A stretch of 64,000 nt of DNA from assembly GCA_031261395.1 (NCBI GenBank), contig JAISJT010000004.1, positions 8,675-72,674 on the forward strand, given 5' to 3'. Under the pieces are notes generated by a model. That model searched no databases. It was not told the origin of the DNA and saw only the letters and a list, made by a program, of their open reading frames with translations. Position numbers and translations under genes: made by a program. Source of the DNA: Eubacteriales Family XIII. Incertae Sedis bacterium. Its GTDB lineage: Bacteria; Bacillota; Clostridia; Peptostreptococcales; Anaerovoracaceae. Below are positions 1 through 64,000 of the stretch, in pieces. Position 1 is the first letter of the stretch, and the number at the start of each line of letters is the position of its first letter.

Positions 1-430
1 TTGCCATGCTGATATTGAAAAGAATCCTAAGCATCGCAACCACTAAGAAGACCCCGAGTCCGATAGCGACCGTGATGGTCAGCACATTGGTCGGGACACT
101 CGGCACCTGACGCGAAAGAACCTGCAGGTCGGGCTCCGCGATCGTCACCATGGTACCCATGAGCAGCGCCGCGACCACGATCAGCCATATCTTGCCCGAG
201 CGCGACAGATAGTTGCCGAGATGTTCGCCGATCGGCATCATCGCAAGGTCTGCTCCAAGGGTAAATACGGCCATGCCGATCACCAAAAAGAGTGAGCCAA
301 CGAGAAACATGCCGCGCACCGCGAACGGCATCGGGGCCACCGTAAAATTCAGCACCAACACGATTACTATGATGGGCAGAAGGGACTTGATCGACTCATT
401 CAGTTTTTCGCGCAGTATTTTGGACATCAT
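1..430 (-). CDS. DUF1538-family membrane protein (3' part runs off the window)
   Basis: Manual translation from ATG at 430: MMSKILREKLNESIKSLLPIIVIVLVLNF...FTLGADLAMMPIGEHLG...TIAEPDLQVL, typical DUF1538 motifs; not in ORF track because truncated. Confidence 0.85.
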   Translation of the reverse strand, partial: MMSKILREKLNESIKSLLPIIVIVLVLNFTVAPMPFAVRGMFLVGSLFLVIGMAVFTLGADLAMMPIGEHLGNYLSRSGKIWLIVVAALLMGTMVTIAEPDLQVLSRQVPSVPTNVLTITVAIGLGVFLVVAMLRILFNISMA

Positions 431-489
431 TAATTAGTGTAACATGATATACTGATTCCATCAAAAGACATTTTAAGGAGGTATATTTC

Positions 490-1272
490 ATGAAAGCGTA
501 TCAAACACTGACATTCGAGAAAAAAGGCAAGATCGGTATCGTCAAAGTCAACCGCCCCGAGGCGCTGAACGCGCTGAATGAGGCGGTGCTGACCGAACTC
601 GCGGAAATCTTTGCAGAGATCGAGGCGGACGACTCGGTCGGCGTCACGATCCTCACGGGCGAGGGCCGTTCATTTGTCGCCGGCGCGGATATCGCCGCGA
701 TGAAACAGCTGAATACACTCGAAGGACGGGACTTCATGATCAAGGGCCAGGCCGTCATGAATCAGATCGAAGCGACGCAAAAGCCTGTCATCGCGGCGGT
801 CAACGGCTTTGCGCTCGGCGGCGGCTGCGAACTCGCGATGGCCTGCGACTTCCGCTTCGCTTCCGAAAAAGCAAAATTCGGCCAGCCCGAAGTGGGTCTC
901 GGCATCATCCCTGGCTTCGGCGGCACCCAGCGCCTGCCCCGGCTCGTCGGGAAAGGCATGGCCAAGCTGCTCATCTACAGTGCGGAACTGATTGGCGCGG
1001 AAGAAGCGCTGCGTATCGGTCTGGTCGAGAAGGTCTTTCCTGCCGAAGAACTATTGGCAGAGACCGAGAAGTTTGCGGAGATCATCCTCTCCAAGGCGCC
1101 TCTCGCCGTACGTGCCGCCAAGACCGCGATCAACAACGGCCTGAATACCGACCTGCTGACCGGCGTCAGCTTCGAAGGCGAGGCAACCACCGCGCCGCTG
1201 GCCTCGGAAGACAGAGCCGAAGGCATGGGCGCCTTCCTCGAAAAGCGCCCCGCCGCCTTCGAAGGGAAATAA
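490..1272 (+). CDS. Enoyl-CoA hydratase / crotonase
   Basis: NRPEALNALN, FVAGADI, GFALGGGCELAMACD, FGQPEVGLGIIPGFGGTQRLPRLVG; SD AAGGAGG upstream. Confidence 0.95.
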   Translation: MKAYQTLTFEKKGKIGIVKVNRPEALNALNEAVLTELAEIFAEIEADDSVGVTILTGEGRSFVAGADIAAMKQLNTLEGRDFMIKGQAVMNQIEATQKPVIAAVNGFALGGGCELAMACDFRFASEKAKFGQPEVGLGIIPGFGGTQRLPRLVGKGMAKLLIYSAELIGAEEALRIGLVEKVFPAEELLAETEKFAEIILSKAPLAVRAAKTAINNGLNTDLLTGVSFEGEATTAPLASEDRAEGMGAFLEKRPAAFEGK

Positions 1273-1352
1273 GCGCCCAGCGGGAAATCACAGGACGCCC
1301 GCAAGGTGTACAATAATAATATACGTTATTAAATTTGCGAAAGGAGTGCATC

Positions 1353-2747
1353 ATGACTATCGATACCCTATTCAAAAATGGAAAGATTGTTACCGACTCC
1401 GGCATCTTCAAGGCTGACGTCGCCGTCACCGGCGAAAAGATCACGGCGATTGCAGCCGGCATCAAACCGGATCCGGAGACCACTGTCATCGACTGCCGCA
1501 GCAAGCTCATCCTGCCCGGCGCGATCGACGCGCACACCCACCTCGCCATGCCTTTCGGCGGCACGATTTCATCGGACGATTACGAGACGGGCACGCGGTC
1601 GGCGGCCTGCGGCGGTACGACGACTGTCTTTGATTTCATCCTGCAGGATTTTGACGAGACCTTTCCCGACGCGATCAAGCGCCGCGACGCGCTTGCCGCG
1701 CCTCAGGCCGTCGTGGACTACAGTTTCCACCTCGCCGTCAAAGACGTGCATGACAAACTGCTCTATACGATGGAGGACGCTGTCAAGATGGGCGTGCCGA
1801 GTTTCAAAGTTTTTATGGTCTACGACTTTGGGGTCACGGACGGGGTCTTCTATCAGGTCCTCGAACACAGCAAATCTATCGGGGCGCTCATCGGCGTACA
1901 TGCGGAAAACAACGAGCTTGTCAATTATTTATCGGCAAAATATGCGGCGGAGAAGAAACTCTCGCCCTGGTATCATTATATGAGCCGGCCCGAATTTGTC
2001 GAAGGCGAGGCGGACGAGCGCGCAATCGGCTGGGCGAAGGCGACGGGCGCTTCCCTCTACATCGTGCATCTGGCAGACGCGCAGGGCATGCGCGCGGTCA
2101 CGAAGGCGCGCGACGAAGGCTATCCCATCTTTGCCGAGACCTGCCCGCAGTATTTGAATTTCACGAGCGACGTGTACAAACGCCCGGACGGACGCAATTT
2201 CGTCTGCTCGCCGCCAATGAAGGGCAAAGCCTCGCAGAAGGCGCTATGGGACGGCATCGCGCGCGGCGACATCGCGACCGTCGCGACCGACCACTGCCCC
2301 TTCCTGCAGAAAGAAAAAGATTGGGGAAAGAAGGATTTTCGCAAGATCCCCAACGGCTGCGCCGGTATAGAAAACATGTACCCCTATATGCTTTCCGAGG
2401 CGAACAAGGGACATATTTCATACAGCAAGGCCGTCGAACTCTGCTCGACGAACGTCGCCAAGATCTTTGGGATCGCGCACAAGAAAGGCGCTGTCGAGGT
2501 CGGACGCGATGCGGACATCGTCATCTACGACCCGCAGAAACGTGTCACCATCAGGAACAAAGATATGCACGGTGCGACCGATCATACGATTTGGGAAGGC
2601 GAATATCTCAGGGGTTATCCGGTCCAGACATGGAGCCGGGGCAAGCTCGTCTGCAAGGACGGCAAATTTCTTGGGGAGAAAGGCGCCGGCCGGTTCGTCG
2701 CCGGAAAGCCGATCAACCTGAAGACGCCGGATCTGCGCAACCTATAG
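1353..2747 (+). CDS. hydA: Dihydropyrimidinase (D-hydantoinase)
   Basis: PGAIDAHTHL, SFKVFM, VHAEN, ETCPQYL, CSPP, ATDHCPF, IPNG; SD AAGGAG before ATG 1353. Confidence 0.93.
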   Translation: MTIDTLFKNGKIVTDSGIFKADVAVTGEKITAIAAGIKPDPETTVIDCRSKLILPGAIDAHTHLAMPFGGTISSDDYETGTRSAACGGTTTVFDFILQDFDETFPDAIKRRDALAAPQAVVDYSFHLAVKDVHDKLLYTMEDAVKMGVPSFKVFMVYDFGVTDGVFYQVLEHSKSIGALIGVHAENNELVNYLSAKYAAEKKLSPWYHYMSRPEFVEGEADERAIGWAKATGASLYIVHLADAQGMRAVTKARDEGYPIFAETCPQYLNFTSDVYKRPDGRNFVCSPPMKGKASQKALWDGIARGDIATVATDHCPFLQKEKDWGKKDFRKIPNGCAGIENMYPYMLSEANKGHISYSKAVELCSTNVAKIFGIAHKKGAVEVGRDADIVIYDPQKRVTIRNKDMHGATDHTIWEGEYLRGYPVQTWSRGKLVCKDGKFLGEKGAGRFVAGKPINLKTPDLRNL

Positions 2748-2753
2748 CAGGCG

Positions 2754-3464
2754 ATGGCGCAAATAAAAACACCGGAAGAAATCGCGGCGCTCCGGCGCGC
2801 GGCCGAGGCGGGGTCTGCCGTATTTGCGCAGACCCTGCCTCTGATCGGCGCCGGAGTCACCGAGCGTTTCCTTGCGGTGCAGATGGAAGTCTTTGCCGAG
2901 ACCCTGAAGGGCTACGGAACTTACGGCGGTCTCGCCTTTCCCGCCATCATCGCCTCGGGGCCAAACGGCGCCGGGCCGCATGCCGAGCCTACAGACCGCG
3001 CTTTTGAGCCCGGCGACTTCATCACGATAGACTTCGGCGTCATCATTGACGGCTACTGCTCCGATATGACGCGCACCTATTTGATTGGCGAGCCGACGGA
3101 CAAACAGCGCGAAGTATACGGCTCCGTCCTGCGCGCGCAGAAGGCCGGCCTTGCCGCCGCGCGAGGCGGTATCAAATGCAAGGACCTCGACCATGTCTGC
3201 CGGAGCCTGATCGAAGCCGACGGCTATGGGGAAAATTTCATCCACACGACAGGACACGGCATCGGCACAGAGGTACACGAAGATCCCAGGATAGGGAAAG
3301 ACAAAGAAACCATTCTCGAGGCCGGCATGGCGGTCACGATCGAACCGGGCATTTACATTAAAGACTGGGGCGGCGTGCGCATCGAAGATACGGTGATCCT
3401 GACCGAAGACGGCTGCGAGGTCATTACCGCGAGCATTCCAACGACGTTAAACGCGATCGGATAA
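2754..3464 (+). CDS. M24 family (Xaa-Pro) peptidase, catalytic domain only
   Basis: PHAEP, IDFG, GYCSDMTRT, HTTGHGIGTEVHEDP, TIEPGIY, GVRIED; 236 aa with no N-terminal creatinase-like domain. Confidence 0.9.
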   Translation: MAQIKTPEEIAALRRAAEAGSAVFAQTLPLIGAGVTERFLAVQMEVFAETLKGYGTYGGLAFPAIIASGPNGAGPHAEPTDRAFEPGDFITIDFGVIIDGYCSDMTRTYLIGEPTDKQREVYGSVLRAQKAGLAAARGGIKCKDLDHVCRSLIEADGYGENFIHTTGHGIGTEVHEDPRIGKDKETILEAGMAVTIEPGIYIKDWGGVRIEDTVILTEDGCEVITASIPTTLNAIG

Positions 3465-3467
3465 AAC

Positions 3468-4652
3468 CTATACGCGGCGTTCTTTTTTGTGGGCTTTTTT
3501 GTATTGGTACATGCGGTCGTCGGCAAGCGCCAAAATTTCACTTGCGCTCTGCGTATTTTCGTTTGAAACACCAACGATGCCATAGCTGACGCTGCGGTTG
3601 TACCTGATGCTGCCGTCATCGGCCTTCGTGGAGGATTCGACGAGCTTGGTCCGCAGATCCTCAAGCACCTGCTCCATATCGCGCCCCTCGGTATCGCGTT
3701 CTTTCAAGAGTACCATGAATTCGTCACCGCCCAAACGGCAAACGATCGCCACCGGTGAAATCTCCTGCAGCAGATCGGCAACCGACTTGATATAGACGTC
3801 TCCTTCGCCATGACCGAACACGTCATTGACATATTTCAGCATATCCATATCGACAAAGATCAAACGAAAAGCCGTCTGTTCGTCAACCCACTCTTCGAGC
3901 GCCTTCATCCCGTACAAGCGATTGAAAACGCCGGTCGAAACGTCCCGGTAAGCCACATCCTCGAGCTTGCTGTACTGTTCCTTGCTTTCCGTAACGTCCG
4001 AGAGCACACAGGCCACAGCGTCGCGCTCAAACCAGCGGATGGGGTAGAGCATCATTTCAAAATACTGAATCGCAACATCGCTGATCAGCATGAAATCTTC
4101 CTTCTTCGGCTCGTCGTCGGACTCCATGCCGTGAGCGTACTCAAACAGGATGTCATAAAGCTGCTGTTCGAATGTGTCGCTTGTGAGCACACTCGCCGCA
4201 GGATGGTTTGCAAACAGATGCTCACCGCTCTCCTTGTCCACCATGACGATCCACTCTTCCATATTGCTTGTGATCGCTTCAAACATGCTGTTGGTCCGGG
4301 CAAGTTCCTGCGCCTGCGTATTGGCGCGTTCCATCTCTGCGCCGGCCTCGGCTTTGCGCAGCTCGAGCAAAACGACCATTTCGTTGAAAGCCTTGGAAAA
4401 CTCGCCCATGAAGTTGATTTTTTGCGTGTAATCGCCCATTGAAACCTGCTTGGTCTGCCAGGTCAGATGCTTGAGCGTCGCATGCAGGGCCTTGAGCGGC
4501 GACGCCAATTCATTGTCTGACGGCGGCAGCGGTATGTCCAAATCACCGCGCGACAAACTTGACGCCAGCGAGCGCATTTCGGTCACCATGCCGACAAACG
4601 ACTGCAGCGCCTCTGCAAACTCGCGATGATCTTCATCCGACAACGCGTCCAC
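3468..4652 (-). CDS. Diguanylate cyclase (HAMP-like, PAS-like, GGDEF); true start probably further upstream (~4730)
   Basis: DVSTGVFNR, DMDMLKYVNDVFGHGEGD, RLGGDEF, ADDRMYQYKK; frame stays open upstream to 4748. Confidence 0.9.
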   Translation of the reverse strand: MDALSDEDHREFAEALQSFVGMVTEMRSLASSLSRGDLDIPLPPSDNELASPLKALHATLKHLTWQTKQVSMGDYTQKINFMGEFSKAFNEMVVLLELRKAEAGAEMERANTQAQELARTNSMFEAITSNMEEWIVMVDKESGEHLFANHPAASVLTSDTFEQQLYDILFEYAHGMESDDEPKKEDFMLISDVAIQYFEMMLYPIRWFERDAVACVLSDVTESKEQYSKLEDVAYRDVSTGVFNRLYGMKALEEWVDEQTAFRLIFVDMDMLKYVNDVFGHGEGDVYIKSVADLLQEISPVAIVCRLGGDEFMVLLKERDTEGRDMEQVLEDLRTKLVESSTKADDGSIRYNRSVSYGIVGVSNENTQSASEILALADDRMYQYKKAHKKERRV

Positions 4653-4758
4653 ATCAATCGTGGCGCGGTTTGGATAGTAAACCGCGTCACGCAGATAATT
4701 AAAATACAGGTCCAGGTCGTTCTTGGCGATCGCTCTACTCTCCTGTTCTCATGGTGTC

Positions 4759-5292
4759 CTACTGTGCGTTTGCCGTGAAACGGCACACGCGGTCTCCCGT
4801 GGCCCAGCAGTCGATTTCCTTGACTTCGTAATTTTTGCCCGTATAGGCATTCAGGATGCCGGCAATGAAACCTTCGTCATAATTGCAGACCGTCTCGTTG
4901 GTCACCGGCAGGCCGCTGCAGTCGAGGTCTTGCCCGACGGTCAGTACGAGGTTGCCGGTGTCGGGATCTACGGCTTCCATGCGAAGGATGCCGATCTTGT
5001 TGTCCACCAGCGCCTTTGCGAGATTGGCCGCAAAGGTATTGAGATCGCCCGTCAGATCGAGCAGATGTTTCGCAAATTCCGAACCTGCCAAATAGCCGGA
5101 TCTGCGGAAATACTCATTGGCCGTTTCCGCGCCAAAGTCCTTTGTCAGCACATCGAGCATTGTGAACTGCATGAGGCGATAGACGAGTACCGGCATTTCT
5201 TCGCCGAGATCCTCCCGCCCTGCTTTGATGTCACCGAGATTGTCCCAGTTGAATTCATGAATGGTTGCGTCCCTCTTGAATACATTGGCCAT
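4759..5292 (-). CDS. V4R (4-vinyl reductase) domain small-molecule-binding protein
   Basis: DLDCSGLP...CNYDEGFIAGIL...EIDCWATGDRVCRF; SD GGAGG. Confidence 0.88.
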   Translation of the reverse strand: MANVFKRDATIHEFNWDNLGDIKAGREDLGEEMPVLVYRLMQFTMLDVLTKDFGAETANEYFRRSGYLAGSEFAKHLLDLTGDLNTFAANLAKALVDNKIGILRMEAVDPDTGNLVLTVGQDLDCSGLPVTNETVCNYDEGFIAGILNAYTGKNYEVKEIDCWATGDRVCRFTANAQ

Positions 5293-5380
5293 GTTGATCC
5301 TCCATTCTTCCTACGGCTCTATGCCCGCAATAATATTTGTAATCAGTATACCCCACAAAGGTTCACTATATCAAATGAAA

Positions 5381-5418
5381 TTGCCGGCCGGGTCGTATTC
5401 CTGTATAATTGTATACAA
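5381..5418 (+). promoter_or_regulatory. Sigma-A promoter of aconitase-gntR with adjacent TTGTATACAA palindrome (probable GntR/FadR-type operator)
   Basis: TTGCCG (5381-5386), 17-nt spacer, TATAAT (5404-5409), perfect palindrome TTGTATACAA 5409-5418. Confidence 0.65.
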
Positions 5419-5460
5419 AGTCAGCGACACCGTATTATCACGCAAAGGAGTTTTTTGATC

Positions 5461-7422
5461 ATGGGAGATACTCTCGCAGCAAAAATTTTGAAGACGCACT
5501 TGACCCGGGGGCGCTACGCTCCGGGAGAAGCCATCACGATCCGCATCGACCAGACGCTGACGCAGGATTCGACGGGAACGATGGCCTATCTGCAGCTCGA
5601 GGCTATGGATCCGGGCAATGTCAGGACCGAGTGTTCGGTCGCATACGTCGATCACAATACCCTTCAGACAGGATTTGAAAATGCGGATGACCATGCCTTT
5701 ATCAAAAGCGTGGCGGCCAGACACGGCATCATCTTTCAAAAGCCGGGCGGAGGCATCTGCCACCAGCTCCATCTCGAACAATACGGCGCACCGGGCAAGA
5801 CCCTGCTCGGCTCCGACAGCCATACCCCGACCTGCGGCGGCCTCGGCATGATCGCGATAGGGGCGGGCGGACTCGACGTCGCGGTGGCGATGGCGCAGGG
5901 CCGCTATGACATGACAGCGCCTAAGGTACTCGGAGTTGAACTTCGCGGCGCGCTCAGCCCCTGGGTCTCGGCCAAGGACGTCATCCTGAAAGTACTGCAG
6001 GAGCTGACGGTCAAAGGCGGCGTAGGCAAGATCGTCGAGTACTACGGACCGGGAGTTGCCTCTCTTTCGCTCACCGACCGCGCAACGATCGCGAATATGG
6101 GCGCCGAACTCGGCGCGACGACGACGGTCTTTCCCTCCGACGAAAACACGCGCCTCTATTTGGCGCAGCAGGGCCGCGAAGGCGACTACCTGCCGCTATC
6201 GGCCGATGAAGACGCCGTCTATGACGAGATCCTTCGCATTGATTTGTCCGCTCTTGTACCCCTCGCGGCCAAACCGCACAGCCCCGACAACGTAGATACC
6301 ATCCGGGCGATCGGCCCGATCAAAATCGATCAGTCCTGCATCGGCAGCTGCACGAACTCCTCGTATACGGATCTCATGAAGGCGGCCGGCATCCTGAAGG
6401 GCCGCAAAGTTCATCCGGACGTCAGCCTCGTCATATCGCCGGGCTCGGCCGCGATCCTGTCCCTGCTGGCCGAAAACGGCGCCCTGAGAGATTTGATAGA
6501 CGCCGGCGCGCGCGTCATCGAGTGCGCCTGCGGCCCGTGCATCGGCATGGGTCAATCGCCCAAATCCGGCGCTGTATCTCTGCGTACCTTCAACCGCAAC
6601 TTCAAGGGCCGCAGCGGGACAAACGATGCGGAAGTCTATATCGTCAGCCCGGAAACGGCGGCTATCTCCGCGATCACCGGCGTTTTGACCGACGGCTCCG
6701 CAGCCGCAGCCGGCCTCGGCGTCGAATTGCCGAAGATCGCATCGCCCGAACGGTTTTTCCCCAATGAAAGTTTTCGCATCTTTTCCGCCCCGATCCCGCC
6801 GGGCGCAGAATTGCCTCCCGTGGAAATGGGTCCAAACATCAAGCCCTTCCCTCAGGGGCACGCGCTCGAGGACAAGGTAGGCGCCGAAGTCGTCCTGATC
6901 TGCGGAGACAATATCACGACGGACGACATCATGCCGTCGGACAGCCGCCTGCTCCCCTATCGCTCCAACGTGCCTCATCTGGCAAACTACTGTTTCGAAA
7001 AGATCGACAGCCAATTCGCGGCGCGGGCAAAAGCGGCTCAGGCCGGACCGCTCGGCGGCGGAGCCATCGTGGGCGGCGACAACTACGGTCAGGGTTCAAG
7101 CCGTGAGCACGCCGCCCTCGCCCCGCTCTATCTTGGCATCCGCTTTGTGCTGGCCAAAAGTTTTGCGCGCATCCACCGCGCCAATCTCATCAACAGCGGC
7201 ATCCTTCCGCTCGTATTTGACGAGCCGGCGGACGTGAGCAAAATCAAACAAGGCGACGCGCTCGTGATAGAGCATGCGAAAGAGCAAATCGACAATGAAA
7301 TTATTATTGTCAAAGATACGGGGAGCGGAGTCTCCTACAAATTTGTCAATTCACTGAACGAGACCGAAAAAAAGATGATTGCCTTTGGCGGCAAGATCAA
7401 CAGCATCCGGCATGAGGCTTGA
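5461..7422 (+). CDS. Aconitate hydratase (short clostridial type)
   Basis: DQTLTQDSTGT, GSDSHT, IGSCTNSS, CACGPCIGMG, RTFNRNF, NITTDDI, NYGQGSSREHA; SD AAGGAG before ATG 5461; the upstream 246 codons of the tracked ORF are antisense shadow. Confidence 0.92.
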   Translation: MGDTLAAKILKTHLTRGRYAPGEAITIRIDQTLTQDSTGTMAYLQLEAMDPGNVRTECSVAYVDHNTLQTGFENADDHAFIKSVAARHGIIFQKPGGGICHQLHLEQYGAPGKTLLGSDSHTPTCGGLGMIAIGAGGLDVAVAMAQGRYDMTAPKVLGVELRGALSPWVSAKDVILKVLQELTVKGGVGKIVEYYGPGVASLSLTDRATIANMGAELGATTTVFPSDENTRLYLAQQGREGDYLPLSADEDAVYDEILRIDLSALVPLAAKPHSPDNVDTIRAIGPIKIDQSCIGSCTNSSYTDLMKAAGILKGRKVHPDVSLVISPGSAAILSLLAENGALRDLIDAGARVIECACGPCIGMGQSPKSGAVSLRTFNRNFKGRSGTNDAEVYIVSPETAAISAITGVLTDGSAAAAGLGVELPKIASPERFFPNESFRIFSAPIPPGAELPPVEMGPNIKPFPQGHALEDKVGAEVVLICGDNITTDDIMPSDSRLLPYRSNVPHLANYCFEKIDSQFAARAKAAQAGPLGGGAIVGGDNYGQGSSREHAALAPLYLGIRFVLAKSFARIHRANLINSGILPLVFDEPADVSKIKQGDALVIEHAKEQIDNEIIIVKDTGSGVSYKFVNSLNETEKKMIAFGGKINSIRHEA

Positions 7423-7426
7423 CACG

Positions 7427-8062
7427 ATGTCGGATGGCCGGCAATCGCTGAGCGCGGACCTGTCAGGCAAAATCCGCATAGAAATCCTGGCCGGGCAGCT
7501 GAAAAACGGCGACAAGATCACGGAGCAGGCGATCAGCGAGCGCTACGGCGTGAGCCGGACGCCCGTGCGCGAGGCCCTGAAAAACCTCGAGGCCGAGGGG
7601 CTGATCATGATGATCCCAAACCGGGGCGCCTTCGTGACCGGGCTGCCTGTCGACGATTTGCGCGACCTCTACACCCTGCGCATGGTAGGCGAAATGCAGG
7701 CCATTCGCTGGGCGGCCGTTCGCGCGACCAAGGCAGAGATCGAGGCCATCGAGGAAAGCCTCGACTTCATGGCCTTCTACACCGGGCGCGGCGATACCAA
7801 GCGCCTGAGGGCAATCAATGCGGCCTTTCACAAGCGTATCGCAGCGGCGTCACACAACCGCATACTGATCGAAAATCTATCGCATCTCCGGGATTATATC
7901 CGGTACGCCGTGCACGTCCCATCAGGCCCCGAAGCCGGTCTGACGGAGATCCTCGCCGAACACCGCGGGATCGCAGACGCTTTCAAAACCGGCGATCCGG
8001 AAAACGCCGCACTTGCGATGCGGCGCCATATCGAAAATTCACTCCTGCGGGCAAATATTTAG
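7427..8062 (+). CDS. GntR family (FCD) transcriptional regulator
   Basis: [14 protein letters not shown]...LEAEGL...PNRGAFV; FCD motifs [11 protein letters not shown] and EHRGI; start may instead be 7412. Confidence 0.93.
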
Positions 8063-10626
8063 GCTGTGATATCGATCGTGAATTCGTCTCCTTCTTTGAC
8101 GTCTCCGCGAATGATCTTTTCGGCGATCTGCGTCTCGATGTTTTTCCTCAGATAGCGCGCGATGGGGCGGGCGCCGTACTGCGGCGAATAGGTCTCCTTC
8201 GCAATGAATCGCTTCGTGCCGTCCGTGAACTTCACGGTGATGCCCTTTTCGGCAAGCCTTCTTTGAATCTCGGCAAGCTGGATCTCTATGATCTTTACGA
8301 TATCCGCTTCCGTCAGCGGACTGAACACCACGACGTCGTCAATGCGGTTCAGAAACTCGGGCCGGAAGTGCATTTTCATCTCTTCGCGCACGTGTTCCCT
8401 GACATCATCGTCGATCGTGCCGTCTTTTTCGATGCTCTCAGTCAGGAAGGCGCTGCCGATATTGCTCGTCATGATGATGATCGTATTTTTGAAATTGACC
8501 GTGCGCCCCTGGTTGTCCGTGAGCCGCCCGTCATCAAGCAGCTGCAGCAGCGTGTTGAACACATCCGGATGAGCCTTCTCAATTTCGTCGAATAATATCA
8601 CAGAATACGGCCTTCTTCGCACAGCCTCCGTGAGCTGTCCTCCTTCTTCGTAGCCGACATAGCCCGGCGGGGCGCCGATCAGGCGGCTGACCGAAAACTT
8701 CTCCATGTACTCGCTCATATCGATCCGGATCATATTCTTTTCCGTATCGAAGAGCGCCTCGGACAGCGCTTTGGCGAGTTCGGTTTTGCCGACGCCGGTG
8801 GGGCCGAGAAAGATGAATGAGCCTATAGGCCGGCTTTCGTCCTGCATGCCCGCGCGGGCGCGCAGCACTGCCTCGGAGACAGCTTCCACGGCTTCATCCT
8901 GACCGATGACGCGCTGATGGAGGATCTCCGGCAGGCGCAGGAGTTTTTCCTTTTCAGCCTCGACAAGGCGGGCGACCGGGATACCGGTCCAGGAGGCGAC
9001 CACTTCAGCGATCTCCTCTTCCGTGACCTCTTCTTTCAGCAGGCGTTTTTCCTCTGTCTTGTCCGCGATCTCCTTGGCGTCCTCGAGCTCTTTTTCAAGC
9101 GTCGGCAAGGCGCCGTATTTGAGCTCTGCTAATTTTTCGAGATCGTAAGCACGCTCCGCTTCTTCGATTGCGAGTTTTGTATCTTCTATGCGCTGCTTCG
9201 TATCTTTCAGGGCTTCGATGGCCTGCTTTTCCGATTCCCACTGTGCGCTCATCGCATCATTTTGCGCTTTCAGTTCGGCGAGTTCTTTTTCAATGGCGGC
9301 GGCCCGCTCGCGGCTGCCTGCGTCTTCTTCCTTTAGCAGAGCCTGGCGTTCGATCTCAAGCCGGAGTATCTCGCGGCTCGCCTGGTCGATCTCGGCCGGT
9401 CTGCTGTCGATCTCCATGCGGATCTTGCTCGCCGCTTCATCCATGAGGTCGATGGCCTTGTCCGGCAGAAAGCGGTCGGTGATATAGCGGTCGGACAGCA
9501 CGGCGCAGGCAATGAGCGCCGCGTCTGTGATGCGCACGCCATGGTGAATTTCAAAGCGCTCCTTGAGACCGCGCAGGATCGATATTGTGTCTTCTACCGT
9601 CGGCTGGTCTACGAGTATCTTTTGAAAACGACGTTCAAGGGCGGCGTCCTTTTCGATATATTGCCGGTATTCGTCGAGCGTCGTCGCGCCGATGCAGTGC
9701 AGCTCGCCGCGCGCGAGTTTGGGCTTGAGCAAATTGCCGGCGTCCATCGCGCCCTCGGCCTTGCCCGCCCCGACGATATTGTGTATTTCGTCAATAAACA
9801 GAATCACGCGCCCCTCGGATTTTTCGATCTCGTTCAGGACCGCCTTGAGCCGTTCTTCAAATTCTCCGCGAAACTTGGCGCCCGCGATGAGCGCACCCAT
9901 ATCGAGGGCAAAGATCGTCTTGTCTTTGAGTCCCTCGGGCACGTCGCCGGCAAGGATGCGCTGCGCAAGTCCTTCTACGACAGCCGTCTTTCCCACGCCG
10001 GGCTCCCCGATCAGGACCGGATTGTTTTTCGTGCGGCGCGAGAGGATCTGGATCGTATGGCGGATCTCTTCGTCACGCCCGATCACGGGATCGAGCTTGC
10101 CTTCCCTTGCAAGCTGCACGAGGTCGCGCCCGTATTTTGTCAGCGCCTCATAGCCTTCTTCGGGATTTTGCGAGGTGATGCGCTGGTTGCCGCGTACCGC
10201 TTCGAGCCGGGCGAGGAAACCTTCTTTCGTGACGCCGCGCGACTTCATGATCCCCGCAGACGGCGTGCCAGATTCATTCAGCAGCGCAAGGAAAAGATGT
10301 TCGACGCTGACAAAGTCGTCGTTCCACTGTTTTGCGATCTGTTCCGCATCGCCCAAAAGCTTGCCTGCCCGGCGCGTCGGGTACAGACCGTCGTCGCCCC
10401 CCGCGACCTTGGGCCGCTTGTCGAGCTCCGCTTCCACGTCGTGGACAAATCCCGCCGTGTCGACGTTCATCAGCCCCAGAATGCGCGGGATCAGCCCCTC
10501 ATCCTGCAACAGCAAAGCCAATAATATATGCTCGCCGTCTAACTGTTGGTGTCCCATCTGAATCGCAATATTTTGACTGCTTGCGATTGCATCCTGTGTA
10601 TTTTGCGTAAATTTTTCAAAATTCAT
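8059..10626 (-). CDS. clpB: ATP-dependent chaperone ClpB
   Basis: Two AAA modules ([16 protein letters not shown]), [10 protein letters not shown], coiled-coil middle domain, [16 protein letters not shown]. Confidence 0.97.
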
Positions 10627-10639
10627 GATATACCTCCCT

Positions 10640-10708
10640 TGTCATTCCGGGCGCCCCACTGTCATTCCGGGCGCCCCACTGTCATTCCGGGCGCCGACCC
10701 GGAATCCA
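10640..10708. repeat. TGTCAT-tagged palindromic element plus two 20-bp tandem partial copies in the clpB leader
   Basis: (tgtcattccgggcgccccac)x2 followed by tgtcattccgggcgccgacccggaatcca. Confidence 0.92.
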
Positions 10709-10732
10709 ATATAGTACTAGTATACCACAAAA

Positions 10733-10759
10733 TTAGCACTCTCAATCAGAGAGTGCTAA
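10733..10759. promoter_or_regulatory. CIRCE element (HrcA operator) upstream of clpB
   Basis: Exact TTAGCACTC-N9-GAGTGCTAA; extended -10 TGGTATACT lies just downstream on the minus strand. Confidence 0.95.
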
Positions 10760-10786
10760 TTATTATCGTTCTATCGTATTATCGTT

Positions 10787-11329
10787 CTAAACCAATTTTT
10801 CGACTTGCGGCCGATTCAGCCAGCGATTTTCATACACATACTTCGTTCCGGTGGCTGCATATACAATTAGGATAATCCCGCCGGCAATCGGGATCAGGCC
10901 CATGAAAACCCACGTCCACCTCTTGTTGATATCATGCAAACGACGTACCCAAATCGAAAGCCCCGGAATGATATTGGCAAAGCCCCAGAGATAATACACG
11001 ATACCAAAACCCGCAAAGGGAATCGCTTCGTCCGAACTCAATACTTCCGGACCCATCGTAAGGCCCAAAATAAGCCCCAAAATAATCCCGATGATAAGAT
11101 TCGCAAGCACGACCCACCAATAGCCGGCACGTGACGTCCGGTCATCAAAATTCACATAATTGCGCCAATATCCCCGATACGATTCCCAAAAGCCCGCCAT
11201 ACGATGCTCCCCCGGGATATAGACCGGAGGCGCCTGCCCGTACTGCGGCGGAACCTGTTGCTGTCCATACGGCGGCGGCGCTTGCTGCTGCTCATACGGC
11301 GGCGGTTGGTTTTGATCAAATTCGCTCAC
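10787..11329 (-). CDS. DUF805-family membrane protein with Pro/Gln/Tyr-rich N-terminus
   Basis: YWRNYVNFDDRTSRAGYWW, IPGLSIWVRRLHDINK, LIPIAGGIILI. Confidence 0.88.
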   Translation of the reverse strand: MSEFDQNQPPPYEQQQAPPPYGQQQVPPQYGQAPPVYIPGEHRMAGFWESYRGYWRNYVNFDDRTSRAGYWWVVLANLIIGIILGLILGLTMGPEVLSSDEAIPFAGFGIVYYLWGFANIIPGLSIWVRRLHDINKRWTWVFMGLIPIAGGIILIVYAATGTKYVYENRWLNRPQVEKLV

Positions 11330-11353
11330 TACGATTCTCCTCTTACTACAAGC

Positions 11354-11896
11354 TTAGTACGATCCGAGTCCTGCGAGTCCCGCGAGCCCGAAAGCGGTGC
11401 CCAAGGCCACGACTGCAACAATCGCGACAATGGTAACGATCGCGCCGATGATCAAACCGGCAAGGCTGAGTCCAAAGCCTACGCCCGACTTGTAATCGTT
11501 CTTGGCATTCTTCGCCAGCACCACGCCAACAATGCCGAGGATCAATCCGACAAACCCCGTGATAAAAGCAAAAACGATAGCGAGGATGCCGACGATGAGC
11601 GAAGGCACATGCAACGGTTTTTCCTCTGCATAGACGGGCTGACCGTACTGCGGCGGCGCCTGGCCGTACTGCGGCGGCGCTTGGCCGTACTGCGGAGGGG
11701 CCTGCTCATACTGCGGAGGAGCCTGCTCAAAAACAGGAGGGGCTTGTTCAAATTGCGGCGGCGTTTGCTCGTATTGCGGCGCAGCCTGCTCAAAAACAGG
11801 AGGCTCTTGATACTCGGGCGTTTCGGGTGCAGGTGTAGCTTCGGTCGGTTCCGGTGCGGCGATAGGCTCTTCCGGAGTTTGATCAAATTCACTCAT
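11354..11896 (-). CDS. DUF4190-like membrane protein with N-terminal QAPPQYG heptad repeats
   Basis: ATG 11896 with GAGG SD; SLIVGILAI...GLILGIVGVVLA...GLIIGAI hydrophobic C-terminus. Confidence 0.7.
   Translation of the reverse strand: MSEFDQTPEEPIAAPEPTEATPAPETPEYQEPPVFEQAAPQYEQTPPQFEQAPPVFEQAPPQYEQAPPQYGQAPPQYGQAPPQYGQPVYAEEKPLHVPSLIVGILAIVFAFITGFVGLILGIVGVVLAKNAKNDYKSGVGFGLSLAGLIIGAIVTIVAIVAVVALGTAFGLAGLAGLGSY
11640..11812 (-). repeat. Intragenic 21-bp tandem repeat, about 8 degenerate copies
   Basis: Encodes QEPPVFE QAAPQYE QTPPQFE QAPPVFE QAPPQYE QAPPQYG QAPPQYG QAPPQYG. Confidence 0.9.
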
Positions 11897-11975
11897 AATT
11901 TCGACCTCCAATTCATAAAAGTTCAAAAGTTAAAAAATATTACAAATTTAGTATACATTTATTTTTCGCTTGCGT

Positions 11976-12401
11976 CTATATTTCTTCTTCTTCTCCTACT
12001 TCATGCAAGGTTCCGTCATCGACAAACATGATGTTGCGCCGCCGCAGTTTTTCCGCAAGCGTGCCGACAAAGACAATCGTGATAAGGCCGACGTCCACGC
12101 CGGTCTGCTCTGGAAACTCTTTGCGGAGCTGCGACACCAATTCTTCGGCGGTTTCACGGATGCTCACACCAAAACGCACGATGAGAAAAAGTTTCAAATC
12201 AAAGACGCCGGCCCGGAGTCTGGCCCGCGCAAAACCGGTTTCGTCCTCGGCTGCCGCTTTGGCGCCTTTGCGAAGCCGTCCCTTTGGATCGGAGACGATG
12301 AGCCGTCCGTCCATACCATCAATAACACGGGCGCACACGCCTTCGATGACGGCACGCCCGATCTTGATTTTTCCGTTTTTGTTTTCTTCCTGATAAACCA
12401 G
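11976..12401 (-). CDS. Asp23/Gls24 family protein (start uncertain; CTG at 12401 proposed)
   Basis: GKIKIGRAVIEGV...LKLFLIVRFGVSIRETAEELV...TGVDVGLITIVFVG; GAGG 9 nt upstream of the CTG. Confidence 0.75.
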   Translation of the reverse strand: MVYQEENKNGKIKIGRAVIEGVCARVIDGMDGRLIVSDPKGRLRKGAKAAAEDETGFARARLRAGVFDLKLFLIVRFGVSIRETAEELVSQLRKEFPEQTGVDVGLITIVFVGTLAEKLRRRNIMFVDDGTLHEVGEEEEI

Positions 12402-12414
12402 AGGCTTTTTCCTC

Positions 12415-13242
12415 TTATTCCTCGCCCCAGGCCTTGCCGAGGGAACTCGTTGCCGCGCCGCACGGATCAACGACCGTTGCGCCGCCGTCGATCAGCAGGT
12501 TTTGTCCCGTGATATAGCTGGACTCGTCGCTCGCAAAAAATATTGCCGCAGGAGCGATCTCATCCGGCTCACAAGCGCGCCCCAGCGGAGTGAACTGCGT
12601 GAGCAGGCCGAGCGCTCCGTAGATGTCGGTCCCCTGCGATTTGGCGAGACCCTGCATAGAATTCTTCAGCATATCGGTCGCCGTAGCGCCCGGGCTGATC
12701 ATGTTGATACGGATACCCTTTGACCCATAATCGAGAGCCACCGCATTTGTGAATCCCTGCAGCCCCGCCTTTGTCGTGCTGTACGCCGGCATCGCCGGAA
12801 TAGCGCGCACACCCGCCAGGCTTGCTACATTGATGATGGATCCGCCGCCGCTCTCGATCATCTTTGGAATCGCAAAGCGTGTCATATAGAACGCGCCGTT
12901 GATATTTGTGTTGATGATGTCAAGCCACTGCTGCACGGGGATATCCGTGACCGTGCCGGCCGGATCGATACCCGCGTTGTTCACAAGGACGTCAAGCTTG
13001 CCAAACCTGGCCACTGCCGCCTCTACCATCGCCTCGGCGTCCTCAATCTTCGTGATGTCCCCTGCAAAGATCGCGAGACTGTCTTCGGGAAACCCTGCTG
13101 CGAACTCCTCGAGCTTTTCCTTGCGCCTGCCGGACACAAGGATCTTCGCGCCTTCTGCGAGAAAACCCTTCGCGATCGACGCGCCAATGCCGACGCCGCC
13201 GCCCGTAATGATCGCTACTTTGCCTTCCAATCTGCCTGCCAT
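12415..13242 (-). CDS. SDR family oxidoreductase
   Basis: TGGGVGIG, NNAG, YSTTK, ISPG, ITGQNLLIDGG. Confidence 0.95.
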   Translation of the reverse strand: MAGRLEGKVAIITGGGVGIGASIAKGFLAEGAKILVSGRRKEKLEEFAAGFPEDSLAIFAGDITKIEDAEAMVEAAVARFGKLDVLVNNAGIDPAGTVTDIPVQQWLDIINTNINGAFYMTRFAIPKMIESGGGSIINVASLAGVRAIPAMPAYSTTKAGLQGFTNAVALDYGSKGIRINMISPGATATDMLKNSMQGLAKSQGTDIYGALGLLTQFTPLGRACEPDEIAPAAIFFASDESSYITGQNLLIDGGATVVDPCGAATSSLGKAWGEE

Positions 13243-13269
13243 GCTATTTCTCCTTTCAAAAACTTTGCG

Positions 13270-14202
13270 CTATTCGTCATCTCCGCCCATATTTTCGTTC
13301 CACTGATCGTTCCATTCACGGCCCGCAAGGTACACGTTCGCGTTCATTTCATTGCTGCGCTTCAGGATCGCCTGGAACACGTAATTGTCCAAATCATAGT
13401 AGAACGATTTGGCCGCAAGCTCACCGGGAACTCCGTCTTTGAGCAGTTTTCTGTTTTCGTCAAGCGCGGCAATGGTCTTCTTGAGGTAGTCGATCGTGAA
13501 ATCAAGTGCACGTTCGTCAAAGCCAAGACCGAATGCCGTGTGACCGGGGATGATGACGTCGGCGCCCATCGCGCGGATCTTTTCCAAATCTTCGATCCAG
13601 TGCAGGCGGCCCGCGTCCGAAATTTCACACGTGAACGGATGCGCCATATTGAATACGACGTCCGAACAAGCGACAGTCTTGATAGAAGGAATCCACATGA
13701 TCGTATTGTATTTGAGATCGCCCCAGATATGCGGGATCACTTCGATCTCAAAGCCATCAAGGTCGATATCGCCTTTTTTGTAGGGAGTGACTTTGATCGG
13801 CTTGGCCGGGCAATTGAAGATACCTATCTCGTCCTGCCAATGCTCAAGCTTGGGCAAAAACTGTTCCTCAATGACGTGGATATCCTCTTCGTAGGCATAG
13901 ACCGGCGTACCGGGAAACGCTTCGAGAAAAACCTGTGTGCCAAAATAGTGATCCGGATGACCGTGACTGATAAACAAGGCCTTAGGTTTCCTTCCGTGTT
14001 CATAGATCTCCGCGACGACACGGTGGGCATTTGACAGCGTCCACTGCATATCCCAAACGATGCATTCTTCCTTGCCCATGACGATCACGGACACGGCTTG
14101 GAATCCATCATCATTGGACACACACGAAAGCGTCCAAAGCTTGTCCGGGCCGTGCCAATTTTCCCGGATTTCCATTCTTTCCTTGATTTTTTGAACAGAC
14201 AT
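13270..14202 (-). CDS. Metallo-beta-lactamase-fold hydrolase
   Basis: SHGHPDHYFG, SDVVFN, IIPGH. Confidence 0.88.
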   Translation of the reverse strand: MSVQKIKERMEIRENWHGPDKLWTLSCVSNDDGFQAVSVIVMGKEECIVWDMQWTLSNAHRVVAEIYEHGRKPKALFISHGHPDHYFGTQVFLEAFPGTPVYAYEEDIHVIEEQFLPKLEHWQDEIGIFNCPAKPIKVTPYKKGDIDLDGFEIEVIPHIWGDLKYNTIMWIPSIKTVACSDVVFNMAHPFTCEISDAGRLHWIEDLEKIRAMGADVIIPGHTAFGLGFDERALDFTIDYLKKTIAALDENRKLLKDGVPGELAAKSFYYDLDNYVFQAILKRSNEMNANVYLAGREWNDQWNENMGGDDE

Positions 14203-14271
14203 GAAATTCTCCTCCTCGTATTACAAGTTACGCAATATAAACATTTTACGCGAGCGGGCGCGATTGTCAAT

Positions 14272-14301
14272 AAAAAACCGGCCTCGCACGCGAAACCGGT
14301 T
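14272..14301 (-). terminator. Rho-independent terminator after rpmB
   Basis: Minus strand AACCGGTTTCGC-GT-GCGAGGCCGGTT followed by a T run. Confidence 0.8.
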
Positions 14302-14327
14302 GTCATGAATCATTTGATTAAAGCTAA

Positions 14328-14519
14328 TCAGACGGCCTTTGTCACTTTTCCGGCGCGCAGACACTTCGTACATACCTTGATATGCTTGGGTGTACCGCCT
14401 TCGATGACCTTGACGGTCTGAATATTGGCATCCCACTTACGCCGCGTGTGACGGTTGGAATGCGAAACGTTGTTGCCGCTTGTCTGGCCTTTTCCGCAAA
14501 TTTCACATTTGTTGGACAT
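14328..14519 (-). CDS. rpmB: 50S ribosomal protein L28
   Basis: KCEICGKGQTSGNNVSHSNRHTRRKWDANIQ...VCTKCLRAGKV. Confidence 0.97.
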   Translation of the reverse strand: MSNKCEICGKGQTSGNNVSHSNRHTRRKWDANIQTVKVIEGGTPKHIKVCTKCLRAGKVTKAV

Positions 14520-14615
14520 GGTTCTCCTCACTTTCTTGCAAACGCACGAGAACTAATGTACCATGAAGCGAAATGAATTGCAAGCAAAAATTTGGACAAA
14601 TGAGTGTGAAACAAA

Positions 14616-16271
14616 ATGCCGTTTGACAATTACGTGGTAGGTGCAGTCGCCCGCGAACTGAACGATTTGTGCGCCGGCGGGCGCGTCGAACGCATCTATC
14701 AGCCTGAGCGCGAGGAGCTCATCCTTTGTATCAACCGTCCCCCCGGAGATGACAGGCCTGCAGGCCGCTACAATGTCCTGCTCTCCGCAAACGCAGGACG
14801 CCCCCTTTTGTATGCCGCCGAAAGCCGGGATGCCGGCCCGCAAAATCCGCCGGCCTTCTGTATGCTGCTTCGAAAATATCTGATCGGCGCGCGTCTGATT
14901 TCCGTGGCGCGCCTCGGCCGCGAGCGTATCGTGCGTTTTGACTTTGCCACTTCGAGTGAACTCGGCGTGAAGGGAGAGAGGAGTTTGCTCATTGAATTGA
15001 TGGGCAAACACAGCAATATAATCTTTTGCGAACCTATAGCCGGCGCCGAAGACCTGCGTATCGTGGACGCGATCAAACGCGTATCCGCCGATGTCAGCCG
15101 CATCCGGCAGACCCTGCCTGGCATGACCTACCTCATGCCGCCTCCCGGCAAAGGCATCTCGCCCGTCATGGCCGAAGAGACCAAACACGGAGATCTCACC
15201 GGAAAAGACGCCGCATATTTCGATCGTCTACTAAAAAACGGCGACTATGCGCCGAGGATCTTTTTCGAACCGCAGGATGACGGCTCTGCGAGGGAGGTCG
15301 ATTTCCACATCTTCGGGCTCGGCGTCTATGATGGATTGGTCACCCACGTTTTTGAAGGGGAGGATGCCGTCTCCTCAATGCTCGAGGCGTGGTACGACAG
15401 CCGCGAAACCGCAGGACGCGTCACTGCAAAGGCAAACGAAGTCGAAAGCGCACTCGCGCTCCGTCTGGACAAGCTCTACCTGAAAAAACAGCGCCTCCTC
15501 GAAGATCTGACAGATGCAGCCCGCGCAGGGGAACACCGAAAAACAGGCGATCTCATCACAGCAAATATCTGGCGCATCGAAAAAGGCGCGGGGCGTGTCG
15601 CGCTCGAGGACTATGCGGAAGACGGCGCAGTAAGGACCGTAGATCTCGATCCAAAGCTCACTCCCGCACAAAATGCCCAGCGGTATTACAAACTGTACAG
15701 CAAGGCCAAGACCTCCGCTGTGTTCAAGACTAAGCAGCTTGAAGAGACCAACGAGCAGATCGATTATCTCGAAAGCGTATCCCACTTCCTCAGAGACGCC
15801 AAAAACCCGGCAGAGATAGCCGGCCTGCGTGCAGAGCTCGAGGAGACCAGTTATCTCCGTCCGCGCGGCAAGAAGACAAAAGTCCGCCCCGGGCGCGGAC
15901 GCACGCAGCAGACCTTCAGCCCTGCAGAATACACTTTGTCCTCCGGAGCCAAGATCTTCGTTGGCCGGAACAATACCGAAAACGATGAACTGACTTTCCG
16001 CTTTGCAGACAAAGATGACCTCTGGCTGCACGCCAAGGATATCCCGGGCTCGCATGTCATCCTGAAGACAGAAGGACACCCTCCGGCGGAACAAGACCTA
16101 TTCGAAGCGGCGGCGGCGGCGGCATGGAACAGCAAGGCGCGCGCGTCAGAGGGAGTGCCTGTCGATTATACACAAGTGCGCTACGTCAAGAAGCCCTCCG
16201 GAGCCAAGCCCGGATACGTGATCTTTACAAAAAACCGGACCCTCTACGTCACACCGGCATTGCCTAAGTAG
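14616..16271 (+). CDS. rqcH: NFACT / RqcH (FbpA-like) ribosome quality-control protein
   Basis: MPFD, FCMLLRKYL, ELMGKHSNII, NAQRYYKLYSKAK, VGRNNTEND, WLHAKDIPGSHVI, VDYT, KKPSGAKPG. Confidence 0.92.
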   Translation: MPFDNYVVGAVARELNDLCAGGRVERIYQPEREELILCINRPPGDDRPAGRYNVLLSANAGRPLLYAAESRDAGPQNPPAFCMLLRKYLIGARLISVARLGRERIVRFDFATSSELGVKGERSLLIELMGKHSNIIFCEPIAGAEDLRIVDAIKRVSADVSRIRQTLPGMTYLMPPPGKGISPVMAEETKHGDLTGKDAAYFDRLLKNGDYAPRIFFEPQDDGSAREVDFHIFGLGVYDGLVTHVFEGEDAVSSMLEAWYDSRETAGRVTAKANEVESALALRLDKLYLKKQRLLEDLTDAARAGEHRKTGDLITANIWRIEKGAGRVALEDYAEDGAVRTVDLDPKLTPAQNAQRYYKLYSKAKTSAVFKTKQLEETNEQIDYLESVSHFLRDAKNPAEIAGLRAELEETSYLRPRGKKTKVRPGRGRTQQTFSPAEYTLSSGAKIFVGRNNTENDELTFRFADKDDLWLHAKDIPGSHVILKTEGHPPAEQDLFEAAAAAAWNSKARASEGVPVDYTQVRYVKKPSGAKPGYVIFTKNRTLYVTPALPK

Positions 16272-16278
16272 TAGTGAT

Positions 16279-16412
16279 CTCATCGCATAATTGCGGGCCG
16301 TTGGTTTGCTCCGGGTGCTGGTTTCGTTTCCGGAACGAAGAGTTCTATTTTGGCGTTCGCGGAAACGAAAAGGCAACCTCCGCAAACCAACAGCCCGCAA
16401 TTATGCGATGAG
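16279..16412. repeat. 134-bp imperfect palindrome (MITE-like)
   Basis: 31-bp terminal arms 16279-16309 and 16382-16412 differ at one position; inner arms tttcgtttccggaacg / cgttcgcggaaacgaaa. Confidence 0.85.
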
Positions 16413-16717
16413 CCATACCGTTTTGTAGAGAAAACTAAAACATTAAGAAGCGCATTTCGGCAATAGGTATGCGCAGGATGCCTTTGTGTTTCCAATAACG
16501 GTCAAATAGGGTTCTCAGCTCAGGAAACACAACCAGCATCCCCCAATCATGCGATGAGCCATACCGTTTTGCAGAGAATAGCAAAAACGTTAAGAAACGC
16601 ATTTCGGCCAATAGGTATGCACAGGATGCCTTTGTGTTTCCAATAACGGTCAAGTAGGGTTCTCAGCTCCGGAAACACAACCAGCATCCGGAGCATACCT
16701 ATTGGCCGAAAGGCGTT
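16398..16717. repeat. Two ~146-bp direct repeats; the second extends into a 122-bp palindrome (16596-16717)
   Basis: atgcgatgagccataccgttttg...caataggtatgc...ggatgcctttgtgtttccaataacggtcaa...ggaaacacaaccagcatcc occurs from 16403 and from 16549; arms aacgcatttcggccaataggtatgc / gcatacctattggccgaaaggcgtt. Confidence 0.88.
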
Positions 16718-16718
16718 A

Positions 16719-17708
16719 TCAACCTTTTAATTTCCGAAGCATCTCCCGGAAATAGGCGGGAGGAGCGCTTTCGAAGCACAGGCGCTCTCCGGTCCGCGGG
16801 TGGTCAAATCCAAGGGCGCAGGCGTGCAGATACTGCCCCTGTCCGGCGACAAGTCCTTTGGCCGGGCCGTAGAGATCATCGCCCAGCACCGGGCGGCTGA
16901 TATAGGCGAGGTGTACGCGGATCTGATGCGTGCGCCCCGTTTCCAAAGACAATTCTATCAGCGTGTATTCGCCCGCGTTTCCCGCGCCTCCGGGCAGACT
17001 GCCGAGGCGTTCGAGTACGCGCCAGTGCGTGACCGCCCTGCGCCCGCCGGGTTCCCTGCGGACCGCCTGGCGAAGCCTGTTTGACGGGTCACGGCCGAGC
17101 GGGGCGTCAATCGTTCCCTCTTCCTCACGGAAAGCGCCGATCGCAATCGCCATATAGCGCCGGTCGATCGAATGCTCGTGAAACTGCCCGGCCAGACCCG
17201 CATGGGCGAGGTCGTTTTTGGCGATCACGAGCAGACCGCTCGTATTTTTGTCTATGCGGTGGACGATTCCGGGACGTACCGCTCCGTTCACGCAGGAAAG
17301 CGCGTCCTCACCGAGATGGCCAAGCAAGGCATTGACCACAGTGCCGGTCTCGTTGCCGCGCGCCGGATGAACCACCATGCCGCGCGCCTTGTCGATCACG
17401 ATCACATCATCGTCTTCGTAGACAATATTCAGAGGGATATCTTCGGGCATAGCATTCAGCGGGACGCGCTTGTACAGGGTGATTTTGATTTCGTCTCCGG
17501 GACAGATGCGTGCGCTCTTGCTCGGGGTTCCGGACTTTCCGGCGATACGCACACCGCCCGATGCGATCAGTTCCTGCACGCGGCTTCGCGACAGATCGGG
17601 AAAGCGTTCCGCGATGGCCGCATCAAGCCGTTTGCCGGCATCCCCGTCGCCAAAGACCGCCTCGCGCTCTTCCGTCTCCTCGGTCTCGAGATAGAGTTCA
17701 TCTGTCAT
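16719..17708 (-). CDS. rluD: RluA/RluD family pseudouridine synthase
   Basis: S4 domain (RLD...SRSRVQELI), GMVVHPA, RPGIVHRIDKNTSGLL, LETGRTHQIRVHL. Confidence 0.93.
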   Translation of the reverse strand: MTDELYLETEETEEREAVFGDGDAGKRLDAAIAERFPDLSRSRVQELIASGGVRIAGKSGTPSKSARICPGDEIKITLYKRVPLNAMPEDIPLNIVYEDDDVIVIDKARGMVVHPARGNETGTVVNALLGHLGEDALSCVNGAVRPGIVHRIDKNTSGLLVIAKNDLAHAGLAGQFHEHSIDRRYMAIAIGAFREEEGTIDAPLGRDPSNRLRQAVRREPGGRRAVTHWRVLERLGSLPGGAGNAGEYTLIELSLETGRTHQIRVHLAYISRPVLGDDLYGPAKGLVAGQGQYLHACALGFDHPRTGERLCFESAPPAYFREMLRKLKG

Positions 17709-18195
17709 CGCCCGCAACCTCTTTTTCTTTGGCTGAATTTCCGTGAACAAAGAGGATGTAGATCCCGAGCAGGATGCACCCGCCTACGATACACATATCC
17801 GCAAAATTCCATATCGGGAAAGTCCCGACCGAAATGAAATCGATCACGTAGCCAAAACGAATCCGGTCGATCAGATTTCCCAGTCCGCCGCACGCGATCC
17901 AGCACAGCGCTGTTTGCAGCAGCGGATGCCGCAGACGCCGGTAGGTCAGGACAAAGGCAATCGCGACGACCACGAAAAGGATCGATTGCAGCGCGATGAG
18001 GATCTCCGGATGCCCCGCAAGCAGGCTGAATGAAACGCCCGTGTTTTGCGTATACAGAATGCGCGCAAACCCGCCGCCGGACGGCCAGGCCTCTCCAAGC
18101 GCCAAATGGTTTACAACGAGATTTTTGAAAAAGCGATCGAGCCAAAGAAAAGCGGCAAACATCGCGATGTAGATAATGAAATACGGCTTTTTCAA
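17698..18195 (-). CDS. lspA: Lipoprotein signal peptidase II
   Basis: QNTGVSFS, GGLGNLIDRIRFGYVIDFI, FPIWNFADMCI. Confidence 0.95.
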   Translation of the reverse strand: MKKPYFIIYIAMFAAFLWLDRFFKNLVVNHLALGEAWPSGGGFARILYTQNTGVSFSLLAGHPEILIALQSILFVVVAIAFVLTYRRLRHPLLQTALCWIACGGLGNLIDRIRFGYVIDFISVGTFPIWNFADMCIVGGCILLGIYILFVHGNSAKEKEVAGDDR

Positions 18196-18725
18196 GGAAT
18201 TTTGTGTGCTTTGAACGGACGAATCGTATTGTTGCCGCCTTCGGGCTGCTTGCCTTTTTCGTACGACTCGTCAAACAAGATACTGGCCGCGCTGCGGTCG
18301 AAACGCTCCAGTTCGGATTCAAGCAAATTGCGAAAACGCGCACCGAACAATTCCCAGCGCTGCGAAAGCGCGGTGCTTTCATCCCGCATCCTCTCGACAG
18401 AATCCCGCGCCTCACGCCGGATGCGTTCCGCATCGAGTTCAGCGCTCTTGAGCAAGAGCTCCGCGCGTTTTTCCGCACTGGCAGAGATATCCGCCATGAG
18501 AGCCTTTGCCGACTCGAGCGTGCTCAAGATCGAGTTTTCGGAACTTCGATAGCGTTCGATTTCCATCGCAAGCGACCTTGCGTTTTCCTTGAGTCCTTCG
18601 TTTTCGCGCAGGATGGCTTCAAGGTCCGCCGCCATCTCATCAAGGAAGCGATCGACTTCCTCCTCGCGGTAGCCGCGCACGCCTCGTGCGAATTCTTTTC
18701 GTTGAATAGCCGCCGGTGTGATCAT
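18192..18725 (-). CDS. divIVA: DivIVA domain protein
   Basis: MITPAAIQRKEFARGVRGYREEEVDRFLD followed by coiled coil. Confidence 0.92.
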   Translation of the reverse strand: MITPAAIQRKEFARGVRGYREEEVDRFLDEMAADLEAILRENEGLKENARSLAMEIERYRSSENSILSTLESAKALMADISASAEKRAELLLKSAELDAERIRREARDSVERMRDESTALSQRWELFGARFRNLLESELERFDRSAASILFDESYEKGKQPEGGNNTIRPFKAHKIP

Positions 18726-18737
18726 ATCAAATATCCA

Positions 18738-19037
18738 TTAATAAGCTATAGCGAGCAGGATCGCGACGACTATGCGCCGCACGATGATGATGAGGATGAA
18801 AGTCGCCATAGGAGCGAAATCTATAGGACCGGTGCGCACAAAGCGCGAAAGCAGGCGTCTGACCGGCGCTACGAGCGGCTCCGTGATTTGGCCGAGAACA
18901 TCGTAGATCCGGTGAAGCGTCCTGTTGTATTGGTTGCCGGAATACACGATCCAGCTCAGCACCGACCGCACCACCAAAATCAGTGTCAGTATATTGCATA
19001 CCCAAGAAACGACCGTAGCCGCAAAATATGCGCCCAT
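18738..19037 (-). CDS. YggT/YlmG family membrane protein
   Basis: VLSW...ITEPLVAPVRRLL...IDFAP; position between sepF and divIVA. Confidence 0.9.
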   Translation of the reverse strand: MGAYFAATVVSWVCNILTLILVVRSVLSWIVYSGNQYNRTLHRIYDVLGQITEPLVAPVRRLLSRFVRTGPIDFAPMATFILIIIVRRIVVAILLAIAY

Positions 19038-19059
19038 ACTCAGATCCTATCCCGGGGCC

Positions 19060-19617
19060 CTACGTCCACGGGTTTGCGCTGTCGTCCCCGTATTTGAAAA
19101 CGCCGGCATCGGAATTTGCCTGTACATCGACATTTTCCGGCAGGAACACGAAGATATTCTGCGCGATCTTTTGAACATTGCCGCCGAGTGCGTAGGTCGC
19201 CCCGGACAGAAAGTCAAATATCTTGCGAGCGGTATCATTTTCGATACGCTCGAGGTTGATGATTACGGGTTTGCGCGCCTTGAGGCTGTCGACAAGACGG
19301 GGGCATTCGTCAAAAGCCTTGGGCTCAATGACGACGATTTTGAATCGTGACGTCAATTTTTCGATGGTTTGACGGCCCGGCAGGGGGATCAGATTGTCGC
19401 GAACGCCGGAGCTGTCCTTGCTCGCGGAAAGCGGCTCGCGCAAAGGCTCGCGTCTCGGGAAAGAATCGGTATTCGGAGCGAGCCCGTAAGTACGCCGCGG
19501 CTCCGCAACGCTGCGCGAAGACTCGGAACGCTTTGGCTCCGCTTCGTCGTCCTCGTTGTCGTAGAAGTCCTCGTCTTCCGCATGTACAAGATCTTTGATC
19601 TTATCGAACAATCCCAT
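19060..19617 (-). CDS. sepF: Cell division protein SepF
   Basis: MGLFDKIKD; VIEPKAFDEC, VIINLE, IFDFLSGATYALGGNVQKI, FLPENV. Confidence 0.93.
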   Translation of the reverse strand: MGLFDKIKDLVHAEDEDFYDNEDDEAEPKRSESSRSVAEPRRTYGLAPNTDSFPRREPLREPLSASKDSSGVRDNLIPLPGRQTIEKLTSRFKIVVIEPKAFDECPRLVDSLKARKPVIINLERIENDTARKIFDFLSGATYALGGNVQKIAQNIFVFLPENVDVQANSDAGVFKYGDDSANPWT

Positions 19618-19618
19618 A

Positions 19619-20329
19619 TTATTGACCTCCGTTTCTGAATATTCCCGTCCCAACGCGTACCATCGTTGCGCCCTCTTCGATCGCGACCTCATAGTCGTGC
19701 GTCATTCCCATCGACAGATGCCGGAATGCCGGACGTGAAATCGCAATTTTGTCAAAAGCCTGCTTGACCTCTCGAAAGTACCCGCGCACTTCTTCGGGGT
19801 CCCCGGCAATTGGCACGACAGACATCAAGCCCGTCACCTGCACCCGCGTCAGACCGCTTTCGATCTCACTCACGAGCGCCTCCGCCTCCGGCAGAGAAAC
19901 TCCCGCCTTTTGCGCCTCACCCGCGGGGTTCACCTGAATCAATACATCCACGTCTACGCCCGCTTCTTCCGCACGCCGCTCAATCTCTTCCGCCAGTCTG
20001 AAACTGTCGACGGAATGGATGAGAGTCGTCTTTCCGATGATGTATTTTACCTTGTTTCTTTGTAGTTGTCCAATCAAATGCCACTTTATATTGTATTTTT
20101 TTTCGGTTACAACCGCCATATCTTGCATATTGGCGTATTTTTCCGTCATTTCCTGTACGCGGTTTTCTCCGAGGTCCAAAGCGCCTGCACGGACGGCTTC
20201 CATCATCTCCTCTACCGTGCGAGTCTTGGTCACGCAGATGAGTGTGACCTCGCCCGGCGCACGTCCGGCGCGCGTTTCCGCCGCCGCGATACGCCCCCGG
20301 ATCTCCCTGATATTTTCAGCAATCGTCAT
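19619..20329 (-). CDS. yggS: YggS family PLP homeostasis protein
   Basis: VTKT, GENRVQE, WHLIGQLQRNKVK, LSMGMTHDYEVAIEEGATMVRVGTGIF. Confidence 0.95.
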   Translation of the reverse strand: MTIAENIREIRGRIAAAETRAGRAPGEVTLICVTKTRTVEEMMEAVRAGALDLGENRVQEMTEKYANMQDMAVVTEKKYNIKWHLIGQLQRNKVKYIIGKTTLIHSVDSFRLAEEIERRAEEAGVDVDVLIQVNPAGEAQKAGVSLPEAEALVSEIESGLTRVQVTGLMSVVPIAGDPEEVRGYFREVKQAFDKIAISRPAFRHLSMGMTHDYEVAIEEGATMVRVGTGIFRNGGQ

Positions 20330-20354
20330 TCCTTTTTTCTCCCTTTAATACCCT

Positions 20355-21584
20355 TTAGTACCCTTCCGCCGACGGGTCGCTCATGATTTCATCATAATAC
20401 CGCACCGTCGAAATCGTACCGCCGATCGCATCCTCGTAGCTTGTTTCCGAGACAAGGTACTGCCCCTCCGAAGTCCTCACGACATGGATCGGCACCCACT
20501 TGAACGAGCCGCTCTGCTGCCGCACATACACGCCGGGCACCCCCGCGCGTTCGGCCACAGACTTTTCATCGATCACAGCGCCGTGATAGACGTTGAACAC
20601 GACGTGCACTTCCTGTTTCCGAAATTTGTCGAGGTCGCGGTAATACATATCAGAGCGCAGCACGACGAAGATATCATCCCCTTGAGGCTCGGTCGATTCG
20701 ATGACAGCGGTCACCTTGGTCGTGTCCAAATCGAGCGTGACTTCGGCGCCCGGCACATAGCGCTTGGCCATCTCCCCGCCGGTATTCGCGATCCAAAAGA
20801 CAAAACGCCAGCTGTTGTTGTTTGTGATCTTGTAGACAGGCTCGCCCGCATTCGCCCAGCCGCGCTCGATATCCAGCGCCATATCCGGCAGCGTATTGAG
20901 CATAGTCTTTCCGAGCGTCCCGATCGATTCGGGACATATCCGCTTCTCAAAACCATCTGCATAATAACTCACTATCGCCGTCGTCGGAGAGACCCCGCCT
21001 TCACTCGGCGCAGCATTGCCTGCAGCCGACTGTATGACCTGCTCGAGCGTAGGTACCACCGGCCCCGCAGTTTCATCGTCCGCCCCGGAGGCGCCGTCTG
21101 CCACAGCGGACGAGCCGTCTGTGGATTCCGGCTCGGCGGCCGGAATGACAAGCGCCGCATCTGTCATTCCGGGCGAGCCGTTTGTCATTCCGGGCGCCGA
21201 CCCGGAATCCAAGTCCCGAGGCGCCGCATTTGTCATTCCGGGCTCCACGTCTGTCATTCCGGGCGCCGACCCGGAATCCACGCCCTGAGGCGCCGCTGCA
21301 TCCGGGTCGATATACACGACCTGCGTACCGGCGCGTATCTTCGTTCCCTCGGCCACCATATACTGCGGCGCACCCGCATAGGCCGCCGTATAGAGCGTTT
21401 CCTCGCGCACAAAGATGCCCGTTACCGTATCCTGCACGGGGAATTCCGCATACTTCACGATGACCGTCTCCTTGCCAATGCCCCCAATGAGCGGCGTCAC
21501 GTAAATGATGCTGTACAGGATGGCAACGACAATAACGAAGAAAACCGCGAAGATGACAAGTACTGCTTTTCTACCTGTAGACAT
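20355..21584 (-). CDS. Membrane-anchored HlyD/membrane-fusion-like protein preceding yggS, with in-frame palindrome insertions
   Basis: N-terminal TM, GIFVREET, EGTKIRAG, IVSYYADGFE, GEPVYKITNNNSW, GVYV, YDEI; this gene usually sits here in Clostridia. Confidence 0.75.
   Translation of the reverse strand: MSTGRKAVLVIFAVFFVIVVAILYSIIYVTPLIGGIGKETVIVKYAEFPVQDTVTGIFVREETLYTAAYAGAPQYMVAEGTKIRAGTQVVYIDPDAAAPQGVDSGSAPGMTDVEPGMTNAAPRDLDSGSAPGMTNGSPGMTDAALVIPAAEPESTDGSSAVADGASGADDETAGPVVPTLEQVIQSAAGNAAPSEGGVSPTTAIVSYYADGFEKRICPESIGTLGKTMLNTLPDMALDIERGWANAGEPVYKITNNNSWRFVFWIANTGGEMAKRYVPGAEVTLDLDTTKVTAVIESTEPQGDDIFVVLRSDMYYRDLDKFRKQEVHVVFNVYHGAVIDEKSVAERAGVPGVYVRQQSGSFKWVPIHVVRTSEGQYLVSETSYEDAIGGTISTVRYYDEIMSDPSAEGY
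21123..21280. repeat. Cluster of TGTCAT palindromic elements inside the CDS (3 full, 2 partial)
   Basis: Full copies 21183-21211 and 21252-21280 identical to 10680-10708; inverted variant 21123-21150; partial copies at 21162 and 21231, each 21 bp before a full copy. Confidence 0.92.
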
Positions 21585-21661
21585 AATAAGAGTCTAATGA
21601 AAGCGAGCCCCCTGTACAATGAATTTAGTCTTTTTGTAACACCAACGTAACCTCCGCAGAG

Positions 21662-21737
21662 TTCATGACGTATAGCGGCGCAAATCGGTAAAAAAAACAC
21701 TCTTTTTTGACCAATTTGCGCCGCTATACGTCATGAA
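21662..21737. repeat. 76-bp near-perfect palindrome in a divergent promoter region
   Basis: ttcatgacgtatagcggcgcaaat...atttgcgccgctatacgtcatgaa; TATAAT follows at 21743-21748. Confidence 0.85.
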
Positions 21738-21878
21738 AGGTATATAATACCCTTGATGATGTTGCTTTGATGGCAGGTTGGGAACGGTAATGAAATCAAC
21801 TATCAACAATTGTAAAATGATTCCAACGGGGGGGGGGATTTCCTAAACCCTTTCGGGAGTATATTGGTTGTTTTAAAA

Positions 21879-21920
21879 GACGTCGGTCTGCGGCATTTGC
21901 CGTGGCCGGCGCCTTTTTAT
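21879..21920 (+). terminator. Terminator-like hairpin in the leader of the surface-protein gene
   Basis: gacgtcggtctgcggc-attt-gccgtggccggcgcc followed by ttttt. Confidence 0.55.
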
Positions 21921-21938
21921 GCGCTTTTGTAAATGCCG

Positions 21939-22012
21939 CGTCATCCTGAACTTGTTTCAGGATCCCGGCAAAAGATATCTTGGCAAAGATGCTGAAACGA
22001 ATTCAGCATGAC
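21939..22012. repeat. Inverted pair of CGTCAT-tagged palindromes (second subfamily)
   Basis: cgtcatcctgaacttgtttcaggatc and, on the opposite strand, cgtcatgctgaattcgtttcagcatc. Confidence 0.8.
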
Positions 22013-22045
22013 GGGCTATTACTTAGAAGGAGAATGGAGTTAGCA

Positions 22046-23806
22046 ATGAAAAGAAATATGAGACTGCTGTCAATCGCGATTTCACTCTGTATGGCGCTCG
22101 GCCTGTTTGCGCTTGCACCGGGGGCAGCATATGCAGAAGTTGATGTGACGCCGCCGACGATAGGAGAGCCAGTGGTCGCATCCTCTGCGAGTTCGCCGTA
22201 TCACGCAGGTGATACCATCGTAATGACCGTGGATATACAGGACGAGTCGGGAATCGACGTAAGCACTTTATATACAGATATATATAACCCAAAAGGGTAT
22301 GTGGAACCAGTATATGGTGAAAATGTCAGTGGTAATAGCTACAGATTTACCTACGTGATACCGGAAAATCCATGGCCTGGGGTATGGAGTTTTTTCTATG
22401 TTGTTTGCAGCGATTTATCTTCAAATGCTAATCAAGAAGGTCGTTATATCTACGATGTTGCTCAATTCACAGTGGAAGCAACGCCCACAACTGATACGAC
22501 CGCACCCAATATTTCAAACATTTCAGTGACTCCGACTCAAAACAATCCCAACGATACCGTCACCGTCAGCGCTACGCTCACAGACAACGTGGCTGTCCAC
22601 CACGCGTTCTTCACTCTGATCAGCCCTTCAAATGTCGAGTATACAAATAATATACTTTCCAAAGTGGGCGAGACCGATACCTGGTCGGGTGGTTTCGCTT
22701 TGCCATCCGGCGCCGAATCCGGGATTTGGAGCGTTAAAATTTCGGCTTATGATGCCGCAAGTAATGTCAGCAATCAAACCCTGGGCAATATGTTCTCAGT
22801 CTCTGTGACATTTACTTCCGTGACGGGCGTTACGCTCAATACGCGTTCAATCAATCTCAGCGTAGGCGCAAACCAAACCCTCACGGCAAATATCTCTCCG
22901 GACAATGCCACAAATCAGAATGTGGAGTGGACTTCAACCAAACCAAACATCGCGAAGGTAGACCAGAACGGCAAAGTGACTGCCGTCAGCCCGGGCGCCG
23001 CGGCAATCACAGTCAAAACGGTAGACGGCGCATTTACCGATACCTGCAATGTCACGGTCAAACCTCTTGCAATCGGCGCGGCCGTCATCTCGCCCATCGC
23101 CGGTGTGACTTACGACGGCAAGGCGCAGACGCCTGCCTTGACGGTAAAACACGGCGGAACTACCCTCGCCGCGGGCAAGGACTTCACGATTGGCTGGACA
23201 AGCAATGTCAATGCAGGGACGGCGAAGGTCACCATCACGGGGAAGGGCAATTACAGCGGGACCAAGACGGCGACTTTCATTATTGCCAGGGCAAATATCG
23301 CGAAGCTGAGTTTTGCGGACATATCCGACAAGGAATGGACAGGGAAAAAGCTTGCTCCGGTACCGGCCGTCAAGCACGGCGACCTGAAGCTAAAGAACGG
23401 GACGCACTTCACGGTGACTCACGGGGCGAACAAAAACATCGGCAAGGGCACCCTCACTATCAAGGCGAAGAGCGCAAACTATACGGGCAGCGTCACGCGG
23501 ACCTTCAAGATCGTGCCAAAGGCTGTCGCCGTTTCCAAGGCGGCCCCAGGCAAAAAGCAGATCACGGTGACATGGAAAAAGACTGACGACACACAGAAAA
23601 TCACAAAGTATGAAGTTCGCTACAGGGTCAAAGGCGCTGCGGAGTGGAAGACCGCCACCGCCTCCGCCGGGAGTGCGAGCCTGACGATCAAGAAGCTGAG
23701 CAAAGGCAAGGTCTATCAGGTGCAGCTGCGTTCATACAAGACGGTGAACGGTGTGAAATATCAAAGCCCCTGGAGCACCACCAAGACCAGCGGCAAGGTG
23801 AAATAG
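22046..23806 (+). CDS. Secreted/surface protein with Ig-like (Big_2) and C-terminal fibronectin type III domains
   Basis: Signal peptide ending AYA; VTGVTLN...ISPDNATNQNVEWTS...VDQNGKVTAVSPG; TYDGKAQTP and GKGNYSG repeats; ITVTWKK...YEVRYR...LTIKKL...YQVQLRSYKTV...SPWS. Confidence 0.85.
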   Translation: MKRNMRLLSIAISLCMALGLFALAPGAAYAEVDVTPPTIGEPVVASSASSPYHAGDTIVMTVDIQDESGIDVSTLYTDIYNPKGYVEPVYGENVSGNSYRFTYVIPENPWPGVWSFFYVVCSDLSSNANQEGRYIYDVAQFTVEATPTTDTTAPNISNISVTPTQNNPNDTVTVSATLTDNVAVHHAFFTLISPSNVEYTNNILSKVGETDTWSGGFALPSGAESGIWSVKISAYDAASNVSNQTLGNMFSVSVTFTSVTGVTLNTRSINLSVGANQTLTANISPDNATNQNVEWTSTKPNIAKVDQNGKVTAVSPGAAAITVKTVDGAFTDTCNVTVKPLAIGAAVISPIAGVTYDGKAQTPALTVKHGGTTLAAGKDFTIGWTSNVNAGTAKVTITGKGNYSGTKTATFIIARANIAKLSFADISDKEWTGKKLAPVPAVKHGDLKLKNGTHFTVTHGANKNIGKGTLTIKAKSANYTGSVTRTFKIVPKAVAVSKAAPGKKQITVTWKKTDDTQKITKYEVRYRVKGAAEWKTATASAGSASLTIKKLSKGKVYQVQLRSYKTVNGVKYQSPWSTTKTSGKVK

Positions 23807-23810
23807 GATG

Positions 23811-24326
23811 TCACCTCAGCAGCAGTGTCACTTCGGCCAGGATGCGGCCTGAGGTCAGATCGATCTCCTTGATGAATACGTCGGCCATGGGAATCAATAA
23901 TATGCCCCCGCCGCCTTTTGCGACTTCGAGCAGGTCGTGCGCGGGATTGTCTACGATACCTTGTACGAGCCCGATTTCATCGCCCGTAGCCGTATCGATG
24001 ACGCTGAGGCCTATCAGATCGCTGACGAGGTAGGCGTCTTCCTCCGCCGGACGGATGGCGTCTTCGTCAACGTAGACCTCTGAGCCGATCAGCGCCTCTG
24101 CGGCGCTTCGGTCAATAACACCGCTCAGACCAAGAATTGGGGTACGTCCGTGTACACGAAGGGACAAAATATTGTACGGAACCATAGTCCGAAGCGCCTG
24201 ATTATTGCATAGAAAAAGGGTGGACGCGCGCGACAGGCTTTCTGCGTCGCCCGACTCGTGGTAGAGTTTGACTTCGCCCTTGAGCCCTGCCGCGCCCGCG
24301 ATCCTCCCTATTTTGATTTGTTTCAT
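23811..24326 (-). CDS. rimM: Ribosome maturation factor RimM
   Basis: IGRIAGAAGLKGEVK, DLIGLSV, NPAHDLLEV, LIP; follows rpsP-khpA. Confidence 0.92.
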   Translation of the reverse strand: MKQIKIGRIAGAAGLKGEVKLYHESGDAESLSRASTLFLCNNQALRTMVPYNILSLRVHGRTPILGLSGVIDRSAAEALIGSEVYVDEDAIRPAEEDAYLVSDLIGLSVIDTATGDEIGLVQGIVDNPAHDLLEVAKGGGGILLIPMADVFIKEIDLTSGRILAEVTLLLR

Positions 24327-24343
24327 AACTGCGGGGCAGGCCG

Positions 24344-24574
24344 TTACTGAACGATCTCCACGCCGATATTCCGATTTGTTTTCGCAGAAGCGGCCTTGAC
24401 TACGGTGCGGATCGCCTTTGCGATACGGCCCTGCTTGCCGATGACCTTTCCCCTGTCCTCCGCCGCGACCTTGAGTTCAATGACCGTTTCACCCTCCTTG
24501 ACGGTTTCCCGAACGCTCACGGCCTCGGTGTTTTCTACAAGGGAAAGTGCGATCGTCTTGACGAGTTCTTCCAT
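24344..24574 (-). CDS. khpA: KH-domain RNA-binding protein KhpA
   Basis: DRGKVIGKQGRIAKAIRTVVKAA; ATG 24574 with AAGGAG. Confidence 0.93.
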   Translation of the reverse strand: MEELVKTIALSLVENTEAVSVRETVKEGETVIELKVAAEDRGKVIGKQGRIAKAIRTVVKAASAKTNRNIGVEIVQ

Positions 24575-24603
24575 GTTGATCTCCTTCCGGGCGCCTTTGC
24601 GTC

Positions 24604-24849
24604 CTATTCGAGCGCGCCGGCGGCTGCGAGCAATTTCTTGACGGTCTCGGTCGGCTGCGCACCGTTTGCGATCCACTGATTGGCCTTCTCCAGATCCACT
24701 TTGATCACGGACGGCTCCTGAAGCGGGTCGTAGGTGCCGAGCTCCTCGATGAAGCGGCCGTCTCTGGGGCTCCGGGAATCCGCAACAACGATGCGGTAGA
24801 AAGGCTTTTTCTTTGCGCCCATCCTTCTGAGTCTGATTTTTACTGACAT
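24604..24849 (-). CDS. rpsP: 30S ribosomal protein S16
   Basis: [33 protein letters not shown]...GAQPTETV. Confidence 0.98.
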
Positions 24850-24887
24850 TTTTTCCTCCTTACTGCAATAACAATTTCATGGTTTTA

Positions 24888-26231
24888 TCAGAACATGCCA
24901 CCCGGCATACCTGGCAAGCGCATACGCTTTCCGGGTTTCATGTACGATTTCATCATCTTGCGGGCCTCCTCGTATTTTTTGACGAGGCTGTTGACCTGAG
25001 ACACGGGCTGACCGGCCCCGGCCGCGATGCGCTTTCTGCGGCTGGCATTCAGGATCGAGGGGTCGCGGCGCTCCTCCTTCGTCATCGACTGCATGACGGC
25101 TTCCATGCGGATGAACTCGCGCTCTCCTTCGGCCACCTGATCGTCCGACACCTTTCCGGCGCCGATACCGGGCATCATGCCGATAAGGGAGGCGAGGCCG
25201 CCCATCTTTTTGATCTGAGCCATCTGGTCGAGAAAGTCCTCGAGCGTGAACTGGTTTTTTGACATCTTGCGTTCGAGCTCGGCAGCCTTGTCGTCCTCAT
25301 AGTCCGCTTCGAGCTTTTCGATGAGGCTCATGACGTCGCCCATGCCGAGGATGCGCGAGGCCATGCGATCCGGGTGGAAGGGTTCGAGGGCGTCAAGCTT
25401 TTCGCCGACGCCGATGAATTTGATCGGCTTGCCCGTCACGCTCTTTGTGGACAGGGCTGCGCCGCCTCTTGCATCGCCGTCGAGCTTGGTCATGATGATG
25501 CCGTCAACTCCGAGTCCTTCCGCGAAGCCCTTCGCTGTGGTCACGGCGTCCTGGCCCATCAGCGCATCGACGACCAACAGGATCTCGTGCGGTCTCAGCG
25601 TCCGTTTGAGCGTCCTAAGCTCTTCCATCAGCGGCTCGTCGATCTGCAGCCGACCGGCGGTATCGACGATGAGTACGTCTTTGCCGAGGCGGCGCGCTTC
25701 CTTCACGGCAGCCTCAGCGATCGCCACGGGATCTTTCGACGCCTTGTCCGCATAGACGGGTATGCCCACGCCTTGTCCGACGATCTCGAGCTGATCGATG
25801 GCGGCGGGCCGGTAAATATCGCAAGCGCAGAGCATCGGATTTTTGCCGTTCTTCTTGAGGTAGCCCGCGAGTTTGCCGCAGGTCGTCGTCTTGCCGGTGC
25901 CCTGAAGGCCGACCATCATGTATATGGAAAAGCCCGAAGGCGAGTAGGTGAGTTTGCTGTTTGTGCCGCCCATGAGGCCGACCAATTCGTCCTGGACGAT
26001 CTTGATGACCTGCTGTCCGGGATTGAGGCTGGCATGGATCTCCACGCCAAGCGCCTTTTCGCGAACTGTCGCGACGAACTCTTTGACTACTTTGAAATTG
26101 ACGTCGGCTTCGAGCAGGGCGAGTTTGATCTCGCGCATCGCCTCGTCGATATCTGATTCGGAAAGGACTCCCTTGCCCTTTAGTTTTCGGAATACGCCTT
26201 GTAGTTTTTCTTGTAATCCTTCAAATGCCAT
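24888..26231 (-). CDS. ffh: Signal recognition particle protein Ffh
   Basis: ALLEADVN, GLQGTGKTT, DTAGR, TKLDGDARGGAALS, RILGMGD, M domain SRRKRIAAGAG. Confidence 0.98.
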   Translation of the reverse strand: MAFEGLQEKLQGVFRKLKGKGVLSESDIDEAMREIKLALLEADVNFKVVKEFVATVREKALGVEIHASLNPGQQVIKIVQDELVGLMGGTNSKLTYSPSGFSIYMMVGLQGTGKTTTCGKLAGYLKKNGKNPMLCACDIYRPAAIDQLEIVGQGVGIPVYADKASKDPVAIAEAAVKEARRLGKDVLIVDTAGRLQIDEPLMEELRTLKRTLRPHEILLVVDALMGQDAVTTAKGFAEGLGVDGIIMTKLDGDARGGAALSTKSVTGKPIKFIGVGEKLDALEPFHPDRMASRILGMGDVMSLIEKLEADYEDDKAAELERKMSKNQFTLEDFLDQMAQIKKMGGLASLIGMMPGIGAGKVSDDQVAEGEREFIRMEAVMQSMTKEERRDPSILNASRRKRIAAGAGQPVSQVNSLVKKYEEARKMMKSYMKPGKRMRLPGMPGGMF

Positions 26232-26236
26232 CGACC

Positions 26237-26614
26237 CTAAATATCCAGTCCTTTAATCACTTTTTTGATGCGGCGCAGATCTTTCAAGACAGCTTCATCC
26301 GCTTTTTCTATTTTTCCGGCTCTCACCTTGTCGCGCAAAATGCCGTCTGTCTTCGCGAGGATCTCTTTCAGCGCACGCTCGTATTCCTCGTGTTTGGCGA
26401 TCAGTCCCAAGGCGTCCTCGTAGGAAGCCAGCCGCTCTTCCGCCTTGCCGAGGGCTGTGTGCACAGCCTGACGGCTCACCGAGGCGAGACCCGCGATTTC
26501 CGAGAGCGATAGGTTGTCCTCGTGGTAGAGTTCGAAAACCTCGCGCTGCCGCTCACTGAGCAATGCGCCGTAGTAATCGTACAGCAGGCTGTTTTTCGCG
26601 TTCGCACCGTCCAT
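26237..26614 (-). CDS. ylxM: YlxM family HTH protein
   Basis: LYDYYGALLSERQ...EDNLSLSEIA...VSRQAVH...L..YEDALGL; upstream of ffh. Confidence 0.92.
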   Translation of the reverse strand: MDGANAKNSLLYDYYGALLSERQREVFELYHEDNLSLSEIAGLASVSRQAVHTALGKAEERLASYEDALGLIAKHEEYERALKEILAKTDGILRDKVRAGKIEKADEAVLKDLRRIKKVIKGLDI

Positions 26615-26633
26615 TTCGTTCCTCCAAAATCAA

Positions 26634-26666
26634 TATGCCTGTCAACATTCAACGTTGACAGGCATA
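26634..26666. promoter_or_regulatory. Inverted repeat in the ylxM-ffh leader (operator or RNA hairpin)
   Basis: tatgcctgtcaac-N7-gttgacaggcata; overlaps a minus-strand promoter TTGACG...TGATATGCT. Confidence 0.6.
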
Positions 26667-26695
26667 GCATATCACAATTTTGGTCTCTGCGTCAA

Positions 26696-26848
26696 TTACA
26701 TGAAGATATATTGCAGGACCATATTGAAGACCTGCCGCTCTTCATTCTCCATCACAGCCTTGTAGTAGCCTTCCCAGGCGGGGGACACCTCGTCCGGGTG
26801 GCTTGCCACATACTCGTCATAATTTTGCAAATACTTGCTCTCAGACAT
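26696..26848 (-). CDS. 50-aa small protein of unknown function (below ORF-track cutoff)
   Basis: MSESKYLQNYDEYVASHPDEVSPAWEGYYKAVMENEERQVFNMVLQYIFM; SD AAAGGAGG 8 nt before ATG. Confidence 0.7.
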   Translation of the reverse strand: MSESKYLQNYDEYVASHPDEVSPAWEGYYKAVMENEERQVFNMVLQYIFM

Positions 26849-26896
26849 TTTGGATTCCTCCTTTACCTATGCGCCTGTGCGCCTTTGCGCCTTTGG

Positions 26897-27538
26897 TCAG
26901 CTGACGTACTCGAGGCCTTTTTTGACGGCCGCGGCCGCATTTTTGGTCCAGTAGTCGGCGCCGATGAAGTCGCTTGCTTCCTGACTGACCGCGTTGCCGC
27001 CGATCAGTACCTTGATTTTGTCGCGCAACCCGGCCGCCTGAAGCGCTTCGATGGTCTCTTTCATCGATGCGATGGACAGGGTGAGTACGCCGGACAGTCC
27101 GATGAGATCCGCATCATTGGCTTTTGCTGCCTCAATAAATGCGGCGGCCGGCTGATCGATGCCGATGTCAACGACTTTGAAGCCCGCCGCTTCGGACAGG
27201 GCTTTGAAAATATTCTTGCCTATATCGTGGATGTCGCCCGCGACGGTACCGAGAATGAGCGTGCCCTTTGACGCCTGGCCGGCGCCTGCGCTCATCAGAG
27301 GTTTCAGTGTCTCGAGGGATGACGTCAGGATCTGGGCCGCATACATCAGGTCGCCCACAAAATATGTCCCGTTTTCGAAATTGTCGCCGACGATCTCCAT
27401 CCCCTGCTGGCAGGCTTCGACCACTAACTGCGTTTCTTCGGGCGAGGGATTTCCCGCGATGAATTCATCGAGCGCCTGTATCACGCCGTCTTCGTCGAGG
27501 TCGCCGAGTTTTTGTTTTAGTATTGCCGTATCAATCAT
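26897..27538 (-). CDS. Corrinoid (cobalamin-binding) methyl-carrier protein, MtaC/MtbC-like
   Basis: Cap domain GMEIVGDNFENGTYFVGDL; GTVAGDIHDIGKNI (DxHxxG), IGLSG, IGGN. Confidence 0.93.
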   Translation of the reverse strand: MIDTAILKQKLGDLDEDGVIQALDEFIAGNPSPEETQLVVEACQQGMEIVGDNFENGTYFVGDLMYAAQILTSSLETLKPLMSAGAGQASKGTLILGTVAGDIHDIGKNIFKALSEAAGFKVVDIGIDQPAAAFIEAAKANDADLIGLSGVLTLSIASMKETIEALQAAGLRDKIKVLIGGNAVSQEASDFIGADYWTKNAAAAVKKGLEYVS

Positions 27539-27571
27539 TTTGTTCCTCCTATATCCGATTCTGCCGACAAA

Positions 27572-28726
27572 TCAATAATATGCCTTGTCGCGCACCCATT
27601 CAAGCACCGCCTGCAATTTGACTATGTCAATACTGGCTATATCCATAACGCTTTTGTTAAAGGTGAAGAAGAAGTGCCCGCTCTTCATGCAGATATCGCA
27701 CATCTCTTTGACGACGTCGATGCACTCTTCCTTGCTCTTTGACAGCGTGATCGTCGGATCGAAAAAGCCGCCAAAGACATGATCCTTGCCAAAGGTATCC
27801 GTGTATTTCTGCATATCTCCGTCCTCGACCCACGCGACGGCGGACTTCGGGAGCCTTGTCAAATAATCGAGATAGCGCGTCCAGTCGTTTTCCGCGAAGA
27901 AGGTAGTGCCGATATTGTTATTGTCCATTTCGACAACCAACTTCTCATAGGTCGGCCACCACAGCCGCTCAAACTGTGCGGGGTTCATATACGGCGCCAG
28001 GTGGAGCGGGATGAAACCCTGCATCCCCGGATAGGGCTGCGTCGGGATCGCAAGCTTCAGCATCAGCGGGTAGACGGCTTCGGCCGCCGCTTCCACCTTG
28101 TCCGGGATCCGGCGGCAGTCCATGAGGATGGCCTTGAAACCGCGGAGCTGATCCGCCAGGAAGTCGAAAGGCGCCTCCGTCATAGGCGACGTGATGAGGC
28201 CGGTCGAATAGCCGTACCTGGCCGAGATCCGCCCCATAGTAGCAAAATAGGTCGTCACCTGCTCACTGTAACTCCGAAGAGCCTTCGCGAAAACGATACC
28301 GCGGTTGATCGGATCCGTGTCGAGTGCGCGGCAGACGCGCGGCAAAAACTTCTCTACGATCATGTCATACGGATTCTTGATGAACTCATCGTAATCCTCC
28401 TCATACATCGTCTCGATCTCCGGATGCTGCACCGCGCCGTTCGAAGCGAGGACCCAGTTCTTGGTCCCCAGGATCTGATAGACAGGCGGATATCTGAGAT
28501 TTGTCATCGGAAAAGTATCCGAATAGAAGGTATCGCAAACTTTTTCATAAGTCTTTTCCGCCAGCGCGGGATCGTAATGCGAATCAAGCAGACTCACATC
28601 CGCCAATCCGCATGCCGCCTCAAGCGAAAAATTCGGGAAGACCAGCACTCTCTTCGGACGTTTGCCTGCAAAAAGATCCTCCCGGACGCTGCTGCGCTCG
28701 GCAAACAGTTCTGCTGTATTACTCAA
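27572..28726 (-). CDS. UroD/MtaA-superfamily methyltransferase
   Basis: YDEFIKNP, EAPFDFLADQLRG, PLH, QFERLWWPT, ECIDVVKE; adjacent to corrinoid protein. Confidence 0.82.
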   Translation of the reverse strand: MSNTAELFAERSSVREDLFAGKRPKRVLVFPNFSLEAACGLADVSLLDSHYDPALAEKTYEKVCDTFYSDTFPMTNLRYPPVYQILGTKNWVLASNGAVQHPEIETMYEEDYDEFIKNPYDMIVEKFLPRVCRALDTDPINRGIVFAKALRSYSEQVTTYFATMGRISARYGYSTGLITSPMTEAPFDFLADQLRGFKAILMDCRRIPDKVEAAAEAVYPLMLKLAIPTQPYPGMQGFIPLHLAPYMNPAQFERLWWPTYEKLVVEMDNNNIGTTFFAENDWTRYLDYLTRLPKSAVAWVEDGDMQKYTDTFGKDHVFGGFFDPTITLSKSKEECIDVVKEMCDICMKSGHFFFTFNKSVMDIASIDIVKLQAVLEWVRDKAYY

Positions 28727-28757
28727 CTGCCACCTCTCTTTCTATAACACCGTTGAT

Positions 28758-30104
28758 CTATTTTTTCCATTCCGGTTTGGGTATGACCGGATCCGCCGTA
28801 CGATGCTCCGAAGCATCGATCACTTCGAAGACCCCGCTTTGCCACTGACCGATTTGGCCGAGATACATATCTGCCGCGAGCGTATTGTTTGAAAAACGAA
28901 GATGCTCATTCAGCACGGTGTCGAACTCATTGGCCTTCACATAGCTGACAAGCTTTGCATTGTCGATGATGCCGTCTTCATTGAATTCGCCGGCGTTCTC
29001 GATTGCCTGCTGATAGATCTGGCAGACCGAATAATAACAAATGTGGCCCCACCAATCCTGATAGACAGTGCCTTCCGGATTCGGAGTACCATCTTCATTT
29101 CGCCAGAACTCGCCTTTGTCTATCCAATACGATTTGAAGTGTTCACTGTATTCTCTGGCTCGTTCGCTTGATTTTTCATTCCAGGCGCCAATGCCCATGA
29201 TCCCTTCGAATCCGGCCGAGGAATCGTATGATCCGCCGGGACCCATCAGATACAAATCGGGATTGTAGCCGGCCTCGAGCGCATTCGCTGCGATCTCCGC
29301 ATCCTGATCCGGATAGCAGAAAGTCAGAAAGGCCTGGGCCTCAGCCTTTTCGGCCGCAGTGATTGCGAGCGACATATCAACTCCAAGCGTCGAGGGGATT
29401 GGGTATTCGCCTTTGATTTCCACGCCGATCTCTTCCAGCGCCGGTCTGGCAGCGCCCCAATATTCGGCGCCCAAAAGATCGTCAACATAGACGCAAAATA
29501 CAGAAGTGACGCCTTGCGTTTTGAAAAGTTCCGCGATGGCCGGGATTTGGGTCTGCGAAAAATTCAGCACAGTGAAAACGTTCGGTGTCCCCGCAATCAC
29601 TTTCCCGACCTCTGTTCCGGCGCCTTCCCCTGCGATCATCAGATACCCGTATTTCTGCGCTATCGGCGCCGCTGCGAGCAAGAGCATATTCGTGACCGGA
29701 GGCAGAAGGATGTCCACCTTTTCCTCGATACAAAGCTGCTCATAAAGCCGCACCATCGTCTGCGCATCGGACTTGTCGTCATAGATCTTGAGTTCCGCCG
29801 GCAGCTTCTTCCCGATGCTCGGGATATAGATGCCGCCGTCCTTGTTCAGCTCATCGATCCACATCTTGTACTGCGGCCCAAACGCAGTCTGCTCAAAAAT
29901 CGCATTTGCGCCGGTCTGGGAACGAACGCCGCCGACGACGATGGATTGCCGGTCCGTTTCCTGCCAGCCGTCCGCTTCAGGTTCGGTCACAGATGACGAA
30001 TCTTCATCGCCGGAAGCCGGGGGCGCGGCGCCCCCGCAACCGGAAAAAGCAAACATCAGAGCCAACGCAAGCGTTAAAAGGATTGTTCGGTTTTTTTTAC
30101 TCAC
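28758..30104 (-). CDS. HAAT/Liv-type ABC substrate-binding lipoprotein (paralog 2)
   Basis: Lipobox FSGC; IYDDKSD, LYEQL, VDILLPP; shares long motifs with 33604-35031. Confidence 0.9.
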   Translation of the reverse strand: MSKKNRTILLTLALALMFAFSGCGGAAPPASGDEDSSSVTEPEADGWQETDRQSIVVGGVRSQTGANAIFEQTAFGPQYKMWIDELNKDGGIYIPSIGKKLPAELKIYDDKSDAQTMVRLYEQLCIEEKVDILLPPVTNMLLLAAAPIAQKYGYLMIAGEGAGTEVGKVIAGTPNVFTVLNFSQTQIPAIAELFKTQGVTSVFCVYVDDLLGAEYWGAARPALEEIGVEIKGEYPIPSTLGVDMSLAITAAEKAEAQAFLTFCYPDQDAEIAANALEAGYNPDLYLMGPGGSYDSSAGFEGIMGIGAWNEKSSERAREYSEHFKSYWIDKGEFWRNEDGTPNPEGTVYQDWWGHICYYSVCQIYQQAIENAGEFNEDGIIDNAKLVSYVKANEFDTVLNEHLRFSNNTLAADMYLGQIGQWQSGVFEVIDASEHRTADPVIPKPEWKK

Positions 30105-30121
30105 ACCACGCTCATTCTGTT

Positions 30122-30832
30122 TTAGACGCCCAGATACGCTTGCTTGATATAATCGTCTTCGAGCATAGCATGACCCTCGCCTTCTTTGACGATCCGTCCA
30201 TTTTCAATAACGTAGGCATAATCGGCAATTTCAAGCGTCTGATATACATTTTGTTCGACCAAGAGCACCGTGATTCCCTCACTGTGGAGCTGTTTCACGA
30301 TCTTGAACACCTCCTGCGCCATCTTCGGAGACAGTCCGTAGGAAAGCTCGTCAAAGAAGCACATGGTCGGATTGCTCATCAAAGCGCGCCCCATCGCGAG
30401 CATCTGGCGCTCGCCGCCGCTCATCGTACGCGACAGCTGGCTCCTCCGCTCATCGAGGATCGGAAACATCCCGTAGATCCGTTCGAGATCCGGCTTTCTG
30501 TTTTTCCAAAGCGTGCTTGGGTATGCGCCCATCTCAAGATTTTCCTTGATCGTCATTTCGGGGAAGAGACGCCCGCCTTCCGGCAGATAGGCGATCCCCT
30601 TTTCGATGATCTTGTCACTCGGCAGATTGTCGATGCGCTCGCCCTTGAAGGTCACCTCGCCCGAGGTAGGCTTCAGCATTCCCGTCATCGTGTTCAGGAG
30701 AGTCGTCTTGCCTGCGCCGTTGGCGCCCAGCAGAGCCACGATCTTTCCCTCTTCGACATGGATGCTGACATCCCACAGCGCCTGTACGTTGCCGTAACTG
30801 ACATTGATATTGCTGACTTCCAACATGGCCAT
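30122..30832 (-). CDS. LivF-like ABC ATPase
   Basis: GANGAGKTT, PEGGRLF, MSGGERQMLAMGRALM, LLVEQN. Confidence 0.93.
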   Translation of the reverse strand: MAMLEVSNINVSYGNVQALWDVSIHVEEGKIVALLGANGAGKTTLLNTMTGMLKPTSGEVTFKGERIDNLPSDKIIEKGIAYLPEGGRLFPEMTIKENLEMGAYPSTLWKNRKPDLERIYGMFPILDERRSQLSRTMSGGERQMLAMGRALMSNPTMCFFDELSYGLSPKMAQEVFKIVKQLHSEGITVLLVEQNVYQTLEIADYAYVIENGRIVKEGEGHAMLEDDYIKQAYLGV

Positions 30833-30834
30833 GG

Positions 30835-31647
30835 CTACGCCTCCCCTCCGAGATAGATCTCTATGACTTCCGGGTTGTTTGCGATCTCATCCGGCGTACC
30901 TTCCGCGATCAGCCGACCGTGGTGCAGTACGATGATGCGGTCACAAATCGCCATGATGGCTTTCATAACATGTTCGATCATCAGCACCGTGATACCGCCG
31001 CTTCGGATCTTTCGCACCAAGGCCATAGCCTCGTCCACTTCGGCGGGATTGAGGCCCGCCATCAATTCATCGAGCATGATGACCGTCGGCTTTGTCGCCA
31101 GCGCACGCGCGACCTCAAGCTGTTTCTGGATGGCCAGCGGCAGATCCGGCACCGCCATCTTCAGATATTTTTCGAGGCCTACGAACTTGATGATCTCTTC
31201 CGTTTCTATGTCGGCCTGCTCATAACTCTTGCCTTTGATACCAAACAGCGCACCTATCCGGATGTTGTCGAAGATATTCATATCCGGAAAGTTTTTTGCC
31301 GCCTGAAACGTACGACCGAGGCCGAGATGGCAAATCCTGTCCGGATTGAGCCCGCTGATTTTGACGCCGTTAAAGGTGATCGTGCCAACGTCGATCGGCA
31401 GGAAACCGGAGACCAGATTGAACAACGTGGACTTCCCTGCCCCGTTCGGGCCGATCAGTCCGAGGATCTCGCCCTCGCGCAGTTCAAAATCAACGCAGTC
31501 TACGGCGGTCATCCCGCCAAAACGTTTCGTGAGATTCGTTCCGACGATCACCGCATCCGCATCCGGTACAAATGTACTCTTCTCATCGCAGCCGCAATCT
31601 GCAGCCGCTTCTTCTTCCAATAGGATTTCATTCAAATCAGACATCAC
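30835..31647 (-). CDS. LivG-like ABC ATPase
   Basis: GPNGAGKST, RTFQ, LDELMAGLN, IEHVM, EGTPDEI, YLG. Confidence 0.93.
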   Translation of the reverse strand: MMSDLNEILLEEEAAADCGCDEKSTFVPDADAVIVGTNLTKRFGGMTAVDCVDFELREGEILGLIGPNGAGKSTLFNLVSGFLPIDVGTITFNGVKISGLNPDRICHLGLGRTFQAAKNFPDMNIFDNIRIGALFGIKGKSYEQADIETEEIIKFVGLEKYLKMAVPDLPLAIQKQLEVARALATKPTVIMLDELMAGLNPAEVDEAMALVRKIRSGGITVLMIEHVMKAIMAICDRIIVLHHGRLIAEGTPDEIANNPEVIEIYLGGEA

Positions 31648-32611
31648 CGATCACCTCCCCGTCAAAGCCTCTTTTTCTTCTGGCGATAATCGTATCAATG
31701 ACGCCAAAAATACCCTTGGGCATTAATAGTATCACCGCGACCATCACACAGCCGAAGATGATCATGTAAGCGCCCGGCAATTCCCGGAGCAGATAATCTT
31801 GCAGCGAGTAGAAGACGATCGCCCCGACGATCGGGCCGTAGACGCTGTGCGTGCCGCCAAAGATGGCCATCAGGACCGGCATGAAGCTGGCGAGCAGCTT
31901 GAACGCGATGTCCGGATCGACATAGCCGATCGTAGTAGCCATCGCCGCACCGACCGCGCCGACCGGAGCCGCGCTGACCGCGAAAGCCAGCACCTTTGTC
32001 ATCGTCGTATTGACGCCGACGTGCTGGGCGCTGTCCTCGTTTTGCCCGATGCAGTCTAAGGCGAGGCCAAACCGCGATTTGTTCATGGGGATCACGACCA
32101 AAAGGAAGATCGCGAAGACAACCAGTACGCAATAGTAAACCGTCAAATTGTCATAGGCCAGCACCATATGTCCCTTCGTATGAAAAAATTTCACCTCATA
32201 CCAATGGATGAATTTGTTCAGGAACAGCGACAGGCCAAAAGTGAAGATCGTAAAGTACACGCCGCGCAGCCGGAGTGTTACGAGGCCGATCCCGAAAGCG
32301 ACGCCAAACGAGGCCGCCGCTGCGATGATCATCGAAACGACGATCGGCAGATTCGAGCCCAGCGCCGCCTGTACGTACATCCCGGTGCCGTAAAAAGCCG
32401 CCGACGCCAGCGAAACATAGCCCGTCTTACCCGAGAACAGCGTCCACGCCAGCGACATGACCGCATACGTGATGACCCAAGCGAGGAAGAGGGGCAGATA
32501 GGCGCTCCCGAAATTCGGAACGAAGAATAGCACGACGATCGCGATGATGATTGCGAAAAATTGGATTTTTGCAGCCTTACCGCCAAAAAATGATCTCTTT
32601 AATAATTCCAT
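31637..32611 (-). CDS. LivM-like ABC permease
   Basis: GYVSLASAAFYG, LRLRGVYF, SRFG, GPIVGA, PKGI. Confidence 0.92.
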   Translation of the reverse strand: MELLKRSFFGGKAAKIQFFAIIIAIVVLFFVPNFGSAYLPLFLAWVITYAVMSLAWTLFSGKTGYVSLASAAFYGTGMYVQAALGSNLPIVVSMIIAAAASFGVAFGIGLVTLRLRGVYFTIFTFGLSLFLNKFIHWYEVKFFHTKGHMVLAYDNLTVYYCVLVVFAIFLLVVIPMNKSRFGLALDCIGQNEDSAQHVGVNTTMTKVLAFAVSAAPVGAVGAAMATTIGYVDPDIAFKLLASFMPVLMAIFGGTHSVYGPIVGAIVFYSLQDYLLRELPGAYMIIFGCVMVAVILLMPKGIFGVIDTIIARRKRGFDGEVIGDV

Positions 32612-32615
32612 CGCG

Positions 32616-33482
32616 CTACCTCCCCATCAGGCCCTTAGGCCGTACAATCAAGAGCACAAGGACGATGAGATAAAACACCGACAACATGAATCCCGAATCG
32701 TATACGCTGACCGCAAACCCGACATATCCGAGGATGAAACCACCGAGGATCGCGCCCTTGACGCTGCCGAGTCCGCCAAGCACGACGATGATGATCGCGA
32801 TCGTGGTATAGCCGAGTCCGGATATCGAAGTGAACGGCTCCTTCATGCTGATCAGCACGCCCGCACAGGCAGCGAGTACGCCGCCGATGGCAAAGCACAG
32901 CGCCATGATCGTGTTGATGCGCACACCGAGCATCGCCGCCGCCGCAGGATCCTGTGCCGCAGCACGAATCGCCTTGCCGAGACGCGTCTGTGAAAGGAAT
33001 AGATTGTAGGCGATGCAAATCAACACCGCAATTAAAAGTACGACTAAGTTTCCCGCAGAGATATCAGCCGGGCCGATTTTGACGGAATACGGCATGAACT
33101 GGTACGCCGCAGTGGCGGAGCCCCAATGTGTCTGCATGAGGTTTTGTACGATGAAATAGATGCCAAACGCAGCAAGGATCGCGTTGCCCTCAAAGGCGCC
33201 GTCGTTCGCGGAAATATCCTTGACCCGCTTGTACAGGGTTCTGTGCAAGGCAAATGAGATGACGAACACGACAGGTATTGCGACCGCGAAACCCACAAAA
33301 GGAGCCGTATGGTTCTTTGTGACCAAATCCAAGGTGATGAAAGCCGCAAGAATGATAAATTCGCCGTGCGCGATGTTGAGGATGCGCGCGACGCCGTACT
33401 GTGTGTTCAATCCCATTGCTACAAGCGCGTAAACGCTGCCGAGGACACATCCATTGATCAAGATGGATATAAAAAGTGTCAT
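32616..33482 (-). CDS. LivH-like ABC permease
   Basis: YALVAMGL, LNIAHGEF, TRLGKAIRA, VVLGGLGS, RPKGLMG. Confidence 0.93.
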   Translation of the reverse strand: MTLFISILINGCVLGSVYALVAMGLNTQYGVARILNIAHGEFIILAAFITLDLVTKNHTAPFVGFAVAIPVVFVISFALHRTLYKRVKDISANDGAFEGNAILAAFGIYFIVQNLMQTHWGSATAAYQFMPYSVKIGPADISAGNLVVLLIAVLICIAYNLFLSQTRLGKAIRAAAQDPAAAAMLGVRINTIMALCFAIGGVLAACAGVLISMKEPFTSISGLGYTTIAIIIVVLGGLGSVKGAILGGFILGYVGFAVSVYDSGFMLSVFYLIVLVLLIVRPKGLMGR

Positions 33483-33521
33483 AAATCCTATCTCCTGTTA
33501 TTTGCGACCGACCGCATTTAC

Positions 33522-33557
33522 AAAAACCCTCGGAAACGCACGAGGCGTTTCCGGGGT
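33522..33557 (-). terminator. Internal terminator between first binding-protein gene and permeases
   Basis: Minus strand accccggaaacgc-ctcgt-gcgtttccgagggt followed by tttt. Confidence 0.75.
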
Positions 33558-33603
33558 ATTACAAACCGATAGATCGTCAGATATGCAATGGTTGTCTAGA
33601 CAA

Positions 33604-35031
33604 TTAGTTCGAAGGCCATGCCGGTTTCGGATAGATCGGATCCGCCGTCCTGCGATCGTCAACGTCCATAACTTCGAAGATCCCGTTCTGCCACTGGCCG
33701 ATATTGCCGAGGTACATCTCGTCTGTCAGGATGTTGTTCGTAAAGCGCAGATGCTCATTCAGCACCGTGTCAAACTCGTTTTCCTTCGTGTACTGAACGA
33801 GGAGTTCCTGGTCAAGCTGTCCGTCATCGGTCAGCGAGCCGGCGTTTTCAATGGCCTGCTGGTAGATCTCGCAGACGGAGTAGTAGCTGGCGTGACCCCA
33901 CCAATCCTGGAAGACGGTACCGTCAGGATTTGGAGAACCATCGGCATTGAGCCAGAAATCGCCCTTTTCGATCCAGTAATTGCGGAAGTGCTCGCTGTAC
34001 TCTTTGGCGCGGTCGCTGGATTTTTCGTTCCAGCCGCCCCAGCCGAATACGCCTTCCATGCCGGCATTGCCGAGAGCTCCGAAGAGTGCGCCGCCGATGA
34101 AGTCATAAGATCCGCCCGGTCCCATCAGATAGAGGTCGGGATTGTAGCCGAGCTTGATCGCGGAAAGTGCAATCGGAATGCCCTGATCGGGATACGTGTA
34201 AACGAGGAAGGCGTCCGCGCCGGACTGTTTCGCCGCATTGATGATGGCGTCGCCGTCAAAACCGCCGGTCAGCGGAACAGACTGCTCACCCTTGATTTCG
34301 ATGCCGATTTCTTCAAGTGCAGGCTTCGTGGCGCCCCAGTACTCAGTACCGTGCAGCGCATCGATGTAAGCGCAGTATACGGACGTGATGCCGACTTCTT
34401 CAGCAAACTTCACGAAGGCCGGAACCTGTGTCTCGGAATAGCCAAGCACTGAGAAGATGTTCGGGTTTTGGTCAAGATACTGCTCGAGCTCTTTCGCACC
34501 GCCCTCACCGGCGATCATGTAGTAGCCGTACTTCTGGGCGATAGGTGTGCAAGCGAACAGCGCTTCTGTGCTGACGGGGGGAAGCAGGATGTCCGGCTTC
34601 TCGTCGACGCAGATCTGTTCAAACAGCTGTGTGGTCTTGGCGAGGTCGGAACCGTCGTCATAGACTTTCAGGTCGAGCGGGACTTTGCGGTCGAGCGACT
34701 TGACATAGAGACCGCCGTCCGCATTCAATTCGTCGATCCACATCTTGTACTGCGGACCAAAAGCCGTCTGCTCAAAGATCGCGTTCGTACCCGTCGAAGA
34801 ACGGACGCCGCGAACGATGAGCGCATCCTTTGTCGCATCGGACTGACTGCCCGTTTCGACAAGTTCTCCGGATGCAGCCGGCGGAGCTTCTGCTGTTGCC
34901 GAACCGTTGTCTGCCGGCGCCGCAGGGGTATCGGTACTGCTACCGCCACCGCCACCGCAGCCGGAGAGGGCAAAGACCAGGACCGTTGCCAGGGCCAAGA
35001 TCAGTGCAAGTGATTTTTTCTTCAAATTCAT
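33604..35031 (-). CDS. HAAT/Liv-type ABC substrate-binding lipoprotein (paralog 1)
   Basis: Lipobox LSGC, low-complexity linker, VYDDGSD, PDILLPP; SD AGGAGG. Confidence 0.92.
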   Translation of the reverse strand: MNLKKKSLALILALATVLVFALSGCGGGGGSSTDTPAAPADNGSATAEAPPAASGELVETGSQSDATKDALIVRGVRSSTGTNAIFEQTAFGPQYKMWIDELNADGGLYVKSLDRKVPLDLKVYDDGSDLAKTTQLFEQICVDEKPDILLPPVSTEALFACTPIAQKYGYYMIAGEGGAKELEQYLDQNPNIFSVLGYSETQVPAFVKFAEEVGITSVYCAYIDALHGTEYWGATKPALEEIGIEIKGEQSVPLTGGFDGDAIINAAKQSGADAFLVYTYPDQGIPIALSAIKLGYNPDLYLMGPGGSYDFIGGALFGALGNAGMEGVFGWGGWNEKSSDRAKEYSEHFRNYWIEKGDFWLNADGSPNPDGTVFQDWWGHASYYSVCEIYQQAIENAGSLTDDGQLDQELLVQYTKENEFDTVLNEHLRFTNNILTDEMYLGNIGQWQNGIFEVMDVDDRRTADPIYPKPAWPSN

Positions 35032-35249
35032 TTACATTTCCTCCTATTTTTCCGATAACTGCCTTCGATACTACGTTCAACGCGCGTGTTGCGCGGCCAA
35101 ACCCACACCTTATTCGGACAAGCCTTTCTTCAAAAGTGTCCCGAATTGACACTATCTATGAATATGGGGATTCTACTACCTCGCCGCTGTGATTGCAAGA
35201 AAAATTATGCCAATGGTAAAACATACCATAATATTCATGTGTAATCATT

Positions 35250-35819
35250 TCAGGAATCTGCTGCCTGTTCGTTGATCAGCCTCCTCAGTTCCCGCGCCTG
35301 CTCCGCACGCACCGTCCGGTAGGCCTCTCCGTGCGCTCTGGCATCGGCTTCTTTAATATCGAGCAGCATCAGGACGCCGCCCGTCCCCAAGCGGGTGATC
35401 CAAGTCCGGAGTTCCCCGGGAAGAATGTCCTTGTCATGTATACGGATCAAGTCCGATAGAAGCATCACAGTCTCTTCCTCAAATCCAAGCGCACGAAACC
35501 TGGGCGCAGCAATTTCTGCGCCGATTTCTTCATGTTTGCGAAAATGCGCGACGCCATCCGGTCCGACCCGGTAGGTCACAGGCTTCCCGATATCATGCAG
35601 CAACAGGGTCAGTCGCACCAGCGGATCTTTCGGGGCGAAAGCAACACAATGAGCGGTATGTACCCAGATGTCATATTGATGATGCGGATTGCGGTGATCC
35701 AATCCGACCATCGGCAAAACCTCCGGCACGATTTCCGCGACTTCCGCTGCCCCCAAAACCAAACGGGCATACACATCGTCCCTCATAAGAAATTCCAGCA
35801 ATTCGTCTTTGTCCTGCAT
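35250..35819 (-). CDS. Stand-alone HD-domain protein resembling the C-terminal part of CCA-adding enzymes
   Basis: NPHHQYDIWVHT, LLHDIGKP, HFRKHEEIGA, ADARAH; no nucleotidyltransferase head. Confidence 0.8.
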   Translation of the reverse strand: MQDKDELLEFLMRDDVYARLVLGAAEVAEIVPEVLPMVGLDHRNPHHQYDIWVHTAHCVAFAPKDPLVRLTLLLHDIGKPVTYRVGPDGVAHFRKHEEIGAEIAAPRFRALGFEEETVMLLSDLIRIHDKDILPGELRTWITRLGTGGVLMLLDIKEADARAHGEAYRTVRAEQARELRRLINEQAADS

Positions 35820-35849
35820 TTGTTTATCATACCATGATAAAATGAAGAT

Positions 35850-37697
35850 ATGACACAGAAGATCGGTTTCATCGGAACGGGAAAAGCCGCGTATAGCCTC
35901 GGCCGGCATATCGCCTCGCTTGGCGGGCCTGATTATGCGGTGTCGGGCTATCTCGGCAAATCCGAAGCGGCCTCAGCTGAGGCCGCCGCCTTCGTCCATG
36001 CGGAAGCTTTCCCGAATGCGGACGCCCTGTTCGCGGCGTCGGATCTGATCATCTTTGCCGTACCGGACGGCTCCATTGCTTCGGTATGGAAGAGCGTAAG
36101 GGACACGGCGATCGCCTCGGGCAAAACGGCAGCCCACCTGAGCGGCCTGCATTCTTCCCTGATCTTCGAGGGGGCCAACAGCGACAGAGCCGGATCGATC
36201 CACCCGATCGCCGCCCTCTTTGACAAAAAAACCGCCTATACAAAACTCAAAGGCGCCTATTTCACGGTCGAAGGAGGGGAGACTTTCTGCGGGCTCGCGG
36301 CAGGACTGCTTGCGAAATTAGGCAATCCTTTTGCCCTGATCGACGCCGACAAAAAAGCCCTCTATCACGCTGCATCGGCAGCCATGAGCAATCTCGTTTG
36401 CGCGATCACCTACGCAGGTGCATCATTATACGAAAACTGCGGGCTCCCGCCGGACTTCGCGGAAAACGCCTGGCGTTCGCTCTTTTTGGAAAACGCGAAA
36501 AACGTTGCGGAATACGGCCCCGTGCAAGCGCTGACCGGACCGCTCGAACGCGGAGACGCAGACACCCTCGCCCGGCACCTCCGCGCCATCACAGCATACG
36601 ATCCCCGCTACGCGGACGCCTATCTCGCGCTGTCAACCATTTTACTTGACGCCGCCCGCAAAAAACACCCGTCTCGCGATTACAAAGAAATAGAGCTGTT
36701 ATTGCAGCCGCCGCTGTCAGCGCCCGCAGACACCTGTCATTCGCCGACAGACACCTGTCATTCGCCGACTCGATCGGCGAATCCATGCAAATCATCCGTC
36801 ATGGATTCGCCGATCAAGTCGGCGAATGACGACGTATGTATCATCAATAATATCGAAGAAATGAAAACCGTCTGTGCCTCAGCGCGCCGGGCCGGAAGGC
36901 GCATCGGCCTTGTCCCGACAATGGGCGCACTGCACGAAGGGCATCTCTCCCTGATTCGGCGCGCGGCGGACGAGTGCGATCTTGTCATCGTCAGCGTCTT
37001 TGTCAACCCGATTCAGTTTGATGATGCAAGCGACCTCGCGCGCTATCCCAAAAACCTCGGCGCCGACGCGCGCATGGCCGCAGGCGCCGGCGCCGATCTC
37101 GTCTTTGCGCCCACTGTCGCTGAGATGTACCCCGATGGCTTCTCGACCTTCGTCGATATGACAGGCGTTTCCGAGCGGCTTTGCGGCGCCTCAAGGGAAG
37201 CGCACTTCCGCGGCGTCTGCACAGTAGTTACAAAACTCTTTCATATCATGACCCCAGACCGGGCCTACTTCGGAGAAAAAGACGCCCAGCAGCTTGCTGT
37301 CGTACGCAAGATGGCGCGAGAGCTGTCCATGCCTGTGACGGTCGTAGGATGCCCAACGGTACGCGAACCGGACGGCCTGGCAATGAGCTCACGCAACACA
37401 AGACTGTCACCACAGGAAAGAGCCGCCGCAAGCTGCCTATATGCCGCCCTACAAGAAGCCGCCAAAAGTTTTGCCGCAGGCGAAACCAGCCCCGAAAAAC
37501 TCCGCGCCGCAATAAAAGCCCGCATAGAAAGCGACCCGCAAACACATACCGAAAGCGAGCCAAGCATCCAAATAGATTACATAGAAATCATTGATCCGGA
37601 AACATTCACCCCCGCCGACCCGGTCAAGCAAGGCGACATAGCCGCCATAGCCGTCTACATCAACCACGTCCGCCTCATCGACAACACACGTTTTTAG
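35850..37697 (+). CDS. panC: Fusion: Rossmann/DUF2520 (PanG-like ketopantoate reductase) + pantoate-beta-alanine ligase
   Basis: N half IGFIGTGKA, AVPDG, HLSG, SIHP, KALYHAA, ALTGPLERGD; C half VPTMGALHEGHLSL, VFVNPIQF, HFRGV, FGEKDAQQ, REPDGLAMSSRN, VRLIDN; one open frame. Confidence 0.9.
   Translation: MTQKIGFIGTGKAAYSLGRHIASLGGPDYAVSGYLGKSEAASAEAAAFVHAEAFPNADALFAASDLIIFAVPDGSIASVWKSVRDTAIASGKTAAHLSGLHSSLIFEGANSDRAGSIHPIAALFDKKTAYTKLKGAYFTVEGGETFCGLAAGLLAKLGNPFALIDADKKALYHAASAAMSNLVCAITYAGASLYENCGLPPDFAENAWRSLFLENAKNVAEYGPVQALTGPLERGDADTLARHLRAITAYDPRYADAYLALSTILLDAARKKHPSRDYKEIELLLQPPLSAPADTCHSPTDTCHSPTRSANPCKSSVMDSPIKSANDDVCIINNIEEMKTVCASARRAGRRIGLVPTMGALHEGHLSLIRRAADECDLVIVSVFVNPIQFDDASDLARYPKNLGADARMAAGAGADLVFAPTVAEMYPDGFSTFVDMTGVSERLCGASREAHFRGVCTVVTKLFHIMTPDRAYFGEKDAQQLAVVRKMARELSMPVTVVGCPTVREPDGLAMSSRNTRLSPQERAAASCLYAALQEAAKSFAAGETSPEKLRAAIKARIESDPQTHTESEPSIQIDYIEIIDPETFTPADPVKQGDIAAIAVYINHVRLIDNTRF
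36727..36830. repeat. TGTCAT palindrome pair plus 21-bp tandem duplication forming the panG-panC linker
   Basis: (cagacacctgtcattcgccga)x2; full element 36756-36785; inverted copy 36802-36830. Confidence 0.9.
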
Positions 37698-37721
37698 GCC
37701 GCTGCCGCAGGCTGCAGCGGC
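37698..37721. terminator. Hairpin between convergent panC and modC
   Basis: gccgctgc-N8-gcagcggc; no clear U tract. Confidence 0.45.
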
Positions 37722-37722
37722 G

Positions 37723-38778
37723 TCATTCGCTCAGCAGCAGGATGTCCTCCGGGCGTACGGTGAAAGCGCATTGTTCGTCGATTTTCACGCTTCGGTCTGT
37801 GATCCACCAGATTTCATTGGGATTGCCAACGCTCGCCGGGCCGATTGCCCGCACAATAACATCTTTTTCGAAAGGTCCTTCGATGACGTCGACGACTTCG
37901 ACGGCAAATGTGTTTTTGCCTTCCGCCGCGCTCCGGGGCAGGGGCGAAAAATCATGGGCGCGTATGCCGGCATACGTATGAGCATCCGAAAGAGGCTCTG
38001 CCGCTTCGAGGGCAATCCCCCAGTCGAGCGCAAGGAAAGAACGTTCGCCTGTTCTTTCAATGCGCGAAATATTTTTGCAGCCGGTGATCCTTGCCGTCCT
38101 CGCATTTTCCGGATGGGCGAAGACCTCTTGCACCGTACCCTCGGCAACCGGGCGGCCATCGTCAAGTATGACCAAACGGTCGGCAATCTTGTAGGCCTCG
38201 TCGCGGCTGTGGGTGACAAGGACGACATCGCCGTCATACCCACGGATGATGCGCTTGAGTTCGGCCTGCATGTTTTCGCGAAGAAAGGTGTCCAGCGCAG
38301 AAAACGGCTCATCGAGCAACAAGACCGCAGGCTCATACGCAAAGATGCGCGCGAGGGCGGCCCGCTGCTGTTGTCCGCCGGAAAGTTGTACGGGGTATTT
38401 GTCAGCTTGTTCCTCGAGTTCATACCGCGCGAGCAAAGCCGTGACGGCGGCGCCCCGTGTCTCAGCCGAGCCGCGATAGGCGACCGCGATATTTTGCCGG
38501 ATGGTCATATTGGGGAAGAGCGCATAGTTTTGAAACAAATAGCCTACTTCCCGCCGCTGAGGTTTCAAATCGATCCCCGCCGCAGAGTCAAACAGCATGC
38601 GCCCGTTCGCCGTGATGACGCCTTCGTCCGGAGAGATCAGCCCGGCGATGCATTTGAGCGTCATGCTCTTCCCGCTGCCGGACGCGCCCAGCAAAGCCAG
38701 CGTCCCGTCGCCGGACGAGAAACAAACCTCCAGCGTGAACCCCTTGTACCGTTTCTTTATATCAACACGCAAACTCAT
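37723..38778 (-). CDS. modC: Molybdate ABC transporter ATPase
   Basis: GASGSGKS, FQNYALFP, LSGGQQQR, LLDEPFSALD; downstream of modAB. Confidence 0.88.
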   Translation of the reverse strand: MSLRVDIKKRYKGFTLEVCFSSGDGTLALLGASGSGKSMTLKCIAGLISPDEGVITANGRMLFDSAAGIDLKPQRREVGYLFQNYALFPNMTIRQNIAVAYRGSAETRGAAVTALLARYELEEQADKYPVQLSGGQQQRAALARIFAYEPAVLLLDEPFSALDTFLRENMQAELKRIIRGYDGDVVLVTHSRDEAYKIADRLVILDDGRPVAEGTVQEVFAHPENARTARITGCKNISRIERTGERSFLALDWGIALEAAEPLSDAHTYAGIRAHDFSPLPRSAAEGKNTFAVEVVDVIEGPFEKDVIVRAIGPASVGNPNEIWWITDRSVKIDEQCAFTVRPEDILLLSE

Positions 38779-38782
38779 CGCG

Positions 38783-39463
38783 TCACCTTGTCTTTAGCCG
38801 GTACTTGCCGGATCTGCTCTCGGCAAATACGCCGATGCTGAGGACGAACACGAAGGAGACGGCGACGAGGATGATGACATAGCCGTACGCCTCATCCGCA
38901 CGCCCGCCCATGACAGCCGAATAGATCGCCAGCGGCATCGTGCGCGAAACGCCCGCGATATTCCCCGCTATCATCGCCGTCGCGCCGAACTCGCCGAGCC
39001 CGCGCGAAAACGAAAGAATGCCGCCCGAGGTAAGGCCGGGGGCGGCGAGAGGAAATAGGATCTTGTAAACGATTTTCAATTCCGATAAGCCGATCGTCCG
39101 CGCGGCCTCGAGGATCATCGGATCCACCTGGTCGAAGGCGGCTCTTGCCGAACGATACATGAACGGCAGGGAGATCACGACGGCGGCCAGCACGGTTGCC
39201 GGCCAGGAGAACACCAATTTTGCGCCCATCTCGGCGAGCAGATGCCCGATCGGCCGGTTGACGCCGAAGATGTACAGCAGGAAAAATCCCGCGACAGTCG
39301 GCGGCAACACGAGTGGCAGCGTCAGGATCGTATCAACGATCACCTTCACATTTTCACGCCGCGAGCGGCAAACCACATAGGCCAGAAAGGTGCCGATCAC
39401 GAAGGTAAACGCGATCGCGACCGTAGCCGTCTTGAGGGATATCAGTATCGGAGTAATGACCAT
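38783..39463 (-). CDS. modB: Molybdate ABC transporter permease
   Basis: LPLVLPPTVAGF, FSWPATV, RGLGEFGAT, AGNIAG, TMPLAIY. Confidence 0.95.
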   Translation of the reverse strand: MVITPILISLKTATVAIAFTFVIGTFLAYVVCRSRRENVKVIVDTILTLPLVLPPTVAGFFLLYIFGVNRPIGHLLAEMGAKLVFSWPATVLAAVVISLPFMYRSARAAFDQVDPMILEAARTIGLSELKIVYKILFPLAAPGLTSGGILSFSRGLGEFGATAMIAGNIAGVSRTMPLAIYSAVMGGRADEAYGYVIILVAVSFVFVLSIGVFAESRSGKYRLKTR

Positions 39464-39489
39464 CCCAGTATTATACCAAAGAAGTTTTT

Positions 39490-40362
39490 TTATGCAGCCT
39501 TAAATCCGTATTGTTCAAAGACTGCGAGCGCTTCGGGGCTCTGCAGGAAGTCAAAGAAGGCCTGCGACGCTTCCGCTTTGTCGGCCGCGATGTCCGCCTG
39601 CAAACCAACAGGATAGACAACCGGTGTTTCCATGGTATCAGGAGAAGCCACCGCAATAATTTTCACTTTGTCCGTCATGCTCGCCGCATCCGTCGCGTAC
39701 ACGATGCCGACTTCCGCGCTGCCCTCGGCAACCTGATTCAGCACTTCCGTGACATTCGTGCCAAGGCTCGCGCTCTTTTCGACCGCAGCCCACGAGCCAA
39801 GGGTCGTCAGCACTTCCTGTGCATACTGGCCGGCCGGCACGCTGGCCGGATCGCCGATAGCGATGCTCGCCGCATCTGTGATATTTTCAAAACCCGTGAC
39901 CGTAGTCTCGGTATCTATGCCCGTAATCAGAACCACTTCGTTCTCGAGCAGGTCCACAACGCTTGCCGCATCAATGAAACCGCCGTCTGCGAGCGCCGTC
40001 ATTTGCTTTGTCGCCGCAGAGAAGAATATCTGTGCGTCAAGCCCTTCTTCTATCTGTGTCTGTAGTTTGCCCGACGAGTCGTAGGTTCCCGTCACGGTAA
40101 CGCCGGGATTTGACGCGGCAAACAAGGGGATGAGGTCGCCCTCAAATGCGTTCTGAAGACTTGCCGCCGCCGCGATCATGATGTCGCCGGTGATGGCCGG
40201 GGCTTCCGGCTCGGGCTCGGGCTCAGGCTCAGGGGCAGGCTCTGCCGCAGGTGCCGGTTCCGGCGCGGGCGCGGGCTCAGGCGTATTGCTGCCGCAGCCG
40301 GCGAGCAGACCCATCACCATGAGCAGGGTCAACAGAATTGCAATTAATTTTGTTTTTTTCAT
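39490..40362 (-). CDS. modA: Molybdate-binding lipoprotein
   Basis: Lipobox LAGC, PE-rich linker, AAASL, SSGKLQTQIEEG, VPAGQYA, GIVYATDA. Confidence 0.95.
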   Translation of the reverse strand: MKKTKLIAILLTLLMVMGLLAGCGSNTPEPAPAPEPAPAAEPAPEPEPEPEPEAPAITGDIMIAAAASLQNAFEGDLIPLFAASNPGVTVTGTYDSSGKLQTQIEEGLDAQIFFSAATKQMTALADGGFIDAASVVDLLENEVVLITGIDTETTVTGFENITDAASIAIGDPASVPAGQYAQEVLTTLGSWAAVEKSASLGTNVTEVLNQVAEGSAEVGIVYATDAASMTDKVKIIAVASPDTMETPVVYPVGLQADIAADKAEASQAFFDFLQSPEALAVFEQYGFKAA

Positions 40363-40385
40363 TTTGTTTGTACTCCTTTGTTTGG

Positions 40386-40411
40386 CGGCTGTATACCGCC
40401 TCTACAACGAT
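40386..40411. promoter_or_regulatory. Possible ModE-like operator upstream of modA
   Basis: Imperfect palindrome on minus strand atCGTTGTAgaggcggtaTACAGCCG, just upstream of the SD. Confidence 0.35.
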
Positions 40412-40488
40412 TTCCGATTTCGAACTTTTCTAATATACAGGAAATGATGGTGGATGTACGTTGCCTCGGCAACATTTTGAAAACTTTT

Positions 40489-40564
40489 TGGATCCCGGGT
40501 CGGCGCCCGGGATGACAGGGGGGCGGCTTCGCTCGGGATGACAGGGGCTTTGCTTGGGATGACA
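40489..40564. repeat. Intergenic TGTCAT palindrome plus two partial copies
   Basis: tggatcccgggtcggcgcccgggatgaca 40489-40517, then gggatgaca ending at 40543 and 40564. Confidence 0.9.
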
Positions 40565-40571
40565 GGGGGGG

Positions 40572-41591
40572 CTATAGCGCTCCGAAGCCGCAGGCCGGCC
40601 AGATGCAGTGTTCGCAGCTCAGGCAGAGACCGCCGGCCGCCAAGTCTGCTATATCTTTTTTCGTGACCGGCATACCGGCCATGACGCGCGGCAGGATCAG
40701 GTCGAGAATCGTGACTTTGGAGTGCATGACGCAGCCCGGCAAACCGAGGATCACCTTGTCTCCGAGATACGACGCTAAGAACATAGCGCCGGGCAGAACC
40801 GGCGCGCCGTAGGAAACGATGTCGGCTCCGGTATTCCTGATAGCCAAAGGCGTGCGGTCGTCGGGATCGACGCTCATGCCGCCCGTGACAAAGATCACGT
40901 CGGCCCCGTTTTCGGCCATGCGCAGGATAGCGCCCGTCGCCATGTCGGGATTGTCCGGCACGGTGACATGGCCGACTTCTTCCGTATCAAACGCTTCGAG
41001 TTTTTTCCTGACGACCGGCGTGAAACCGTCTTCGATCAGTCCTTCAAAGACCTCGCCGCCCGTCGTGACGATCGCGACCTTCTTGTGAATATAGGGAAGA
41101 ATGGTCAGGACAGAGCCGCCGTCCGCTGCCGCGCAGACCGCATCCATCTTTGTCTTTTCTATTGCGAGCGGGATGATGCGCGTGCCCGCCAATTTGTCAC
41201 CCTTGCGAACAGGCGACAAATCATGGCGCGTGGCGACCATGACATAATCAAATCCGTTGAGGACGGCAAGGCGTTCCTTGTCAACGCGCAGCACTCCATC
41301 AACATCCGCGAATACTTCGATCTTTCCTTCGGAGACGCCGCTGCGCACCATGCCGTCCTGCGCGACCAAATCCGCAAGAACCGCAGCCGCATCGTTTTCG
41401 TGAAGCATGGCGCCGTCGTTTTCCCACACATAGAGGTGAGACTTGCCGACCTTTAGAAGCTCAGGCACGTCTTCCGCGCGCACAACATGACCCTTCTTGA
41501 AGGCCACTTCTTTGACTTTGCCGGGGATGATCCGCGTGATGTCGTGGGAAATGATACATCCCACGGCATCCTGCGTTCTTATTTCCTTCAA
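40572..41591 (-). CDS. Molybdopterin-binding (MoeA-like) protein
   Basis: HDITRIIPG, FKKGH, HENDAA, TRIIPL, TGGMSVDPDDRTP, YGAPVLPGAM, GLPGC, C-terminal CxxCxxCxxPxC. Confidence 0.88.
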   Translation of the reverse strand: MKEIRTQDAVGCIISHDITRIIPGKVKEVAFKKGHVVRAEDVPELLKVGKSHLYVWENDGAMLHENDAAAVLADLVAQDGMVRSGVSEGKIEVFADVDGVLRVDKERLAVLNGFDYVMVATRHDLSPVRKGDKLAGTRIIPLAIEKTKMDAVCAAADGGSVLTILPYIHKKVAIVTTGGEVFEGLIEDGFTPVVRKKLEAFDTEEVGHVTVPDNPDMATGAILRMAENGADVIFVTGGMSVDPDDRTPLAIRNTGADIVSYGAPVLPGAMFLASYLGDKVILGLPGCVMHSKVTILDLILPRVMAGMPVTKKDIADLAAGGLCLSCEHCIWPACGFGAL

Positions 41592-41598
41592 CTTTTCT

Positions 41599-42810
41599 TC
41601 ATTCGCCCTTTAGAAAACCGGGGATCGCGAAGTCGTTTTCACCGCCTGATTCGCTATAATCACCGCCCTGGAAAGGCGTGCGCTCAGGTTCGTACTCTTC
41701 GTAGCCGTCTTCTATGGGTGCGCCTTCACCGGGCGCCGTATAGACCTTTGTGGTTTGGTCAAAGCCGTCAAGCATACCGGACGGAGGACGGAAGCCTTCA
41801 TCCTGTACCTGGACCTGGACGGGAGCAGAGCCGCCGCCGTCATTTCCTTCGAAGCCTGTCGCGATCACAGTGATGACGATCTCATCGCCAAGCGACGGTT
41901 CGATCGACATGCCGATCCTGACATCCGCCTCGCCGTCCGCCTCGGACTCGATCATGTCGGCCGCCTCGGAAAATTCGAGCATTCCCATATCTTCATTGCC
42001 CGCGATACGCAGCAGGATATGCTTTGCGCCCGCCACCGTCGTATCTAAAAGCGGACTGTTGATGGCCGCCTTGACAGCCTCTTTGACGCGGTTTTCGCCT
42101 TTGCCGCGGCCGATGCCCATATGGGCAACACCCTGGCGGTTCATGACGGACTTGACGTCCGCGAAATCTACATTGATAAAGCCTGCGCCCGTGATGATCT
42201 CCGTGATACCCTGCACGCCGTCCTTGAGGATCTCGTTGGCCAGATTGAGCGCATCGATCATCTTCGTGCTCTGGTCGGACAGGAGCAGGAGCTTGTCATT
42301 GGGTATGATGACGAGGGAATCGACGTACTGCTTGAGATATTCGATACCCTGCTCGGCAAATGCCCGCCGTTTCTTTGCCTCGAAACTGAAGGGCTTGGTC
42401 ACGATGGCGATCGTCAATACGCCAAGCTCACGCGCGATCTTCGCCACAACAGGAGCCGCGCCGGTGCCCGTACCGCCGCCCATGCCGGCCGTGATAAAGA
42501 GCATGTCCGCGCCGCGGATCGCATTTTCGATCTCCTGCTGGTTTTCCTCGGCCGCCAAAAGGCCGACCTCCGGATTGCCGCCGGCGCCAAGTCCGCCCGT
42601 TGCCTTTTGACCGATCTGCAGTTTGACCTCTGCGTTGGACTTCTGATCGAGGTCCTGCTTGTCGGTGTTGACTGCGATATACTCAACGCCCTTGATGTCG
42701 CATTCGATCATGCGATTCACTGCGTTGCCGCCGCCGCCGCCTACTCCGACGACAATGATATTTGCGATGTTGGATTCACCCGGTACGAGTATTATGCCGT
42801 CTTGCAACAT
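41599..42810 (-). CDS. ftsZ: Cell division protein FtsZ
   Basis: GVGGGGGNAVNRM, GMGGGTGTGAAP, INVDFADV, C-terminal IPGFL. Confidence 0.98.
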   Translation of the reverse strand: MLQDGIILVPGESNIANIIVVGVGGGGGNAVNRMIECDIKGVEYIAVNTDKQDLDQKSNAEVKLQIGQKATGGLGAGGNPEVGLLAAEENQQEIENAIRGADMLFITAGMGGGTGTGAAPVVAKIARELGVLTIAIVTKPFSFEAKKRRAFAEQGIEYLKQYVDSLVIIPNDKLLLLSDQSTKMIDALNLANEILKDGVQGITEIITGAGFINVDFADVKSVMNRQGVAHMGIGRGKGENRVKEAVKAAINSPLLDTTVAGAKHILLRIAGNEDMGMLEFSEAADMIESEADGEADVRIGMSIEPSLGDEIVITVIATGFEGNDGGGSAPVQVQVQDEGFRPPSGMLDGFDQTTKVYTAPGEGAPIEDGYEEYEPERTPFQGGDYSESGGENDFAIPGFLKGE

Positions 42811-42892
42811 GGTTTAAATTCCTCCTTCATGATACTTCTTGAGACAGTATATCATACGACGACGCGATTGTTGCAAGTTAATTGCAATGAAA

Positions 42893-43741
42893 TTATTCAC
42901 TTTCCGGAAGACTTTCCGGAAGACTTTCCGAACTTGCAGGATCTTCCGGCGAGGTTTCGGCGACTGCCGCATCCAAAGCCGCAGGATCATCCGGGGTGAA
43001 CGAGCAGGCCCCGGTGTTTGTCACGTTGATTTTGCCGCGTTCGATGCCCTTGCCAAGCAAATCGGCGACCACTTTTTTCAGCTCATCGATGTTGTCTTCG
43101 ATATCCTTCAAACTTCCTTCTATATATAGTGTATCGAGAATATAGGCCCGCGGCACGACAGCGGTGACGTCAAGGCGCTCAGCGAAAAAATCATGCAGGC
43201 TCATCAGCTGGAAAAAATCGAGACTCGGCTTCAGCAAATCCGCCTCGTTCACCTTGAGGGGCTGCCCGGGAACCGGCGCTTGCGGCGTCAATCCGACGAC
43301 GAGCGGCAATTTGCTTCCCGCCTCGTCCGCGCGCAGGATGGTCCCGTCAAAATTGAGCACCAACACAGACTCTCCCGAAGCGACCAACACTTCCTCTGTA
43401 CGCTCGTCCAAAGAGATGGCGATGGCGTCCGGCAGATCCCATTTCGCCTGCGCCGACCGCACGTAGGGATCGGTTTCAAGGCGTTCTTCGATCTGCGAAA
43501 CGCGCACAGTGAAGATATTTTTGCCCTTTGGAACCCCTGCAAGCTCGATGACCTGCGCCGTCGTAAAATGCGCATTGCCCTCAACGGAAAAATTCTTGAC
43601 GTCGAAAATCGAAGACGTGCCGAGCAGGTAGAGCCCCGCGATGATGAGGACCACGATGAAGATATTGAGGAAGAAATGCTGCTTCCTCCGTTTGCCGCGC
43701 GCCGGCCTGCGCCTATGCGAAGTTTGTTCCGAATAACTCAT
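42893..43741 (-). CDS. ftsQ: FtsQ/DivIB (POTRA) cell division protein
   Basis: Basic N-terminus, TM, FDVKNFSVEGN, NIF, PYV, LPDAI..ER; position between murG and ftsZ. Confidence 0.85.
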   Translation of the reverse strand: MSYSEQTSHRRRPARGKRRKQHFFLNIFIVVLIIAGLYLLGTSSIFDVKNFSVEGNAHFTTAQVIELAGVPKGKNIFTVRVSQIEERLETDPYVRSAQAKWDLPDAIAISLDERTEEVLVASGESVLVLNFDGTILRADEAGSKLPLVVGLTPQAPVPGQPLKVNEADLLKPSLDFFQLMSLHDFFAERLDVTAVVPRAYILDTLYIEGSLKDIEDNIDELKKVVADLLGKGIERGKINVTNTGACSFTPDDPAALDAAVAETSPEDPASSESLPESLPESE

Positions 43742-44825
43742 CTACGATCACTTTCACTGCGTCCGGTTTTGCACCGCGCTTCGCCGCCTCGCCCATTGCA
43801 CGGAGTTTGCCGGGGTCGCCCGCAAGCTCTTCGATCTTTTCGGCAAGTCCGCCGTCTGCGATTTCACTTTCGTCCAAAATCAAAGCCGCCCCCAAATCCT
43901 CAAGCGCTTTTGCATTGTATAATTGATGGTTGCCTACGACGTTTGGCGAGGGGATCAGGATTGACGCCCTGCCGGCTGCGGCCACCTCGCTGACAGTCAG
44001 TGCGCCGGCCCGTGAGACGATTAAATCAGCGGCTGAATAGTACCGCGAGATCGGGTCTGCGTAGTCCATGACGTGTACAGAGTCCATGGATCCCGGGTCG
44101 GCGCCCGGGATGACAAGCGCCGCAAGCACTTCGTCGTAAAGCTGCGGGCCTGTCGCGAAGAGGATAGTGTACCCCTTTCCGCCGCCTAATTTTTTGATCA
44201 CATCGATAGCCGCCTCGTTGATACGGGATGCGCCCTGACTGCCGCCAAAGATGAATACCGCCGTATTGCCCTCGGGTATGCCGAGATCGGCCCGCGCCTC
44301 TTCACGGTCAAGCGCAAAAAATTCCGCACGCACGGGATTGCCGCTGACCACGATTTTGTCCTTTTCTTTGAAATGCTCGGCCGCCTCGGGGAAGGCGACA
44401 AAGACGCGGTCTGCATACCGCTCAGCCAGGCGGTTGGCCAAGCCGGGCAGCACGTTTTGCTCCTGAATCACGGCCTGGATACCCTGTTTCCGGGCGGCGC
44501 GAATGACGGGTCCTGCCACATGCCCACCTGTTCCCATGACAATGTCGGGGCGAAAATCCCTGAAGATTTTCTTGATTTGCCGCGAGGAGCGAACAAGACT
44601 CCGCAGTGTGGAAATATTATTAAAGGGATTTCGGCGGTCAAATCCCTGCGCGTCGATGAAGGTCTGTGCGTATCCGTAACGGCCGACGATATCCTTGCCG
44701 ATCTCCCAGCTTGCAGAGACAAACAAAATCTCCGCGTCCGGGTCGCGCGCGCGGACTTCTGCGGCGATCGCGAGCGCCGGGTAGATATGCCCGCCTGTGG
44801 ATGAACTGGCCAAGAGCAATCTCAT
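43713..44825 (-). CDS. murG: MurG glycosyltransferase with an in-frame palindrome
   Basis: TGGHIYPALA, QEQNVLPGLAN, GNPVR, GGSQGA, SRAGALTVSE, HQLYNA; ATG overlaps ftsW TGA. Confidence 0.95.
   Translation of the reverse strand: MRLLLASSSTGGHIYPALAIAAEVRARDPDAEILFVSASWEIGKDIVGRYGYAQTFIDAQGFDRRNPFNNISTLRSLVRSSRQIKKIFRDFRPDIVMGTGGHVAGPVIRAARKQGIQAVIQEQNVLPGLANRLAERYADRVFVAFPEAAEHFKEKDKIVVSGNPVRAEFFALDREEARADLGIPEGNTAVFIFGGSQGASRINEAAIDVIKKLGGGKGYTILFATGPQLYDEVLAALVIPGADPGSMDSVHVMDYADPISRYYSAADLIVSRAGALTVSEVAAAGRASILIPSPNVVGNHQLYNAKALEDLGAALILDESEIADGGLAEKIEELAGDPGKLRAMGEAAKRGAKPDAVKVIVDELFGTNFA
44087..44115. repeat. TGTCAT palindrome inside murG
   Basis: 29 bp identical to intergenic 40489-40517; encodes VIPGADPGS. 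Confidence 0.92.
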
Positions 44826-45934
44826 CTTGTCCTCCCCCCGAGTCCTTTGGAAATATTCAGCATGACGCCGATGAGCAGCATAAATAGCACGATGGCATTG
44901 CCGCCGTAACTCACAAAGGGAAGGATGACTCCCGTCGGCGGAATCATCGAGGTCACGACTGCGATATTCAATATGGACTGCAAGGCAAAGATACAGGCGA
45001 TGCCGCCGCCGAGCAGCGTCCCGAAACGATCCTTCGCGCGCATCGCGATGATCAGACAGCGCCAAATCAGCACGATATAGGCAAAGATCAAAAGGATGCA
45101 GCCGACAAAGCCGGTTTCCTCGCCAATGATGGCAAAGATAAAGTCGTTTTGCGCCTCGGGCAGCCACAGCGCTTTTTCAACGCTGTTGCCGAGCCCAACG
45201 CCGACAAGTCCGCCTGAGCCGAGGGCCAAAAGACCCTGCACCGTCTGATAAAATTCGCCCTGAGCATCCGCAAACGGGTCAAGAAATCCGGCGATTCGCG
45301 CCGAGTGTTCGCCTTGCTCCGACTGGATCGAATTCCAAACGAGGAGGCCGCCGAGCACGCCAGCGCCAAGGATATAGCCGACCGGAACGCCCGCCAGGAA
45401 TATCATCGCAACCATCGTCAGGACGATGATGAGAGCTGTCGAAAGATTTGGCTCCTTGTAAATCAGAACGAAGTAAACGGCGACCACGACGATCACCGGC
45501 AAAAACCCGCGTATGAGCTGTTTGGTCTTGTCCGCATACTTTGTATAGAACCAGGCAACGAAGACGATGGCGGCAAATTTCGCAAACTCGCCCGGCATGA
45601 AGGTGTATTCGCCAAAGCCAAGCCAGCGCGTGGCGCCGCCGCGCACTTGCCCAACGCCCGGGATATATAGGATAGCGAGCAAAAAGAGAGAGAGCCCCGT
45701 GATGGCCGGCGCGAGCACGTAATACGCGCGGTAAGGGATGAAGGAAGCGATGGTCATGACGACCGCGCCGACGATGGCCCAGCGGATCGAGAGCAGCAAA
45801 TATTGATAGGGGCCTTTGTTGCCGCTGATAGTGCTGTAATAGCTCGCGCTAAAGACCATGATCACGCCGAAGAGGGTCAGACAGATGACGACGATCAGGA
45901 GGATCGCATCGACGGGACGCCGTTCCTCATTCAT
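44822..45934 (-). CDS. ftsW: FtsW (SEDS) peptidoglycan polymerase
   Basis: GVIMVFSAS, GATRWL, PGEFAK, EPNLST, LPEAQNDFIFAIIGEE, PPTGVILPFVSYGG. Confidence 0.93.
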   Translation of the reverse strand: MNEERRPVDAILLIVVICLTLFGVIMVFSASYYSTISGNKGPYQYLLLSIRWAIVGAVVMTIASFIPYRAYYVLAPAITGLSLFLLAILYIPGVGQVRGGATRWLGFGEYTFMPGEFAKFAAIVFVAWFYTKYADKTKQLIRGFLPVIVVVAVYFVLIYKEPNLSTALIIVLTMVAMIFLAGVPVGYILGAGVLGGLLVWNSIQSEQGEHSARIAGFLDPFADAQGEFYQTVQGLLALGSGGLVGVGLGNSVEKALWLPEAQNDFIFAIIGEETGFVGCILLIFAYIVLIWRCLIIAMRAKDRFGTLLGGGIACIFALQSILNIAVVTSMIPPTGVILPFVSYGGNAIVLFMLLIGVMLNISKGLGGRTR

Positions 45935-47312
45935 CGGCCGTCTCCTTGAGCGCTTCGGCCAGCCGGCGGAAATCGTCTCCGCGTTCTTCGAAATTTTCGT
46001 ACATATCCCAGCTGGCGCAGGCCGGCGACAATAGGACTGTGTCGCCGGGGGCGGCGGCTTTGCGGGCTTTTTGTACGGCTTCGTTCATATCCGAGGCCGT
46101 ATCAATACACTTGATGCCGGCTGATTCGGCGGCCGCGCGGATTTTTGGCGCGGTCACGCCCATGACTATCAGAACCTTCACGCGGTCTTTGGCGGCCGCC
46201 GCGTACGACGCGAAATCGGCGCCTTTGTCGTAGCCTCCCGCGATGAGGATGATATCTTTTCCTACTGCTTCGAGAGCTTTGATCGCGGCGTCGGGATTGG
46301 TGCCTTTCGAATCGTTCACAAAGCGGATACCATCAATTGTTGTGACGTGTTCGAGGCGATGCGCCACGCCCCGGAAGCGCCGGAGCGTACCTGCGATCAC
46401 ATCCGCGCTGATACCGGCGCAGAGCGCCACTGCCGCAGCGGCCAGTGCGTTTTCCAAGTTGTGTGCGCCGGGGATCGCCACTTCGTCCGCGGCGAGGATA
46501 TCGGTCTGCGTACCGGTCTCGTCCACGTAGACGAGGCGCCCTTCCGCCGCGTGCAGGCCAAACGGCAGCGCCCGCGTCCGGCTGAACGGGACATTCGTCG
46601 CGCCGCTTCGCTGCGCCAGCGCCGCGACCGCCGCGTCATCCGCATTGTATACAAAAAAGTCCCCTTTGCTTTGGTTCGCGAAGATGCGCGCCTTTGCTTC
46701 GGCGTAGTTTTCGAAAGTCTTGTGGCGGTCTAAGTGATCCGGCGTGAGATTTAGCAGCGCCGAGATACGGGGGCGGAAGGCCTGTGTCGTTTCGAGCTGA
46801 AAACTGCTGACTTCTGTGACGAGCCAGGTGTCGTCCGTCGCACGCAGGGCTTCCGTCACTACGGCGTTGCCGATATTGCCCGCCACCACGGCGTCAAGTC
46901 CGGCGTCCTTGAAAATTTCATAGACCAGCGTAGTGGTCGTCGTCTTGCCGTTCGTGCCGGTGATCGCGGCGTATTTGCCGTGACCGAGCAGATACGACAG
47001 TTCGAGTTCGCCGATGAGCTGTGCGCCTCGCGCAGCCGCCGTTTGCAGAAAGGGAAGATCCGGCGGAACACCCGGGCTAAGGATCACGTAGTCCCAGGTC
47101 ACATCGGGCGCCGGTCTGCCTGCCAGATAGGCGTAGGCGTCTGCCGCGGTCAGCCTTTCGTAGAATTCGGGATCCGTTTTGGCGATATCCTTCGCGTCAT
47201 AGACAGCCGGCACCGCGCCAAGGCCGGCCAAAGCGTCAAAGGCGGCCTGCCCCGAAATGCCGAGACCTACGATCAGAATTTTCTTGTTGAGAAATACCAC
47301 GGGTTCGCTCAT
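45927..47312 (-). CDS. murD: UDP-MurNAc-L-Ala-D-Glu ligase
   Basis: GLGISG, SPGVP, TGTNGKTTTT, EVSSFQLE, DHLDRH, NDSKGTN, LSPACASWD; alternative TTG start at 47342. Confidence 0.96.
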   Translation of the reverse strand: MSEPVVFLNKKILIVGLGISGQAAFDALAGLGAVPAVYDAKDIAKTDPEFYERLTAADAYAYLAGRPAPDVTWDYVILSPGVPPDLPFLQTAAARGAQLIGELELSYLLGHGKYAAITGTNGKTTTTTLVYEIFKDAGLDAVVAGNIGNAVVTEALRATDDTWLVTEVSSFQLETTQAFRPRISALLNLTPDHLDRHKTFENYAEAKARIFANQSKGDFFVYNADDAAVAALAQRSGATNVPFSRTRALPFGLHAAEGRLVYVDETGTQTDILAADEVAIPGAHNLENALAAAAVALCAGISADVIAGTLRRFRGVAHRLEHVTTIDGIRFVNDSKGTNPDAAIKALEAVGKDIILIAGGYDKGADFASYAAAAKDRVKVLIVMGVTAPKIRAAAESAGIKCIDTASDMNEAVQKARKAAAPGDTVLLSPACASWDMYENFEERGDDFRRLAEALKETADE

Positions 47313-47334
47313 GATGCTCTTATTATTTCCCTGT

Positions 47335-48411
47335 CTATCCAACGACTTTGCTCCACTGGGCGATCATCACAGCTGTGCAGATCACGCAGAGGAGGAAGGT
47401 GACGCTGACGAAGACGGTGACGACTTTTTTTTCGTGCCAGCCGGAGAGTTCGAAGTGGTGGTGCAGCGGCGCCATTTTGAAGACGCGCTTGCCGTGGCAG
47501 GCTTTGAAGACGCTGACCTGGATGATGTCGGAGAGAACTTCAGCCACGAAGACGAAGCCGGCGATCGGCAGCAGGAGTTCCATGCGCGTGAAGATGGCGC
47601 AGGCCGCGATGCCGCCGCCGATGGCGAGCGAGCCGGTGTCGCCCATAAATATCTTCGCGGGATGGCGGTTGAAAAACAGGAAGCCGATGCAGGCGCCCGC
47701 GAGGGCCGCGAAAAACATCGCGTCGCCGAAGTTTTGCGAGAGATTCGGGATGACGTAGGGTCCGGTTTTCATCAGGCTGAGACCGAAACCGATCATGGCG
47801 AAAATCGGGAAAAAGATCGAGACGACGAAGCTCGTGCAGGAGGCGAGGCCGTCAAGGCCGTCCGTCAGGTTCACGGCGTTGGCCATGGCGACGATGATGA
47901 AGACGATGTAGGCGATCATGAAGGGTCCGATATCGAAGGCCTTCCACGAAAACGGGATGATGATCCAGGTACCCATCTTCGCGGGCAGGACATACCAGAG
48001 CGCGACGGCGAGGCCGGCGACGATCTGCAAGGCGAGTTTGTGGCGCGCGCGCAGACCAAGGTTGCGGCGGCGCGAAATTTTTTGCCAGTCGTCCACGAAA
48101 CCGATAAGGCCAAAGACGGCGAAAGCAAGCAGGATGACCAACAGATTTTGAGAGAAGCCGTAGATCAGCATCGAAACGCCGCTGCCGGCCACGGCGCCGA
48201 TGATGATAGCGATGCCGCCCATCGTCGGGGTGCCGGATTTGGCCTTGTGCTCTTCGGGCGCCAGCTCGTAGGTCGTCTGTGTGCTGTGGGCCTTCTTCAG
48301 CCAGGGGATCAGCGCCGACGTCACGGCGGCCGTGACGAGACAGGCCACCGCAAACGGGATGGCGACCTGAAGGGCGAAATTGGCTTCTATACTTACGCTT
48401 GGCAGCAGCAT
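47335..48411 (-). CDS. mraY: Phospho-MurNAc-pentapeptide transferase
   Basis: KSGTPTMGG, GFVDD, NAVNLTDGLDGLA, FMGDTGSL, MAPLHHHFELSGW. Confidence 0.97.
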   Translation of the reverse strand: MLLPSVSIEANFALQVAIPFAVACLVTAAVTSALIPWLKKAHSTQTTYELAPEEHKAKSGTPTMGGIAIIIGAVAGSGVSMLIYGFSQNLLVILLAFAVFGLIGFVDDWQKISRRRNLGLRARHKLALQIVAGLAVALWYVLPAKMGTWIIIPFSWKAFDIGPFMIAYIVFIIVAMANAVNLTDGLDGLASCTSFVVSIFFPIFAMIGFGLSLMKTGPYVIPNLSQNFGDAMFFAALAGACIGFLFFNRHPAKIFMGDTGSLAIGGGIAACAIFTRMELLLPIAGFVFVAEVLSDIIQVSVFKACHGKRVFKMAPLHHHFELSGWHEKKVVTVFVSVTFLLCVICTAVMIAQWSKVVG

Positions 48412-49899
48412 CTACGCCTCCGTCCCCTGCTCTATCAGGGCATTTGCTACGATTTCCATATGCATCGAATGCGAGCCTTTCACCAAATATGCGTCGCCGG
48501 GGGTTTTGCCGGCCAAAAGAGCGGCGATCATTTCTTCCCGGTCTGGGCAAACACGAATATGGTCCGTGCCTGCGATTTCTCCTGCGCCCGCCGCTATTGC
48601 GCGCGCCTTTTCGCCGAAACACACGAGACTGTCGATCCGCCCGGCCGACAGATCGGCGCCGATCTCGCTCCCGAGGGAACGGTGGAGCGCCTCCGAATCC
48701 GGACCGAGTTCATTCATGTCCGCGAGTACTGCGATCCTGCGCGACGCCTCTGCCGATTTCAAAAAAATCAAGCCGCTCCGGCAGCTGTCCGGACTCGCGT
48801 TGTACGTATCGTCTATGACCAAGATGCCATCTTTTCGGATCGTTTGCAAACGGTGCGGCGTGCGCGCGAGGTTTTTCAGCGCGGCAGCGGCGCCGGCGAG
48901 GTCAATCCCGAGACGCGCTACCGCAGCGCAGGCCAGCGCGGACGTAGCGGCGGCATAGTCTCCCGGCACCGGCACGAGGAAGCGTTCCGCCATCTCGCCG
49001 CTCTCGATCTCAAAAGAGGCAGCCGCGGATTCTGTATCAAACCGTACCGGACCGTAATAATAATCCGCGTCCCCACCCGTGCGGCCTTTCGGCGCTACCT
49101 CGATCAAACGGTAACCCCTCGCCTTGCTGTCCGCACGCGCGCGCTGCGTCAGAGGCCAGTGGTTTTCGCGGTCGATCACGAGCCGGCCGCCCTCGCCCAT
49201 TTGACTGGCAGCCGCCAATTTTTCGAGCATGATACCGTCGTCCGAATCAAAGCATTCGCGGTGCGAGATACCGATATTGGTGATCGCAGCCACATCCGGC
49301 CCGGCGATCTGCGCGAGGCGGCCTATCTCCCCCGGACCGCCCATACCCATTTCGAGCACGAGCGCCTCCGTATCCGCAGACATCCCGAGGATGGTCTTGG
49401 GCAGACCGATTTGATTGTTGAAATTTCCCTGCGTCGCCACCGTATGAAAATCGTCTTTGACTATGCAGGCAATCATATCTTTGAGCGTCGTCTTGCCGAC
49501 GCTGCCGGTCACAGCGATCACATAGGGATCGACTTTGCTTCTATAATATGCGGCAAGATCCTGATAGGCGCGAAGCGTGTCCTCAACAACGATGACCACC
49601 GGCCCCCCGGGCGTCCCAACTGTCATCCCGGGCGTCCCAACTGTCATCCCGGGCTTGACCCGGGACCCATCCGAAACAACAAGAACCGCCGCGCCCTTTG
49701 CCGCCGCCTCCTCAAGATGATCGTGCGCATCATGGTTTTCCCCGATCAGCGCGAAAAATATCTCGCCGCCCGACAGCTCCCTCGTATCCGTAGAAACAGG
49801 GGCCGGCGTCTGCGCCATAGCAGGCGACCCAAACCGCATATCGACGGATCCGCCGATCTTGTCAATGATTTCTTCCGCTGTGAAAAGTCCCGCCATCAC
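48412..49899 (-). CDS. murF: UDP-MurNAc-tripeptide-D-Ala-D-Ala ligase with in-frame palindrome insert
   Basis: STDTR, TGSVGKTT, GNFNNQIGLP, LEMGM, DDTYNASP, DMNELG, VKGS. Confidence 0.95.
   Translation of the reverse strand: MMAGLFTAEEIIDKIGGSVDMRFGSPAMAQTPAPVSTDTRELSGGEIFFALIGENHDAHDHLEEAAAKGAAVLVVSDGSRVKPGMTVGTPGMTVGTPGGPVVIVVEDTLRAYQDLAAYYRSKVDPYVIAVTGSVGKTTLKDMIACIVKDDFHTVATQGNFNNQIGLPKTILGMSADTEALVLEMGMGGPGEIGRLAQIAGPDVAAITNIGISHRECFDSDDGIMLEKLAAASQMGEGGRLVIDRENHWPLTQRARADSKARGYRLIEVAPKGRTGGDADYYYGPVRFDTESAAASFEIESGEMAERFLVPVPGDYAAATSALACAAVARLGIDLAGAAAALKNLARTPHRLQTIRKDGILVIDDTYNASPDSCRSGLIFLKSAEASRRIAVLADMNELGPDSEALHRSLGSEIGADLSAGRIDSLVCFGEKARAIAAGAGEIAGTDHIRVCPDREEMIAALLAGKTPGDAYLVKGSHSMHMEIVANALIEQGTEA
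49606..49669. repeat. TGTCAT palindrome plus 21-bp tandem duplication inside murF
   Basis: (cccgggcgtcccaactgtcat)x2 then cccgggcttgacccgggaccca; encodes GSRVKPGMTVGTPGMTVGTPG. Confidence 0.92.
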
Positions 49900-49900
49900 T

Positions 49901-52045
49901 CTATTCCCAATACAGAAAGACCGTACTGCCCGGCGCCGCGAGCGTACCCGGCTTCGGATACTGATCTTTTACCTTCAAATTCATATTGACGGACGGCAAT
50001 TTTTGAGCGGGCGCCGTCGTCTGTTTGCCTTCTTCAAGGCCGTCCTCTACCGGGCCGTCCTCATCGGCCGGTTCCGGCGACGTCAGGTTTGATCTGAGTC
50101 CAAGCAGCGCAAGCGACGCATCCGCATCCGCGAGCGTCCAGTCCGTATAGTCGGCCACAGGGATTTTCTCAGAATTCATCTTCGCGATTTCTTCCTCTGT
50201 ATAATTCGGTTTGACATTCAGATATTGCAGCAGCTCGGTGGCGATCTCGTTGACGACGGGACCCGCTGTACCGATGCCGTAGTAGCCTACCCTCGGCGTA
50301 TCACAAAGCACCAGCGCAACGAATTTCGGATCGTCGATCGGCGCCACGATGACCATCGAGCCGATGGCGGCGCTTTCGGAATATTCGCCGTTTACGAGCT
50401 TCTGCGTCGTACCGGTTTTGATGCCGATGCGGTAGCCGCTGATCTTCGCAGCCGGTGAATTTTTCGCCTGCACTTCGGAGACGTGCTCCATGATCTCACG
50501 AACTTCGCGCGACGTATTTTCCGAAATCACCATGCGCTCGATCTTGTTCGGTATTTCTTCGACGATATTGCCTTCGCTGTCCGCATATGCCTTCACCACA
50601 TGCGGCTTCATCAGCTTGCCGTCGTTGGCGATCGCCCCGATGGCGGTGGCCATCTGAACCGGCGTCACGGAAAGGCCCTGCCCGAATGACATGGTCGCGA
50701 GGCCGACTGGTCCGGCCGTATCCGCATCCTGCACGAGCGGATTTTCCTCACCCGGCAGGTCGATCCCGGTCTTTTCCGTGATCCCGAAAAGCTGCAGATA
50801 ATTATAGAAACGCGGATATGTGAGCGCCTGCGTGATCTGCATCATGACCGGATTGCAGGAATTTGCCGTCCCGTCCCTGACGGTTTGCATGCCGTGCGCC
50901 CCCGGATATACCCAGCAGCGAATATTTCTGTCGGCAACGACGAAAGAACCGGCGCAGTTGAAGGTCGTCTCGGGCGTGATGACTCCGTCTTCGAGACCGG
51001 ACGAGACCGTGATCGTCTTGAACGGCGAGCCGGGGTCATAGACGTCGGAAATCACAGGATTGCGCCACATCTTGCTGAGATAGGCCGTCTGTTCCTCCGG
51101 AGGCATCACGCCAAAAATCGCGCGTTCCTCCTGCGTGATCGGCCTGCCCGGATCATTGGGGTCGTAGGGATCCGTATCGGCCATCGCAAGCACTTCGCCG
51201 GTCTTGGGATCGAGCACAATGGCCATCATGCGATCGGCTTCCGTCCGCTCGAGCCCCTTCTTCAGCGCCTCCTCGGCATAATACTGCATCGCCTCATCAA
51301 TGGTGAGTACAACACTGTAACCGTCCGTACTTGCATAATCCGCCCGCTCTCCCCCGGTGATGGCGCCGCCGACCCCGTCGGTACGCACTATTTTTCGCCC
51401 CGCGACGCCGGAAAGATATTGGTTGTATTCCATCTCAACGCCGGCCTGCCCGACGCCGTCATAATTGACGCTGCCGATCACCTTGGACGCAAGCGTACCG
51501 AGCGGATATTTGCGCGTCGTACGCTGTTCGAACTCGATGATATTGATATCTTTTTCGTTGATCTGTTCGCGAATCTGTTCCATCTGCGCCTTTGACATAT
51601 CGCTCGCGACGCGTACAAGGGTTTGATCGACATCCAGCTCGGCGAGCAGCTCTGCTATACTCTTGCCAAGCGCGGGTGCAAGAGCCGCAGCCGCCAGATC
51701 TTTCTGTTCCGCGAGTTTTGCGCCAAACTCCTCATCGTTGCTGTCGACGGGTTTCAGCCGAACCCACACGCGGTAACTGATTGTACTGACTGCAAGTTCA
51801 TTCATGTTGCGGTCAAAGATGGCGCCGCGTCCCGGCATGGTCCGAGTGTCCTTGATTTGATATTCCGCCGCCTTGCTCGCGTATTGCTCCGCCGCGACGA
51901 TTTGGATCCAGCCAATACGAAAGGTCAGCGCAACAAAAAGCACCAAAACAATGACAAAGACGCCCACCATCCGGCTGCGGATACCTGCGGCGCCTGCATT
52001 GGGATTATTATTCCGGGATCTCTGTCGTTGCCGCGTTTTCGCCAT
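49901..52045 (-). CDS. Class B penicillin-binding protein (FtsI/SpoVD-like) with C-terminal PASTA
   Basis: RGAIFDRN, RKYP, GVE, PGSPFK (SxxK), SCN, KTGT. Confidence 0.93.
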   Translation of the reverse strand: MAKTRQRQRSRNNNPNAGAAGIRSRMVGVFVIVLVLFVALTFRIGWIQIVAAEQYASKAAEYQIKDTRTMPGRGAIFDRNMNELAVSTISYRVWVRLKPVDSNDEEFGAKLAEQKDLAAAALAPALGKSIAELLAELDVDQTLVRVASDMSKAQMEQIREQINEKDINIIEFEQRTTRKYPLGTLASKVIGSVNYDGVGQAGVEMEYNQYLSGVAGRKIVRTDGVGGAITGGERADYASTDGYSVVLTIDEAMQYYAEEALKKGLERTEADRMMAIVLDPKTGEVLAMADTDPYDPNDPGRPITQEERAIFGVMPPEEQTAYLSKMWRNPVISDVYDPGSPFKTITVSSGLEDGVITPETTFNCAGSFVVADRNIRCWVYPGAHGMQTVRDGTANSCNPVMMQITQALTYPRFYNYLQLFGITEKTGIDLPGEENPLVQDADTAGPVGLATMSFGQGLSVTPVQMATAIGAIANDGKLMKPHVVKAYADSEGNIVEEIPNKIERMVISENTSREVREIMEHVSEVQAKNSPAAKISGYRIGIKTGTTQKLVNGEYSESAAIGSMVIVAPIDDPKFVALVLCDTPRVGYYGIGTAGPVVNEIATELLQYLNVKPNYTEEEIAKMNSEKIPVADYTDWTLADADASLALLGLRSNLTSPEPADEDGPVEDGLEEGKQTTAPAQKLPSVNMNLKVKDQYPKPGTLAAPGSTVFLYWE

Positions 52046-52559
52046 ATGCCTTCTCTTTGAGATAGGTCGCAAAATCCATCCCCGGTGAGGGCAGATCGGC
52101 TACATAGATATACTGGTCAAACCCGGGGTCTTTCATGCCAAGGTCCGACTCGGCCTTTTCCCTGATCATTTCGATATTTTGCGACTGTTTGATGTCGATC
52201 TTGACCTGTGTAATGTCATCCTCGGTCTGTGCGATATTTTGTTTCAGGTCATTGATTTCCTTTTGCGTGACCGCTGCCTGAGCAGCCATCATGATGACAG
52301 CCATCGCGATCGCGGAGACAATGATGATCAGGAGAGCAATCACCCGTATCTCCGCGCCGCTAAAAATACGAGCCTCTGGCTCTGGGTGGCACTCGGCTTC
52401 TATGCGGGAGGGAAGCGGCCTCAGGGCTTCGATGCGCGGCGCCGGTTCAAACGCCGGTTGCCGCGACCGATCCGGTCTGACCTGGCGGGCGTAACCGGAA
52501 CGGTTGCCCGAAGCAGTCCTATTCGTCCGTCTGTCTCTTTCGGCAGTAGCACGCGCCAT
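52008..52559 (-). CDS. FtsL-like cell division protein
   Basis: Basic N-terminus, single TM, coiled coil, IREKAESDLGM; position between rsmH and PBP. Confidence 0.75.
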   Translation of the reverse strand: MARATAERDRRTNRTASGNRSGYARQVRPDRSRQPAFEPAPRIEALRPLPSRIEAECHPEPEARIFSGAEIRVIALLIIIVSAIAMAVIMMAAQAAVTQKEINDLKQNIAQTEDDITQVKIDIKQSQNIEMIREKAESDLGMKDPGFDQYIYVADLPSPGMDFATYLKEKAYGENAATTEIPE

Positions 52560-52600
52560 TTTGTATTTCGCCCCCTTTCGTTGGTCTTTTGTTACTCTGT

Positions 52601-53545
52601 TTACAATTTTTCGAGGATACGAAGTTTGGCGCTTCTTGACCTCGGGTTTCTGCTGATTTCTTCTTCCGTCGGCAATATCGGTTTTCGATTCACGCGTCTG
52701 CCGTCCGCCACCTTGCCGCATACGCAGACCGGAAGTCCCTTTGGACATTCGCAAGGATCCTCCCTTTTGAGGAAAAACTCCTTCACGATGCGGTCTTCAA
52801 GCGAGTGAAAGGTGATGACCGCCAGCCTGCCCTTTGGCTTCAGAACTTCGGCAAATGCCGCAAGTCCCCGCTCGAGCGATCCAAGTTCATCGTTGACCTC
52901 GATGCGGATCGCCTGAAAGGTTCGCTTTGCCGGGTGCGGCCCATCGCGTCTGGCCGCCGCCGGGATCGCGTTTTTGATCACCCCGGTCAGCCGGGCGGTC
53001 GTCAGGATCGGCGCGATCTTCCTTTCCTTCACGATGAACGCTGCGATACGCTTCGCCCATCTCTCTTCACCGTAGTCCCGGATAATGCCGTACAGATCCT
53101 GTTCGCTGTATCCGTTCACTACATCAGCTGCTGTTAATTCCCCGTCTCGCTCCCCGCCGTTCATGCGCATGGAGAGCGGACCATCTTGCATATACGAAAA
53201 CCCGCGCGCCGGGTCATCCAACTGTTTTGACGAAACGCCCAAATCGAGGATCGCCCCGTCGAGCCCGTCTATTCCGTTTGCGGAAAGCGCCTGTGCGATC
53301 TCCGTGAAATTGCCCTGAAAAAATATCTTTCGCGGGAGGCCGCTCTCTATCCGCTTTGCTGCGGCCGATAGAGCCTCACCATCCTTGTCCATGCCGATCA
53401 GCGTACCCTTCGCGCCGATCTTTTCCGCTATCGCCAGCGCATGACCGCCGCCGCCGATCGTTCCGTCACAGATGACGGCGCCCTCCCGGAGGGCCAGCCC
53501 ATCCACCGCTTCATTCAGAAGTACGGAGGTATGGTCATAGTTCAT
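52601..53545 (-). CDS. rsmH: 16S rRNA C1402 methyltransferase RsmH
   Basis: HTSVLL, DGTIGGGGHA, DLGVSSKQLD, RGFSY, RTFQAIRIEVN, FHSLEDRIVK, NPRSRSAKLR. Confidence 0.97.
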   Translation of the reverse strand: MNYDHTSVLLNEAVDGLALREGAVICDGTIGGGGHALAIAEKIGAKGTLIGMDKDGEALSAAAKRIESGLPRKIFFQGNFTEIAQALSANGIDGLDGAILDLGVSSKQLDDPARGFSYMQDGPLSMRMNGGERDGELTAADVVNGYSEQDLYGIIRDYGEERWAKRIAAFIVKERKIAPILTTARLTGVIKNAIPAAARRDGPHPAKRTFQAIRIEVNDELGSLERGLAAFAEVLKPKGRLAVITFHSLEDRIVKEFFLKREDPCECPKGLPVCVCGKVADGRRVNRKPILPTEEEISRNPRSRSAKLRILEKL

Positions 53546-53972
53546 TATGATTCGCGACTTCGAGGATCAGGGCGCTGAGGTTTAGCGTCTTCGGATCCAT
53601 CTCTACGTCATACGCCTTCTTGTCCCAAAGTTCGATACGATCGCCCACTCCGACAAATACGATGTCCTTCTCAATACCGGCATATGCGAGATAGTCCGGC
53701 GGTATATTGATCCGGCCGTGTCCGTCGATTTCGACTTCTCTGGAATTGCCGAGGATTTGCCGCTGCAGTTTGCGGCCGGCGCCATCCTTGAGGCTGAGAG
53801 GTGTGATGTATTCCGCGAGAAAGTCATTCCACTTGTCCTGCGCCATGACATAAATGCAGGCGTCAAGACCGATCGCCAGCCAAACGCGCTCCTCAAGCCC
53901 GTACCGGAGTTTCGTCGGTACGAAGGCGCGACCCTTGCTGTCAACCGTATTGAAATAACTTCCTGTCAGCAT
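53535..53972 (-). CDS. mraZ: Transcriptional regulator MraZ
   Basis: DSKGR and DGHGRI repeats, VGVGDRIELW; first gene of dcw cluster. Confidence 0.95.
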   Translation of the reverse strand: MLTGSYFNTVDSKGRAFVPTKLRYGLEERVWLAIGLDACIYVMAQDKWNDFLAEYITPLSLKDGAGRKLQRQILGNSREVEIDGHGRINIPPDYLAYAGIEKDIVFVGVGDRIELWDKKAYDVEMDPKTLNLSALILEVANHNEL

Positions 53973-54149
53973 CCTGCCTTACTTCCCCGTTTTTCAAAGA
54001 GATTCAACTCACGAACCATACCACCCAATAAACATAATCCTACTTTATCCCATTTTAAATACGAAAATCAAGGATTTTTTGCACTAAAGTAACACCACAG
54101 TCCCCCAAATTTGTGAATTTCCCGTTGCAGGATTGTGTTTTTTAGGTTA

Positions 54150-54196
54150 CGTCAATATATTGTGTTGAACAGGGGTTCGGACACCATATATTGGTG
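54150..54196. promoter_or_regulatory. Tandem NrdR-box-like motifs, 31 bp apart
   Basis: cgtCAATATATTGtgt (54150-54165) and acaCCATATATTGgtg (54181-54196) versus consensus acaCwAtATaTwGtgt. Confidence 0.6.
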
Positions 54197-54264
54197 CATG
54201 CCAGCCGCCGGTTGCTTGCACAATCGCGCGGGGATGACAACGAACGGAAAAATACAAAAAGTGC

Positions 54265-54292
54265 TTGCATTTTCGACGTTCGACGGTATAAT
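54265..54292 (+). promoter_or_regulatory. Sigma-A-like promoter for the CAP-domain surface protein
   Basis: TTGCAT, 16-nt spacer, TATAAT. Confidence 0.55.
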
Positions 54293-54372
54293 TGGGGCAT
54301 ATGGGAGTTAAAATTAGATTAAAATAATATAGTTATAGTTGCAGCATTGCATTACTGCGGGGAGATACAAAA

Positions 54373-57300
54373 ATGAAGTCCTATCATGTTCCGTGCATAT
54401 CGCGTGCACTAAGACTTGTGATTCTCGTACTACTGTTGGCGCCGTTGATTTCCGTGACATTTCTCGGCAGCTTCGCGTATGCGGCCTCGAATGAAAAGGT
54501 CTCTGTTACTCTAAATGAAAGAGTTGATTGGGATGCGGCGCGGAATGCATTTGACCTTGTAAATCAGGAACGCATATCTAAGGGTAAGGCGGCGCTTGTC
54601 CTTGATAGCGATCTCATGAAAGCGGCGAGGACAAGGGCCGAAGAAATTGCTATCAAGTTTGGGCACACCAGACCTGACGGCACAAACTGGAATACCGCTC
54701 CGAACGTTCACACAGAGACAAAGATTGCGGAAAATATCGCAGCCGGGCAAATATCACCTGCCGAAGTTGTGAATGGCAGCAACGGCTGGATAAATTCCGC
54801 CACACACTATGCCGCACTTATCTCTTCTGATTACAAGAGCACGGGGCTTGCCTGTGTGAACATCGGCGGCACAAACTTCTGGGTGCAGCTGTTCAGTTCT
54901 AAAGAGGCGAAGCCTTTGGGCTCCGGGGAAAGTACTGGAACCGATACCGGGAGCGTGAATGTGAACACTTTGGTAGACAACTTGGATGTCGCTATTGTAT
55001 TTCAGCCAAAAGTTGCAAATACGGAGACTACCGCAAAATACTCCATAGTTCATCGCAACCACGAATTTGATATACCGCTAAAATATGCGCAATTCACAGG
55101 GTCGATCAGTCCCGCCGGACCGTCAGTCAACGATGCAAACGGCGAGATAGCTACAGGCACTGTCGTCGGTACATACGAGTTGTCGCTTGCCCTAAATGGT
55201 AGTTCGTATACAAAATCCGCAGATCTCAAAATCAAACTTCCGGCAGATTTCACGCCGCCACCGGTTCATACGGTCACCTATGAATTTGTCGATAGCGATG
55301 GGAACACCCTCTTTGACTCAGATGGAAATCGAGGAAACCTTACGACGGACGATTTCGATAAACTGCCTCCCCCAGCCACATTTGATACCGGCAGCAAGAT
55401 TTATGCGATGCCCGACGCCAAGAAGAAGCAGTACACATTCTCCGGGTGGTCAACAGGTGGGGCCTTCCCTGAAATAGACGAGGCGATATTTAACGGCGAG
55501 CCCTTTAAACTGCCTGACGCGGATATCGTCCTGAAAGGTTCTTTTGAAACGAGCGTATATCATGTCAACTATAATGATTATGACTTTGCAAATGGTAAAA
55601 CAGTTTTGTTGAAATCTATCGAGGTGAACTATGACTCGGTTGTTGGCTCACCGATATTGGAGCCTACCGGCTTTGTGCGAACAGATATGAGTGCGCCGGA
55701 GGTGCAAATTGATGGCACATTCATTACTCCAGTTCCTGACGATAGAGGATATTATGTTTATGAGGATAGACCATACCAAGAAATCGGTGGGACAACATAC
55801 ATACTTGGAGGCGTAAGTGATGCCCTGTCTTCATGGCAAGCAACGGCGGAGACAATAAATAATGCAGAATTTCTTGGAATTGATAAATTTCCGGGTACTG
55901 ACATCCAAACAGCTGATGCGGATCGATATACACACTTCACAGGTGATGTGAACCTATATCTCAAGAGGGTAAATCTCGATATCGACCGGGAAGAAGTATC
56001 GTCTCTGGAAGATGATATGATTAAAGTATACTATTACGCCTCTCTTTCGGATTTGATTGTAGACGGTTCCGGCGGTTTTAGTGTCAATAACCCGATCGCC
56101 GTTAGGCTTGTACCAAGGGATAAACTTGTTGATACTCCGATACTACCCGAATCCGGAAATGTCTCCATTGAGGATTATTTTAAGAACGATGCAAAATATG
56201 ATTTAGACTCAGAGAAGAATTCCACATACAAAGCGAATGTAAATTGGAGTTTCTTTGATTTTAGTACTGTGAAACCGTACACTTCTGATATGTATCAGGC
56301 TCCAATGACTTGGAATTTAGACACTTATAATGACAATTATGGCTATAAGAAACACCTGTTTGACAAGGGAGCGTTTGTAGAGGAAGATTTGCATGTAGAT
56401 GAAGTTACGACTTTCCCGAAGTTTTTTAACCTGGTAGAACAATTTTCAAGAAAATATATTGAAGCAAATTACTCGAAATATTATGACGGCGATGACAACC
56501 GGATAGAGGATCCCGGTATGCCCGGAAACTATTTGGTTGACAATGATCAAATGTACCTTGACGCAGATAGATTTATTAAGGATATTGGTCTTGCGAATGG
56601 TTCCCCCTACGCCGGGTATACATCAATCAATATCTTTATCAGCGGGTTTTCAGCGAAACTCGCTTTTGATGCGAACTTACCTGCTGATGTGGCGAACGAT
56701 TTCGCCGGCGACAATGATGCGTTACAAACCGCAATAGGCAAAATGGGACTCCCTGATTTAGTTCCCCTCAATATTGACGAAGAAAACTTTTATGCAGGAG
56801 GCAACGAAAAAGTAAACGTTACCATACCGAAGGATGTACCTTCCTTGGGCAGCGCTTACTCGCAGATATACGCTTTCAAGGGATGGACGCTTGATGAGGA
56901 AGGAAACGGTACACTATACCAGCCCGGAGAAAATATTTTAGTTGATGCAAACTATCAAACCCTCAAATATGGTGCAAATTATGCATATGGTTTGCCGCTC
57001 TATGCGAAATGGGAAAAACGCACATATACTGCGTCTTACTATTTCCAGGCCAGTGACAGCACACCCTTTGCCACCAAGGACTTAGAGTGGGAGGATGAGG
57101 CATTTCCGGATGTACCTGCAAATGAGTTGGTTGCCGCTTTGTTCACCTTGCTCGGAGTAGATATATCAGAGTATGACGTCACCGCCAGCGCCGCGGGCTT
57201 GCTGCAGGTGGCGCTCGGTACCGATGACGAAGGTGATGATATCACGCTTTATCTGTCGGATTATAGTACAAATCCAAATTTATCCGCAAATCCATCTACG

Positions 57301-57888
57301 GTATCCGAATTCCTGGCGACGAAAACATATGATTATATAAACTTTATTCTTGACTGGGAAGCGGTCAAGCCGGCCGGTATGGATTTGACGGTTGAATCCG
57401 ACTATGTGGACAATACCCCCGCGGATCCTGTAGTTCCGCCGCCCCCCGGAGATGATCCTCCCAAGGACGATCCGCCAAAAGATGATCCTCACAAGGACGA
57501 TCCGCCAAAAGATCCTTCTGATGATCCCGCTGAAGATCCATATGAAGATCCATCCGGGCCACCCTCGGATAATAGCGGCCAAACGCCGGCGCCTGCCGCC
57601 ACCGTTGGGCGCAATACGTCTACGCCGCTTGCCGCACCTTCACCCGCCAATGCCCTGCCTGCCGCACCGGTGGACACCATCGCTCCTCCTCCGGTAGCCA
57701 CTGACAGCGCACCGGCATATAATCCCGAAGGCAAAGAAATAGATCCTGTGCAGCCGCCCGGGGAAGACCACGGCTTGACGCCGGCTCAGACAGCGATCAT
57801 CATCGGCGTGCTCGCGGCTGCGATCCTATTGGCTGTGAAGTTCGGAGTGTTCAGCGCACTAAAGACATTGCTGATTCATAATAAATAG
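54373..57888 (+). CDS. Large surface protein: signal peptide, CAP/SCP domain, InlB B-repeat-like segments, Pro/Asp-rich stalk, C-terminal TM anchor
   Basis: AYA cleavage; LVNQER...AARTRAEE...HTRPDG...ENIAAGQ...WINSATH...FWVQLF; YTFSGWS, FKGWT...LYAKW; DDPPK repeats; hydrophobic tail. Confidence 0.8.
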   Translation: MKSYHVPCISRALRLVILVLLLAPLISVTFLGSFAYAASNEKVSVTLNERVDWDAARNAFDLVNQERISKGKAALVLDSDLMKAARTRAEEIAIKFGHTRPDGTNWNTAPNVHTETKIAENIAAGQISPAEVVNGSNGWINSATHYAALISSDYKSTGLACVNIGGTNFWVQLFSSKEAKPLGSGESTGTDTGSVNVNTLVDNLDVAIVFQPKVANTETTAKYSIVHRNHEFDIPLKYAQFTGSISPAGPSVNDANGEIATGTVVGTYELSLALNGSSYTKSADLKIKLPADFTPPPVHTVTYEFVDSDGNTLFDSDGNRGNLTTDDFDKLPPPATFDTGSKIYAMPDAKKKQYTFSGWSTGGAFPEIDEAIFNGEPFKLPDADIVLKGSFETSVYHVNYNDYDFANGKTVLLKSIEVNYDSVVGSPILEPTGFVRTDMSAPEVQIDGTFITPVPDDRGYYVYEDRPYQEIGGTTYILGGVSDALSSWQATAETINNAEFLGIDKFPGTDIQTADADRYTHFTGDVNLYLKRVNLDIDREEVSSLEDDMIKVYYYASLSDLIVDGSGGFSVNNPIAVRLVPRDKLVDTPILPESGNVSIEDYFKNDAKYDLDSEKNSTYKANVNWSFFDFSTVKPYTSDMYQAPMTWNLDTYNDNYGYKKHLFDKGAFVEEDLHVDEVTTFPKFFNLVEQFSRKYIEANYSKYYDGDDNRIEDPGMPGNYLVDNDQMYLDADRFIKDIGLANGSPYAGYTSINIFISGFSAKLAFDANLPADVANDFAGDNDALQTAIGKMGLPDLVPLNIDEENFYAGGNEKVNVTIPKDVPSLGSAYSQIYAFKGWTLDEEGNGTLYQPGENILVDANYQTLKYGANYAYGLPLYAKWEKRTYTASYYFQASDSTPFATKDLEWEDEAFPDVPANELVAALFTLLGVDISEYDVTASAAGLLQVALGTDDEGDDITLYLSDYSTNPNLSANPSTVSEFLATKTYDYINFILDWEAVKPAGMDLTVESDYVDNTPADPVVPPPPGDDPPKDDPPKDDPHKDDPPKDPSDDPAEDPYEDPSGPPSDNSGQTPAPAATVGRNTSTPLAAPSPANALPAAPVDTIAPPPVATDSAPAYNPEGKEIDPVQPPGEDHGLTPAQTAIIIGVLAAAILLAVKFGVFSALKTLLIHNK
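57451..57550 (+). repeat. Intragenic 15-bp tandem repeats (DDPPK)
   Basis: gatgatcctcccaag gacgatccgccaaaa gatgatcctcacaag gacgatccgccaaaa, then degenerate DP units. Confidence 0.8.
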
Positions 57889-59956
57889 ATCCCTGCGGTG
57901 CAGTCAGTCCTATGCGCTGCTGCATCGCGAGATCTTCTTTGATATTGTCGATCTCGTTTTGGCCGCGCGCCGTGAGCAGTTCAAATTCATGGGCCGCACC
58001 GGGGTCGTCATTGTAGAGCATCGCGTAGGCAAGCATATAGTGGGCGAAGGAGGACTCCGGCATCTTTGCCACGGCCTCCTCGGCAGTCTTCTGTGCCAGC
58101 GCAGGATCCCGGTCAAAGATCAGTTCATAATAAGACAGCCTCGCCAGATACTCGGACCGGTGATAGTCTCCGAGGGTTTCCGATACGGGTTCGTATTGCG
58201 CAAGACAGACGTCATAGGCTTTGCGGGCCTCGGTCAGTTCATCCATATCCAAATAATTCTCTGCGATATTGTAATACAGCCTTGCGGTGAGCGCCGCCCT
58301 CGCCGGTGTATCGCTCTTCAGGGATGTTTCCCTGATGCGGGCGGCATCTCCGTAGTATTTTGCGGCGCCCTCATAGTCGCCGGCCACATTCAGCGATGCG
58401 CCGTAATTGGCGCAGGTGGTGGCGAGCGCTTCCGCCGCCGCTGCGTTGTCCTTGTCGGAAGCAAGCGCCTCGAAATACCCGATCGCTCTTGCAAAATAGG
58501 CGTCCGCACTACCCTGATCCCCTGCGAGGTTGACGGTATTTGCATAGGAAGCGCAGGCGGAGGCGAGGCTCATCAGATTGGTTCGCGTTTGGCCGTTTTC
58601 GTAAAGCGCTTCTGCGACGCTCACTTGCTTTGCGATCCATTCGGTAGCATCCGCATACTCCGCCAGCATGGCGTAGCCGGTTCCGAGGTTTTGGCAGGTG
58701 AGCATATAGGAACGCTGTACCTCCGGCGAGTCAGCGTCCGGCAAGCCGCCGAGAAATTCGGCACAGGACATGAGGAGCGAGATAGATTCGTCATAGCTTC
58801 CTATACGCGCAAGATTTGCGGCCTGGTTGTGGTAGCAGGCGGCAAGGCCAAGCGCGGCTCCGGGATCGGTCAGATCCAAGCGCTGCACACGCACCGCCTC
58901 CGCGAGCGCCGGCCCGGCCTCCTCAAAATCGCCGGATTCGCTCAGTCTGCTGCCCAACGCCGTCAAACTTTTTGCATACAACAGGATCGCTTTGCTGTCG
59001 CCCGATTCGGGAGCCGCCTTGAGCAGCCCTGCGGCCTCTCTGACTGAAGATATCGCCTTTTTGGTATCACCGAGTACATCGTATACGCCCGCAAGTTTCA
59101 TAAGGTTCTCGGCTTTTTGCTGCGCTACCGCATCGGGGTCTTTTGCCATGCCGAGGATGGAATTGATCTCCGCCACGTTTTGCTCGAGGGTGCTTTCAAT
59201 CAGGCGCTGTGTACCGGGTATGTTTGCAAGGTCCGCAGGCAGGGTATAGGTGAGCGAATAGAGCATATCCATCGTCGCCGCCTGTTCGGTCTGCGCGGTA
59301 TCGCGGTAGCCCGCAGCAGAGGCCCAAAGCCCGGCCGCGACCACGATCACGGCTGCAAAGGCGGAGGCGATCCCCGCAAAACGAGCCGCCATCTTGCGCC
59401 GTCTTCTTTGGGAGTCAAGCGCGGCCAGCGATTCATAGGTACAGCCCGCTTTGCCGGCCACGACCCGCAAAAGTTCACTCTTCACATTTTGGAGGAGCTT
59501 CTTTTCGTAGGCCTTGCCGTCGGACGGATCTGTATCCGTCACGCGGACATCGAGCAAGCGGTCTGCAATGTCGGGAATACGCTTGAGACTTGGCAAAAAT
59601 GATTTTTCTTCATCGCCGTTGATCAGCAAGGCGTAGACATACTGGGATCTGCCGAGTTCGATAAAGGTCTGGACTTCCTTGTCGCACCATGCGGAGGCCG
59701 GCAGGTCGGTCGTACACAGGACGACGAGGATGCGCGTACTATGCAGCGCTTCGGTGATCGCATCACTCAGGATACGGGAAACCGCGAGTTCCTCCGTGTC
59801 ACGAAATACGCGCCCGATACCGGTCAGGCCCTGCTCGGTCAAGGATTTTGGAAGTGCATAAGTTTCGAGAAACGGCAGCGCCGTCCCCGCCACCTTGCCG
59901 TCAAGATCCTTGTGCCGGTAGCTGATGAAAGCATCGTAAATAAAATCTTCGTTCAT
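57851..59956 (-). CDS. TIR domain - TM helix - TPR-repeat protein
   Basis: YDAFISYRH, VFRDTEEL, LVVLC, SAWCDKEV; RRRRK then hydrophobic helix; about 8 helical repeats such as LAACYHNQAANL, LATTCANYGASL, ARLYYNIAENY. Confidence 0.88.
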   Translation of the reverse strand: MNEDFIYDAFISYRHKDLDGKVAGTALPFLETYALPKSLTEQGLTGIGRVFRDTEELAVSRILSDAITEALHSTRILVVLCTTDLPASAWCDKEVQTFIELGRSQYVYALLINGDEEKSFLPSLKRIPDIADRLLDVRVTDTDPSDGKAYEKKLLQNVKSELLRVVAGKAGCTYESLAALDSQRRRRKMAARFAGIASAFAAVIVVAAGLWASAAGYRDTAQTEQAATMDMLYSLTYTLPADLANIPGTQRLIESTLEQNVAEINSILGMAKDPDAVAQQKAENLMKLAGVYDVLGDTKKAISSVREAAGLLKAAPESGDSKAILLYAKSLTALGSRLSESGDFEEAGPALAEAVRVQRLDLTDPGAALGLAACYHNQAANLARIGSYDESISLLMSCAEFLGGLPDADSPEVQRSYMLTCQNLGTGYAMLAEYADATEWIAKQVSVAEALYENGQTRTNLMSLASACASYANTVNLAGDQGSADAYFARAIGYFEALASDKDNAAAAEALATTCANYGASLNVAGDYEGAAKYYGDAARIRETSLKSDTPARAALTARLYYNIAENYLDMDELTEARKAYDVCLAQYEPVSETLGDYHRSEYLARLSYYELIFDRDPALAQKTAEEAVAKMPESSFAHYMLAYAMLYNDDPGAAHEFELLTARGQNEIDNIKEDLAMQQRIGLTAPQGSIYYESAMSLVR

Positions 59957-59964
59957 ATCATCCT

Positions 59965-61254
59965 CTACAAGATCACATATTGCAGGAGCTTCAGCTGCTC
60001 TGTCGTCACTTTTTGCACGCGCAGGGTAGGTCCTTCTTCGCCAAAGGTGACGAGACTCGCTTCGCTCACAGACCCGGGGATCAGCTCCGAAAACGCCGCC
60101 GAATAATCCCTGTATTTTGCAAAGGGTTCGGCGTTCAGTGCGGTGATGATCTCGCCGCGTGCTATCGGCGATACATCGCTGTCATAGTCGATCACGAAGA
60201 CAATACAGCCCGCGCCCCCTGCACCGGCCGCGATGGCATATCGGTAAGCGTTTTCGTATCGGGTTTTATTATTGAGAAGCAGTGAAGATCGCTCAAGCGC
60301 GGCTTCATATGCCTCTTCTGCTGCGGACTCCCCGAGCCGTCTCAGTATGGATGCCTTTTTCAAAACGGCCAAGGCCGCATCGCCTTCTTTTATTTTCAGA
60401 ATACTGTCCGTATCGACGGCTTCAAGATTGGCGCTGCCGTTTGCCACGAGCGCATCCAAACTATCGAGTATAGCTTCGTCAACAACGAGGTCAGCCCCTG
60501 AAATCGCTGCGGCCTGCTGCGGCAGATCCGTGACGATCCTTTCCACTGTATTGGCGCTTGCCGCTGTCTGAAGTTCGGCGATAGCGCCTTCATTGTATGC
60601 GGTGAATCCAAGATACAGAAAGATCACGGCGCAGATCACGCTGACGCTTCCGATGCCGAGGGCCAGAGTAGCGAAACGCTGTCTGCGCCTGCGTTCATGG
60701 CGTTTTTCGAGTTCATCGGGGTGAAGACCCGTCAGTGCGGCGACGATGCGCACGGTCTCGTAGGCAAGCATATTCTTGTACTCCGATGTGCCGGCGCCGC
60801 GAAGGTCGGAGGCTATCGGACTCAGTACATCGGTGACCTTTTCGATCGATCCGTCCTTCAGTATGCGCTCAATGATCCTGGTGGTATAGAAAAAATCAGG
60901 TATGGCCTTTCGGGATTCACCGCTGGCCAATACAGGGATGATCGCATCCCGCCTGCCGCTCTTTTCGAAATATTTCAGCCGTTCCAAAATCGCCGGATTG
61001 TCTTTTGTCCCCGGCGAACAAATGAGGATCATCGCGCGGCAGGAGTCCAGCCGCTGTTTGACGGCAGCATCCGTCACCGGCAGTTCGTCAAAGTCTTCGG
61101 CGAAATCAGTGTATCCGGGCAAATCGGCAGAAATACCCTTTGGCAGACGGTAGGCAGAGAGCGCCGCCGCAACGTCTTTGGCCGCTTTGATATCGCCGTC
61201 ATTTGAAAGCGAAGTCAGAATGTAGTCATGCCGGCCAAATACGGACTCGGTCAT
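59965..61254 (-). CDS. Degenerate TIR-like domain - TM helix - helical and PDZ-like C-terminus
   Basis: Aligns by eye with neighbour (LSAYRLPK/LETYALPK, MILICSP/LVVLCTT, ETVRIVA/ELLRVVA, RRRRQR+TM); WCxxE position reads AILER; C-terminal RGEIITALNAEP resembles PDZ GDxIxxxNG. Confidence 0.7.
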   Translation of the reverse strand: MTESVFGRHDYILTSLSNDGDIKAAKDVAAALSAYRLPKGISADLPGYTDFAEDFDELPVTDAAVKQRLDSCRAMILICSPGTKDNPAILERLKYFEKSGRRDAIIPVLASGESRKAIPDFFYTTRIIERILKDGSIEKVTDVLSPIASDLRGAGTSEYKNMLAYETVRIVAALTGLHPDELEKRHERRRRQRFATLALGIGSVSVICAVIFLYLGFTAYNEGAIAELQTAASANTVERIVTDLPQQAAAISGADLVVDEAILDSLDALVANGSANLEAVDTDSILKIKEGDAALAVLKKASILRRLGESAAEEAYEAALERSSLLLNNKTRYENAYRYAIAAGAGGAGCIVFVIDYDSDVSPIARGEIITALNAEPFAKYRDYSAAFSELIPGSVSEASLVTFGEEGPTLRVQKVTTEQLKLLQYVIL

Positions 61255-62804
61255 TTGACCACATCAGCATTACTGACTTCCTCATACGAGTATGCAAAAA
61301 TCTTATTATCGATTATATAGGAACTGAGAGGCTTGTCGTATCTGACCGCGACGTAGTCACCCGGTTTTCCAAACATATAGCCATCCGGATACCACGAGGC
61401 AAAGATCTTCGTATCGCGCTCGAGCGGCGCCGCATAGATGTACGATTCGCCGGTGGGGACACAGGGCTTTGCGTATTCCATGAGCGGAAACTGCTTGCCG
61501 TAGAGCTTGTCGTGGGCAGTCGGTGTATAGAAATCGGCATCGCTTATCAGCGGGCTGAATTCGAATGTGCCGTCTAATTTTTCGTAGGTGCTGTCGAATG
61601 TTTTGCGGCTGATGGGATAGGTTTCGCCCTGTATGCCGATCATCAGCAGCGTGTCATCCGTGATCTGGAAGTCGGCGTCGCCCTCCATGGTCCTGACGGA
61701 AATGGCTGATCCCGGAGGAAATACCTCTGACATCTCCACATAGGCTACGGTCACAGGTTTCTTTCTGTATGTTTTCATAGCGCTCGTATCCAAGGCGTCA
61801 ACGCCCGAGACGATTTTGTCATAGGTCCGGAAGTAATCCTGAATGCGCCCGGCAAGAAAGTCCCTCGCGGCGCCGGCGTCTTCGGGACATTTCAAAAACC
61901 CGCCGGCTTTGTCACGGGTGCCGCCTCCGCTTCCGACTCCCTGCGTCAGATAAGCCGCCATCTCGTTTGCCATGACTTCGTTTGTGGAACTGCGCAGCGA
62001 CAGTTTGACGCCGCCGTTGATTTCGCTGAATCCGACGCAGGTGGTCACGCCATCCACCTGCTGCGTCATGTCGCTGATAAACCCGAGGATATTTGGGTCG
62101 CACTGCTCAACTTCGAACATCACGTTGCCGATCTCATCGAAATAGTGAACGTCTCCGAGTGCGCGCCCCGCGATCACGAGTTCCTCCTTTGTCAGATTGA
62201 CGCCTTTGAGTTTTTTGATGAATCTGGTGTCGAAGTGCAGATGATCCAGCATGTCGCGGTCTACGGGGTGAAACATTTCCGCGAGATTGTTTGTGTCCAT
62301 ATAGAGCCCGTAATAAAGAGCCGTCGAGACACCTTCGTGATCATCGAGATTCCAGCCTATATCTTTGAGAAGCGTCCAGACAAGGGTCGCGCAGCTTCCG
62401 AGATATGCCTTGATGTCCGCCGAGATATACTCGTTCGTTTCCTTAATATGATGATCTATGACGCAGACCTTGTCCGCTTCGATGCGTGTCACATTGCCGG
62501 CGCCGTGCTGGCAGTCAACCGTGATGAGCAGGGGATCGCCCGGCAAGAGTTCCTGTGCCGAAGGCGTCTGCTTGCCAAGGAATTCGAGCGGCATGGAAAG
62601 CTCATCGGCAAAGATAGTCAGGTTTGGCTTCTTGATGGAATTGAATCCGGCATAGACCATTTTGGCAGGCTCGCCAAGCGAGGTGAAATACCGATAAAGC
62701 GCATAGGCGCTCGCGATCGTGTCGGCATCGGGATTGTCATGGCACTGGAGGATGACTCCGGCGTGCTCCGGCAGCGTATTGAGTGTCAATGGTGTTTCAT
62801 TCAT
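61251..62804 (-). CDS. DHH/DHHA1 phosphoesterase with duplicated C-terminal PGDYG-like domain
   Basis: HDNPDAD, TVDC, IDHH, GSCAT, GLYMDT, SLRS, GGGTRDKAGG; tail YRKKPV...RTMEG...IGIQGETYPI...FDSTYE and GKPGDYV...YII...FAYSYE. Confidence 0.85.
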   Translation of the reverse strand: MNETPLTLNTLPEHAGVILQCHDNPDADTIASAYALYRYFTSLGEPAKMVYAGFNSIKKPNLTIFADELSMPLEFLGKQTPSAQELLPGDPLLITVDCQHGAGNVTRIEADKVCVIDHHIKETNEYISADIKAYLGSCATLVWTLLKDIGWNLDDHEGVSTALYYGLYMDTNNLAEMFHPVDRDMLDHLHFDTRFIKKLKGVNLTKEELVIAGRALGDVHYFDEIGNVMFEVEQCDPNILGFISDMTQQVDGVTTCVGFSEINGGVKLSLRSSTNEVMANEMAAYLTQGVGSGGGTRDKAGGFLKCPEDAGAARDFLAGRIQDYFRTYDKIVSGVDALDTSAMKTYRKKPVTVAYVEMSEVFPPGSAISVRTMEGDADFQITDDTLLMIGIQGETYPISRKTFDSTYEKLDGTFEFSPLISDADFYTPTAHDKLYGKQFPLMEYAKPCVPTGESYIYAAPLERDTKIFASWYPDGYMFGKPGDYVAVRYDKPLSSYIIDNKIFAYSYEEVSNADVVK

Positions 62805-62918
62805 GATATCAACTCCAATCTGATTTTGCTAATAGGATACCATTGCGGTACACATATCGCAAATCAGAAAACAACGAAATTTCGAAATTTGTAATACGCA
62901 TTATGCTATACTTTTCCC

Positions 62919-64000
62919 ATGCACAATGAAGCGCGCAGAGCGGCGTGGGTCGAGATATCACTTGGCAGCATCGCGGACAATTTCAGAGAAATCAAACGGC
63001 TGGCCGGGGACAGCGAGACAATTTGCTGCATCAAGGCCGACGCCTATGGTCACGGCATCGTAAAGACCGCCTGGGAGCTTATCAAGGCCGGCGCGGACGC
63101 ATTCGGCGTGGCAACGATCATGGAAGCTGTCGCGCTTCGCAGCGCCGGCATCCGCAAAGATATCATCTTGCTCTCCGCCACACCGCGCGGCAATTTCAAG
63201 GACGTTCTCGACCAAAATCTCACGCCGGTCATCACGTCGGTGGAAGATGCGCGTCTGCTTTCGGAAATAGCCGAGCGCACCGGCGCGAAAAATCCGATCC
63301 CCTACTATGCGGCAGTCGAGACCGGCATGGGGCGCCTTGGCTTCCTTTACACAGAGAAAGGCGTGGCCGATATCGTCAGTCTTGCCACCATGCCACACCT
63401 AAGGATGAAGGGTATCTTTTCCCACTTTGCGACCTCAGACGAGACGGATCTTTCCTACGCACACGCCCAGCTTCGCATCTTTGACGCCTTTGCGACACAG
63501 CTCATCAAAGCAGGCGTAGACCCGGGGCAAAAATCGATTGCCAACAGCGCGGCTATCATGATGCTGCCCGAAGCAAACTTTGACGTGGTCAGGCCGGGCA
63601 TCGTCCTCTACGGTCTATATCCGTCCGGCGATGTCGACAAATCAAGGCTCCCGCTTTCCCCGTCCATGAGCGTGCGGGGCTATATCGTATATCTCAAAAA
63701 AGTACCTTCTGGATTTTCCGTGAGTTACGGCAGGCATTTCACCACGGCGCGCGAAAGTCTGATTGCGACGATATCGATCGGCTACGGCGACGGATTGCCA
63801 CGCATCCTGGGCGGCAAGGGGCGCGTCATCGTACGCGGCAGGTACGCGCCGATCGTCGGTACGATCTGCATGGATCAATTCATGATAGATGTCACGGATG
63901 TGCCAGGCGTCACCGAATACGACGAAATCACGGTGCTGGGCGAACAAGACGGACTCGCGATCACAGCCGGGGAAATCGCAGAATTAGCGGGAACAATTAG
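62919..64000 (+). CDS. alr: Alanine racemase (3' end beyond window)
   Basis: Manual translation from ATG 62919: AWVEISL...IKADAYGHG...VETGMGRLG...FSHFATSD...NSAA...VRPGIVLYG...VSYG...IGYGDG...GTICMDQ. Confidence 0.95.
   Translation, partial: MHNEARRAAWVEISLGSIADNFREIKRLAGDSETICCIKADAYGHGIVKTAWELIKAGADAFGVATIMEAVALRSAGIRKDIILLSATPRGNFKDVLDQNLTPVITSVEDARLLSEIAERTGAKNPIPYYAAVETGMGRLGFLYTEKGVADIVSLATMPHLRMKGIFSHFATSDETDLSYAHAQLRIFDAFATQLIKAGVDPGQKSIANSAAIMMLPEANFDVVRPGIVLYGLYPSGDVDKSRLPLSPSMSVRGYIVYLKKVPSGFSVSYGRHFTTARESLIATISIGYGDGLPRILGGKGRVIVRGRYAPIVGTICMDQFMIDVTDVPGVTEYDEITVLGEQDGLAITAGEIAELAGTI

What the first reader, a model, noticed from the sequence alone, without database searches (positions are those of the whole stretch)
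10640..54239. A ~28-bp TGTCAT palindrome family colonises both intergenic DNA and protein-coding genes in-frame
Seen: consensus TGTCAT(T/C)CCGGG-loop-CCCGG(A/G)ATCCA at 10680, 21183, 21252, 40489, 44087, 49642, with variants at 21123, 36756, 36802 and a half copy near 54230. Four loci are inside ORFs (membrane-fusion gene, panG-panC, murG, murF) and all keep the frame. Five of six reading frames of the element are stop-free, and several are used (VIPGADP, DSGSAPGMT, CHSP). Known: Rickettsia palindromic elements and CGTC-tagged REPs insert in-frame into proteins. Inference: an active analogous element is creating new peptide segments in a clostridial genome at a density of four genes in 64 kb.
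Basis: partly seen in the sequence, partly recalled or inferred. Interest (0 to 1): 0.85.

Follow-up and report, generated by a model that had tools for sequence, protein, structure and literature searches.

The report
Nuclease-linked hairpin repeats inside clostridial proteins
This gut clostridium carries about 330 copies of a known nuclease-linked DNA hairpin repeat, a quarter of them in frame inside about 64 genes (some essential) where they are likely translated as short flexible loops; the phenomenon is known, but the host group is new, and a sister species has unrelated repeats in many of the same loops.

Summary
All listed copies are present and four window genes stay in frame. Genome-wide there are 334 full copies (control 1); 84 of 331 lie deep inside 64 predicted genes. 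The repeats are CGTC-tagged REPs / Ssn-related motifs (SRM). An ssnA-type GIY-YIG nuclease gene bracketed by two copies lies on another contig. In-frame CGTC/RPE inserts are published for Rickettsia, and this scan has found the same system on other DNA (CPR and Dependentiae-like genomes). New here: (1) a Clostridiales Family XIII-like host, with no Bacillota among the SRM-rich rows I read in the published survey; (2) selection on the peptides, as basic frames are avoided (6 of 54 against 24 expected); (3) one-sided tandem half-copies that lengthen the inserts; (4) a sister species carrying a repeat in the same loop at 9 of 28 sites (background 0.2%), five times from an unrelated RAYT-like family. 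A repeat-free congener has shorter loops at 12 of 14 sites; some inserts replace rather than add sequence. Present-day mobility, translation and the nuclease's role in copying are inferred, not shown. New member of a known kind.

The parts
10640..10708 (+). Intergenic array: two 20-bp half copies (10640, 10660) and a full 29-bp element (10680-10708), between the clpB start (10626, - strand) and a CIRCE-type operator
20355..21584 (-). Host gene: HlyD_2 / TIGR02828-like membrane fusion protein, 409 aa, 37-40 aa longer at the insert than the G001/G002 orthologs
21122..21280 (.). In-frame cluster: full elements 21122-21150 (-), 21183-21211 (+), 21252-21280 (+), with half copies at 21162 and 21231; encodes DSGSAPGMT twice and VIPAAEPES
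35850..37697 (+). Host gene: DUF2520 (PanG-like) fused to PanC, 615 aa; two separate genes in G001, G003 and G063
36735..36831 (.). In-frame dimer with GTCA ends outside (36756-36785 +, 36802-36831 -) plus a 21-bp half copy, forming most of the PanG-PanC linker (CHSPT...DSPIKSAND)
40489..40564 (-). Intergenic array between modA and a molybdopterin-binding gene: full element 40489-40517 and two degenerate half copies
43713..44819 (-). Host gene murG, 368 aa
44087..44115 (-). Single in-frame element encoding VIPGADPGS (MurG residues about 235-245), in the connector between a helix and a strand of the C-terminal domain; the sister species G002 has an unrelated palindrome in the same loop
48412..49899 (-). 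Host gene murF, 495 aa
49606..49669 (+). In-frame array: 28-bp element 49642-49669 with 21-bp tandem half copies; read on the opposite strand as GSRVKPGMTVGTPGMTVGTPG; 9-13 aa longer than the G001-G003 orthologs
54228..54239 (-). Half copy only, intergenic upstream of mraZ; no hairpin

Best explanation
These are CGTC-tagged hairpin repeats (Ssn-related motifs) that have multiplied to about 330 copies, likely through a horizontally acquired SsnA-type single-strand DNA nuclease whose gene sits between two copies elsewhere in the genome, and those inside genes are likely translated and kept only where they preserve the frame and give a tolerated acidic, Pro/Gly-rich loop. Shown: element anatomy (YGTC tag, 8-9 bp stem, CCA tail), four subfamilies, the ssnA-type gene between inverted copies, 20-fold depletion from coding DNA, the frame bias, the one-sided half-copy arrays, and reuse of the same loops by other repeats in a sister species. 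Inferred mechanism: SsnA nicks the hairpin-bearing strand a few bases 5' of the tag (shown for Neisseria SsnA in PMC11893778, not for this protein). Repair of that nick by microhomology or template switching both seeds copies at new sites and re-copies the 5' arm with a few flanking bases; slippage then extends these 18-24 bp units. Purifying selection removes nearly all coding hits and leaves a small set of permissive loops, which become more permissive once lengthened. The peptides are most likely near-neutral passengers.
For: Anatomy matches CGTC REPs as described in PMC3733652: stems are 8 or 9 bp in 325 of 334 copies. The GIY-YIG ORF at G000:C112:5169 is flanked on both sides by inverted copies of a genome-wide subfamily. 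Its Y9/Y20/E67 have the spacing of the catalytic Y6/Y17/E64 of SsnA. It is 39% GC against a 56% gene mean. Such a gene was found in 6 of 401 family genomes, each next to SRM-like hairpins, and its nearest relatives lie in many other phyla. 4 of the 7 family genomes with 20 or more strict-pattern hits have it. Density is 46 per Mb in coding and 914 per Mb in non-coding DNA. 0 of 83 used frames have 3 or more Arg against 43 of 307 open unused frames; net-basic frames are used 6 of 54 times against 24.3 expected, p 8e-8. Half-copies lie on the tag side in 145 of 323 elements, while tail-side duplications number 11; their spacers match their own upstream flank in 39 of 119 cases against 9.4 expected. 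G002 has a full repeat at 9 of 28 mappable sites against 12 of 5508 random windows, and at 5 of 16 against 1 of 53 in a matched variable-loop control, p 0.002. Loops are longer than in repeat-free G001 at 12 of 14 well-anchored sites. The MurG model places the insert in a lower-confidence connector (pLDDT 69-71 against a mean of 88).
Against: One nuclease gene was found for four subfamilies (genome 83% complete), and it is flanked by the smallest (47 copies); two subfamilies do not fit the published SRM pattern (0 of 131 and 0 of 47). No ssnA was found in G002, G150 or G140, which hold repeats (incomplete genomes), while G309 and G096 have ssnA with 0-1 strict-pattern hits. No fixed target-site duplication (31 of 320 with 5 nt or more, 11 in the control). 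Only 26 of 142 outermost half-copies are exact tandem duplications. Against G002 only 17 of 28 sites are longer in this genome and 10 are shorter. The SsnA tree is unresolved. No proteomics. The multiple-of-three rule for coding periods (103 of 103) is partly built into the definition of an open gene.
Confidence: 0.7

Rival explanations
1. The repeats are spread by host recombination, gene conversion or another transposase; SsnA only recognises and cuts them, for instance to restrict incoming DNA as in Neisseria.
For: The published function of SsnA is cleavage of transforming ssDNA. Repeat-bearing G002 has no detectable ssnA but has a RAYT-like transposase. One nuclease serves four subfamilies.
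Against: No Y1 transposase was found in G000 (83% complete). G002's copies are degenerate (84 distinct of 118) and G000's homogeneous (81 distinct of 331), as expected if loss of ssnA ends copying. The half-copy arrays lie on the side where SsnA cuts.
Confidence: 0.17
2. The loops shared with G002 are not independent landings in a selection-limited set of sites. An ancestral repeat sat there and was later overwritten, because hairpins are preferred targets for other hairpin elements.
For: One of the nine shared sites has the same subfamily, orientation and frame; three more G002 sites hold only degenerate half copies. Mixed-subfamily dimers and tandems are common in G000 (28 of 84 close pairs). 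Net length change is often near zero.
Against: Five of nine shared sites hold an unrelated RAYT-linked family that is essentially absent from G000 (2 hits against 122). Several of these loops are already long or variable in repeat-free G001 and in the family. The two processes can act together.
Confidence: 0.3
3. The repeats are kept for a host function (RNA hairpins that tune transcripts; peptide linkers such as the PanG-PanC and HisZ-HisG joints).
For: 129 of 174 classifiable intergenic copies lie between co-oriented genes. One array sits in the clpB leader. The PanC-linker insert persists in an 81%-identical protein.
Against: Most family genomes lack the repeats (20 or more hits in 7 of 401). 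Only 14 lie between convergent genes. The peptides differ from site to site and between sister species at the same site. The PanG-PanC fusion occurs without repeat peptides in two relatives and in Actinobacteria.
Confidence: 0.1
4. The inserts are assembly artefacts or lie in shadow ORFs.
For: The genome is a fragmented metagenome assembly, the gene calls are from my own model, and the read check used contigs, possibly of the source sample.
Against: The junction is tiled with no differences at single-copy depth. 44 of 63 host genes have homologs in the fetched parts of G001/G002, many named housekeeping genes. The same insert is in an independent protein record.
Confidence: 0.02

Closest known systems
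CGTC-tagged REPs, families CGTC-1 to -4 (Di Nocera et al. 2013, PMC3733652)
   Same: Unpaired CGTC/TGTC tag, 8-9 bp stem opening with AT, short loop, CCA tail, several coexisting subfamilies, intragenic units, no flanked tyrosine transposase.
   Different: The paper lists Proteobacteria, Chlorobi, Bacteroidetes, Spirochaetes and Thermotogae, not Bacillota. The 29-mers have a 6-nt loop (4-5 in the paper). Clusters and head-to-tail pairs are called rare there; here tandem pairs (47) and half-copy arrays (145 of 323) are common.
NTS / Ssn-related motifs with the SsnA GIY-YIG ssDNA nuclease, cd10448 (PMC11893778, Nat Commun 2025)
   Same: SRM-ssnA-SRM cassette; single-domain GIY-YIG of about 95 aa with matching catalytic spacing; one subfamily nearly equals the NTS consensus; 97 of 334 copies fit the published SRM pattern.
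   Different: NTS are 2% intragenic in N. meningitidis; here 25% are deep inside genes and 34% counting gene ends. Two subfamilies escape the published pattern. The 3' copy is read into the nuclease's own C-terminus (122 aa). Named clostridia in the survey have at most 12 SRM per Mb; this genome has 58 per Mb by the same pattern.
Rickettsia palindromic elements (RPE-1; RPE-4 and RPE-6 are CGTC REPs); read through PMC2229807 and PMC3733652
   Same: In-frame palindrome insertions in conserved proteins, tolerated and near neutral (19 genes for RPE-1; guanylate kinase with its insert is active).
   Different: RPE-1 is 105-146 bp. The unit here is 27-30 bp and lengthens by tandem half-copies. About 64 genes are hit, in a gut clostridium rather than an intracellular alphaproteobacterium.
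REP/RAYT and TIR/TIRYT systems (PMC3733652)
   Same: Short hairpins bracketing their enzyme gene and spread genome-wide; the sister species G002 has such a family in the same protein loops.
   Different: No Y1/HUH transposase was found in G000; the linked enzyme is a GIY-YIG nuclease and there is no GTAG tag.

Membership tests
CGTC-tagged REP | Unpaired CGTC/TGTC tag at one end | tested here: met
   T 71% and C 24% before GTCA in 320 arrays; tag unpaired in 4 of 5 folds of full copies
CGTC-tagged REP | 8-9 bp stem beginning with AT, with compensatory variants | tested here: met
   325 of 334 have 8 or 9 bp; four subfamilies differ by paired changes
CGTC-tagged REP | 4-5 nt loop | tested here: inconclusive
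   4-5 nt in 27-, 28- and 30-mers, 6 nt in 29-mers; the paper allows exceptions
CGTC-tagged REP | 3-nt tail, mostly CCA | tested here: met
   C 100%, C 88%, A 88%; the first C is required by my search rule
CGTC-tagged REP | Dispersed multicopy family, mostly extragenic | tested here: met
   206 of 331 intergenic; 20-fold denser outside genes
Ssn / SRM | Repeats fit the published degenerate SRM pattern | tested here: inconclusive
   97 of 334 fit; TTCCCG 32 of 50 and YCCGG 65 of 95 fit, TTCGCCG 0 of 131 and TTGCGG 0 of 47 do not
Ssn / SRM | Small single-domain GIY-YIG gene flanked by the repeats on both sides | tested here: met
   G000:C112:5169-5537, PF01541 E 6e-17, inverted copies at 5132 and 5485
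Ssn / SRM | Catalytic Tyr, Tyr, Glu (Y6, Y17, E64 in Neisseria SsnA) | tested here: met
   Y9, Y20, E67 with the same 11 and 47 residue spacing; by spacing, not by direct alignment to the Neisseria protein
Ssn / SRM | CDD cd10448 assignment | not testable with these tools
   CDD is not held; 62 of 80 nearest homolog loci carry the same kind of hairpin
Ssn / SRM | Site-specific cleavage of ssDNA 5' of the hairpin | not testable with these tools
   Needs purified enzyme
GTAG REP / RAYT | GTAG tag and a flanked Y1 (HUH) transposase | tested here: not met
   The tag is YGTC; PF01797 not found in G000, 83% complete
MITE / RPE-1 | 100-200 bp unit with terminal inverted repeats and a target-site duplication | tested here: not met
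   Unit is 27-30 bp; no fixed duplication

The most novel reading that the evidence does not exclude
SsnA is the copying engine of its own hairpins, and its 5' nick writes the one-sided half-copy arrays, so that each intragenic copy becomes a growing peptide-repeat generator. The proteome of this termite-gut clostridial genus offers only a small fixed set of landing loops (roughly 75 among 613 shared genes, from 28 x 24 / 9), which unrelated hairpin families hit again and again: a natural insertion-tolerance map of essential enzymes. At least one gene fusion (panG-panC) was made by such an insert.
Probability: 0.3. Interest if true: 0.72.

Novelty: new member of a known kind. Interest (0 to 1): 0.43.

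Why it matters
The element and in-frame insertion are published, so the basic surprise is small. The case is useful because it extends SRM/Ssn expansions to a clostridial lineage at a load like that of Rickettsia and Neisseria. It shows at genome scale that the encoded peptides are filtered by selection. It offers a set of congeners (one repeat-free, one decaying with a second repeat family, two with ssnA) in which the open question of whether Ssn nucleases multiply their repeats can be tested. The convergence of unrelated repeats on the same loops of MurG, AddA, AddB, HisZ-HisG and others bears on where proteins tolerate new sequence.

Tried and rejected
RAYT/Y1 transposase in G000: not found. 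The second small GIY-YIG (C96) is not bracketed by repeats and was set aside. Fixed target-site duplication: none. Half-copy arrays as blocks copied from a common donor: rejected, 134 of 142 innermost units are distinct. 'The repeat created the panG-panC fusion': not established; fusions without repeat peptides exist; kept only in the novel case. Rfam: no match in the window. Single-sequence MurG fold failed (pLDDT 36); the alignment-based fold worked. SsnA tree: 80 rows, 92 columns, mostly unresolved, six loci left out including G096's; no donor can be named. Sequencing runs: no RNA holder listed; the second run held too little to test polymorphism; no contig showing an empty site appeared among the joints listed, which is not proof of absence. 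The loose pattern has a high background in AT-rich genomes; the strict one was used for counts. G001 was compared on 0.85 of 2.0 Mb and G002 on 1.84 of 2.7 Mb; 5 poorly anchored G001 sites and 6 unmapped G002 sites were dropped. Literature searches found no paper on intragenic CGTC/SRM repeats in Bacillota or on unrelated families converging on the same loops; subscription papers (the original RPE, Wolbachia and Methanocaldococcus papers) were not searchable. Earlier scan notes: nothing on this genome or by sequence.
Full report
Observation. The unit is YGTC, an 8-9 bp stem that opens with AT, a 4-6 nt loop and a CCA tail; five full window copies fold into this hairpin (z -1.8 to -3.6), and the copy at 54228 is a half without a stem. 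The membrane-fusion gene, the DUF2520-PanC gene, murG and murF stay open through the repeats. A structural scan of the 2.06 Mb genome (83% complete) gave 334 full copies against 1 in the reversed genome. The 331 with stems of 7 bp or more fall into four subfamilies related by paired stem changes (131, 95, 50, 47, plus 8 others). With my own hexamer gene model (1750 genes, 89% coding), 84 copies lie deep inside 64 genes, 28 near gene ends, 13 across an end and 206 between genes. That is 46 per Mb in coding and 914 per Mb in non-coding DNA. Across the panG-panC insert, read-derived contigs overlap at single-copy depth with no differences (possibly the source sample), and an independent 81%-identical protein has the same insert peptides.

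Host. The nearest named RsmH relatives are 'Clostridiales Family XIII bacterium' and 'Clostridiales bacterium' (that this corresponds to Anaerovoracaceae is recalled). The best holding run is a termite gut metagenome.

What it is. I read parts 1-6 of 8 of PMC3733652. It defines CGTC-tagged REPs with this anatomy, equates some with Neisseria dRS3 and Rickettsia RPE-4/RPE-6, reports intragenic copies and lists five phyla without Bacillota. From PMC11893778 I read passages and sections 7, 8, 10 and 12. It links these motifs (NTS/SRM) to ssnA, a small GIY-YIG nuclease that cuts ssDNA a few bases 5' of the hairpin, notes that NTS are 2% intragenic in N. meningitidis, and only hypothesises a role in expansion. 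The genome holds such a gene at C112:5169, bracketed by inverted copies of the TTGCGG subfamily; the 3' copy is read into its own C-terminus. Its Y9/Y20/E67 have the spacing of the catalytic residues. It is 39% GC against a 56% gene mean, is found in 6 of 401 family genomes, each beside hairpins, and has 54-68% identical relatives across many phyla, 62 of 80 of them with the hairpin nearby. No Y1 transposase was found. In the paper's survey table I read parts 1-4 and 6 of 271 (rows down to about 31 SRM per Mb, part 5 not read) and saw no Bacillota by name; searched clostridial genera reach at most 12 per Mb. This genome has 120 hits of the same pattern, 58 per Mb, though two of its subfamilies escape that pattern. 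With a strict pattern, 7 of 401 family genomes have 20 or more hits; this one has the most (246) and congener G001 has none.

Are the peptides insertions? In repeat-free G001 (0.85 of 2.0 Mb held) the loop is shorter at 12 of 14 well-anchored sites (median 13 aa; clean cases dusB +44, ligA +46, mnmE +36, tlyA +23); 5 poorly anchored sites were dropped. Against G002 (1.84 of 2.7 Mb held) 17 of 28 sites are longer, 1 is equal and 10 are shorter; 6 unmapped sites were dropped. The MurG loop is 7 residues longer than in G001 but only about 2 longer than in most of 29 family orthologs. So many inserts add sequence and some replace it. Of 63 host genes, 44 have homologs in the fetched DNA; homolog scans name leuS, ligA, mutL, recG, addA, addB, carA, def, ybeY, miaB, ylqF, PBP1A and others. 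The MurG model (pLDDT 88) puts the insert in a connector between helix 225-235 and strand 248-252, with local pLDDT 69-71.

Selection on the peptides. None of 83 used frames has three or more Arg, against 43 of 307 open but unused frames. Among genes with homologs, net-basic frames are used 6 of 54 times against 24.3 expected (p 8e-8). Common peptides are DPGSAPGMT, VIPGADPGS, DSPVKPAND and WIPGQARDD. This is indirect evidence that the inserts are translated.

One-sided arrays. 145 of 323 elements carry tandem half-copies on the tag side; tail-side duplications number 11. Periods are multiples of three in 103 of 103 coding cases and 77 of 144 intergenic cases (partly by definition). Units are site-specific (134 of 142 distinct), adjacent units are 85% alike beyond the head, and spacers match their own upstream flank in 39 of 119 cases against 9.4 expected. 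They therefore arise locally, on the side where Neisseria SsnA cuts. Only 26 of 142 are exact duplications, and there is no fixed target-site duplication.

Reuse of the same loops. G002 has a second, unrelated palindrome family (122 hits; 2 in G000) that flanks a RAYT-like gene. It lies in the same MurG loop as the element here. At 9 of 28 mappable sites G002 has a full repeat, against 12 of 5508 random windows (p 1e-16): five of the unrelated family, three of another subfamily, orientation or frame, and one apparently shared. In a matched control of loops where G000 is longer, the figures are 5 of 16 with and 1 of 53 without a G000 repeat (p 0.002). At gene level 11 of 21 G002 host genes are also G000 hosts among 613 orthologs (p 3e-10). 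Either selection leaves few permissive loops, or hairpins overwrite older hairpins; both may hold.

The panG-panC gene. The two halves are separate, overlapping genes in G001, G003 and G063, and here the repeats form most of the linker. However, two relatives at 50-54% identity are fused without recognisable repeat peptides in the linker, and the fusion is common in Actinobacteria, so the repeat may have entered an existing linker.

Mechanism and confidence. Best reading (0.7): an imported ssnA cassette drove a burst of copying; nick repair 5' of the hairpin seeds copies and half-copy arrays; selection keeps the frame-preserving, acidic or Pro/Gly-rich inserts in permissive loops as near-neutral passengers. 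The anatomy, cassette, depletion, frame bias and loop reuse are shown; copying by SsnA, translation and present activity are inferred. G000's copies are homogeneous (207 of 331 in eight sequences) and G002's decayed (35 of 118), and no ssnA was found in G002. This fits a recent burst, but the shared panC insert shows that some copies are old.

Novelty. In-frame palindrome insertion is known from Rickettsia (PMC2229807, passages; PMC3733652). Earlier notes of this scan report the same SRM/SsnA system in genes of CPR and Dependentiae-like genomes (unchecked). Searches found no paper on such a load in Bacillota or on convergence of unrelated families on the same loops. The original RPE papers were seen only as citations, and the intragenic table in the supplement of PMC3733652 was not read and may hold overlapping target genes. 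Verdict: new member of a known kind, with a new host group and unusually clear population-level signatures; interest 0.43.

Noticed in passing
window 10733-10759: Perfect CIRCE-type inverted repeat (HrcA operator; name recalled) upstream of clpB. The repeat array lies between it and the clpB ribosome-binding site, so it probably sits in a heat-shock leader.
   Followed up: partly
L053:12180-13052 (G002:C2): RAYT-like Y1 transposase gene (PF01797; NF047646 below cut-off) flanked by a separate palindrome family with 122 hits in G002, several in frame in genes (murG, murF, addA, addB, hisZ-hisG, hypF).
   Followed up: partly
L001:1489-1857 and L036: In both G000 and G110 the ssnA-type gene has no stop before its 3' hairpin and ends in repeat-encoded MDCGS(A/G)PAMT; the effect on the enzyme is unknown.
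   Followed up: partly
L035 (C112:5600-5756) and L036 flanks: The sequence beside both cassettes resembles fragments of Rpn / PD-(D/E)XK transposase-like genes (recalled resemblance, not tested).
   Followed up: no
P0003: A relative's PanG-PanC fusion carries about 65 residues of GRND/GRDD tandem repeats, typical of read-through half-copies, in a different loop.
   Followed up: no
G001 mutL ortholog and G002 orthologs: Congeners have long low-complexity loop expansions at the same sites even without these repeats (G001 MutL loop 61 aa longer), which suggests a genus-wide tolerance of loop inflation.
   Followed up: no
G000:C14:5226-6953: HisZ-HisG fusion shared by G000, G001 and G002; the linker holds an SRM array in G000 and the unrelated repeat in G002.
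   Followed up: partly
G110, G150, G140, G080, G267, G344, G217: Other family genomes in other genera have their own SRM expansions (146, 51, 23, 28, 17, 16 and 12 strict hits); their intragenic share was not examined.
   Followed up: no
G000 genome-wide: Dimers with tags outside have a tight 15-16 bp spacing (17 of 28), a possible footprint of the copying step.
   Followed up: no
window 54373-57888 and 21980-23806: Large predicted surface proteins with Pro/Asp-rich or Ig-like repeats; not examined.
   Followed up: no

Follow-up and report, generated by a model that had tools for sequence, protein, structure and literature searches.

A DHH phosphoesterase gene beside a predicted pair of membrane TIR receptors in an Anaerovoracaceae genome

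In a 64,000-nucleotide stretch of a genome from the family Anaerovoracaceae (the whole of which is called the window here), a gene for a DHH phosphoesterase is followed on the minus strand by genes for two proteins that join a TIR domain to a predicted membrane helix. Do the three proteins work together, and if so, what does the phosphoesterase do? The reading I favor, at slightly short of even confidence, is that a heterodimeric Toll-like receptor makes an NAD-derived messenger, which the DHH-PGDYG protein receives as output. What this reading draws directly from the sequences is the architecture of the proteins, their positive-inside pattern, the Glu kept in one TIR domain and lost in the other, the intact DHH metal motifs, and the conserved linkage of the genes. 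Cleavage of NAD+ by the TIR domain would follow by analogy with Thoeris and other TIR enzymes; signal binding by the tail, with DHH as output, I infer.

The locus and its receptor pair

The genes are as follows:

61251..62804, minus strand: P0001, 517 aa, DHH-DHHA1 phosphoesterase with a tandem PGDYG-like tail (Pfam, AlphaFold, fold match)
59965..61254, minus strand: P0002, 429 aa, pseudo-TIR receptor with a degenerate TIR, transmembrane helix (197-215), helical stalk, short TPR-like part and PDZ-like end
57851..59956, minus strand: P0003, 701 aa, active-type TIR receptor with TIR, transmembrane helix (193-211), stalk and TPR ectodomain
54373..57888, plus strand: P0004, 1171 aa, CAP-domain surface protein (Pfam)

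The three minus-strand reading frames are where the initial annotation had placed them, and the tight coupling it described, an ATGA overlap at 61251-61254 and an 8-nt gap at 59957-59964, is present. Codon use in the trio is ordinary for the host (GC3 0.61-0.66, against a genome median of 0.68), and to that extent the native composition noted earlier stands. As an argument for a physiological role it is weak, because the DHH gene is patchy, occurring in only 2 of 61 related genomes, its own counted. The promoter scan gave a single site near the start of the operon, set aside since it overlaps the ATG, and the terminator scan gave none behind the operon. The genome contains one further TIR gene, unrelated to these. 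P0004, convergent to the trio with a 38-nt overlap at the 3' ends, has a lower GC3 (0.47) than the trio genes. It is 34% identical across its length to the gene behind the trio in locus L003, and is a possible accessory part of the system.

The features of the two receptors on which the argument depends are:

60979..60981, minus strand: P0002 Arg92, at the site that holds the catalytic Glu in active-type TIRs (32 rows: R 23, K 4, A 3, L 2, Glu 0)
60610..60666, minus strand: predicted transmembrane helix of P0002 (hydrophobicity; part of the predicted interface)
59980..60216, minus strand: PDZ-like outer domain of P0002, about residues 347-425 (PDZ_2 in distant relatives, alignment)
59675..59677, minus strand: P0003 Glu94, TIR catalytic position, in W-x-x-x-E (invariant in 27/27 TIR-TPR and 53/53 non-pseudo rows)
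59324..59380, minus strand: predicted transmembrane helix of P0003 (hydrophobicity; complex prediction)

Pfam finds TIR_2 (E 4.7e-5) and TPRs in P0003 and a weak TIR_2 match (E 0.0057) in P0002, which phmmer places in the same TIR family. Each receptor has one hydrophobic 19-mer (means 2.45 and 2.16), preceded within 15 residues by 7 and 6 Lys or Arg and followed by 0 and 1. This pile-up of charge before the membrane segment predicts an N-in/C-out orientation for both. Domain, hydrophobicity and charge analyses agree with the TIR domain, basic stretch and single membrane helix originally attributed to each receptor. The helix follows the TIR domain in 54 of 55 proteins of the main family and in 9 of 9 others. 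The division into a pseudo-TIR and an active-type TIR also extends to relatives, with Glu in none of 32 of the former and in all 27 TIR-TPR proteins. In 12 of the 32 pseudo-TIRs, P0002 among them, the residue preceding Arg92 is Glu. The PDZ-like end of the pseudo-TIR had been overlooked; PDZ_2 matches occur in 4/4 distant relatives of P0002 (E 4.6e-6 to 4e-4), P0002 itself having no direct Pfam PDZ match. An Atlas search with the pseudo-TIR ectodomain returned no result.

In 56 of 61 testable metagenomic loci, and in five further genomes, the gene for a pseudo-TIR-TM-PDZ-like protein stands next to one for a TIR-TM-TPR protein. The predicted complex of P0002 and P0003 scores 0.62 (best control 0.00), where the mark used is reached by 116 of 157 solved pairs and 2 of 215 mismatched ones; runs agree on at least 93% of contacts, and partner pLDDT is at least 79. 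The predicted contacts lie in the membrane helices and the outer stalk, and the model places the PDZ-like domain against the TPR. Since the two proteins are paralogues, the pass may reflect a homodimer-like fit. The receptor pair originally proposed is a conserved unit and a predicted heterodimer.

The same pairs mostly lie without a DHH gene nearby, and a full DHH is missing from 11 of 34 TIR genomes, which leaves room for a TIR receptor that is itself the effector. Once clustered, the receptor would drain NAD+ and so bring on abortive infection or dormancy, at a threshold set by the pseudo-TIR; DHH would do no more than recycle ADP-ribose or limit self-harm. NAD-depleting TIR effectors in several systems are described in parts of 10.64898/2025.12.03.692087. 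I consider this improbable, for the genes that recur beside the receptors (RyR, SLOG-like, CARF-nuclease, PGDYG tail) are of kinds that bind signals, and a TIR effector would have no need of them.

The phosphoesterase and its tail

The domains of P0001 are:

62205..62756, minus strand: DHH catalytic domain, residues 17-200, with HDNPDAD, D97, DHH at 117-119 and D170 (motifs conserved in 81-82 of 82 loci)
61830..62132, minus strand: DHHA1 domain, about residues 225-325, with SxRS intact and GGGT for GGGH (Pfam and motif comparison)
61275..61778, minus strand: tandem PGDYG-like module, residues 343-510, a candidate nucleotide-binding tail (Atlas; PHROG 419/4502/1810/36774; hhalign)

P0001 has the DHH and DHHA1 fold and the DxD, D, DHH and D metal motifs of a DHH-DHHA1 phosphoesterase (Pfam DHH E 6e-13, DHHA1 E 2.5e-5; AlphaFold pLDDT 91). 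Its best fold match is TmPDE (5o1u; Z 25.9, rmsd 3.1, 300 aligned), followed by DhhP (24.8), NrnA/Pde2 (24.2) and the catalytic domain of GdpP (21.8). It shares the metal motifs of these stand-alone phosphodiesterases at only 16-21% identity, and no NCBIfam profile reaches its cut-off. It differs from them in the tail, in its linkage to TIR receptors, and in GGGT, where NrnA/GdpP-type enzymes have GGGH. That His is kept in 72 of 82 loci, the remainder including Thr (as in P0001), Asn or Ser.

The tail, about 170 aa and overlooked in the initial annotation, aligns by hhalign to small phage proteins at 98.6%. The internal repeat is weak in sequence (hhalign 14.7%, E 0.002), so the term tandem is based in part on a recurring pattern of secondary structure. 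Neighbors of the tail by Atlas features and structure bear PGDYG, and some longer relatives do pass, by virtue of the units they have in addition. At the Pfam gathering score P0001 has no match to PGDYG (PF14083), and 2 of 45 relatives match at E 0.02 or worse; the tail is named PGDYG-like and not assigned to PF14083. Against the PDB, Foldseek found nothing at E 0.001 and VIA a best Z of 4.9 (SH3-like), which does not make the fold new; PDB sequence searches with the tail and the phage profiles gave nothing significant.

Phages have hundreds of copies of the module, mostly stand-alone (61 of 80 under 125 aa). Homologues are fused to Sequestin (PF21825) in L129 and to the Acb2/Tad1 hairpin in L123; such fusions are rare, occurring on 2 of 87 phage contigs, and the phage neighbors show no enrichment for sponges (one Acb2/Tad1 among 113). 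Sequestin was itself found via fusion, according to portions of 10.1101/2025.07.12.664507.

These relatives also suit the chief rival reading, in which receptors and messenger are the same and the DHH-PGDYG protein serves as an off-switch, with a tail that captures the TIR product for the DHH domain to destroy, and the output lies elsewhere. GdpP/NrnA-type enzymes and ring nucleases destroy signals in this manner. The best folds (Z 22-26), the fusions to known sponges, and the separation of DHH from the TIR gene in 7 of 23 shared genomes all point that way. So does L099, where DHH lies next to a CARF/Card1-like nuclease with RyR; that nuclease may be the output, and DHH would then be the eraser. 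Yet most loci consist of two genes without another effector, a RyR search of the present genome (83% complete) gave no match, and in L199 and L201 DHH holds the slot taken by channel or SLOG-like genes in L152 and L172. On balance I regard the eraser role as somewhat unlikely.

Linkage across genomes and the preferred reading

The initial annotation had said that it would fail if DHH homologues were not conserved beside TIR-TM genes. They are: in 54 of 80 loci a TIR-TM gene is found no more than 3 kb from DHH. These TIRs belong to four subfamilies and have varied outer domains, the genes are arranged in several ways, and at least three phyla are represented, so that objection falls. The linkage is kept in L003, L004, L199 and L201. 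Among 399 genomes, DHH and the main TIR subfamily occur together in 23 of 26 DHH genomes (7 genera hold both), with 2.2 expected, related genomes not being independent. One soluble TIR-DHH-PGDYG fusion was found among 148 representatives. Elsewhere in the genome, TIR_2 occurs in 4 of 5 genomes having DHH without a TIR neighbor and in 4 of 14 controls, and was discounted. Five TIR-only loci inspected had no evident partner.

The trio as such did not survive as a system. It is contiguous in three genomes, while in most DHH loci the partner is one TIR-TM-WD40 gene. A fixed trio was rejected as the unit, for the number of testable metagenomic loci with DHH immediately upstream of the pseudo-TIR is 0 of 58. 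The locus is a meeting of two conserved modules, the receptor pair and the DHH-PGDYG phosphoesterase.

That count of zero could also mean that DHH is a functionally unrelated hitchhiker, its tail serving cAMP/c-di-GMP-type housekeeping signalling; class III cyclases (9 of 48 scanned) and GGDEF (1) are among the fusion partners of the tail, and neighboring gene clusters, judged by eye, are mostly housekeeping. (The PADLOC scan covered 27 chosen proteins, with no background set.) The breadth of the linkage and its retention in the four loci, the fusion, and the genome co-occurrence speak against this, as does the fact that P0001, the sole such DHH in its genome, overlaps the receptor start codon. 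I judge it very improbable.

What partners do the receptors have where DHH is absent? They adjoin candidate receivers: SLOG-like TM genes in G682, G341 and G230 and RyR plus TM in G781, and RyR K+ channels lie near receptors in 10 of 75 loci. DHH is therefore likely one of several receivers, and the swapping of partners among TIR subfamilies is easier to reconcile with a small molecule as the link than with contact between proteins. According to PMC13232231, cADPR is bound or cut by RyR domains of phages. Channel, SLOG-like and CARF-nuclease genes beside related receptors are typical of defence.

In the preferred reading, then, P0002 and P0003 would pair as a heterodimeric Toll-like receptor, with P0004 one candidate ligand or co-receptor. 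On binding an outside cue, the lone active-type TIR would likely convert NAD+ to an ADP-ribose-type messenger, probably received by the PGDYG-like tail, whose binding would switch on or feed the phosphoesterase. Besides the pairing and the linkage, the fusions of the tail to cyclases, GGDEF and the phage sponge domains count in its favor. Several observations count against it: 26 of 80 DHH loci have no nearby TIR, the TIR genomes lacking a full DHH were noted above, sponge fusions are rare, the GGGH His is replaced in P0001, P0002 has a Glu just ahead of Arg92, and the closest solved DHH relatives are signal degraders, not known as effectors.

A wider proposal, which I think unlikely as a whole, is a bacterial family of true Toll-like surface receptors, with outer TPR/WD40/PDZ sensors, an obligate pseudo-TIR co-receptor, a TIR-made cADPR-type messenger, interchangeable receivers (DHH-PGDYG enzyme, SLOG-like pores, RyR-domain potassium channels), and a common phage PGDYG-like protein as an undescribed sponge. 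If true, TLR-like sensing and cADPR-to-RyR channel gating would both exist in bacteria, RyR-domain channels being indicated as candidate cADPR receivers. A membrane-spanning TIR family would allow response to an outside cue such as phage adsorption, neighbors or envelope damage. The literature searched describes neither bacterial TIR signalling proteins as membrane receptors with outer sensors nor a counterpart of the conserved dead-TIR co-receptor. The locus offers a direct test case for the uncharacterised PGDYG-like module, whose fusion partners are cyclases, phage sponges and DHH. The parts of the locus are small and suited to expression and assay.

Comparison with known systems

The initial annotation had recognized no named system, and PADLOC (2023 set) and the literature likewise gave no match for the trio. 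PADLOC Ths models match none of the three proteins. ThsB_TIR gives 15.9 bits against a cut-off of 21.2 (E 0.017), though relatives match down to E 1.7e-9 and some pass, and ThcB4 gives 11.8 against 220. Literature searches for such a receptor/DHH system and for "PGDYG" found no description, most subscription journals being outside their scope. RyR, DHH and PGDYG are all absent from PMC9503650, and DHH from PMC7159879. In its main text, the 2025 survey of Thoeris uses "DHH", "phosphoesterase" and "WD40" 0 times; "hydrolases" are listed there among 29 putative effector types.

The locus resembles Thoeris (types I-XI; ThsB TIR plus effector) in that a TIR with the catalytic Glu (Glu94 of P0003) stands beside a partner in which an enzyme or pore is joined to a module that likely binds a ligand, and in the interchangeability of partners. 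It differs in that the TIR proteins cross the membrane once and have large outer domains (TPR, WD40 or others), a pseudo-TIR co-receptor is present, the partner is a DHH-PGDYG enzyme, and the neighbors are mostly housekeeping. To the phage sponges Sequestin and Acb2/Tad1 (compared alongside RyDEP) the tail is related through its fused phage homologues; it differs in having no solved relative and in being mostly stand-alone in phages, with ligand binding putative.

Animal Toll-like receptors, such as heterodimers of the TLR2/1 type, have an outer repeat domain, one transmembrane helix and an inner TIR. The receptors considered here share this plan and, by prediction, the heterodimer, whereas their order is reversed (the TIR is N-terminal), their outer domains are TPR/PDZ or WD40 rather than LRR, and their TIR is of the enzyme type. 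A 2024 E. coli survey (PMC11350192) remarks that bacterial TIR systems seem to lack these features of TLRs. The resemblance, judged from architecture, is one of analogy, not descent.

The three-gene locus

The locus comprises three genes of the window, which encode a phosphoesterase and two predicted membrane receptors:

61251-62804, minus strand: P0001, DHH-DHHA1 phosphoesterase with a PGDYG-like tail (517 aa)
59965-61254, minus strand: P0002, pseudo-TIR receptor (429 aa)
57851-59956, minus strand: P0003, active-type TIR-TPR receptor (701 aa)

The initial annotation described three co-oriented, tightly coupled genes, and this is borne out: P0001 and P0002 overlap by ATGA, and 8 nt separate P0002 from P0003. 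Pfam finds DHH and DHHA1 in P0001, TIR_2 and TPRs in P0003, and a weak TIR_2 match in P0002. The one PADLOC match in the trio, a weak one, is to SAVED_TIR in P0003, and none of the three proteins reaches an NCBIfam model cut-off. P0002 and P0003 each have a single hydrophobic helix, and because 6-7 basic residues precede it, the TIR domains are predicted to lie inside and the C-termini outside.

Codon use in the trio is ordinary, despite which the DHH gene is confined to 2 of 61 related genomes, its own among them. The closest named relative (82%), a Eubacteriales Family XIII MAG (L003; L-numbers denote comparison loci), carries the same trio. Together with a gene for a CAP-domain surface protein, the locus is flanked by a cell-division cluster and alanine racemase (41602-53972 and 62919-64000); the names in the cluster, as read from translations, are mraZ, rsmH, PBP, murF, mraY, murD, ftsW and ftsZ.

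DHH genes and TIR-TM receptors

The query was built by aligning 45 of the 120 DHH homologues listed; it gave 594 confirmed GTDB loci, of which the best 80 are considered here. A TIR gene lies within 3 kb of DHH in 54 of these 80 (within 500 nt in 51), counter to the missing DHH/TIR-TM linkage that the initial annotation had named as refuting its idea; 26 have no TIR gene nearby. The neighbours, from records of Bacillota, Fibrobacteria and Synergistaceae, comprise 49 of the P0003-like subfamily (the main TIR family) and 5 from three other subfamilies. A TM helix follows the TIR domain in 54/55 main-family proteins and 9/9 others, and the outer domains are mostly WD40 propellers, with TPR, DUF6273, Sel1, NPCBM and trypsin also present. 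The catalytic Glu is retained in all 53 non-pseudo TIR rows.

Co-occurrence was counted in samples whose kin genomes are not independent and with profiles built partly from such genomes. Among 399 scored genomes sampled evenly from the class, the main TIR family occurs in 34 and the full DHH in 26; 23 genomes, from 7 genera, carry both, as compared to 2.2 expected. The corresponding counts in the phylum sample (401 genomes) are 5, 5 and 2. The two genes are adjacent by coordinates in 16 of the 23 shared class genomes, and another TIR subfamily stands beside DHH in two of the three remaining DHH genomes of the phylum sample. A DHH protein with no tie to the receptors seems very improbable.

Three and two TIR-TM-WD40 genes, all with Glu, follow one DHH gene in L027:11575-19112 and L048:11589-16607, respectively. 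In L099:4827-11407, a gene for an RyR-like plus CARF/Card1-like nuclease, a stand-alone RyR gene and DHH-PGDYG stand in a row that converges with a TIR-TM-NPCBM gene. Split or shortened receptor genes (L085:1832-3753, L101:7458-10559, L088:5491-5895, L089:4447-6316) suggest turnover or assembly errors. The window's own genome has a second TIR gene (L287:967-3267, on C63), whose protein, read by eye, begins with a zinc-ribbon-like part, followed by TIR, helical repeats, TM, and a C-terminal domain resembling that of L018 and L055.

The receptor pair and its neighbours

Pseudo-TIR relatives have R, K, A or L in place of the catalytic Glu (0/32 retain it; 12/32 have Glu one residue earlier), and all 27 TIR-TPR relatives keep Trp90 and Glu94. 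The best-kept segment is juxtamembrane in the former (0.69) and the catalytic core in the latter (0.73), which would fit a division of labour after receptor duplication. Long pseudo-TIRs carry a PDZ-like C-terminal domain, absent from a 281-aa group. A profile of 25 of 33 pseudo-TIR rows found 75 metagenomic loci, and TIR-TPR directly follows in 56 of the 61 testable.

Co-folding P0003 residues 1-560 with P0002 gave a score of 0.62 (best control 0.00), with contact agreement of at least 93% and partner pLDDT of at least 79; the mark applied is reached by 116/157 solved pairs and 2/215 mismatched pairs. Confident contacts in the model join TM helices, outer stalks, and PDZ with TPR, none joining TIR to TIR. 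Since the proteins are paralogues and the score comes from the heteromer model alone, it supports pairing but does not prove it.

The fixed trio that the initial annotation envisaged did not hold up as a unit: none of 58 testable metagenomic loci has DHH immediately upstream of the pseudo-TIR, in two loci a surface-protein gene separates them, and the trio is contiguous in the window, L003 and L004. Five further class genomes have the pair, with DHH on other contigs in three and no DHH match in two. More often, a large surface protein is encoded beside the pair (41/52 testable loci); the window and L003 have in its place the CAP-domain protein they share, and L004 has a third surface-protein family beside its trio. 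The pair-linked proteins are 800-1070 aa, with a core lacking a Pfam match, and often occur in two copies. An RyR-domain K+ channel, a candidate cADPR-gated channel, is near the pair in 10/75 metagenomic loci (8/20 with long flank), in 9 of the 10 at the upstream position taken by DHH in L199 and L201. Its RyR domain is C-terminal, and a second membrane protein often precedes the channel gene.

Genes neighbouring TIR receptors

L196:2724-5933, L147:237-3023, L199:2989-5748: large surface proteins
L152, L155, L157, L162, L172, L174, L185, L187, L194, L206: RyR K+ channels
L106:4413-6113, L109:4360-5991, L110:4937-6808, L108:9214-11177: TIR-TM loci of DHH-less genomes, with SLOG-like+TM (downstream) or RyR+TM (flanking)

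TIR-TM genes in four DHH-less genomes lie beside SLOG-like or RyR plus TM genes; five other such genomes showed no partner gene beside TIR-TM. The SLOG-like genes are so labelled from a motif and from weak matches to Pfam DprA/DUF4231 (E 0.02-0.04). By context, RyR neighbours tie the receptor family to ADPR-type signals: phage RyR-domain proteins, according to PMC13232231, cut or sequester 2'- and 3'-cADPR.

The tail, the proposed mechanism, and known systems

The P0001 structure model (pLDDT 91) matches TmPDE, DhhP, NrnA and GdpP over residues 4-328 (best Z 25.9, rmsd 3.1, 300 aligned). Metal motifs are retained in 81-82 of 82 DHH loci, and the DHHA1 GGGH motif reads GGGT in P0001. A homologue named from the distant Thiorhodovibrio frisius (P0020) is 54% identical. 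The fold favours a DHH enzyme that erases the messenger, as does L099, with its CARF-type nuclease beside DHH. I think this role unlikely, though it is the main rival to the scheme preferred below.

The tail (residues 343-510) is conserved to the same degree as the enzyme part (column identity 0.61-0.62 vs 0.63-0.67) and lies near PGDYG clusters in the Atlas. Modelled alone (pLDDT 91.5), it has only SH3-like structure matches (Z no better than 4.9) and five viral ones at E <0.001. Homology links the first half of the tail to small phage proteins (98.6%):

L123:4995-5729, L129:4809-5336, L207-L286: phage tail-homologue family, with two fusions to known sponges

This family is abundant, with at least 576 confirmed from at least 601 pattern matches, and 61 of the best 80 are under 125 aa. 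Two scans (9 contigs and those 80) together cover 87 distinct phage contigs. One homologue among them is fused to PF21825, which 10.1101/2025.07.12.664507 describes as Sequestin, a sponge cancelling type I Thoeris, and another carries an Acb2/Tad1 hairpin (26.5 bits against a cut-off of 27). The small proteins are a candidate new anti-defence sponge. A profile search with the tail found 616 representatives, and of 48 scanned for domains (chosen from the best 150), nine are class III cyclases, one has GGDEF and one is a soluble TIR-DHH-tail fusion. The cyclases (P0303, P0249, P0254, P0269, P0282, P0284, P0287, P0311, P0327) end in a DHHA1-like remnant plus tail, two with a receiver-domain match; non-catalytic versions (~330 aa) also stand alone. 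Because it is fused to sponges, cyclases, GGDEF and TIR-DHH, the tail travels with nucleotide-signalling domains, and it probably binds a ligand.

In the scheme I prefer, tentatively and at slightly less than even confidence, an outer cue would reach a P0002/P0003 heterodimer, its single active TIR (P0003) would make an NAD-derived messenger, the DHH tail would receive it, and the phosphoesterase of P0001 would be the output. That the TIR receptor instead serves as an NAD-draining effector I judge improbable. Defence would be suggested by the patchy spread, decayed genes and partners of defence type; physiology would be suggested by housekeeping neighbourhoods and cyclase fusions.

The initial annotation recognized no named system in the trio, and rightly so far: the literature searched yields no description, and the trio fails the Thoeris model match. 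DHH is absent from the accessible text of the 2025 Thoeris survey, as are DHH, WD40 and PDZ from that of PMC11350192, according to which bacterial TIR systems seem to lack TLR-like membrane features. The receptor/DHH locus is real and conserved, and apparently undescribed. Its logic would be like that of Thoeris, but the sensor design differs; the locus reads as a variation on TIR nucleotide signalling that stands a fair chance of being a new class of receptor.
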